Shown here piece after piece: positions 1-24,947 of a stretch of 24,947 nt of DNA; within the stretch, counting starts at the first letter, position 1, and every line of letters starts with the position of its first letter. The position numbers and the translations under genes are program-made. A model generated the notes under the pieces. That model was not told the DNA's origin. It made no database searches and saw only the letters and a list, made by a program, of their open reading frames with translations. The stretch spans positions 1 through 24,947 of the forward strand of contig DATJGA010000056.1 in assembly GCA_035495395.1 (NCBI GenBank). Reading direction: 5' to 3'. The stretch is from Mycobacteriales bacterium. Its GTDB lineage: Bacteria > Actinomycetota > Actinomycetes > Mycobacteriales > SCTD01.

Positions 1-1
1 C

Positions 2-160
2 GGTGAACGGGCCGTCCGCGCCCACCGCGCCGAGGGAGCCGAGCGCGACCGGCTGTGGGCGCGCTGGGCCGAGATCGACAAGGACCTCGAGGCGTACGCC
101 GCGCGCCGTCCGCACGAGACCGCCGTCGTGGTCCTCGAACCCGCCGGCCGCGGGAGCTGA
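2..160 (+). CDS. 3' end of a deazaflavin (F420)-dependent nitroreductase/quinone reductase family protein (partial)
   Basis: Frame from nt 2 reads GERAVRAHRAEGAERDRLWARWAEIDKDLEAYAARRPHETAVVVLEPAGRGS-stop (TGA 158-160). This matches the recalled C-terminal ERxRLW...Y..R....VVVLEP pattern of DDN-like proteins. Not in the supplied ORF track because it is truncated. Confidence 0.7.
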   Translation, partial: GERAVRAHRAEGAERDRLWARWAEIDKDLEAYAARRPHETAVVVLEPAGRGS

Positions 161-161
161 C

Positions 162-1073
162 GTGCTCGAGCTGCGTGAGGTGTCCAAGGCGTACGGCGAG
201 GTGCGTGCCCTGGACGGCTGCAGCTTCGAGGTGACCCCGGGTCGGCTCACCGGGTTCGTCGGTCCCAACGGCGCCGGCAAGACCACCGCGATGCGGGTCG
301 TCTTCGGCCTCGTGGCGCCGGACGAGGGGACGCTCGCCTGGCAGGGCGCTCCGGTCGACGTCGACGTCCGGCGGCGCTTCGGGTACATGCCCGAGGAGCG
401 CGGCCTGTACCCGCGCATGCGGGTGCGCGACCAGCTCGTCTTCTTCGGCCGGCTCTCCGGGCTGTCGCCGTCTGCGGCGGGACGCGCGGCCGACCGATGG
501 CTCGGCACGATGGGGTTGGCGGACCGCGCCGGGTCGCGGCTCGACGACCTGTCGCACGGCAACCAGCAGCGGGTCCAGCTCGCCACGGCGCTGCTGCACG
601 AGCCCGACCTGGTCGTGCGCGACGAGCCGTTCTCCGGCCTCGACCCGCTGGCGATGGAGTCGATGTCCTCGATGCTCCGCGAGGTCGCCGGGTCCGGCGC
701 CGCCGTGCTGTTCTCCAGCCACCAGCTCGATCTCGTGGAGCACCTGTGCGAGGACGTGGTCGTGATCGACTCCGGACGCGTGGTGCTGCGCGGGCGGCTG
801 GCCGAGATGCGGACGGCGGCGCCGTACCGGTTCGTCGACGTGACCACGCACGGCGACCTCGACCGGCTGCTGCAGCTGGACGGCGCCAGCGTCGCTGCGC
901 GCACCGAGGGGCAGGTGCGCCTGCGCGTCCCCCGCGGGGTCGACCCCGCCGCGGTCCTGCAGGCGATCGGCAGCGACGTCGAGCGGGTCAGCTACGAGCC
1001 GCCGACGCTGTCCGAGCTGTTCCGCGCGGCTGTCGGCCACGACGGTGCAGGAGACGACGATGCGCAGACCTGA
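162..1073 (+). CDS. ABC-2 type exporter ATP-binding subunit (NatA/YhaQ-like)
   Basis: Walker A GPNGAGKT, Q-loop GYMPEE, signature LSHGNQQR, Walker B/D-loop VVRDEPFSGLD, H-loop SSH. GTG 162 follows GGGAG (152-156) directly after the upstream TGA. The 5' part of ORF 3..1073 overlaps the upstream gene and is not coding here. Confidence 0.93.
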   Translation: MLELREVSKAYGEVRALDGCSFEVTPGRLTGFVGPNGAGKTTAMRVVFGLVAPDEGTLAWQGAPVDVDVRRRFGYMPEERGLYPRMRVRDQLVFFGRLSGLSPSAAGRAADRWLGTMGLADRAGSRLDDLSHGNQQRVQLATALLHEPDLVVRDEPFSGLDPLAMESMSSMLREVAGSGAAVLFSSHQLDLVEHLCEDVVVIDSGRVVLRGRLAEMRTAAPYRFVDVTTHGDLDRLLQLDGASVAARTEGQVRLRVPRGVDPAAVLQAIGSDVERVSYEPPTLSELFRAAVGHDGAGDDDAQT

Positions 1074-2256
1074 GGGGTGGCAGCGCGCCTGGGTCGTGGC
1101 CGCACGGGAGATCCGGGAGCGGGCCCGGACCCGGACCTTCCAGTGGTCGACCGTCTTCGCGGTGCTGGCGATGGTCGCGATCGTCGTCGTGCCGTCGCTG
1201 GGGTCGGACGGTCCCAAGACCTACCGGGTGGGCTTCGCGGGGACCGTCGCAGCCGGCTCGGCGGACGCGGTGGGCGCCCAGGCGAAGGCGGCCGACGCGC
1301 GGGTGCGGACGACGGTCTACGACACCGTCGCAGCGGGGGAGCAGGCGGTCCGTGCGCGCAAGGTGGACGTGCTGCTCGTGGACGGCACACGGCTGGCGTG
1401 GCGGATCCGCGCCGACGCCACCCTGGGGGCCCTGGTCGCCAACGCCGTGCAGGCGGTGCAGGTCCGCGACCGCGCGGCGGAGCAGGGCCTGTCGATCGCG
1501 CAGGTGGGCCGGCTGCTCGCCCCCGTGGCCATGACGAACGACGTGCTCGGCAGCGCCGCCGGGGTCGACGACAGCGCCAGGGACGTCGCGTTCTGGGCGG
1601 TCGTGCTGCTCTTCCTGTCCGTCTCGATCTACGGGCAGATGGTGCTGACGGGCGTGGTCCAGGAGAAGCAGACGCGGGTCGCCGAGGTGATGCTGTCGCG
1701 GATGCGGCCGCGGGAGCTGCTCGCCGGCAAGGTGCTCGGGATCGGTGCGCTCGGCCTGGCCCAGTTCGCGCTGATCGTCCTCACCGCGGGCGTGTCGCTG
1801 ACGGCGGTGGACAGCGTCGACGCGCCGCACGTCGCCACGTCCTTGTGGGTGTGGCTGGTCGTCTGGTTCGTCCTGGGCTACGCCTTCTACAGCGTCGTGT
1901 ACGCGGCCTTCGGCGCGCTCGCCTCGCGGGTCGAGGACGCGAGCAGCGCGGCCGCGCCGATCAGCATCGTCATGTTCGCCGGCTACCTCGCCGCGTTGTC
2001 CGCGCTCGAGTCGCCCGACTCGTCCCTGGCGACGGTGCTGTCCTTCCTCCCGCCGACCGCGCCGATGTCGATGCCGCTCCGGATGACGCTCACCTCCGTA
2101 CCGGTCTGGCAGCCGGTCGCGGCGGCGCTGCTCACCGCTGCCAGCGTCTGGCTGCTGGTGCGCGTCGCGGGCCGCGTGTACACCGGGGCGATCCTGCGCA
2201 GCGGCACCCGGATCCCGCTGCGCGCGGCGTGGCACGGCGGGACGCAGCACGGCTAG
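1060..2256 (+). CDS. ABC-2 type exporter permease
   Basis: N-terminal TM, extracellular domain, then about 5 TMs. Contains GVVQEKQTRVAEVMLS and LLAGKVLG, typical of ABC-2 permeases. ATG 1060 follows a GCAGGAG SD and overlaps the ATPase stop. Confidence 0.92.
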   Translation: MRRPEGWQRAWVVAAREIRERARTRTFQWSTVFAVLAMVAIVVVPSLGSDGPKTYRVGFAGTVAAGSADAVGAQAKAADARVRTTVYDTVAAGEQAVRARKVDVLLVDGTRLAWRIRADATLGALVANAVQAVQVRDRAAEQGLSIAQVGRLLAPVAMTNDVLGSAAGVDDSARDVAFWAVVLLFLSVSIYGQMVLTGVVQEKQTRVAEVMLSRMRPRELLAGKVLGIGALGLAQFALIVLTAGVSLTAVDSVDAPHVATSLWVWLVVWFVLGYAFYSVVYAAFGALASRVEDASSAAAPISIVMFAGYLAALSALESPDSSLATVLSFLPPTAPMSMPLRMTLTSVPVWQPVAAALLTAASVWLLVRVAGRVYTGAILRSGTRIPLRAAWHGGTQHG

Positions 2257-2264
2257 TCGGACCG

Positions 2265-2323
2265 GGGCCGGAAGTGCCATTCCGTGAGGACCTTCGGCCC
2301 TGGCGGGAGAGGACCAAAGGACG
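2265..2323 (+). promoter_or_regulatory. Three tandem DosR/DevR-like (NarL-family) boxes upstream of the first MMPL gene
   Basis: GGGCCGGAAGTGCC (2265-2278), AGGACCTTCGGCCC (2287-2300) and AGGACCAAAGGACG (2310-2323) match the recalled DevR core GGGACTWWAGTCCC at 10/14, 10/14 and 9/14. Starts are 22 and 23 bp apart. Confidence 0.5.
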
Positions 2324-2416
2324 CACGCTGACCACCTCCGCGGGGGCTGGGAGCCCGGGGCGGCTCCGCTCGTCGTACCGACGCAGCTCACGTGGGACGT
2401 GAGCGAGGTGCCTCCC

Positions 2417-4606
2417 ATGCAGACGACGAGCGTTCTCTCGAGGCTCGGCGGCTGGTCCTGCCGCCGCCGGCGGATCGTGCTGGCGGCCTGGGCGGTCGTC
2501 TTCGTGCTCGGGATCGGGGTCGGCGGTCAGGTCTTCGGCCGGCTGGCCGACACCAACGGCAGCAGCAGCGCGGAGTCGATCAAGGGACTGAACCTCTGGG
2601 AGGACGCCACCCAGACCGAGCTCGGCGTCATCGCCGTCGTCGACGGACCCGCGGTGACCGACCCCGGCGTGCGTGCCGCGGTGCTTGCGGCCAAGGACCG
2701 GGTGTCCCGGGTCGAGGGCGTCACCTCCGTCACCACCGCGTACGACGCGGCCGACCCGAGGCTGCGGTCCACCGACGGGCGCGCGAGCCTGATGCTCGTC
2801 GACGTGAAGCGGATCGAGTCGAACGACTCGGCCACCGTCGAGAGGCGGGTCGACGCGATCCGCGACGTGCTGAAGGGCAGCGTCCCGGGAGCGACCGTCA
2901 AGGTCGGCGGCGACCTGGCGATGCAGCGGGACGCGAACAAGCAGGTCTCCACCGACCTGCTCATGGGTGAGCTGATCGCGCTGCCGCTGCTGCTCGTCGC
3001 GCTGACGTTCGTCTTCCGCGGCGTGCGGGTCGCGCTCATCCCTGTGCTGGGCGCGCTGGTGACGGTGTCCGGTGCGCTGCTCCTTCTGCTCGGCAGCACG
3101 TACCTGTTCGACGTCGGGGGGTACGCGATCGACGTGGTCATCCTGTTCGGGATCGCGCTCGCGGTCGACTACAGCCTGCTCATCGTGAGCCGGTTCCGCG
3201 AGGAGCGCGGCATGGGCGCTGCACCGGCCGAGGCGGCGGCACGCAGCGCCGCCGCAGCCGGTCGGACCGTCACGTTCTCAGCGTTCACCGTCATCGCCTC
3301 GCTCGCCGGCCTGTTCGTCTTCGGCGACCCGCTCTTCACCTCGCTGGCCGCCGGGGGCATCGTCACGGTGCTCATCGCCCTGCTCGCCGGGCTGACGCTC
3401 GTACCGGCCCTGCTCGGCCACTGGGCGCACAAGGCGGGCGCCAGCACGCGGCTGGCGGCGGACCAGGGCTTCTTCGGCCGGCTCGCGCAGCGCGTCCAGC
3501 GGCGCCCGGTGCTCGTCGCGCTCGGTGCGACGGCCGTGCTGCTCGCGGCCGCCATCCCGTTCCTCGGCGCCAACCTCGGCAACGGCGACCCCCGCTCGTT
3601 CCCCACGTCCCTGGAGAGCCGCCAGGTCGCCGACCGCCTGCAGTCGGGCTTCCCGGCCAAGCAGGCCGACCCGATCGTCGTCGTCGGGCACCGCGACAGC
3701 GCCGACCCGGAGGTGGCCTCCTACGCGCAGTCGCTGCGTGCGCTCCCGGGCGTCGCCGACGTGTCCGTCGAGTCCGGCCTGCGCAGCGGCCTGTCGGCCA
3801 TCGACGTGGTGCCGAGCGGCTCGGTGCAGAGCAAGGTGGCGCAGGACCTCGTCGCGACGCTGCGCGACAACCGGCCCGGGTACGACAGCCAGGTGACCGG
3901 CATGGCGGCGTACCTCGTGGACTTCAAGCACCAGATCGCGTCCCGGCTGCCGTTCGCGCTCGGGCTCATCGCGCTGGTGACGTTCGTCCTGCTGTTCCTC
4001 ATGACCGGCTCCGTCCTCGTGCCGCTCAAGGCCCTCGTGATGAACACGGTGTCGCTCGGCGCGACGTTCGGCGCCCTCGTCTGGGTCTTCCAGGACGGGC
4101 ACCTGTCCGGGCTGCTGGGCTTCGAGTCCTACGGCACGATCGAGCTCTGGGTCCCCGTCGTCGTCTTCGTGTTCGCGTTCGGGCTGAGCATGGACTACGA
4201 GGTCTTCCTGCTCTCCCGGATCAAGGAGTGCTACGACGAGACCAAGGACAGCGGGCGCGCCGTCGCCGTGGGTCTTCAGCGCTCGGGGCGCATCATCACG
4301 TCCGCGGCCGCGCTGGTCATCATCGTCTTCCTCGGCTTCGCAGCCGGGAAGAGCCTCGGGATCAAGGAGATGGGCCTGGCGCTCGCGATTGCCGTCGCGG
4401 TCGACGCGACGATCGTCCGGTGCTTGCTGGTGCCCGCGACCATGACGCTGCTGGGTACGGCGAACTGGTGGGCCCCGGGACCGCTGCGCCGGCTGCACGA
4501 CCGGCTCGGCTGGAGCGAGGCGCCGCGGGTCATCGACCTCACCGACGGCGAGAGCCGCGACTCGGCTGTCGCGAGGGGTGTCCGCGAGGGGGCCGCCGGT
4601 CGGTGA
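2417..4606 (+). CDS. MMPL family (RND superfamily) transporter, MmpL3/YdfJ-like subgroup
   Basis: Two repeats with TM4 LAVDYSLLIVSRFREE and TM10 GLSMDYEVFLLSRIKE, plus C-terminal NWWAP. ATG 2417 follows a GAGGTG SD; GTG 2399 is an alternative start. Confidence 0.93.
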   Translation: MQTTSVLSRLGGWSCRRRRIVLAAWAVVFVLGIGVGGQVFGRLADTNGSSSAESIKGLNLWEDATQTELGVIAVVDGPAVTDPGVRAAVLAAKDRVSRVEGVTSVTTAYDAADPRLRSTDGRASLMLVDVKRIESNDSATVERRVDAIRDVLKGSVPGATVKVGGDLAMQRDANKQVSTDLLMGELIALPLLLVALTFVFRGVRVALIPVLGALVTVSGALLLLLGSTYLFDVGGYAIDVVILFGIALAVDYSLLIVSRFREERGMGAAPAEAAARSAAAAGRTVTFSAFTVIASLAGLFVFGDPLFTSLAAGGIVTVLIALLAGLTLVPALLGHWAHKAGASTRLAADQGFFGRLAQRVQRRPVLVALGATAVLLAAAIPFLGANLGNGDPRSFPTSLESRQVADRLQSGFPAKQADPIVVVGHRDSADPEVASYAQSLRALPGVADVSVESGLRSGLSAIDVVPSGSVQSKVAQDLVATLRDNRPGYDSQVTGMAAYLVDFKHQIASRLPFALGLIALVTFVLLFLMTGSVLVPLKALVMNTVSLGATFGALVWVFQDGHLSGLLGFESYGTIELWVPVVVFVFAFGLSMDYEVFLLSRIKECYDETKDSGRAVAVGLQRSGRIITSAAALVIIVFLGFAAGKSLGIKEMGLALAIAVAVDATIVRCLLVPATMTLLGTANWWAPGPLRRLHDRLGWSEAPRVIDLTDGESRDSAVARGVREGAAGR

Positions 4607-4609
4607 GCC

Positions 4610-6730
4610 CTAGCGGGACTCGGCGACGGCGCTCTCCTCCCGACCGTCGCGCTGCGAGGGCAGCCCGTCGACGTCCTGCGCAGGCTGCCGCCACAGCGGG
4701 CTCGGCCACCACATGACGCTGCCCAGGTCGAGCGTCAGCGAGGTCACCAGCACCGAGCGGACGACGAGGGTGTCGAGGAGGACGCCGAGCGCGACCGCGA
4801 AGCCGATCTCGGCGAACGCCGTCAGGGGGAGCGTCGCCAGTACGGCGAACGTGCCAGCGAGGACGAGGCCCGCAGATGTGATGACGCCGCCGGTCGCAGC
4901 CAGGCCGGTCAGGGCTCCGCGCCGGGTGCCGTGCTTCACCGACTCCTCGCGCACGCGCGTCATGAGGAAGATGTTGTAGTCGATCCCCAGCGCCACCAGG
5001 AAGACGAACACGAACAGCGGCAGGCCGGTGTCGGCGGCGCCGAACCCGAGCACGTGGTTGAAGAACAACGCGCTGATGCCCAAGGCCGTGCCGAACGAGA
5101 GCACGACCGTCGCGATGAGCACGAGGGGTGCGACGACGGCCCTCAGGAGCACGCCCAGGATGACGAAGACGACCAGCAGGACGAGCGGGATGATCAGCCG
5201 GGTGTCGTGCTTCGTCGCGCGGTTGACGTCGAGGGTGATCGCGGTGCCGCCCCCGACCTTGGCGTCGTCGCCACCGGCCCGGTGCACGGCGGCCCTGACG
5301 CGGTCGATGGTGCGGAAGCCGGCGGCGCTGTCCGGCGCCGCGGTCATCGTGCCCTGCAGGTACGCCTCGCCGTTGCGCACCACCGGGGCGCTGACGTCGA
5401 CGATGCCCGGTGTCGCGGCGAACGCGGACCGCACTGCCGAGCTCACGCGCTCCTTGGCGAGGACGACGACGGGGGTCCCCGAGCCGGCGGGGAAGTGCTG
5501 GGCGAGCACCTTCTCGCCGACGACGGAGTCGACCGTGGCGCGGAAGGCCTGCTCGTTGGTCAGGCCGTTGGCGCGCAGGTCGAGGGCCCCGAAGGAGAAG
5601 GCGCCGAGGACGAGCGCGGTCGCGATCCAGACGCGACGCGGGTGCGGCGCGATGCGGGCGCCGACGCGAGACCAGACGCCGTGGGTGGTCGGGTCGTCGG
5701 AGCCCTCGGCCGGCCGACGCGGCCAGAAGACCCAGCGGCCGCAGCAGACCAGCAGCGCCGGCAGCAGCGTGAGCCCGGCCACGAGAGCGACCGCCACCCC
5801 GAGGGCCGCCACCGGGCCGAGCCCGCTCGTGGAGTTCATCTCGGCGACGGTGAGGCAGAGCATGCCGAGGACCACGGTGCTGCCGCTGGCGACGATCGCC
5901 GGGCCGGCGCGGTGCAGGGCCAGCGCCATCGCCTCGTGCCGGTCGTGGTGGCGCCGCAGCTCCTCCCGGTACCTCGCGATGAGCAGCAGCGCGTAGTCGG
6001 TGCCGGCCCCGAACACCAGCACCGTGAGGATGCCGTAGCTCTGGCCGTTGACGGTGAGACCGGCCTTGGTGAGCAGGTAGATGAGCCCCTGCGCCACCCC
6101 GAGCGCCCCGCCGGTGGCGAGCACGGGCAACAGCCAGAGCACCGGGCTGCGGTACGTCAGCAGCAGGATGACGATGACGACGCCGAGCGCGGCGAACAGG
6201 AGCGTGCTGTCCAGTCCCTCGAAGGCGTCTGCGGAGTCCGCCGCGAAGCCGGTGGGACCGGACACGTGCACGGTGAGGCCCGGGTCGCCGGCCGTGATCG
6301 CCCGGATCCGGTCGACGAGGTCGGGCGCCTTCTGCCAGCCGTTGTGCCCGAGGTCGAGCGGGACGATCGTCTGCGCGGCCTGGCGGTCGGCCGAGACGAG
6401 CGGACCGGTGACGACCCCGTCGATGGTGCCGACGCCGCGGAACTGCGGCGCGTCCGCGGCGATCTTCCGGAGGTCGGCCTCCGAGAGGCCGCCGGCCCGG
6501 CTGTAGACGACGACCGCCTCGTAGGTGTTGGGCGACTTGAACGCCGCCTGGAGGTCGAGTGCCTGCGTCGACTCGGCGCTGCCCGGGAGCCACGACTTCG
6601 TGTCGTTCTTCTGGGCGCCGGACAGCTTGCTGGCCAGCCCGCCCATGCCGAGGATCAGCACCAGCCAGAGGCCGACCACGACCCACTTCGACCTGCGCCC
6701 GACGATCATCCGCGTCGCCACGTTGCTCAC
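4610..6730 (-). CDS. MMPL family (RND superfamily) transporter, ActII-ORF3-like subgroup
   Basis: GAGTDYALLLIARYREE and ALGIDYNIFLMTRVREE motifs, C-terminal WWPS. GTG 6730 follows a GGGAG SD. Confidence 0.93.
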   Translation of the reverse strand: MSNVATRMIVGRRSKWVVVGLWLVLILGMGGLASKLSGAQKNDTKSWLPGSAESTQALDLQAAFKSPNTYEAVVVYSRAGGLSEADLRKIAADAPQFRGVGTIDGVVTGPLVSADRQAAQTIVPLDLGHNGWQKAPDLVDRIRAITAGDPGLTVHVSGPTGFAADSADAFEGLDSTLLFAALGVVIVILLLTYRSPVLWLLPVLATGGALGVAQGLIYLLTKAGLTVNGQSYGILTVLVFGAGTDYALLLIARYREELRRHHDRHEAMALALHRAGPAIVASGSTVVLGMLCLTVAEMNSTSGLGPVAALGVAVALVAGLTLLPALLVCCGRWVFWPRRPAEGSDDPTTHGVWSRVGARIAPHPRRVWIATALVLGAFSFGALDLRANGLTNEQAFRATVDSVVGEKVLAQHFPAGSGTPVVVLAKERVSSAVRSAFAATPGIVDVSAPVVRNGEAYLQGTMTAAPDSAAGFRTIDRVRAAVHRAGGDDAKVGGGTAITLDVNRATKHDTRLIIPLVLLVVFVILGVLLRAVVAPLVLIATVVLSFGTALGISALFFNHVLGFGAADTGLPLFVFVFLVALGIDYNIFLMTRVREESVKHGTRRGALTGLAATGGVITSAGLVLAGTFAVLATLPLTAFAEIGFAVALGVLLDTLVVRSVLVTSLTLDLGSVMWWPSPLWRQPAQDVDGLPSQRDGREESAVAESR

Positions 6731-6758
6731 GTCGTCTCCCGTCGCCCGGAGAAGGCCC

Positions 6759-6764
6759 AGGCTA
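6759..6764 (-). promoter_or_regulatory. Possible -10 element (TAGCCT) for the minus-strand MMPL gene
   Basis: TAnnnT hexamer on the minus strand 28 nt upstream of GTG 6730. No convincing -35 seen. Confidence 0.3.
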
Positions 6765-6812
6765 CCGACGTACCGGTGTGGTGGTTGGATGTTGTCCGAC
6801 CCAGGAGGACGC

Positions 6813-8033
6813 GTGAACGAAGGACGTGCCGCCGCGGAGGCGGGCTTCGACCCCGCTCGACTCGAGCGCCTCGACCGCCACTTCGCGGGGTACGTCGACG
6901 ACGGCCGGCTCGCCGGGTGGGAGCTCGCGCTGACGCGTCACGACGGTGTCGTGCACACGAGCAGCTACGGGTGGCGCGACCGCGAGGCCGAGGTGCCGGT
7001 CGACGGCAAGACGGTGTGGCGCATCGCCTCGATGACCAAGCCCATCACCGCGGTCGCGGCGATGTCGCTGTGGGAGGAGGGGGCCTTCGAGCTCACCGAC
7101 CCCATCAGCCGGTGGCTGCCGGAGTTCGCGCAGCCGCAGGTGTACGTGAAGGGCAACCACCTCAACCCCTTCACGGCGCCGAGCCAGGAGCCGATCCGCG
7201 TGTGGCACCTGCTCAGCCACGCCTCGGGGCTGAGCGCGGGCTTCATGTACACGCACGTCGTCGACCACCTCTACCGCGCCGCCGGCTACGAGTGGGGCGC
7301 CCCGCCCGGGTCGACGCTCGCGGACTGCGTCCGCGACTGGGCCGCGCTCCCGCTGCGCTTCGAGCCCGGCACCGCCTGGGGGTACGGCGTGTCGACGGAC
7401 GTGCTGGGACGACTGCTCGAGGTGGTGACCGGCAAGACCCTCGACGAGGTGTTCACCGAGCGGGTGCTGCGCCCGCTGGGCATGGACGACACCGGCTTCT
7501 TCGCCGAGGGCCCCCGAGCCGACCGGCTCCCGGCGGTCTACCAGCGCGACCCCGTGACCGGTGCGGCGCTGCGCAACGACGCGATGAGCCAGACCGGCCG
7601 GGTGATGCCGACGGTGCTCTCCGGCGGTGGCGGCCTGGTGAGCACCCTCGACGACTACACCCGCTTCACCCGCATGCTGGCGCTGGAGGGCGAGCTCGAC
7701 GGCGTCCGCCTGCTCACGCCCGCCACGGTGCGCCTCATGCGGCAGAACCACCTGCCGGGCGACCTCGGCCAGGTGTCGACCGGCGGCTTCGCCGAGACGA
7801 CCTTCGACGGGGTCGGCTTCGGCCTCGGCTTCGCCACCGTGCTCGACCCCGTCAAGCTGCGCTCGCCCAGCTCGCCGGGGGAGTTCTACTGGGGCGGCGC
7901 CTACAGCACCGCGTTCTGGGTGGACCCGGTCACCGGCATCACCTGCACCTTCATGGCGCAGCTGTTCCCGTCGAGCACCTACCCGATCCGGGCGCAGCTC
8001 CGGCAGCTGGTCTACAGCGCCTTCACCGGCTGA
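6813..8033 (+). CDS. Serine hydrolase, beta-lactamase-related fold (family VIII carboxylesterase-like)
   Basis: SxxK (IASMTK), LLSHASG, FEPGTAWGYG with catalytic Tyr, SGGGGLVST and a C-terminal WGG motif. GTG 6813 follows a strong CAGGAGG SD. Confidence 0.9.
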   Translation: MNEGRAAAEAGFDPARLERLDRHFAGYVDDGRLAGWELALTRHDGVVHTSSYGWRDREAEVPVDGKTVWRIASMTKPITAVAAMSLWEEGAFELTDPISRWLPEFAQPQVYVKGNHLNPFTAPSQEPIRVWHLLSHASGLSAGFMYTHVVDHLYRAAGYEWGAPPGSTLADCVRDWAALPLRFEPGTAWGYGVSTDVLGRLLEVVTGKTLDEVFTERVLRPLGMDDTGFFAEGPRADRLPAVYQRDPVTGAALRNDAMSQTGRVMPTVLSGGGGLVSTLDDYTRFTRMLALEGELDGVRLLTPATVRLMRQNHLPGDLGQVSTGGFAETTFDGVGFGLGFATVLDPVKLRSPSSPGEFYWGGAYSTAFWVDPVTGITCTFMAQLFPSSTYPIRAQLRQLVYSAFTG

Positions 8034-8809
8034 GCCGCGTCGACCTCGGCCAGGAAGCCGAGCACCTCCAGGGTGGGCGCGTCGCCCACCTCCACGAGGT
8101 AGTTGTGCCCGCAGCCCTCGTACTCGACGAGCCGGCTGTCCGGCAGCGTCGCGGCGAGCTCGCGCCCCCACTCGACGGGCACGATGGGGTCCTCGGTGCC
8201 GTGCAGGACGAGCGCCGGCATCGTCAGTGCCGCCAGGTCGGACAGGCTGCCCTGGTAGGCGCGCAGCGCGTCCTGCTGGGCGACGAGGGCCTGTGGCACC
8301 GCGGTGTCCTCGAGGATGGCCCGGTGGTTGCGCGTCCTCGCCTCGGGCGGGCAGACCGAGCCGTACGCCGTGCTGTCCGCGAGGTCCTTCCGGGAGGCCG
8401 CCAGCAGGGCGTCGTTCACCTCGATCGGGGCGCGCGGCTTGTCGGGGGTGAGGACGCAGGTGCAGCCCAGCACGAGCGACCGCACCCGCTCCGGCGCCGC
8501 CTTGGCCAGCTCCAGCGCGAGGACGCCGCCGAGGCTGATGCCGTAGACGTGCGCGGTCTCCAGGCCGGCTGCGTCGAGCACCGCCAACGCGTCGGCGGCG
8601 AGGTCCTCGATGCTCACCCCGGGGCGCCAGCTGCTACGGCCGGTGCCCTGGTTGTCGAAGGAGACCAGCGCGTGGTGCGCGCGCAGCAGGGGCAGCGCCG
8701 GGTACCACATCGCGCTGCTGTAGACCGCGCCCATGACGAGCAGCACCGGGCTGCCGGACCCGGTCTGCTCCCAGTGCAGGTGGTACCCGTCCCGCTGAAG
8801 CAGGCTCAT
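8012..8809 (-). CDS. Alpha/beta fold hydrolase (esterase/enol-lactonase-like), 265 aa
   Basis: Nucleophile elbow GISLGG, acid HGTEDPIVP, His in GCGHNY, FDNQGTGRS. ATG 8809 overlaps the stop of the upstream gene (ATGA, 8806-8809). The long 5' part of ORF 8012..10288 is a shadow. Confidence 0.9.
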   Translation of the reverse strand: MSLLQRDGYHLHWEQTGSGSPVLLVMGAVYSSAMWYPALPLLRAHHALVSFDNQGTGRSSWRPGVSIEDLAADALAVLDAAGLETAHVYGISLGGVLALELAKAAPERVRSLVLGCTCVLTPDKPRAPIEVNDALLAASRKDLADSTAYGSVCPPEARTRNHRAILEDTAVPQALVAQQDALRAYQGSLSDLAALTMPALVLHGTEDPIVPVEWGRELAATLPDSRLVEYEGCGHNYLVEVGDAPTLEVLGFLAEVDAAQPVKAL

Positions 8810-10632
8810 GCGCCGACGGTGCGACGGTTGAGCACCGCTGCCGGTCGGCTGAGCTCGACGTACCAGCTGCCCTGGGTGAGGGGCGTCTGGATCGCGGGCG
8901 CCGCGGCAGCGCCCGAGGGCGGGGTGCACTTGCTGTAGAAGGTCCGCCCGGTGACGTAGCCGGTCTTGGTGAAGATGTGCGCGGGCCGGCTGGGGAAGTG
9001 GCCGAGGGTGTAGCGCTGCCCGCAGTCGGCGTAGGCGTACGTGCCCATGCTCTCGTCGGCGTCGAGGTGGTCGGGGTCCCACCAGTAGACGCTGGCTGCC
9101 TTCGGGAAGGAACGGCGCCCGGGGTCGTCGTAGTCGCCCACCATGGCCCAGCTCTCGCGGTGGCTGGTGCCCACTGCGGGGATGTCGAGGTAGGCCTTGG
9201 CGAGCGACTCCCGCGTCAGGTGCGGCCCGTTGAGCTGCACCGCGGCGACCGCGTGCGAGATCATCTCCCAGTAGATGTGGCAGTACAGCGGGTGCGCGAC
9301 GTAGCCGGAGTCGACGCTGGCCACCGCCTTGTAGCACTCCATGTCGCTCGGGGCGAGGTTCACCTCGGCGATGTTCAGGCCGAAGGTGTGGCCGAGCTCC
9401 TCGACCGGCACGTCGCGGGTGAGGTAGGCGTCCTGGTCGAGCCCGCCCCAGCCGGTGGTGATCCACTCGGGGTAGTAGCCGATCCCCTCCGCCTGGATCT
9501 CGATCGCCATCGCGTCGACGATGTCGGTGTTGAGGATGACCGAGGAGACGTTCTCGCTCTGCAGCTTGAGCAGCGCCTGCTGGATCTCGTTCGCCATGTC
9601 GACGCCGGGTGCCTGGTCCAGCGGCGCGACACCGCAGGTCTTCAGGCCGGAGAGCAGCGTCGGGCCGGAGTTCGCCCAGGGCAGGGCGATCTCGATCGCG
9701 CCCCACGTGCGGTCCTTCTTCGGGTCGAAGGTCGCGTTGCCCGTCCTCACGCCGGCGATCGGCGGGTGCCCCTTGACCTGCTTGCAGATCCACTCGGCGG
9801 TGAGCTTCGCGGCCAGCGTCGGGCTGACCTGGCTCCAGGAGTAGCCGACCGGTCGCCGGGCCTGGTAGTACGACTCGATCGGGGCGAGCCACGAGTCGTT
9901 GACCACGTGGGCCTTCGCGTACTCGTCGATCTCGCCCTGGGTGCCCTCGATCTGCGCGGCGATCGGGTGGTACTTGGAGATCGCGTCCGTGGTGTCGGAC
10001 CGCTGGGTCGACTCGTCGGCGGTCGCGCTGCCCTCGGTGGCGTAGGCGAGCTGCAGCTTGCGGTTGTACGTCATCGCGTGCTTGTTGAAGTACTTCTGGA
10101 TGTCGTTCAGCGTCCGCAGCTGGGCCGAGGAGCGCGCGGTCGCGTCGTTGATGACGCCGTCGGTCTGCTGCTGGCCGTAGAACGACACGACCATGCTGTA
10201 CGTCGTGGAGGTGACCCCGGGCTGGGTGCTGCCGCCGTTGTTGCCGATGAACGCCGCCTGGCAGGGCGGCGCGTAGACCGAGTCCCACTGCCGCGGCGGG
10301 TCCCAGTTGGTGGCGCAGGTGACGGTGCTGCCGCCGGTCTTCTCCGGCGGTGTCGCCACCGGTACGGCGGTCGGCGGCGGCGTCGGCTTGCCGGCGCCCT
10401 CCTGGCCCGCGGTGTTGCTGCCGGGCTGGAACTGGGTCTTGATGAGGCTCTGCGCCTTGGCGTTCGGCGGCGCGTCGGGGGAGTACTCGCTGCCGCTCTG
10501 CGTGGTGTCGGGCGGCGGGCGCAGCGCGGAGGGCAGCACGAAGGCGACGACGAGCAGGGCCATGGCGGCGTACCCGGCGGGGACCAGCCGGTTCACCGCC
10601 TTGCTGCGCGTCGAGCGCCGGTCACGCGCCAC
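8806..10632 (-). CDS. Large membrane-anchored solute-binding protein, probably LivJ-like type I periplasmic binding fold, 8 Cys
   Basis: Basic N-terminus plus one hydrophobic segment (no lipobox), Pro/Thr-rich linker, NGGSTQPGVT entry into an alternating alpha/beta domain, YYPEWITTG and LNGPHLTRESL segments resembling HAAT-family SBPs. LivHM/FG genes lie across the promoter. Confidence 0.7.
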   Translation of the reverse strand: MARDRRSTRSKAVNRLVPAGYAAMALLVVAFVLPSALRPPPDTTQSGSEYSPDAPPNAKAQSLIKTQFQPGSNTAGQEGAGKPTPPPTAVPVATPPEKTGGSTVTCATNWDPPRQWDSVYAPPCQAAFIGNNGGSTQPGVTSTTYSMVVSFYGQQQTDGVINDATARSSAQLRTLNDIQKYFNKHAMTYNRKLQLAYATEGSATADESTQRSDTTDAISKYHPIAAQIEGTQGEIDEYAKAHVVNDSWLAPIESYYQARRPVGYSWSQVSPTLAAKLTAEWICKQVKGHPPIAGVRTGNATFDPKKDRTWGAIEIALPWANSGPTLLSGLKTCGVAPLDQAPGVDMANEIQQALLKLQSENVSSVILNTDIVDAMAIEIQAEGIGYYPEWITTGWGGLDQDAYLTRDVPVEELGHTFGLNIAEVNLAPSDMECYKAVASVDSGYVAHPLYCHIYWEMISHAVAAVQLNGPHLTRESLAKAYLDIPAVGTSHRESWAMVGDYDDPGRRSFPKAASVYWWDPDHLDADESMGTYAYADCGQRYTLGHFPSRPAHIFTKTGYVTGRTFYSKCTPPSGAAAAPAIQTPLTQGSWYVELSRPAAVLNRRTVGA

Positions 10633-11374
10633 GCCGGCCCGCCTTCGTCCTGGTCGGGCGCGCGGGGGAGCCGTTGTGCTGCGGCTCCGGCTGCGCCCCG
10701 ACGATCCGCAGCGCGATGTCGGAGTACGACGCGCACAGCGCCTCGGCGGTCACGCCGTACGCGTAGGGGAACCAGCCGGCGAGGCCGACCCCGAGGCTCC
10801 AGAAGACCACGGTGATGGCGTCGTCGTCAGGGTTGCTGAAGGTGCCGGTGCGACGGCCGCGGTCGAGGACGTCGCGCAGGATGCGCGCCGACTGCAGGCG
10901 GGCCGACTGGTCGCGCTCGAAGGCCGCGGGCGACAGGTTGCGCACCTCGCCGTTGACGATGCGGGTCAGCCGCGGGAACTCGCACGTCATCGTCACCAGC
11001 GCGGACATCGCGGCGGTGAGCTGGGCACGCGGGTCGTCGCCGACGTCCATGACGGCGGCGATCTGGCGCCGGCTGAACTCGGTGTGCCCGAGCTCGCTCA
11101 GCGCGTCGAGCATGGCCTGCTTGGAGGCGAAGCTCTTGTAGAGGCTGGCCGACTTGATGCCCACCAGCGCGGCGATGTCGCGCACCGACGTGGCGGCGTA
11201 GCCGATGTCGCCGAAGAGCTCCACGCAGGCGGACAGGATCGCGTGCTGGCTCGGGGTGAAGCGGTCCGTCGCCGGCAGCCCGCGGGGGTCGAGGTCGCTG
11301 CGCCACGGCAGGTTCGCCGACGACGTGGTCACGAGGGAAGCAGCCTCGGAGAGCGCTCCGGCCGACGTGGACAC
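10622..11374 (-). CDS. TetR/AcrR family transcriptional regulator (C-terminus resembles the KstR2-like group)
   Basis: HTH AILSACVELFGDIGYAATSVRDIAALVGIKSASLYKSF; C-terminal RIVNGEVRNLS...VLDRGRRTGTF...LAGWF. Start is uncertain. GTG 11374 is preferred because TTG 11410 is part of a TTGACA -35 box. Confidence 0.9.
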   Translation of the reverse strand: MSTSAGALSEAASLVTTSSANLPWRSDLDPRGLPATDRFTPSQHAILSACVELFGDIGYAATSVRDIAALVGIKSASLYKSFASKQAMLDALSELGHTEFSRRQIAAVMDVGDDPRAQLTAAMSALVTMTCEFPRLTRIVNGEVRNLSPAAFERDQSARLQSARILRDVLDRGRRTGTFSNPDDDAITVVFWSLGVGLAGWFPYAYGVTAEALCASYSDIALRIVGAQPEPQHNGSPARPTRTKAGRRGA

Positions 11375-11381
11375 GGCGGTC

Positions 11382-11410
11382 AGTCTGCTTCCGGGCACCG
11401 GGGCTGTCAA
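11382..11410 (-). promoter_or_regulatory. Housekeeping-sigma promoter of the tetR operon: TTGACA-17 bp-CAGACT
   Basis: Perfect -35 (11410-11405), 17-bp spacer, CAGACT (11387-11382), then 7 nt to in-frame GTG 11374 with no SD. Confidence 0.6.
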
Positions 11411-11420
11411 GGACGACTGG

Positions 11421-11436
11421 GGTAGCGCTCGCTAGC
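11421..11436. promoter_or_regulatory. Palindromic operator A (GGTAGCG-CT-CGCTAGC), probable TetR site
   Basis: One mismatch from GCTAGCR-N2-YGCTAGC. Lies 10 bp upstream of the tetR -35. A near-identical copy sits 120 bp away. Confidence 0.6.
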
Positions 11437-11540
11437 CGTACGCCGTGCTCTCGAGGCATCGCTCGTGGAAAACCCTTGTGCGATAGGCGATCTTGGAAGC
11501 GCATATCGGACACCGCGAGAACGGGCTCGCGAAACAAGGT

Positions 11541-11556
11541 GCTATCAAGTGCTAGC
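11541..11556. promoter_or_regulatory. Palindromic operator B (GCTATCA-AG-TGCTAGC), probable TetR site
   Basis: One mismatch from the same palindrome. Overlaps the putative -35 of the rightward operon. Confidence 0.6.
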
Positions 11557-11581
11557 CAAACCCTGTGACCGCGGTTACATT
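11553..11581 (+). promoter_or_regulatory. Putative promoter of the 8-gene operon: TAGCCA-17 bp-TACATT
   Basis: TAnnnT -10 at 11576-11581, a 4/6 -35 at 11553-11558, and 7 nt to in-frame GTG 11589. Confidence 0.45.
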
Positions 11582-11588
11582 GGCCGAC

Positions 11589-12512
11589 GTGCTGGCCGCG
11601 AGAACCCAGAGTCGTGCGCCGCGCCAGGGCCGTTCGAGTGCGCTGTCCCGGCGTGTGGTCGCGGCTGCTGCCGTCGCGCTGCTGGCGTCGGGGTGCCTGC
11701 TGCACACGAAGACCTCGGAGGGGCGCGCGCTGCACCGGGCGCCGCAGGTGCTCGCCCGCGCGCAGAGCGTGGGCCTGTCCCTGACGGTGTCCTCGCGGCT
11801 GGCCCGGGTCGGCTCCCTCACCAGCCTTCCCGCACCCGACCCCGGCTTCCACGTCGACGGGGTGCTCGACCTCACGACCGGCCGCGCGGCGTACACGGAC
11901 GCGGGCCGCACGGTGGCCGTCTTCGACCGCAAGCACGTCTTCGCGCTGCGGCCGCACGCCCGCCCGACGGACGCCCGTCCGTGGGTCGAGGTGGCGGTCG
12001 ACGAGGACCTCCAGGACCTCGTGCTCGACCCGGGTGCGCTGCCGCCGTCGCTCGCGCTGCGCGCGCTGCGGCCGTCGGTGCTCGTCGACGCGCTCGCCGG
12101 CGCGCTGACGGGCAGCATCGAGCGGCGTGGTCAGGAGGACGTCGACGGAACGCCCACGACGAAGTACACGGCCCGCTTCGACCTGACCCAGGCGCTGGCC
12201 GAGAGCACCCGGCACCGCTACTCGCAGCACGACCAGGACGACCTGGCCAAGCTCTTCGAGGTGCTGGGGGTCAAGGAGGACGCCCTCAACGACGGCGCCG
12301 TGTGGCTCGACGCGCAGGGCGCTCCGCGCCGGCTGCAGCTGGCACTGCGCGAGTCCCCGACCCCGCAGAGCCTCATCCTGCTGCTGGTCGACCTGCGGCT
12401 GACCCCGCGGTCGGAGCCGGTCCTCATCGACGTGCCGGCGGTCAGCGCGGTCACGACCGTCCCGTCGCTGTTCCAGTTCCTCCAGCCGCTCAAGCCCGGG
12501 GCCGCCGCGTGA
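11589..12512 (+). CDS. Lipoprotein, LppX/LprG (LolA-like) fold candidate
   Basis: SRRVVAAAAVALLASGC signal with lipobox. Beta-rich body with GQEDVDGTPTTKYTARFDL and VWLDAQGAPRRL, as in LppX_LprAFG-like proteins. Alternative start GTG 11565. Confidence 0.65.
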   Translation: MLAARTQSRAPRQGRSSALSRRVVAAAAVALLASGCLLHTKTSEGRALHRAPQVLARAQSVGLSLTVSSRLARVGSLTSLPAPDPGFHVDGVLDLTTGRAAYTDAGRTVAVFDRKHVFALRPHARPTDARPWVEVAVDEDLQDLVLDPGALPPSLALRALRPSVLVDALAGALTGSIERRGQEDVDGTPTTKYTARFDLTQALAESTRHRYSQHDQDDLAKLFEVLGVKEDALNDGAVWLDAQGAPRRLQLALRESPTPQSLILLLVDLRLTPRSEPVLIDVPAVSAVTTVPSLFQFLQPLKPGAAA

Positions 12513-14731
12513 GCCGGGTCGCGCAGCTGCGCCGCGCCGCTGCTCCCGTGCTCTTCCTCCTGCTCGCCGTCGCTGCCGGCCGGCTGGTGACCGTCGTGCA
12601 CGGCACCTCCACCGCGCCCTGGGGCATCCTCCTCGGGTACGGCGCGGTCTTCGGCTGCGGCACCGCCCTGTCCAGCGTGGGCCTCGTCCTCGTCTACCGC
12701 TCGGCGCGCATCATCAACTTCAGCCAGGCGTCGTACGGCGTGAACGCGGCGCTGCTCTTCCTCCTGCTCACGACGGGGAAGGGCTGGAACTACTGGGTCG
12801 CGCTCGGGGTGAGCGTGCTCGCGACCGCTTCGGTCGCCTTCCTCGTCGAGCTGCTCGTGCTGCGGAAGTTCGCCAAGGCGCCGCGCCTGGTGCTCACCCT
12901 CATCACGGTCGTCCTCGTGCAGATCTTCGCGGCGGTCACGATCCTGCTGCCGCGGGCGTTCGGCTACTCGCCCCCCAAGAACGGCCTGCCCTACGTGCGG
13001 CTGCCCTCCTTCCCCGCGCGCACGCCCTTCGACCGCACCCGCTTCCACTGGGCCGGGGCGCCCTTCAACGGCGACCACGTCGCGCTCGTCGTGGCCACGC
13101 TCGTGATGGTGCTCGCCCTGGGCCTGTTCCTGCGGAAGAGCCGTCTCGGCACGGCGATCCGCGGCGCGGCGGAGAACTCGTCGAGGGTCGAGCAGCTCGG
13201 GGTCAGCACCGGGGTGCTCTCCTCGACGACGTGGGTGCTGGTCGCCGTGCTGTCCGCGGTCGGCGCGATCCTCGCCACGACTGCCCAGGGGGGCACCCTC
13301 CAGCAGTACTCGCAGAGCGCGGACGCGGCCTACGGCCCGCTGATGGTCGCGCTCACCGCCGCCGTCATCGCCCGGCTCGAGAGCCTGCCGATGGCGTTCG
13401 CCGCCGCCTTCGGCCTCACCGTCTTCGAGCAGGGCCTGACCTGGTCGTTCAACAACGACCAGGCGGTCCTCAACCTCGTCCGGTTCGGCCTCATCCTGCT
13501 CGTGCTGCTGCTGCAGCCGACGCGCCGCTCGCGCACCGACGCGGCGTCCTCCAGCAGCTGGGCCGGCAGCGAGGAGATCCGCGCCATCCCGTCGGTGCTG
13601 CAGCGGCTGCCCGCCGTGCAGACCGGCGTACGGCGGGCGCGCTGGGTGTTCGGCGGGCTGCTGCTGGCCTACCCGTTCGTGGTGTCGCCGGGGCAGCTCT
13701 CGCTCGGCACGACCTACGTCATCTACGCGATCGTCGGGGTCTCCATCGTCATCCTCACCGGCTGGGCCGGCCAGGTGAGCCTCGGCCAGTTCGCGCTCGT
13801 CGCGGTCGGGGCGCTCACCGGGGCGTGGGTGATCGGCGACCTGCACCTGCCGTTCGGGCTGGCGCTGGTGGCGGGCACCGTCGTGTCCGCGCTGGTCGCG
13901 GTGCTCGTCGGGCTGCCGGCGCTGCGGCTGCAGGGGCTCTACCTCGCGGTCACCACGCTGGCGCTGGCGACGACGACGGCCGGCCTGATCGGCTCGCACC
14001 GCTTCCTCGAGCCGCACCTGCCCAGCGCGGTGGGCCGGCCCCAGATCCTCGGGCTCGACCTCAACACGAACCTGCGCGGCTACTACTACCTCTGCGTGGC
14101 CGCGACCGCGCTGGCCGTCCTCACCGCGGCACGGCTCCGCCGTACCCGCACGGCGCGGCTGCTCATCGCGATGCGCGACAACGAGCGGATGGCGCAGGCC
14201 TACGGCATCAACCTCGTGCGCACCCGGCTCATCGCGTTCGCGCTCTCGGGCGGCATGGCCGGCTTCGCCGGCGTCCTGTACGTGGTCCAGCAGCGCGCGG
14301 TGACGGCCGGCTCGTACGGGCCGCAGCTCTCGGTCTCGATGTTCCTCATGGCCGTGCTCGGCGGCCTGGGCTCGGTCTACGCGGTCCTCGCCGGGGCGGC
14401 GTACTTCGCGATCTGCGCGACGGTGGTGTCCGGCACCCTCGCCACGCTGCTGACCGGCGGCATCGGGGTGCTGCTGGTCATGCTGTTCTTCCCGGCCGGC
14501 CTCGGCGCGATGGGCTACTCGGTGCGCGACGCCTGGCTGCGCAGGGTGGCGCAGCGCTACCGCATCTACGTCCCGAGCCTGGCCGGTGACCGCATCAAGC
14601 GCGGCGAGGAGGCGCTGGTGCCCATCGCCGCCGGCACCGAGCGCGAGCCGCTGCCCGAGCGGTACCGCGTGCCCTCGCGGATCAGCGAGTTCGGGCGCTC
14701 GCAGCAGCTGGCGAAGGCGTGGCGGTACTGA
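12509..14731 (+). CDS. Fused LivH-LivM branched-chain-amino-acid-type (HAAT) ABC permease, 740 aa
   Basis: LivH half: GLVLVYRSARIINFSQ and GTAIRGAAEN. LivM half: TGWAGQVSLGQ, LRLQGLYLAVTTL and MRDNERMAQAYGIN. GTGA overlap with the upstream stop at 12509-12512. Confidence 0.9.
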   Translation: MSRVAQLRRAAAPVLFLLLAVAAGRLVTVVHGTSTAPWGILLGYGAVFGCGTALSSVGLVLVYRSARIINFSQASYGVNAALLFLLLTTGKGWNYWVALGVSVLATASVAFLVELLVLRKFAKAPRLVLTLITVVLVQIFAAVTILLPRAFGYSPPKNGLPYVRLPSFPARTPFDRTRFHWAGAPFNGDHVALVVATLVMVLALGLFLRKSRLGTAIRGAAENSSRVEQLGVSTGVLSSTTWVLVAVLSAVGAILATTAQGGTLQQYSQSADAAYGPLMVALTAAVIARLESLPMAFAAAFGLTVFEQGLTWSFNNDQAVLNLVRFGLILLVLLLQPTRRSRTDAASSSSWAGSEEIRAIPSVLQRLPAVQTGVRRARWVFGGLLLAYPFVVSPGQLSLGTTYVIYAIVGVSIVILTGWAGQVSLGQFALVAVGALTGAWVIGDLHLPFGLALVAGTVVSALVAVLVGLPALRLQGLYLAVTTLALATTTAGLIGSHRFLEPHLPSAVGRPQILGLDLNTNLRGYYYLCVAATALAVLTAARLRRTRTARLLIAMRDNERMAQAYGINLVRTRLIAFALSGGMAGFAGVLYVVQQRAVTAGSYGPQLSVSMFLMAVLGGLGSVYAVLAGAAYFAICATVVSGTLATLLTGGIGVLLVMLFFPAGLGAMGYSVRDAWLRRVAQRYRIYVPSLAGDRIKRGEEALVPIAAGTEREPLPERYRVPSRISEFGRSQQLAKAWRY

Positions 14732-17643
14732 TGGCCATCCGCAGGCCTGCGACAGGCGAACCCGGCAGGGCACCGCTGGCGCTGCTGACGATCCTGAGCT
14801 TCACGGACACCCTCGGGGTGGCCACGTTCGTGCTGCTCCTGCCCGAGATCCGGGACTACTACGGCGCGAGCCTGGCCCGCGTCCAGGTCATGGTGACGAT
14901 CGCGGCCCTGCTCCCGCTGCTGATCTCGGTCCCCATCGGCTTCCTGTCGGACCGGGCCAGGCGCTCGATCCTCCTGGGGATCGGCTTCACCCTCTCCGGG
15001 CTGTTCGCGATCGGCTCGGCCTTCGCGCCCGGCCTGCTCGTCCTCGGGGTCATGCGGCTGGGGGCGGGGCTGGGGCAGTGCTTCGAAGGTGGCACCCAGT
15101 CGCTGGTGAGCGACACCTACCCGCTGCAGCGGAGGGGTGCCGTCCTCACCGTGGTGGCCATGGCGGTGCCCGCGGGCGCGTGCTTCGGCCCGCTGCTCGC
15201 CGGCTTCGTCGGCCAGCACTACGGCTGGCAGGTCCCGTTCCTGCTCGCCGGGATCCCCACCCTGCTGCTCGCGGGCTGGGTGTTCCGGCTGTCGAACCCT
15301 CCGCGCGGTGGCCAGGAGCGGCGGGCGCAGGGCGCCGACGAGGTCGCCGTGGCGACCGAGGACGCCCCGCCCGGGTGGACCGAGGGCTGGCGCATCGCCC
15401 GCAGCGTGCGCACGCTCGTGCGGCTGTGGGCCTCCTTGCCGTTCCTCGTGGGCAGCGGCCTGGTGGTGCTCCGCGAGACACCGTTCCTCTTCCACGACGA
15501 GTTCCACCTGTCGACCAGCCAGCGCGGGCTCGTGACGGCGGGGCAGAACGGCGCCGCCCTGCTGACCCTGGTCCTGCTGACGCCGATGATGCGGAGGCTG
15601 GCCGCGCGCGCCCCGGCCCGGTTGCTGACCTTCGGCGGTCTGCTCGCCACCGCGGCGGCGGCCCTGATGGTGGTCATGGCGGTCTCGCCGTGGCTGTGGC
15701 TGACGATCCTGGCGCTGGTCGGTGTCGGCGTCGTGACGGCTCCGCTCTGGCCGATCATCCTCTCCCTCGTCTCGCTGACGGTCCCCGCGCGGGCACGCGG
15801 GTTCGCCCTCTCGTTCGGCTCGCTGTTCGTCGCCCTCGGGCTCTTCGCCAACCCGATCGTCGCGGTTCTCGCCCAGGACAAGGGCGTGCGCTGGGGGATC
15901 GCGGCCATCGCGCCGGTGTTCCTCGTCGGCGCGCTCATCGTGGCGAGCGCCGGCGCGAGCGTCGGTGCGGACATCCGTGCTGCCGCTGCTGCCGCGATGG
16001 CAGGCGAGGTCGTGCGCCGCGGCCGCGAGGAGGGCAGCGTGAAGCTGCTCGTCTGCCGCGACCTCGACGCCGGCTACGGCCAGGTGCAGATCCTGTTCAA
16101 CCTCGACCTCGAGATCGAGGAGGGCGAGATCGTCGCCCTGCTCGGGACCAACGGCGCGGGCAAGTCGACGCTGCTGTCGGCCATCAACGGCAGCAACCCG
16201 GCCAGCAACGGTGCCGTGCTCTTCGACGGCGAGCCGATCACGCAGCTGCCGGCGAGCGAGCACATCCGGCGGGGCATCGTGTCGGTGCCCGGCGGCAAGG
16301 CGATCTGCCCGGGCCTCACGGTGCAGGAGAACCTCGACCTCGCGCTGTGGGCGCGCGGCGACGACAGCGACGCCGACGAGCGGCTGGCCCGCGTGTACGG
16401 GTACTTCCCGCGGCTCAAGGAGCGCGAGCACGAGCCCGCCGGCAACCTCTCCGGCGGTGAGCAGCAGATGCTCGCGCTGTCGCAGGCGTTCATCGTCCGG
16501 CCGCGGCTGCTCATGATCGACGAGCTCTCGCTCGGCCTGGCCCCTGCGGTCGTGGAGCAGCTGCTGGAGATCGTCCGCGAGATCCACGCCGAGGGCGCGA
16601 CCATCATCCTCGTCGAGCAGTCGGTCAACGTCGCCCTGACGATCGCCCACCGCGCGGTCTTCATGGAGAAGGGCGAGGTGCGGTACACCGGCCCGACCGC
16701 GGAGCTGCTCGACCGGCCCGACGTGCTGCGCTCGGTCTTCCTCGCGGGCGCGGGCAGCGCCGGCGGCAGCTACGCCCGCGGCCGCCGTCCGCTGGCGTCC
16801 CCGGACCCGACCGAGGGCCCGGCCGTGGTGCTGCGGGTGCAGGACGTGGAGCGCTCGTTCGGCGGCGTGCAGGCGCTGCGCGGGGCGAGCCTGGAGCTGC
16901 GGGCGGGCGAGACGCTGGGGCTCATCGGCCCCAACGGCGCCGGCAAGACGACGCTGTTCGACGTCATCTCGGGCTTCGTCATGCCGACCTCGGGGACCGT
17001 CGAGCTGCTGGGCGAGGACGTCACCGACCTGTCGCCGGAGCGGCGCGCGGTGCTCGGGCTGGGCCGCTCCTTCCAGGACGCCCGGCTGTTCCCGGCGCTG
17101 ACCGTCGAGGAGACCCTCCTCGTCACGCTGGACCGGCACCACCAGGCGCGCAGCTTCGCGGGGACGACCCTCGGGCTCCCCAAGGCCCGGCGCGCGGAGG
17201 CGCTCCTGCGTCGCCGGGCCGAGCGGCTGATGATGCTGCTCAACATCACCGACTTCCGGGACAAGTTCGTCCGGGAGCTGTCGACCGGCAGCCGGCGGCT
17301 GGTCGACCTCGCCTGCGTGCTGGCCGGCGACCCCGACGTGCTGCTGCTCGACGAGCCGTCGTCCGGCATCGCGCAGAAGGAGACCGAGGAGCTGCCCGCC
17401 CTGCTCGACCGCATCAAGTTCGAGACCGGTTGCGCGCTGCTCATCATCGAGCACGACATGCAGCTGATCTCCGCCGTCTCCGACGAGCTCGTCGCCATGG
17501 AGCTGGGACGAGACGTGGTCCGCGGCAAGCCCGCCGACGTCCTCAACGACCCGCGTGTCGTCGCTGCCTACCTGGGCAACGACAGCGCGGTCATCCACCG
17601 ATCCGGTCAGCCGTCCGGACCACGCCATGGAGTGACACCGTGA
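14731..17643 (+). CDS. Triple fusion: MFS transporter + LivF-type ATPase + LivG-type ATPase, 970 aa
   Basis: MFS motifs GFLSDRARR (A), MRLGAGLG (B), GACFGPLLAG (C), about 12 TMs. NBD1: GTNGAGKS, LSGGEQQ, LMIDELSLGLAP. NBD2: GPNGAGKT, LSTGSRR, LLLDEPSSG and C-terminal DPRVVAAYLG. One uninterrupted ORF. TGATG coupling to the permease. Confidence 0.9.
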   Translation: MAIRRPATGEPGRAPLALLTILSFTDTLGVATFVLLLPEIRDYYGASLARVQVMVTIAALLPLLISVPIGFLSDRARRSILLGIGFTLSGLFAIGSAFAPGLLVLGVMRLGAGLGQCFEGGTQSLVSDTYPLQRRGAVLTVVAMAVPAGACFGPLLAGFVGQHYGWQVPFLLAGIPTLLLAGWVFRLSNPPRGGQERRAQGADEVAVATEDAPPGWTEGWRIARSVRTLVRLWASLPFLVGSGLVVLRETPFLFHDEFHLSTSQRGLVTAGQNGAALLTLVLLTPMMRRLAARAPARLLTFGGLLATAAAALMVVMAVSPWLWLTILALVGVGVVTAPLWPIILSLVSLTVPARARGFALSFGSLFVALGLFANPIVAVLAQDKGVRWGIAAIAPVFLVGALIVASAGASVGADIRAAAAAAMAGEVVRRGREEGSVKLLVCRDLDAGYGQVQILFNLDLEIEEGEIVALLGTNGAGKSTLLSAINGSNPASNGAVLFDGEPITQLPASEHIRRGIVSVPGGKAICPGLTVQENLDLALWARGDDSDADERLARVYGYFPRLKEREHEPAGNLSGGEQQMLALSQAFIVRPRLLMIDELSLGLAPAVVEQLLEIVREIHAEGATIILVEQSVNVALTIAHRAVFMEKGEVRYTGPTAELLDRPDVLRSVFLAGAGSAGGSYARGRRPLASPDPTEGPAVVLRVQDVERSFGGVQALRGASLELRAGETLGLIGPNGAGKTTLFDVISGFVMPTSGTVELLGEDVTDLSPERRAVLGLGRSFQDARLFPALTVEETLLVTLDRHHQARSFAGTTLGLPKARRAEALLRRRAERLMMLLNITDFRDKFVRELSTGSRRLVDLACVLAGDPDVLLLDEPSSGIAQKETEELPALLDRIKFETGCALLIIEHDMQLISAVSDELVAMELGRDVVRGKPADVLNDPRVVAAYLGNDSAVIHRSGQPSGPRHGVTP

Positions 17644-18644
17644 ACGCCAGCCTCTTCAAGAAGCGCTTCGACAAGATCGCCGACAACGTCAACTCGGTGA
17701 TCCACGGCAAGGACGACGTGGTGCGGCTGGCCCTCGTCGCCGCCTGCGCCAACGGGCACGTCCTGTTCGAGGACGTCCCCGGCGTCGGCAAGTCCATGCT
17801 CGCCCGGGCGCTGGGCATCTCCATGGGGTGCGGCACCAACCGCATCCAGTGCACGCCCGACATGCTGCCCGGCGACATCACGGGGTCCTCCGTGATCGAC
17901 CAGTCCGGCGGCCGCATGAAGTTCGTCTTCAAGCCGGGCCCGGTGTTCACCAACATCCTGCTCGTCGACGAGATCAACCGCTCGACGCCCAAGACGCAGT
18001 CGGCGCTCCTCGAGGCGATGGCCGAGCGCAACGTCACCGCCGAGGGCGTCACCCACCCGCTGCCCGCGCCCTTCCTGTGCCTGGCCACGCAGAACCCGAT
18101 CGAGAACGCCGGCACCTTCCCGCTCCCCGAAGCCCAGCTCGACCGCTTCCTGTTCAAGCTCTCGATCGGCTACCCGGACCTCGAGGCCGAGCGCCTCGTG
18201 GCCCGCGGCAACGCGCTCACCCTCGAGGTGGACAACCTCGGCCCGGTCTGCAACGCCGAGGAGATCGTGGAGATGCAGCGGATGGCCTCGGAGGTGACGA
18301 TCTCCACCGCCGTCGAGACTTACATCCTCGAGATCGTCCAGGCGACCCGGCAGGACAAGGCGCTGCTCATGGCCGCCAGCCCGCGCGCCACCATCGCGCT
18401 CTTCAAGGCCTCCAAGGCGCTGGCCGCCGCCGACGGTCGCAGCACCGTGTACCCCGAGGACGTCAAGGCGCTGCTCAACCCGGTGCTCGCCCACCGCACC
18501 CTGCTCTCGCCCGAGGCGCTGCTGCGGGGCGACAGCGTCAGCGACGTCCTCGAGCGCACCGCCGGTCGCATCAAGCCCCCGATGGTCAGCGCGGTCGACG
18601 TCCCCGAGGCGCCCGCCCGCCGCCGTACCCGCAAGGCCTCCTGA
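17640..18644 (+). CDS. moxR: MoxR-family AAA+ ATPase (MoxR proper type)
   Basis: EDVPGVGKS, RIQCTPDMLPGDITG, ILLVDEINR, ATQNPIE..GTFPLPEAQLDRF and ASPRA. GTGA overlap and a GGAG SD. Confidence 0.93.
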   Translation: MNASLFKKRFDKIADNVNSVIHGKDDVVRLALVAACANGHVLFEDVPGVGKSMLARALGISMGCGTNRIQCTPDMLPGDITGSSVIDQSGGRMKFVFKPGPVFTNILLVDEINRSTPKTQSALLEAMAERNVTAEGVTHPLPAPFLCLATQNPIENAGTFPLPEAQLDRFLFKLSIGYPDLEAERLVARGNALTLEVDNLGPVCNAEEIVEMQRMASEVTISTAVETYILEIVQATRQDKALLMAASPRATIALFKASKALAAADGRSTVYPEDVKALLNPVLAHRTLLSPEALLRGDSVSDVLERTAGRIKPPMVSAVDVPEAPARRRTRKAS

Positions 18645-18652
18645 GCCCGACC

Positions 18653-19984
18653 GTGACCGCTCTCGACGACGTGACCACGACCAGCGCCCCGGCGCCGGCT
18701 GCCGCTGCGCCGGCCGCCGAGACCGTCGTGCAGCAGGTCGAGGTGCAGCACAAGCTCGGCCGCCGGGTGATGGACCGCATCACCGACGTCACCGGGTTCA
18801 CGTCCTCGGGCCTCATCCTGCTCGGCATCACCGCCGGGGCCTGGTCGCTCGGCTACTACGTCGGTGGCCGCCCGCTCTACCTCATGGCGTACGGCGGAGC
18901 CGCCGTGCTCGTGGCCTCGTGGCTCTACGGGCGCCGGACCCCTGACCTGACAGGGGCGCGCTCGGAGGTCCAGGCGCGGGTGCGCGAGGGCCAGTCGGTC
19001 ACCGTCGAGGTGTCGCTCACCGCTGGTCGCCGGATGTCGACGCTCATCCTCGAGGAGCGGCTGCCCCCGGTGCTCGGTGCGTCGCCGCGGATCTCCATCG
19101 CCGAGCTGGCCGAGGGCGACGCCGCAGGCAACACGTACCAGCTGACCTGCTCGCGGCGCGGCGTCTACACGCTGGGCCCGCTCGTCGTGCGCTGGGGCGA
19201 CCCGTTCGGCCTCACCCAGCGGCGCCGCACGGTGTGCGACGAGTTCGAGATGTTCGTGCACCCGCGCGCCGACCCGGCCTCCGACCACCCGGCCGCCCGG
19301 CTGTGGGAGGACCCGCCGCAGCGCCCGCCCTTCTCCCGGCCGTGGCCGTCCGGCCTCGACTTCTACGGCATGCGCGCGTACGCCCCGGGCGACGACGTCC
19401 GCAACGTCGTGTGGCGCGCCTACGCGCGCACCGGCTCGCTGCTCGTCCGCGAGGCGGAGCAGGGCGTCACCGACAAGGTTCGGCTGCTCGTCGACCAGGA
19501 CGTCTCGGTCCACTCGCGCGGCCCGCTGTCGGAGTCGTTCGAGACGGCCATGCGGGTGGTCGCCTCGCTGGGGCTGCACCACCTCAAGGCCGGCTACACG
19601 GTGACCACCGACGGCAACGCCGAGCGCATCGCGCGGCCGCTGCGCGGCGTCGGCCGGGGCGGCATCGAGCTGCTCGACGCGCTCGCCCAGCTCAACCCGG
19701 TGAAGGCCAACCTGCTCGACATGCTGGCGCGTGTCGAGGCCACCGTCACCAACGACGTGGAGCTCATCGTCGTCACCCCGCGGCTCACCCTCGACGCGAT
19801 CCTGCGCATGCGGCTGCTCGTCGACCGCGGCGTCTCGGTCCGGGTGGTCGCGCTGCTCTGGGACGAGGAGGCCATCGACCACCTCGGGCAGGCGGCCGCG
19901 CTCGGCCTGAAGATCGTGGAGATCGGCCCGACGACGAACATCACGATGGCCCTGGCGCACGAGGTCGGGGGTGGCCTGCGATGA
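18653..19984 (+). CDS. DUF58 domain membrane protein (vWA-like C-terminus)
   Basis: Two N-terminal TMs, Ig-like segment with RRGVYTLGPL..DPFGL, and GLDFYGMRAYAPGDDVRNVVWR (DUF58 signature). Start uncertain: 18653, 18671 or 18770. Confidence 0.87.
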   Translation: MTALDDVTTTSAPAPAAAAPAAETVVQQVEVQHKLGRRVMDRITDVTGFTSSGLILLGITAGAWSLGYYVGGRPLYLMAYGGAAVLVASWLYGRRTPDLTGARSEVQARVREGQSVTVEVSLTAGRRMSTLILEERLPPVLGASPRISIAELAEGDAAGNTYQLTCSRRGVYTLGPLVVRWGDPFGLTQRRRTVCDEFEMFVHPRADPASDHPAARLWEDPPQRPPFSRPWPSGLDFYGMRAYAPGDDVRNVVWRAYARTGSLLVREAEQGVTDKVRLLVDQDVSVHSRGPLSESFETAMRVVASLGLHHLKAGYTVTTDGNAERIARPLRGVGRGGIELLDALAQLNPVKANLLDMLARVEATVTNDVELIVVTPRLTLDAILRMRLLVDRGVSVRVVALLWDEEAIDHLGQAAALGLKIVEIGPTTNITMALAHEVGGGLR

Positions 19985-22293
19985 CCGTCGTCGACACGCC
20001 GCCGCAGCTCGAGCTCGTCGAGCCGCTGCCGCCGGAGGACAGCGGTCCGCCGGTCGAGGTCGAGCCCGACACCCGCCCGCCGCTGGCCGACCTGGTCCGC
20101 CCGGCAGCGGCGTCCGCCCTCGTCGCGGTGGCGGCCGGTTTCGAGGTCGGCGGCATCTTCGGCTCGTGGTTCGCCCGCGGGCTCGCGGCGCTCGCCGCCC
20201 TCGTCGGCGCGCTCTGCGCCGTGCTCGCCCAGCGGTCCCGCCGGCGCGACACGCTGCTGCTGCTCTACCCCCTCGGCCTCGTCGTCGCCGGGACCGCCAG
20301 CCTCGTCACCGCACCCGGCGGGCCGGCGAAGGTGGTCACGCTCGTCCGCGAGGCGCTGCACAGCGGCAGCCTGCTGCAGCCGCCGGTGCCGTTCGACCCG
20401 GGCTGGCGCGTCGTCCTCATCGTCACCCTGGGGCTGCTCGGCTTCGCCGGCGCCTGGATGGCCACCGCGATGGCCAAGCCGAAGCTCGGGCTCGCGGTCG
20501 GGCTGCCGGTCATCGGCCTCACCGCCATCACCCAGCCCGAGGACGCCAAGCTCATCGCGGGCGCGGTGCCGATCGCGCTCATCATCGCCGCCCTCGCCAT
20601 GCTCTTCGGCGGCGACGTCCGCTCGGCCCGCGACCTCGGCCGGGCCTTCGAGCTCAAGCGCGCGGCTCGGGCCGCGACGGTCGGCGTGCCGCTGCTCCTC
20701 GCCGTCGTGCTGCTCAACAAGGCGAGCTTCCTGTTCCCGAAGCCGGTGTACGACCCGGTGTCCTCGGCCCAGAAGCCGCGGCTGGTCTCGGCGGCCAGCG
20801 ACGACGTGCTCTTCGAGGTGCGCACGAAGACGAAGCTCACCGGCCCGTGGCGGGTCGGCGTGCTCGACACGTACAAGGACGACACGTTCCTGCTGCCGCC
20901 GCAGGACAACAAGCGGCTCGCCGACGTCTCAGGGGGCAAGGCCCTGCCGGAGGTGCCGTTCCGGCCGGACACCGGTGCGGTCACGCTGGTCCTGCACAAC
21001 CTGGGGGACACCCCGATCCTGCCCAGCCTCGCGGGTACGCAGTCCGTCACCACGACGCTCGAGGGCCTGTACGTCGACCAGCGCACCGACGTCCTGCGCA
21101 TCACCAGCGGCCGCCTGCCGTCCGGGCTGGAGTACACGCTGCACGTCCCGCCGTACGCGACGACGGTCGATCTCGAGGACGACGTGCCGTCGACCGGTCC
21201 GGACCTCGTCGACCAGCTCGCCGCGCCGCCGCCACCACCGGCCGTCGTCGACCTGCTCGCCAAGGCGCCGTCCAAGAACGCCTTCGACCGCATGGAGTAC
21301 GTGCAGCACCAGCTGGTCGACCACGTCACGGCCAAGGGCGCCGGCGTCCCGGTGCCGGTGAGCCCCGAGCGGGTGCAGGACCTGCTCGCCGGCTCGCGGG
21401 TGGGCTCGCCCTTCGAGATCGTCGCGGCCCAGGCGCTCATCGCGCGCTGGGCAGGCATCCCCAGCCGGATCGGCTTCGGGTACGACGGGGTCAACCACGA
21501 GCAGACCGGTGTCATCTCGGTGCGGCCGCGGAACGCGGCCGACTGGCTCGAGGTGAACTACCGGGGCTACGGGTGGCTGCCGCTGGTCTCGCAGCCGAAG
21601 CACGCGCAGCAGGACCTCAAGAACAAGCCCAAGCAGCACCACATCCTCGCCAACGGCGACATCGCCGTGCAGGTGTTCGTGCCCTACGAGCTGGTGACCG
21701 CGAAGCAGCTCTACCAGGTGGTGCGGTACTGGATCCTCGTCACCTCGCCGTTCGTCCTGCTGCTGCTCGGCAGCTACCTCGGCTGGCCCACGGTCGCCCG
21801 GGCGCGGCGCCGCACGAAGCGGCGGCGCTGGGCGCAGGCCCGCGGTCCGGCGTACCAGGTGGCCGTCGAGTACGCCGAGATGCGCGACACCGCGACCGAC
21901 CTCAACGTCGGTGACCTCGTCTCCACGCCGCTGGAGTACCTGTTCCAGGTCGCGCGCGACGACGAGCACGCCGAGCTGGCCTGGCTCACGACCCGGGTCC
22001 TGTACGGCGACCTCATGGACACCGTCACCGACGAGGACGTCGTGCGCGCCGAGGAGATGTCGCGGTCGGTGCGCCGTCGCCTCATGCGCGCGCAGCCGGT
22101 GCAGTCGCAGTTCCTCGCGGCCGTCTCGCGCGCCTCGCTGCGGACGCCGTACGAGCCGGCGCTGCCGAACGTGCGGGTGCTGCGCTTCCCGCGCCCGCTC
22201 GCGGCGCTCCGCCGCTGGTCGACCCGCCGGGCGCGCGCCCTGCGGCTCGCCCTGCTCGCCCTGCCCAGACCCCGACGGAGGATGTCGGTATGA
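19981..22293 (+). CDS. TgpA-like transglutaminase-domain membrane protein, catalytic triad absent
   Basis: Multi-TM N-terminus, extracellular domain, TGase-like core ALIARWAGIPSRIGFGY...WLEVNYRGYGW, one TM, then a DUF4129-like tail. ATGA overlap at 19981-19984. Confidence 0.8.
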   Translation: MTVVDTPPQLELVEPLPPEDSGPPVEVEPDTRPPLADLVRPAAASALVAVAAGFEVGGIFGSWFARGLAALAALVGALCAVLAQRSRRRDTLLLLYPLGLVVAGTASLVTAPGGPAKVVTLVREALHSGSLLQPPVPFDPGWRVVLIVTLGLLGFAGAWMATAMAKPKLGLAVGLPVIGLTAITQPEDAKLIAGAVPIALIIAALAMLFGGDVRSARDLGRAFELKRAARAATVGVPLLLAVVLLNKASFLFPKPVYDPVSSAQKPRLVSAASDDVLFEVRTKTKLTGPWRVGVLDTYKDDTFLLPPQDNKRLADVSGGKALPEVPFRPDTGAVTLVLHNLGDTPILPSLAGTQSVTTTLEGLYVDQRTDVLRITSGRLPSGLEYTLHVPPYATTVDLEDDVPSTGPDLVDQLAAPPPPPAVVDLLAKAPSKNAFDRMEYVQHQLVDHVTAKGAGVPVPVSPERVQDLLAGSRVGSPFEIVAAQALIARWAGIPSRIGFGYDGVNHEQTGVISVRPRNAADWLEVNYRGYGWLPLVSQPKHAQQDLKNKPKQHHILANGDIAVQVFVPYELVTAKQLYQVVRYWILVTSPFVLLLLGSYLGWPTVARARRRTKRRRWAQARGPAYQVAVEYAEMRDTATDLNVGDLVSTPLEYLFQVARDDEHAELAWLTTRVLYGDLMDTVTDEDVVRAEEMSRSVRRRLMRAQPVQSQFLAAVSRASLRTPYEPALPNVRVLRFPRPLAALRRWSTRRARALRLALLALPRPRRRMSV

Positions 22294-23327
22294 CCCCCAC
22301 GCGCCGCCGTGCCCGCCTCGCAGCGGGTCCGCTGCTCCTGGCGCTGGCCCTGTCGGCCTGCGGCCCGCACACCGACTCGACCATCGCCATGCGCGCGACC
22401 GCGCTCGACCTGCAGTTCGCCCGTCCGGACCTCGCCGTACCGGTGCCGCCGAAGGTCATCGTGCGGCTGCTCCCCGCCCCGCCGGTCGCCCTGCACCACA
22501 TCGTCGACCCGTCCGTCCCGGTGCTCCCGCCCCCGCCGCCGCCCGCGCCCGCCGGCTGCCCGGCGGCGACCGCGCCGGGCACGCCGGGCAAGCCGCTCGC
22601 CACCTCGACGCTGGGTGCCCCGACCGCCGGCTACTACACGTACGCGACGAAGGGCACCGGGACCGTCAGCGGCGGCACGGACACGACGTCCGCCGCCCTG
22701 CCGGCGTCGACCTACGTCGCGATCAGCGCCAGCCAGCAGGTCCCGCCCGACTCGACGGTGGCGGCCGAGGGCGGTGCCCCCGCCTCGGGCACCGAGACGC
22801 AGTACACGGTGACCACCCAGCTCTCGAAGTCGGTCACCCAGATCGACACCCTCGCGGTGAGCGCGACGTCGATCAACCTCGTGAAGCGGCAGCTGAGCAA
22901 CGCCGAGCGCACCTTCGACTTCGTGCCCACGCCGCAGGTGCAGCTCATGGTGTTCGGCCCGGTTGGCAGCACCTGGTCCTCGCGCGGCACCGACAGCGGC
23001 ACGTCCTCGACGCTCGACTACGCCGGGTCGATCGACGCGGTGACGGAGGTGAAGGTCTGCGGCGTCGTCACCAAGGCCTACCGCGTGAGCTACCAGGAGA
23101 CGCTGACCAACCCGACCGGGTCGGAGGTGATCCGCACCGGCACGGACAGCGCGCACCCGGCCACGTTCACGATCGCGCCGCAGCTCGGTGGGCTCGTGCT
23201 CGCCCAGCAGGTCTACTCCGACGACGTCCGCCTCTACCGCGACCTCAGCGGGTACGTCGGGACGACGCTCGACTACACCTCGGTGCTCACCGACCTTGTC
23301 CCGGCGACCCAGGCGGCGCCCACGTGA
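22290..23327 (+). CDS. Uncharacterised lipoprotein with Pro-rich stalk and beta-rich C-terminal domain
   Basis: MTPTRRRAR...LALALSAC lipobox, PPPPPPAP linker, Thr/Ser/Val-rich beta pattern. ATGA overlap. Confidence 0.75.
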   Translation: MTPTRRRARLAAGPLLLALALSACGPHTDSTIAMRATALDLQFARPDLAVPVPPKVIVRLLPAPPVALHHIVDPSVPVLPPPPPPAPAGCPAATAPGTPGKPLATSTLGAPTAGYYTYATKGTGTVSGGTDTTSAALPASTYVAISASQQVPPDSTVAAEGGAPASGTETQYTVTTQLSKSVTQIDTLAVSATSINLVKRQLSNAERTFDFVPTPQVQLMVFGPVGSTWSSRGTDSGTSSTLDYAGSIDAVTEVKVCGVVTKAYRVSYQETLTNPTGSEVIRTGTDSAHPATFTIAPQLGGLVLAQQVYSDDVRLYRDLSGYVGTTLDYTSVLTDLVPATQAAPT

Positions 23328-23875
23328 GCCGCCCCGCCCTGCTCGCCCCGCTCCTCGCCGTACTGGTCCTGGCCGGCTGCCAGGACGCACCAGAGGCGGC
23401 GCCGCGGCCGGTGCCCACGGCGCTCGCCCCGACCTCGGTGCTCCACGGGACCCTCGGCCTGTACCGGAACACCGCTGCCGGCACCGAGGCGGCGTTCCGC
23501 CAGAACGCCAAGGCCTCGCTCATCGACGAGGGCCAGCTGTGGGAGATCCGGCGCAAGGACCGGCTCATCGGCACCCTGCAGATCGCGACGGTGAAGCACG
23601 ACGTCGACCTGTCCGACAAGGACGTGCGCGAGCAGTTCACCGCGCCGATCCTCGTCGGCGCCCGCGGCGACATCCGGGTGCTGGGCCAGGAGGTCGACAT
23701 GGTCCAGAACGAGGGTGGGCTGGCGACGCTGGTCTGGTTCGGCAAGGGGCTGTTCCTCGTGCTGCAGGTCAAGGACCAGCTCGTCAGCGGGCCCGACCTC
23801 GCGCAGGCGATCATCGAGCACGAGCAGTCCCGTCCGGAGTGGACGCCGCTGCCGGAGCTGTACTCGCCGACCTGA
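23324..23875 (+). CDS. Uncharacterised small lipoprotein, 183 aa
   Basis: VSRPALLAPLLAVLVLAGC lipobox, GTGA overlap at 23324-23327, protein-like composition. It is the 3' part of ORF 21911..23875. Confidence 0.75.
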   Translation: MSRPALLAPLLAVLVLAGCQDAPEAAPRPVPTALAPTSVLHGTLGLYRNTAAGTEAAFRQNAKASLIDEGQLWEIRRKDRLIGTLQIATVKHDVDLSDKDVREQFTAPILVGARGDIRVLGQEVDMVQNEGGLATLVWFGKGLFLVLQVKDQLVSGPDLAQAIIEHEQSRPEWTPLPELYSPT

Positions 23876-23878
23876 CGG

Positions 23879-24934
23879 TCAGTAGTGCCGGCCGGTCACC
23901 GGCGGGAGGTCCTTGAGGGTCACCACGCCCGGGGGCGCCGCCACGACGTACGGGACGGCGTTCGTCACCGGCATGGCGGTGTAGATCATGCCGGCGCCCA
24001 TGAAGCCGCCCTCGTCCCAGTCGGCCGGCGGCAGGCAGTGCAGCACCGTGCGGTAGTTGGGGCGGCCGAAGACCTGCACGACGTGGCCGTGCGCGAGTGG
24101 CTTGGGCGGAACGACGTGCTGCCCCATGGTCCAGTTGAAGCCGACGCTCACGACGTTGCGGTCGCCGACCCAGCCGCGGTGGTAGCCGAAGACGCCCGCG
24201 ACGGTCCCCTCCGGGATCTGCATGAAGCCCAGGTCGGAGTGCCCGGTGGCGGCGGTGAGCTCGACGTCGAAGGTGAGCCGGTCGAGGGTCAGCCCCATCG
24301 CGTCGGCCATCACCGCCGCGGACTCGGCGAACACCTCGCTCTCGACCCGGATGCTCTCGGCCAGGCCGGGGGTGTCGAGCGGCTTGCCGAAGCCCATCGC
24401 GCTCTGCGTGCCCGCGGACTCGTACGTCGAGCAGTCGACCGACTCGGTGATCCGGATCTCGTCGACCCGCTCGCACGCCCCGCTGAGGACCATGCCGACG
24501 AGGTTGCTCATCCCCGGGTGCGCGCCGCTGCCGAAGATGCTGGAGCCGCCCCGCTCGCAGGCGGCTCGGATCCGCTCCTGGTCCGCCGGCGACTGCTTCC
24601 CGCCCGTGATCCAGGCGGCGGTGCTGCAGACGTTGATCCCCGCGGACAACAGGGCCTCGAGCTCGTCGACGCTCGGCCACAGGGGGTTGTAGCAGCAGGC
24701 GTCGGGCCGCAGCGCGAGGAGGGCGTCGACGTCGCTCGTGGCGGTGATCCCGGTGTGCTCGGGCCACCCGCACAGGTCCGCGGCGTCCTTGCCCACCTTG
24801 TCCGCCCCGTGCGCGTAGACGCCCACCAGCTCCAGGTCGGGACGCGCCAGGATCGCGTGCAGCGAGCGCCGGCCGATGTTGCCGGTGGTCCACTGGACGA
24901 CGCGCAGCGGCCGGTCGAACACGGGTGGGATCAT
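23879..24934 (-). CDS. NAD(P)-dependent dehydrogenase of the DapB-like / 2,4-diaminopentanoate (amine) dehydrogenase family
   Basis: Rossmann RVVQWTTGNIG, ELVGVYAH..DKVGKDAADLCG, GSGAHPG, C-terminal TAMPVTNAVPYVVAAPPG. Preceded by TAGGTT-7 nt-ATG. Confidence 0.8.
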   Translation of the reverse strand: MIPPVFDRPLRVVQWTTGNIGRRSLHAILARPDLELVGVYAHGADKVGKDAADLCGWPEHTGITATSDVDALLALRPDACCYNPLWPSVDELEALLSAGINVCSTAAWITGGKQSPADQERIRAACERGGSSIFGSGAHPGMSNLVGMVLSGACERVDEIRITESVDCSTYESAGTQSAMGFGKPLDTPGLAESIRVESEVFAESAAVMADAMGLTLDRLTFDVELTAATGHSDLGFMQIPEGTVAGVFGYHRGWVGDRNVVSVGFNWTMGQHVVPPKPLAHGHVVQVFGRPNYRTVLHCLPPADWDEGGFMGAGMIYTAMPVTNAVPYVVAAPPGVVTLKDLPPVTGRHY

Positions 24935-24947
24935 GACCGGCAACCTA

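Follow-up and report, generated by a model that had tools for sequence, protein, structure and literature searches.

We propose, with a probability of about 0.45, that the divergent locus in the 24,947-nt stretch of DNA analysed here (the window; Table 1) encodes a TetR-controlled uptake system in which an engine of the Liv/HAAT type is joined to a MoxR/DUF58/F/G/H module that would assemble, remodel or gate it. We found no literature account of an ABC importer combined with MoxR, DUF58, a dead transglutaminase and lipoproteins, and the first-pass annotation of this DNA had likewise known of no characterised system with such a parts list. The proposal names a testable working partner for the MoxR/DUF58/transglutaminase trio, whose function has been open for about 20 years.

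The window has a G+C content of ~72%, and the genes described in the first-pass annotation were recovered by third-position G+C. As stated there, the rightward set comprises eight genes with six stop/start overlaps and one 8-bp gap, and the leftward set three overlapped genes (TetR, J and K), all of which can be read from the sequence. The rightward overlaps are GTGA at A/B (12509), C/D (17640) and G/H (23324), ATGA at E/F (19981) and F/G (22290), and TGATG, a 1-nt overlap, at B/C (14731); the gap lies between D and E (18645-18652). On the other strand J overlaps the TetR stop by 11 nt, and K starts on the J stop at ATG 8809, again as an ATGA overlap.

Table 1. Features of the locus (window coordinates).
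Feature	Coordinates	Strand	Description	Evidence
PF00144 enzyme	6789..8033	+	Beta-lactamase-family serine hydrolase	Pfam E 2e-65
K	8012..8809	-	Cytoplasmic alpha/beta-hydrolase (S33-like)	Abhydrolase_1 E 6e-25
J	8806..10632	-	608-aa solute-binding protein, divergent LivJ/Peripla_BP_6-type fold	ESM Atlas
TetR	10622..11410	-	TetR-family regulator	TetR_N + TetR_C_24 (Pfam)
O1	11421..11436	.	Operator-like palindrome beside the tetR-side TTGACA	GGTAGCGCTCGCTAGC
O2	11541..11556	.	Operator-like palindrome just upstream of A, 120 bp from O1	GCTATCAAGTGCTAGC
A	11565 (or 11589)..12512	+	Lipoprotein	Lipobox LASGC, possible Tat motif SRRVV
B	12509..14731	+	Fused LivH-LivM permease	Two BPD_transp_2 domains
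C	14731..17643	+	MFS_1, then LivF-like, then LivG-like ABC_tran domain	Pfam/NCBIfam profiles
D	17640..18644	+	MoxR AAA+ ATPase	AAA_3 E 2e-56, AAA_lid_2
E	18653..19984	+	DUF58 protein	DUF58 E 3e-10
F	19981..22293	+	TgpA-like membrane protein	Transglut_core 30.1 bits
G	22290..23327	+	Lipoprotein, Pro-rich stalk + closed ~12-strand beta-barrel (residues 114-333)	Lipobox LSAC; AF2 model pLDDT 74
H	23324..23875	+	Lipoprotein with Mog1/PsbP-like alpha/beta domain	Lipobox LAGC; AF2 model pLDDT 79

Homologues of the F type were found at 10 places in 8 of 301 genomes of an order sample, all in the window's family, and at 29 places in 20 of 401 genomes of a phylum sample. Ten order-sample and 20 phylum-sample places were fetched, and the fetched sample holds 33 distinct loci with an F homologue from the window's family and another class of Actinomycetota; many of the carriers are related and the locus counts are not independent. 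Every carrier is uncultured, the window's host being an uncultured soil actinobacterium, and no RNA run was found to contain the locus. All fetched F-type homologues sit beside LivHM, LivFG, MoxR and DUF58, and none of the 10 and 20 fetched places holds an F-type protein away from the transporter. Where the flanking DNA suffices, the 33 loci carry LivHM, the LivF-LivG ATPases, MoxR, DUF58, lipoprotein G and an H-type domain, the last without exception; B is present in 32 and G, by its family profile, in 33 of 34 locus entries, and an MFS domain is fused to LivF-LivG in 26 of the 33 loci. The genes occur in two orders (B-C-D-E-F... and D-E-F-G-B-C-H) and in two paralogous forms, with and without MFS, both of which are found in this genome (the MFS-less form on G000:C281). 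The neighbourhood search suggested in the first-pass annotation therefore came out in favour of a common set, kept across two classes, gene orders and paralogous forms. Around two MFS-LivFG fusions (L091 and L002), MoxR, F and G were not seen within the DNA available. That the locus consists of two independent systems, one importing a nutrient and the other an envelope module of the TgpA type, which are mere neighbours held together through shared regulation or descent, appears very improbable to us. Simple J-LivHMFG loci and classical MoxR-DUF58-TgpA operons (PMC3507681) do each exist alone, and the relatedness of the carriers weighs on the same side; however, the set has been reshuffled and duplicated and yet remained intact in both classes, no transporter-free F-type protein turned up in the fetched places, and stop/start overlaps connect the two modules.

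The transport engine would be a binding-protein-dependent ABC importer composed of J, the permease B and the ATPases of C, with an MFS permease domain of 12 helices inserted between permease and ATPases. Like the HAAT importers (LivJ/K-LivHMGF, UrtABCDE; TC 3.A.1.4) the locus has BPD_transp_2 permeases, LivF- and LivG-type ATPases and a LivJ-like (Peripla_BP_6-type) binding protein, and the branched-chain C-terminal motif is present on the LivG-like ATPase of C. In contrast to these importers, LivH is fused to LivM, LivF and then LivG follow the MFS domain in a single protein, the binding protein is 608 aa long, TM-anchored and below Pfam detection, and genes for MoxR, DUF58, a catalytically dead relative of TgpA and two lipoproteins accompany those of the transporter. 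J gave no Pfam match; its ESM Atlas feature score is 0.98 against clusters carrying Peripla_BP_6, and comparison with Peripla_BP_6 proteins of 397-544 aa gave structure TM values of 0.50-0.52 by query and 0.55-0.75 by hit. A single TM helix (residues 16-34) serves as its anchor, and in simple loci its relatives lie immediately 5′ of LivHM.

Within C, the 12-TM MFS domain spans approximately 14731-15990, the LivF-like NBD 16050-16750 and the LivG-like NBD 16830-17590, both NBDs with canonical Walker A/B, signature and H/Q-loop motifs; relatives unite all four ABC domains in one polypeptide of 1200-1314 aa. The MFS domain is the least conserved part (24-33% identity versus 53-59% for the NBDs); its motif A (DRxxR) is conserved in 20 full-length relatives. 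The MFS-less paralogue shows that the domain is dispensable for the link with MoxR. In the NBD tree, transporters lacking both MoxR and MFS are nested within the MoxR-linked ones, and neither B nor the NBDs display a sequence signature that distinguishes linked from unlinked transporters. Since these relatives operate without it, the MoxR module is probably dispensable for basic transport. In the fetched places F was never found without the transporter, whereas unlinked transporters are nested in the tree; such an asymmetry is expected if the MoxR module has the transporter as its partner or client.

K is the final gene of the leftward TetR-J-K unit and is kept in orthologous loci; no signal peptide could be read at its N-terminus. 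The PF00144 hydrolase, which lies outside the region considered in the first-pass annotation, is a recurrent neighbour: members of its family adjoin J or K in seven of the loci fetched, and likewise in two metagenomic contigs with the orthologous locus. It lacks a signal peptide if translation starts at ATG 6789, in a frame open from 6525. Orthologous loci in which A is 50-65% identical retain both enzymes alongside TetR and J. A binding protein resembling LivJ accompanies the locus, as do the two serine hydrolases of the cytoplasm, which points to uptake of a nutrient of the ester or amide type, and the cargo would then be an organic nutrient with such a linkage, as the co-regulated K and PF00144 enzymes suggest. 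The lipid-like substrate proposed in the first-pass annotation is not what these proteins point to.

The genes of the module run from MoxR through DUF58 to a transglutaminase-like membrane protein, as in the P. aeruginosa operon PA2875-PA2874-PA2873, a MoxR-DUF58-TgpA/YebA operon of the kind named 'MoxR-vWA-YebA' by Zhang and Aravind (2012). F has the TgpA layout, with ~6 N-terminal TM helices, an extracytoplasmic transglutaminase-like core, one further TM helix and a conserved cytoplasmic tail. TgpA has an intact triad, shows transglutaminase activity in vitro and is essential (PMC3507681); in contrast, no F-family member keeps the Cys, the His or the Asp of the triad. Alignment with TgpA (6g49) places Pro477, Ala520 and Val536 at these positions in the window's F, all three residues are lost in 33 of 33 distinct relatives, which have a conserved P-[FY]-E motif instead, and none of the library representatives retains the Cys motif. 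Judged by its sequence, the whole family is catalytically dead, as the first-pass annotation had assumed for this protein, and the outside fold of F probably offers a surface for binding or scaffolding. With its transglutaminase fold dead, F cannot follow the proteolysis model of PMC3495828. The locus further differs from the TgpA operon in that an ABC-importer operon surrounds the trio, and in that a Mog1/PsbP-like domain and a barrel lipoprotein are either part of F or found alongside it.

On the cytoplasmic face would lie the MoxR ATPase D, whose Walker A and B motifs are kept in 30 relatives, and the membrane-anchored, vWA-type adaptor E, read from its sequence as an N-terminal two-helix membrane hairpin followed by a cytoplasmic beta-sandwich and vWA-like parts. 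We infer that D and E spend ATP on assembling, remodelling or gating an assembly of F, G and H with the transporter, as other MoxR-vWA pairs do with an adjacently encoded client; such pairs are established to target particular complexes, whose genes are usually close by (reference 49 of PMC3495828).

On the outer side of F, the beta-barrel lipoprotein G and the Mog1/PsbP-like domain H would complete the assembly. G appears to be a universal partner of F: it is fused to F in three library representatives, and the lipobox is found in 17 of 17 relatives examined as well as in the window's protein. The G model matched the YmcC-like structures 4fvs (E 4e-4) and 3fzx (E 6e-4) in Foldseek, with VIA Z scores of 10.0 for the DUF1849 protein 6ntr, 9.5 for 4fvs, 8.4 for LmcA (7n3v) and 6-7 for LolA. 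The H model scored 8.6 with TM1622, 8.5 with the PknH sensor domain, 8.1 with Mog1 and 7.2-8.0 with Apa, PsbP, DcrB, TiME, Mtc28 and LpqN. H is a separate gene in the window; in most relatives it is a C-terminal extracytoplasmic domain of F behind an extra TM helix (16 fetched loci; 85 of 150 library representatives), and 12 of 12 alternative-order loci have a separate H-like lipoprotein gene 3′ of C. A is confined to the window's lineage, where orthologous contigs keep it with its 4-nt overlap onto B, and is absent from the other fetched loci. It has no Pfam or PDB match, including to PF07161 (LppX_LprAFG), which one of 16 A homologues reached at E 0.01; the NCBIfam SCO4651 lipoprotein model gave E 7e-11, under its cutoff, and Atlas feature scores were 0.92-0.96 against clusters partly carrying LppX_LprAFG or DUF6612. 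The label 'LppX/LprG-type' used in the first-pass annotation could thus apply, weakly, at most to A, which is possibly LppX/LprG-like, and not to the predicted folds of G and H.

These proteins bear on the envelope machine originally envisaged, in which a hydrophobic or lipid-like molecule would be moved outward or across the wall by a DHA-like MFS exporter while A, G and H serve as carriers, an idea drawn from the M. tuberculosis pair LprG-P55 (Rv1411c-Rv1410c). As in that pair, a lipoprotein gene comes first in an operon with an MFS domain. Beside its motif A, the MFS domain has a motif-C-like GP in the window's branch and drug-efflux families among its best NCBIfam matches, G resembles the soluble barrels LmcA and LolA, the language-model features of A are LppX_LprAFG/DUF6612-like, and two MmpL genes with a DrrAB-like exporter lie immediately upstream of the locus. 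Barrel and LolA/LppX-like lipoproteins could equally indicate hydrophobic cargo or export. However, permeases of the LivHM type that work with a LivJ-type binding protein are importers, J belongs to the conserved set and cytoplasmic hydrolases are encoded alongside. Unlike P55, the MFS domain here is part of a fusion with ABC ATPases and is optional for the module, being absent from the MoxR-linked paralogous form, and A, unlike LprG, is lineage-restricted and fails the LppX_LprAFG model; the fold matches are only middling in strength. We consider such an exporter improbable: of the original interpretation, the belonging together of the parts and the dead transglutaminase are supported, and lipid export is not.

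It is unlikely, though less so, that the module is a sensor or regulator instead of a chaperone. In this reading F, G and H would perceive a cue outside the cytoplasm (such as a ligand or the envelope state), and MoxR and DUF58 would relay it inward, in the way proposed for MoxR-vWA sensing systems, to switch the ABC/MFS transporter on or off. Inactive transglutaminase-like domains are predicted peptide binders (PMC3495828), the H fold resembles extracytoplasmic sensor domains such as that of PknH, MoxR-vWA pairs take part in threat sensing in Actinomycetales (preprint 10.64898/2026.09.08.750141), and a regulatory add-on would fit a clade whose transporters can operate without the module. Actinobacterial MoxR-DUF58/vWA-transglutaminase trios are coupled to lineage-specific surface proteins in the bifidobacterial PFNA cluster (pkb2-fn3-aaa-atp-duf58-tgm) and in the Esr pathway of Actinomycetales (PMC8430577; preprint 10.64898/2026.09.08.750141). 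Kinases, FHA proteins, sensors of the FN3 or beta-propeller kind and a transglutaminase believed active belong to those systems; the locus has none of these and has an ABC importer instead, and neighbour clustering revealed no kinase, FHA domain, beta-propeller or effector gene in the fetched loci. D to H had no PADLOC match, and the best Pfam model for D is the general AAA_3, which outscores the ternary-system model bpMoxR (E 1e-6).

Control of the proposed uptake system by TetR is suggested by the divergent spacer. The regulator probably starts at GTG 11374 or 11332, TTG 11410 being disfavoured because it lies within the TTGACA box; its orthologues are 225-238 aa long. The palindrome reported earlier at both promoters is indeed there, as a 16-bp element, GCTAGCRNNYGCTAGC, present twice with one mismatch per copy (O1 and O2). 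At up to two mismatches the window holds no further copies, with 0.65 expected and at least two in 15 of 100 shuffles, which alone is a weak statistic. Two copies of this motif also lie between TetR and A in the orthologous metagenomic locus L138 (9845-9860 and 9954-9969), where the O1 motif has the equivalent position. Six fetched loci, the window's among them, have TetR divergent from the transporter gene; the other five are MFS-less, and these TetR-linked paralogous loci have a palindrome of their own, in two copies ~110 bp apart.

The genes described in the first-pass annotation could all be recovered by third-position G+C in a window of ~72% G+C, and reading of the sequence bore out eight rightward genes (A to H) joined by six stop/start overlaps and one gap. 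The overlaps, at 12509, 14731, 17640, 19981, 22290 and 23324, are of the GTGA, TGATG or ATGA kind, and the only gapped junction, between D and E, measures 8 bp (18645-18652). The overlapping arrangement of the three leftward genes (tetR, J and K) was likewise found in the sequence.

Genes of the locus and the hydrolase gene next to it
Gene	Coordinates	Strand	Product or features
PF00144 serine hydrolase	6789-8033		just past the left border of the locus as first drawn
K	8012-8809	-	alpha/beta-hydrolase
J	8806-10632	-	single TM anchor
TetR	10622 to about 11332-11410	-	overlaps neighbouring gene
A	11565 (or 11589) to 12512	+	lipoprotein
B	12509-14731	+	LivH-LivM fusion
C	14731-17643	+	MFS_1, then LivF-like ATPase, then LivG-like ATPase
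D	17640-18644	+	MoxR (AAA_3, AAA_lid_2)
E	18653-19984	+	DUF58, two-helix hairpin at N-terminus
F	19981-22293	+	Transglut_core in TgpA-like topology
G	22290-23327	+	lipoprotein
H	23324-23875	+	lipoprotein

The nearest known systems are the HAAT importers (TC 3.A.1.4) and the MoxR-DUF58-TgpA/YebA operon. The likeness to the former lies in the LivH/LivM-type permease domains and in LivF/LivG-type ATPases with intact motifs. B matches PF02653 (BPD_transp_2) in two stretches (E 2e-53), one half being matched by the LivH model and the other by the LivM/UrtC model. The first ATPase domain of C (NBD1) matches LivF/UrtE and the second (NBD2) LivG/UrtD, with BCA_ABC_TP_C, and the Walker A and B motifs, the signature and the H and Q loops are canonical in both (20 relatives). 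The MFS domain of C (MFS_1, E 3e-42; 12 helices) carries motif A as GFLSDRARR between TM2 and TM3; the DRxxR is kept in 20 relatives, motifs B and C being less well conserved. J has no Pfam or NCBIfam match. Its ESM Atlas feature score against LivJ-type Peripla_BP_6 proteins is 0.98, with structural TM scores to Peripla_BP_6 proteins of 0.50-0.52 by query and 0.55-0.75 by hit. In simple loci J-type genes lie directly upstream of LivHM; at least 16 linked loci have one within the flank that was fetched. An AmpG-like muropeptide permease was considered for the MFS domain and is unsupported, the top NCBIfam matches being generic drug-efflux and organic-anion families; a Lol-like lipoprotein sorter was dropped because the permease is of the LivHM type and a binding protein is present.

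The window's genome also contains operons encoding LivG, LivHM and an MFS-LivF protein (G000:C135:11100-15930 and G000:C28:142-2184), with many further examples in the genome and the genus. In these the MFS domain is fused to LivF alone, the identity to C is 35-40% over residues 14-680 and no MoxR gene is nearby; fusion of an MFS domain to an NBD is thus recurrent in the lineage and not peculiar to the MoxR-linked system. Single-polypeptide Liv-type importers with the order LivH-LivM-LivF-LivG (1200-1314 aa; G000:C45, G000:C281 and L094-L110), an unusual layout for a binding-protein-dependent importer, were also seen, and the MFS domain of the window's form falls exactly at the permease-ATPase junction of this all-in-one layout.

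The likeness to the MoxR-DUF58-TgpA operon consists of an AAA_3/AAA_lid_2 ATPase, an adjoining DUF58 protein and a polytopic protein with an outside transglutaminase-like core. D matches AAA_3 (E 2e-56) and AAA_lid_2 (E 2e-19) with conserved Walker A and B motifs, and E, starting 8 bp past the MoxR gene, matches PF01882 with 40.1 bits against a cutoff of 23.4. Since the NBDs and MoxR all keep their catalytic motifs, the locus has two different ATP-driven motors. The PF01841 match of F is weak though above threshold (30.1 bits, cutoff 23). Its predicted topology comprises about six helices, an outside domain with the core, one further helix and a cytoplasmic tail. F aligns to the periplasmic domain of TgpA (6g49, E 1e-3), and the TgpA_N model gave no significant match to it (E 7.8). 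The Cys, His and Asp residues of P. aeruginosa TgpA (6g49) are replaced in F by Pro477, Ala520 and Val536. In all 33 distinct fetched relatives Pro stands in for the Cys, Ala or Ser for the His, and Val, Ile or Thr for the Asp. The motif surrounding the lost Cys is conserved as x-P-[FY]-E-[IL]-[VT]-A, and a GxCxxF[AS] Cys motif is found in none of 95 full-length library representatives of F. The suggestion that this transglutaminase is dead therefore holds well beyond the window, and F differs from active transglutaminase/papain-like enzymes in having no Cys-His-Asp triad. Loss of the triad throughout the family would mean that the fold has been kept under selection for something other than catalysis.

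P. aeruginosa transcribes PA2875-PA2873 together, and its TgpA is an essential periplasmic protein that is active (PMC3507681). The trio was predicted by Zhang and Aravind to form a degradation system (PMC3495828); for the F branch we reject membrane-proximal proteolysis on account of the missing triad. F belongs to a small family: of 1.84 billion cluster representatives, 158 match at E of 1e-30 or better. PADLOC defence models gave no match for D, E, F, G, H or A, and only generic P-loop matches for C.

A neighbourhood search with C as anchor in a species-representative genome collection yielded three full-length relatives, two of which keep B-C-D-E-F: L001 (74% identity), which has G and H too, and L004 (44%). 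The window's own genome, a 2.4-Mb soil MAG that is 73% complete, holds a paralogous locus on contig C281 with LivHM-LivFG without the MFS domain, followed by MoxR, DUF58, F-type and J-type proteins. With F as anchor (E of 1e-30 or better), 8 of the 301 genomes sampled from the order have homologues. These are the window's own genome and 7 of 32 in its family, and 18 other families of the order gave none. For the phylum the figure is 20 of 401, most of them from two families of a different class (9/10 and 7/21). Both sets are samples in which related genomes are not independent and many loci are cut by contig ends. Two genomes marked as unpublished, G023 and G030, appear in genome tallies only, G023 without an F-type match, and no positive statement here depends on them. 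All 33 distinct loci fetched have the same companions (MoxR, DUF58, G, LivHM and LivFG) where the DNA extends far enough, in line with the co-occurrence proposed in the first-pass annotation. Among the 34 locus entries, one of which (L093) reaches E and not F, B is present in 32, LivFG in 32 (26 with MFS), MoxR in 30 and DUF58 in 34. A profile of G matches in 33 of the 34, the exception being a 5.9-kb contig that ends inside E. Gene maps of the relatives, anchored on tblastn matches, fall into two orders, B-C-D-E-F(-G) and D-E-F-G-B-C-H, and in the MFS-less form LivH-LivM-LivF-LivG make up one polypeptide of about 1300 aa. This branch of the trio, which gave up catalysis, is tied in every place examined to one specific transporter, and the tie runs through fusions, gene fissions and reshuffled orders; that importer and TgpA-type module are merely adjacent is very improbable in our estimation.

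The LivF-LivG pair gave a maximum-likelihood tree (45 rows) that has midpoint rooting only and therefore does not prove which events came first. The MFS-less MoxR-linked form makes up a single clade in it (100/100). Simple transporters, having neither MoxR nor MFS, form a clade (96/89) nested in the MFS- and MoxR-linked grade, and two loci with MFS and no MoxR (L002 and L091) fall inside it. The window and L001 are joined (92/84) to the other class's alternative-order loci and not to the paralogues of their own family. Such nesting fits a module (MoxR, DUF58 and F with G and H) that was lost and not repeatedly gained. The asymmetry appears to us to be the key point: the transporter exists without the module, and in the genomes searched an F-type module was not found without the transporter. 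Between MoxR-linked and unlinked forms, the columns and indels of B and of the NBD pair differ by only three conservative substitutions and a few small gaps, and no sequence signature in the transporter was found to follow whether the module is there. That F, G, H, MoxR and DUF58 serve in sensing or regulation is in our view unlikely.

The three lipoproteins carry the lipoboxes LASGC (A), LSAC (G) and LAGC (H), and none belongs to a Pfam family. The lipobox Cys is invariant in an alignment of 19 G sequences and kept in most H-type sequences; a lipobox is present in all 17 relatives of G examined and in the window's G. An AlphaFold2 model of G (19-sequence alignment, pLDDT 74) has a Pro-rich stalk and a closed beta-barrel of about 12 strands. 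Foldseek relates it to YmcC-like lipoproteins (4fvs, E 4e-4; 3fzx, E 6e-4; TM 0.44 by target), and structural comparison gave Z 10.0 with DUF1849 (6ntr; rmsd 4.0 over 175 residues), 8.4 with mycobacterial LmcA (7n3v) and 6-7 with LolA proteins; in the Atlas it falls among DUF3108-like clusters. H is modelled as an alpha/beta sandwich (pLDDT 79) whose top matches are all Mog1/PsbP-like: TM1622 (Z 8.6), the PknH sensor domain (8.5) and Mog1 (8.1), followed by Apa, PsbP, DcrB, TiME, Mtc28 and LpqN at Z 7.2-8.0. With such middling Z-scores the folds of G and H are probably as modelled, and they establish no function.

Longer F proteins (900-1000 aa) have an extra TM helix followed by a C-terminal domain to which H is homologous; only the window's lineage and the alternative-order loci encode H as a lipoprotein of its own. 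Among 150 library representatives of F, 85 have the H domain and three have G fused at the C-terminus. Gene fusions and fissions are a classical sign of physical or functional association, and those seen here would put G and H at the outer face of F. In most of the long F proteins the extra helix before H ends in a lipobox-like Cys motif (LGAC, LGGC or LAGC; for example L004:17211-17780, L106:6970-7557 and L111:14101-14664), the Cys being missing in four loci; lipidation and cleavage of this helix, as in a lipoprotein signal peptide, might set H free. Two F-H proteins of about 1400 aa (P0092 and P0095) bear an extra C-terminal DUF4434 after H (E 4e-26 and 4e-25), which we take to be a glycosidase-like TIM-barrel family and which hints at an outside platform able to carry a hydrolase.

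No relative of A turned up in the other fetched loci. Two metagenomic contigs of the window's lineage, with A proteins 50% and 65% identical, share the window's layout, with PF00144, K, J and TetR on one side, A-B-C-D-E-F-G on the other and a 4-nt A/B overlap. Searched with PF07161, A gave nothing up to E 10 and a single one of 16 homologues scored E 0.01; sequence and profile searches of A against the PDB gave no meaningful match. Atlas feature scores of 0.92-0.96 link A to clusters of which 16-41% carry PF07161, and in part also to DUF6612, and there is a sub-threshold match to the SCO4651 lipoprotein family. The case for A as LppX/LprG-like consists of these language-model scores, the SCO4651 match and that one homologue. 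The modelled folds of G and H differ from the LppX_LprAFG fold. The hydrophobic-cargo or export machine proposed in the first-pass annotation seems quite improbable to us.

LivHM-type permeases with LivJ-type receptors are importers (TC 3.A.1.4). K and the PF00144 hydrolase have no signal peptide; in the window's lineage these two cytoplasmic serine hydrolases remain linked to TetR-J, and in the MFS-less form, too, J is followed by a PF00144 enzyme. The importer-type parts and the linked hydrolases lead us to propose that an ester- or amide-linked nutrient is taken up and hydrolysed; given the barrel lipoprotein and a possibly LolA-like lipoprotein, this nutrient could be hydrophobic. Other recurrent neighbours encode a family-5 binding protein (7 loci) and a metallopeptidase-like protein (4 loci). 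An Rfam scan of the whole window gave no family at threshold and hence no riboswitch hint on the cargo.

The reading that we favour, with a probability of about 45%, is that the locus encodes a single uptake system. F would be an inactive binding or scaffold protein holding G and H outside. On the inner side, membrane-anchored DUF58 and MoxR would assemble, remodel or gate the unit made up of F and the transporter, a role suggested by analogy to MoxR-vWA pairs elsewhere, which have their clients encoded nearby. A further proposal, in our opinion doubtful, is that the trio and two lipoproteins constitute an obligate ATP-driven accessory subunit of an ABC importer, in which a cytoplasmic AAA+ motor would remodel, via a polytopic scaffold, an extracytoplasmic capture platform or the transporter. 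If this is true, AAA+-assisted ABC transporters would be a new class, and the widespread MoxR-DUF58-TgpA/YebA operon would have its first defined client.

Operons of this kind are common in bacteria and archaea, with no client or mechanism known (PMC3507681, PMC3495828), and further actinobacterial relatives of the trio occur in the bifidobacterial PFNA cluster (PMC8430577) and the Esr pathway (10.64898/2026.09.08.750141). A full-text literature search returned no paper joining a MoxR-DUF58-TgpA-type trio to an ABC or MFS transporter, nor any characterised system with this parts list, in keeping with what had been supposed. The tie of this branch to one transporter turns the "function unknown" of the trio into a concrete hypothesis that is testable with a defined protein set. 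The architectures are themselves unusual: an MFS permease fused to ABC ATPases, whole Liv-type importers as one polypeptide, and a 600-aa membrane-anchored LivJ-like receptor undetected by Pfam. The window adds a Mycobacteriales lineage in which a single genome carries the two paralogous forms, the split of F, G and H into separate genes, a conserved TetR layout with two predicted operators and co-regulated hydrolases. The main limit is that the carriers are all uncultured soil bacteria. Near-identical DNA is present in soil and rhizosphere metagenomes of 12 studies, and in none of the RNA runs.

Beyond H, a convergent gene (23879-24946, minus strand) begins 3 nt past the H stop and runs off the window; its product combines an N-terminus resembling DapB_N with a C-terminal 2,4-diaminopentanoate dehydrogenase domain, and the gene turned up in none of the other loci. 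The upstream part (3-6730) contains DrrA/DrrB-like ABC-2 exporter genes (3-1073 and 1045-2256) and two convergent MmpL-family transporter genes (2399-4606, plus strand; 4610-6730, minus strand), a dense envelope-transporter cluster that is not conserved in the two orthologous contigs.

TetR, with a TetR_N helix-turn-helix and a ligand domain, has a candidate inverted-repeat operator pair in its own divergent promoter region. The repeated palindrome noted earlier between tetR and A was recovered: at up to two mismatches GCTAGCRNNYGCTAGC occurs in the window only at 11421-11436 and 11541-11556 (16 bp, 120 bp apart), a modest statistic with 0.65 matches expected and two or more in 15% of shuffles. 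Comparative evidence for the pair is stronger, the orthologous spacer of L138 having two copies of the motif, spaced by 109 bp, in corresponding positions within an otherwise diverged sequence. In the TetR-linked MFS-less loci a TTGACA box is flanked by two copies of another palindrome (AACGATCGTT-like) spaced by about 110 bp. Since a TTGACA box in the window includes the TTG at 11410, tetR probably starts at 11374 or 11332; its orthologues are 225-238 aa long. A sigma-70 promoter and terminator scan of 11200-11800 returned nothing. A third 16-bp palindrome of different sequence (TGTGACCGCGGTTACA, one mismatch) lies at 11564-11579 over the first candidate start of A, and its right half, GTTACATTG, is conserved in L138.

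Follow-up and report, generated by a model that had tools for sequence, protein, structure and literature searches.

The window analysed here, that is, the whole stretch of 24,947 nucleotides of contig DATJGA010000056.1 from a Mycobacteriales bacterium, contains on its plus strand a gene of 970 codons plus stop (14731..17643). Its product joins an MFS domain, a stalk, a LivF-like ATPase domain (NBD1), a linker and a LivG-like ATPase domain (NBD2), in that order. The open reading frame extends over 14719-17643, and the true start is the ATG at 14731, which shares one base with the stop codon of the preceding LivHM gene (cTGATGg); residues are numbered from this Met as 1. An identical protein of 970 aa is on record (P0004). 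Pfam detected MFS_1 (3e-42), two ABC_tran domains (6e-61) and BCA_ABC_TP_C (5e-7) in the fused protein, and NCBIfam models classified residues 444-677 as LivF/UrtE-like and 704-955 as LivG/UrtD-like. In a scan of third-position GC content, GC3 was 0.91-1.00 in one frame from 14701 to 17400, and the frame was steady at both junctions. The original prediction of both ATPases, LivF and LivG, fused in frame to an MFS carrier in a single gene was thus confirmed by the Pfam and NCBIfam matches and the frame scan, and the predicted domain architecture was recovered here and kept among homologues.

Soil-metagenome Logan contigs from two independent studies spanned 15837-16071 and 15898-16098 with 0 gaps, and so crossed the junction at 15960-16060 for which a read check had been proposed. 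Zero indels were listed between 15650 and 16220 in Logan contigs from four metagenome runs. No RNA runs holding sequence of the fused gene were found. The full-length chain was modelled by AlphaFold2 with a pLDDT of 91.7 and a pTM of 0.78, with MFS helices at residues 14-410, a stalk helix to 433, NBD1 at 438-671, a disordered segment at 671-689 and NBD2 at 699-958; the domain coordinates given beforehand agreed with these limits to within a few codons.

The gene directly upstream (12509..14731, plus strand), whose stop overlaps the start of the fused gene, encodes a fused LivH-LivM permease with two BPD_transp_2 domains (PF02653, 2.4e-53, in two stretches), as expected from the original prediction, which had placed LivH and LivM just upstream. 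The NCBIfam LivM and LivH models matched its product under their cut-offs, and sequence searches found no solved structure close to it. A C-terminal tail on LivM ('RDAWLR...VPSL') was considered as an MFS-specific feature and dismissed, since it also occurs in an MFS-less paralogue. Preceding LivHM is a conserved gene for a lipoprotein-like protein of about 300 aa with the lipobox LASGC (11565..12512, plus strand), which is conserved at related loci and matched the NCBIfam 'SCO4651 family lipoprotein' model weakly (42 bits vs. a cut-off of 65). On the minus strand are a divergent TetR-family regulator with uncertain start (10622..11410), found at the same position in loci L009 and L010, and a divergent, probable solute-binding protein with an N-terminal membrane anchor and uncertain start codon (P0125, 8806..10632). 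The latter assignment was based on full-length BLASTP matches (1e-41, 2e-36 and 1e-31) with related-locus proteins that themselves match Peripla_BP_6, in one case faintly; P0125 itself had no Pfam or NCBIfam match. Tightly packed downstream on the plus strand are genes for a MoxR AAA+ protein (17640-18644), a DUF58 protein (18656-19984), a TgpA-like transglutaminase (19981-22293) and two lipoprotein-like products (22290-23327 and 23324-23875), a block (17640..23875) that is kept with the transporter only in the subclade of the query. Judged by domain content and gene neighbourhood, the product of the fused gene almost certainly supplies the ATPases of a Liv/HAAT-type ABC importer that depends on a binding protein and is complete, comprising the MFS-LivF-LivG chain, the fused LivHM and the probable membrane-anchored binding protein.

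The MFS domain (14770..15960, plus strand; residues 14-410) was delimited by Pfam, AlphaFold2 and conservation, and scored 145 bits with MFS_1 against a cut-off of 33.4. Modelled alone, it gave 12 TM helices (pLDDT 91.6, pTM 0.88), and 475 MFS structures in the PDB matched it at E<=1e-3. Motif A is present in both halves (in the TM2-3 loop as G70-x-x-x-D74-R75-x-x-R78), accompanied by motif B (R109, the TM4 Arg), motif C of the antiporter form GxxxGPxxGG in TM5 (G149-x-x-x-G-P154-x-x-x-G158) and the TM1 pattern 'LDxx...LPxIxxD', so that the domain is complete with its motifs intact, as had been predicted. Among the homologues D74, R78, D128, R192 and R356 are invariant, R75, R109, P154 and G158 reach a conservation of 90% or more, and the TM1 Asp is also conserved; G70, D74, R75, R78 and R109 are all invariant or at least 90% conserved (102-132 homologues). 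The cytoplasmic TM6-TM7 loop (residues 186-228; NPxRGxQERR ... VRTLRR) is conserved as well, and the stretch preceding TM1 varies in length from 29 to 122 residues. With a dN/dS of 0.23-0.30 in comparison with locus L009, the MFS domain is, by this measure, under purifying selection.

Placement of the domain within a single MFS subfamily (Spinster, DHA, AAHS or ACS) was attempted and given up, because the searches gave no discrimination. The description 'spinster/DHA-like' was fair for the nearest folds, since the top Foldseek matches include Spinster (6e9c, 2.6e-11; 9boi, TM 0.78/0.81), but it is nonspecific: ACS, AAHS, VAChT and SV2A score alike at 13-23% identity. In Foldseek, DgoT, SV2A, VAChT, NorA and MdfA lay within one order of magnitude of the Spinster entries (13-20% identity), while MhbT, MucK, PmrA and DgoT ranked first in the Swiss-Prot search, and in the PDB sequence search SPNS2 came below QacA and SotB. 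A kinship with Spinster (SPNS) above other MFS families was not retained, other families being equally close by fold and sequence. Among the curated MFS subfamily models of NCBIfam, none reached its cut-off with the domain; TIGR00711, TIGR00710 and TIGR00880, examined for the DHA1/DHA2 drug:H+ antiporters, scored far under theirs, with motif C present.

The connection between the MFS domain and NBD1 is an Ala-rich stalk (15961..16041, plus strand), in which the TM12 helix runs on to residue 433 and is followed by the first strand of NBD1. The helix at 386-433 was modelled with a pLDDT of 93-96, D414 within it is invariant, and the spacing from D414 to G465 was 51 residues in 112/132 homologues (sd 1.1). 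The link from TM12 to the ATPase is, in the model, rigid and not a loose tether. Its near-fixed length among the aligned homologues is a new observation of this study, as are the conserved gating motifs and purifying selection of the MFS domain, the mixing of fused and stand-alone forms in the MFS tree and the presence of MFS-less paralogues in the source genome. The NBD1-NBD2 linker (16744..16824, plus strand), by comparison, is disordered (pLDDT about 40) and variable in length and sequence, spanning 28-63 residues among homologues (sd 4.7) with a median identity of 32% and a dN/dS of 0.59. The TM6-TM7 loop and D414 were each considered as a fusion-specific docking motif and discarded, as both also occur in stand-alone relatives.

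Pfam, NCBIfam and motifs identified NBD1 (16042..16743, plus strand) as LivF/UrtE-like and NBD2 (16825..17604, plus strand) as LivG/UrtD-like with a BCA_ABC_TP_C tail (PF12399, residues 936-955). Walker A (GTNGAGKST in NBD1, GPNGAGKTT in NBD2) and Walker B (MIDE598 and LLDE875, respectively) can be read directly in both, as the original prediction held, and the ABC signature is LSGGE in NBD1 and LSTGS in NBD2. The H-loop residue is Q630 in NBD1 (VEQS), which is usual for LivF, and H908 in NBD2; these loops (VEQ vs. IEH) agree with the canonical LivF and LivG of the same genome. Q782 and H908 of NBD2 are invariant among homologues. The best-matching NCBIfam types were LivG (297 bits) and LivF (263 bits), both under their equivalog cut-offs, and the sole equivalog score above its cut-off, that of UrtE, was inflated by counting both NBDs. 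The Q-loop residue of NBD1 is Gly (VPGGK), which might be taken as an MFS-specific adaptation; this was rejected, since MFS-less fused paralogues carry Gly too and the canonical LivF of the genome alone has PEGR.

The fusion is widespread. More than 110 full-length homologues with 34-84% identity, from uncultured Actinomycetota, keep it; MFS_1 and ABC_tran occurred together in 120/120 homologues among the matches listed, and in several ESM-Atlas clusters each reached 100%. Close homologues do not encode the MFS domain separately; had they always done so, it would have spoken against the prediction, as stated beforehand. None of the claims made here draws on the unpublished genome G024. MFS-LivF-LivG are encoded in one frame at 65/80 species-representative loci, one of them cut by a contig end, and LivH-LivM-MFS-LivF-LivG in one frame at 3/80 (e.g., L041). 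Wherever upstream sequence exists among the 80 loci, LivHM lies directly 5'. The constant adjacency of LivHM, the three all-in-one frames and the confidently modelled helix of near-invariant length uphold the view that the MFS domain is tethered to the ABC importer. The three roles suggested for it beforehand (product re-export, lipid flipping or gradient sensing) are candidates between which sequence data do not discriminate. Additional MFS genes were also observed: at L018 a second, free MFS gene adjoins the fused gene, and at L017 another is placed after LivG.

The same MFS family has free-standing members outside Liv operons, in unrelated gene contexts, and in the MFS tree stand-alone, two-domain and three-domain forms are interleaved. 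This interleaving makes it probable that the MFS domain is a carrier in its own right which, as far as the tree tells, was repeatedly attached to and detached from LivF. For the same family, the premise that NBDs play no part in MFS carriers has to be qualified, as stand-alone members interleave with fused ones. A single origin of the fusion was rejected: the well-supported branches require 14 or more changes, a count in which some 'double' entries may be truncated gene calls.

The source genome (G000) also contains MFS-less paralogues of the same ABC subfamily. They share the Gly Q-loop and the F-then-G order with the system of the window, their NBDs are 45-60% and their LivHM 36-38% identical to its own, and they differ in having no MFS domain between LivM and LivF. 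One, on contig 45, encodes LivH-LivM-LivF-LivG in one frame of 1290 aa; the other, on contig 281, consists of LivHM, LivF-LivG, MoxR and DUF58, the last two being neighbours as at the window.

Regarding the mechanism, the two NBDs would form the usual ATP-driven dimer beneath LivH-LivM. The MFS domain would be placed in the membrane beside LivM, because the slot between LivM and LivF is always occupied by it and because some species have it covalently linked to each of these two. It is likely a working rocker-switch carrier rather than a decayed anchor, given that all its cytoplasmic gating motifs are conserved, as are an Asp in TM1 and the Arg in TM4, that purifying selection acts on it and that its stand-alone relatives are ordinary carriers. 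Since the link appears rigid, the ATPase and MFS cycles could be coupled mechanically or allosterically. Such a coupling of an active MFS domain to the ATPase, as suggested by the alignments and the structure model, is a tentative proposal to which we give slightly less than an even chance. Against it, the fixed-length helix might serve assembly geometry alone, and the MFS-less paralogues in the same genome show that the ABC core can do without an MFS domain.

In the version of this proposal that we prefer, ATP-driven uptake through LivHM would be combined with proton-coupled flux through the MFS domain in a complex with two paths, the state of each gating the other; this is possible, if doubtful. 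Flux through the MFS domain would probably be export or exchange, in view of the retained antiporter-type motif C, and its cargo would probably be related to the imported compound. The association of motif C with antiporters is statistical and does not prove direction. More generally, the protein could be a hybrid of primary and secondary transporter, with the ABC dimer and the MFS rocker-switch mechanically coupled via the rigid TM12 stalk and, in some species, via the LivM-MFS peptide bond, so that either MFS flux would be driven or gated by ATP hydrolysis or the ABC importer would be gated by the proton motive force; we regard this, too, as a speculative possibility with the balance somewhat against it.

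Among the other explanations, the MFS domain may act as a sensor or 'transceptor' that, without net flux, responds to the proton motive force or to a ligand, be it in the cytoplasm or outside the cell, and sets LivF open or closed through the rigid stalk. ATP hydrolysis would then be gated in a manner analogous to that of the C-terminal domains of MalK, MetN and ModC or the extra domain of NrtC. The rigid, length-fixed link to NBD1, the dispensability of the MFS domain for the ABC core in the paralogues and the usually regulatory role of accessory domains fused to importer NBDs are consistent with this. However, the whole set of transport motifs is conserved, and the nearest relatives include free-standing carriers from unrelated contexts, interleaved with fused forms, which a transport-competent module fits better; a sensor is therefore rather unlikely.

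A passive role of the MFS fold appears improbable, be it as an anchor or scaffold that only positions or stabilises the ATPase at the membrane or as one of two unrelated transporters brought together just to be co-expressed. The paralogues possess an apparently self-sufficient ABC core, and fusion and fission were frequent, as such a role would allow. Yet gating motifs needed only for cycling are invariant across 34-84% identity at a dN/dS of 0.23-0.30, a mere tether needs no fixed-length helix (the other linker of the same protein varies freely), and LivF and LivG of canonical systems need no anchor. Less probable still is the conversion of a secondary carrier into a primary pump, in which the LivF-LivG dimer would drive the MFS domain too, or that domain alone, by analogy with ArsA for ArsB and with TM12 acting akin to the TM6-to-NBD connection of ABC exporters. 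The straight, length-fixed passage of the TM12 helix into NBD1, the ties of the N-terminal half to LivM and of the C-terminal half to LivF in some species and the ArsAB precedent would suit such a pump, but an NBD is attached to just one of the two MFS halves, the region before TM1 varies by tens of residues, and the LivHM permease and binding protein, always present, already account for the ATPases. Finally, although the source MAG is fragmented (393 contigs, 73% complete) and chance ORFs of great length are common at 72% GC, a missed stop, frameshift or chimeric assembly uniting two distinct genes is vanishingly improbable and effectively refuted by one coding frame with GC3 >0.9 all along, by full-length homologues from many samples, by the same frame at most genome loci and by the gap-free bridging of the junction in independent metagenome contigs.

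ABC and MFS proteins form the two largest transporter superfamilies and are presented in textbooks as alternative solutions, one using ATP and the other an ion gradient. Here, within a binding-protein-dependent importer that is ordinary in other respects, a conserved natural protein unites both through a rigid connector. This makes directly testable the long-standing question whether ATP and gradient energy coupling can combine or cross-regulate in one machine. Natural controls are available in the MFS-less paralogues of the same genome, the split versions and the all-in-one LivH-LivM-MFS-LivF-LivG chains. If the hybrid reading were true, it would represent an energy-coupling mode not described for either superfamily. 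Full-text searches, with subscription journals and TCDB outside their scope, found no literature on a fusion of MFS and ABC ATPase. The fused family is common in Acidimicrobiia of soil and freshwater and in related uncultured Actinomycetota. Database labels for it read just 'MFS transporter' or 'branched-chain amino acid ATP-binding protein', and the fused proteins are consequently misinterpreted when the metabolism of these abundant organisms is reconstructed at present.

Compared with HAAT importers (TC 3.A.1.4; E. coli LivJ/K-LivHMGF, BraC-DEFG, cyanobacterial UrtABCDE), the system shares the BPD_transp_2 pair, the LivG-type NBD with BCA_ABC_TP_C tail, the LivF-type NBD with VEQ H-loop and, probably, a binding protein related, via homologues, to the Peripla_BP_6 type. 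It differs in the 12-TM MFS domain on the LivF N-terminus, in the fusion of LivH to LivM and of LivF to LivG (F then G), in the Gly rather than Glu/Gln of the LivF Q-loop, and in a membrane-anchored binding protein of about 600 aa that is too divergent for Pfam. QacA, NorA, MdfA, HnSpns/SPNS1/2, DgoT and MhbT, which represent the DHA, Spinster, ACS and aromatic-acid symporter types, have the same fold as the MFS domain (TM-scores 0.6-0.8) and the same TM1 pattern, a motif A in each half, the Arg of motif B and the antiporter motif C, whereas identity is just 13-23% and ABC ATPases are fused here via a rigid TM12 extension. In the ArsAB arsenite pump, a carrier able to work alone joins a two-domain ATPase; the analogy is functional only, since ArsB is not an MFS protein, ArsA is not an ABC ATPase, the two are unfused, and a full ABC permease is present here as well. 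Importer NBDs with a fused accessory domain are known from MalK, MetN and ModC, where it is regulatory, and from NrtC/CmpC, where it is binding-protein-like. There, too, the ATPase subunit of a binding-protein-dependent importer bears an additional domain, but one that is soluble, C-terminal and regulatory, whereas the one described here is a complete N-terminal membrane transporter.

The MFS–LivF–LivG gene occupies an open reading frame at 14719–17643 on the forward strand. Translation most likely starts at ATG 14731, which shares one base with the stop codon of the upstream gene (cTGATGg), and residues are counted from this Met. An identical protein of 970 aa (P0004) is present in the protein collection. 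Since long chance ORFs are common at the 72% G+C of the window, the coding frame was checked by third-position GC, which was 0.91–1.00 in a single frame across 14701–17400; this frame did not change near 16000 or 16800. The original prediction of an MFS domain joined in frame to two nucleotide-binding domains (NBDs; 14731–17643) was borne out, coordinates included, by structure prediction and by Pfam matches to MFS_1 (3e-42), to two ABC_tran domains (6e-61) and to the Liv-specific tail BCA_ABC_TP_C. In NCBIfam, the first ATPase was of LivF/UrtE-like type and the second of LivG/UrtD-like type. The UrtE score exceeded its cut-off only through the sum of both ATPase domains, so the system is not identified as a urea transporter.

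Sequence comparison was decisive in indicating that the fusion is not an artefact. In the domain-architecture check advised with the original prediction, MFS_1 and ABC_tran occurred together in 120 of 120 full-protein homologues listed (49–84% identity, approximately 950–1050 aa, from many samples). A TM1-motif scan of one genome per species yielded 124 confirmed loci, 80 of which were kept for survey. MFS, NBD1 and NBD2 shared one open frame in 65 of these (one cut by a contig end), three had the fused LivH–LivM permease (LivHM) in the frame as well, and NBD2 was separate in four; the remainder were cut by contig ends or unclassified. Those single LivH–LivM–MFS–LivF–LivG frames of 1724–1989 codons (L041:5634–10892, L078:5700–10874 and L089:4908–10877) were confirmed by Pfam as five-domain proteins (BPD_transp_2 twice, MFS_1, ABC_tran twice). 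Near-identical DNA was found in soil metagenomes of 11 studies. The MFS–NBD1 junction, for which a check of 15960–16060 had been proposed, was crossed without gaps by contigs of two studies (15837–16071 and 15898–16098), and no indel was listed between 15650 and 16220 in four runs; as these contigs are short, they give modest support against an artefact. With all listed homologues fused, single frames prevailing among the surveyed loci and the junction bridged by independent contigs, the chance that the fusion is not real is practically nil.

Directly upstream of the gene lies LivHM (12509–14731), preceded by a gene for a lipoprotein-like product of about 300 aa (11565–12512; lipobox LASGC) with no Pfam family and a weak match to the NCBIfam 'SCO4651 family lipoprotein'. 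Beyond it, on the other strand, a TetR gene is followed by one that encodes about 600 aa and matches no family (8806–10632). Its product aligned over its full length (1e-41, 2e-36 and 1e-31) with Peripla_BP_6-matching proteins from related loci. Because of this homology and a hydrophobic anchor at its start, the product is assigned as a divergent, tethered binding protein, and its presence would therefore make the system a complete importer. Downstream come genes for a MoxR AAA+ protein, a DUF58 protein and a TgpA-like membrane transglutaminase, whose ends overlap or almost touch (17640–22293). The whole arrangement including this block was repeated in five distant loci at 49–80% identity. Among the 80 surveyed loci, the MoxR block was confined to the 16 nearest the query, from two classes of Actinomycetota, and most of the others carried one to four binding-protein genes downstream instead; the invariant core is therefore taken to be LivHM, MFS–LivF–LivG and one or more binding proteins. 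Two further lipoprotein-like genes without a Pfam family lie at 22290–23327 and 23324–23875 (lipoboxes LSAC and LAGC), and all three lipoprotein-type genes were kept with the transporter–MoxR–DUF58–transglutaminase block in distant loci. The 5′ part of the window (1–8821) is occupied by other envelope and transport genes, for a DrrA-like ABC ATPase with an ABC-2 permease, a serine beta-lactamase-family protein, an alpha/beta hydrolase and two MMPL transporters on opposite strands.

AlphaFold2 folded the MFS part, with 102 homologues, into a confident 12-helix MFS model (pLDDT 91.6, pTM 0.88), and the whole chain with 132 homologues (pLDDT 91.7, pTM 0.78). In the full-length model, TM12 extends past the membrane as a single helix (residues 386–433) that includes the 'Ala-rich linker' and leads, at residue 438, into the first beta-strand of NBD1; pLDDT was 93–96 in this stalk and about 40 in the disordered NBD1–NBD2 linker (671–689). 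In 112 of 132 homologues, 51 residues separate the invariant D414 from G465 of NBD1 (sd 1.1 over the set), and the inter-NBD linker varied between 28 and 63 residues (sd 4.7). The MFS–NBD1 link is thus rigid. Median identity to the query was 38–39% in the MFS, 62–68% in the NBDs and 32% in the inter-NBD linker. Relative to the 80%-identical homologue L009, dN/dS was 0.23–0.30 for the MFS, 0.20 for the stalk, 0.15–0.17 for the NBDs and 0.59 for the linker, values of which only the ranking counts at such codon bias; on these estimates, the MFS domain is under selection.

Motifs were read from the query sequence, and their conservation was taken from the homologue comparisons. The MFS part has motif A (G70, D74, R75 and R78), motif B (R109) and motif C (G149, P154 and G158). 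It also has a second loop resembling motif A, located between TM8 and TM9, 'PPxxRG' loops that follow TM4 and TM10, and an Asp in TM1 (D26). Both ATPases retain Walker A, Walker B and signature motifs, with Q782 and H908 in addition; the H-loop His of NBD1 is replaced by Gln, as it is in a canonical LivF from this genome. In place of the Q-loop Gln/Glu, the LivF-like ATPase has Gly (VPGGK, residues 519–523, 16285–16299), with conservation of at least 90% across the family. This Gly is common to the MFS-less fused paralogues of the genome, where a canonical LivF reads PEGR, and it suggests an asymmetric ATPase dimer throughout this actinobacterial Liv subfamily. As for the kind of MFS, sequence searches against solved structures gave weak matches in the N-terminal half only (QacA at 3e-7, SotB, SPNS2, NorA, EmrB), Foldseek scores for a bacterial Spinster homologue, DgoT, SPNS1/2, SV2A, VAChT, NorA and MdfA differed by no more than one order of magnitude, at 13–20% identity, and MhbT, MucK, PmrA, DgoT and MdtG ranked highest among Swiss-Prot models. 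None of the curated MFS subfamily models came near its cut-off. The earlier description as Spinster/DHA-like is fair for the general type and fails as a family assignment, given the ties at such identities, and it offers no basis for the lipid flipping derived from it.

When the MFS part was searched exhaustively on its own (E ≤ 1e-30), it gave 92 representatives with lengths of about 1000, 700 and 430–470 aa. All five short members checked were complete genes, two in Liv operons and three in unrelated contexts; in locus L017, a free MFS gene lies just after LivG. Locus L018 (4827–11286) holds a free 460-aa MFS gene between LivHM and an MFS–LivF–LivG gene, with all genes overlapping; its two MFS modules come from different branches of the family, and upstream are two genes for binding-protein-like products of about 640 aa. 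In the maximum-likelihood MFS tree the three forms interleave, with at least 14 state changes forced by well-supported branches. Fusion and fission thus appear frequent, which argues that the MFS is able to work by itself. Whether a separate gene or part of a double, triple or quadruple fusion, the MFS was always located between LivM and LivF.

The window's own genome also contains a 1290-codon LivH–LivM–LivF–LivG frame (contig 45; L014:1435–5307), an importer core in one polypeptide without the MFS, with NBDs 58–60% identical to those of the query. Contig 281 of this genome (9000–14000, minus strand) carries LivHM, an MFS-less LivF–LivG, MoxR (57% identity) and DUF58 (42%); the ABC–MoxR–DUF58 association therefore occurs with and without the MFS, and this cluster constitutes a natural control. 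Judged by these paralogues, the MFS is dispensable to the ABC part.

Every named carrier belongs to the uncultured Actinomycetota, and most to Acidimicrobiales/Acidimicrobiia; Microthrix and Ilumatobacteraceae MAGs are among them. When the phylum was sampled evenly, the MFS family (E ≤ 1e-30) was found in 30 of 401 genomes. These cluster in two families (10/10 and 7/21), and no sampled genome of the window's order outside its genus had the family. MFS–LivF and MFS–LivF–LivG paralogues were common in the genus, and 18 same-genus genomes, which are incomplete MAGs, showed no orthologue with more than 45% identity; soil metagenomes held proteins 77–84% identical to the query. The cluster could be an accessory or horizontally acquired element, or the contig could have been binned wrongly. 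Several ESM Atlas clusters of 56–113 members are listed as 100% for both ABC_tran and MFS_1, under automatic names that include 'MFS transporter family protein'.

With the anatomy, importer context, conserved MFS position, rigid link and MFS conservation established, we favour, at close to an even chance, a conformationally active MFS that is mechanically or allosterically coupled to the importer. The two NBDs would form an ATPase dimer serving LivHM, and the MFS would be located beside LivM, its cycle coupled to the ATPase cycle via the stalk. The preferred version, possible if doubtful, is a two-path machine combining ATP-driven uptake via LivHM with a proton-coupled flux via the MFS, each path gated by the other; because motif C is present, this flux would probably be export or exchange. 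A non-transporting MFS that acts as a sensor gating the ATPase is somewhat unlikely, and a passive anchor or co-localisation device is improbable.

With regard to known systems, an MFS driven by ATP in the manner of ArsAB appears more improbable still. A full-text literature search of open-access papers and preprints yielded no account of a fusion between an MFS and ABC ATPases; relative to this literature, the component parts are known and their combination is new.
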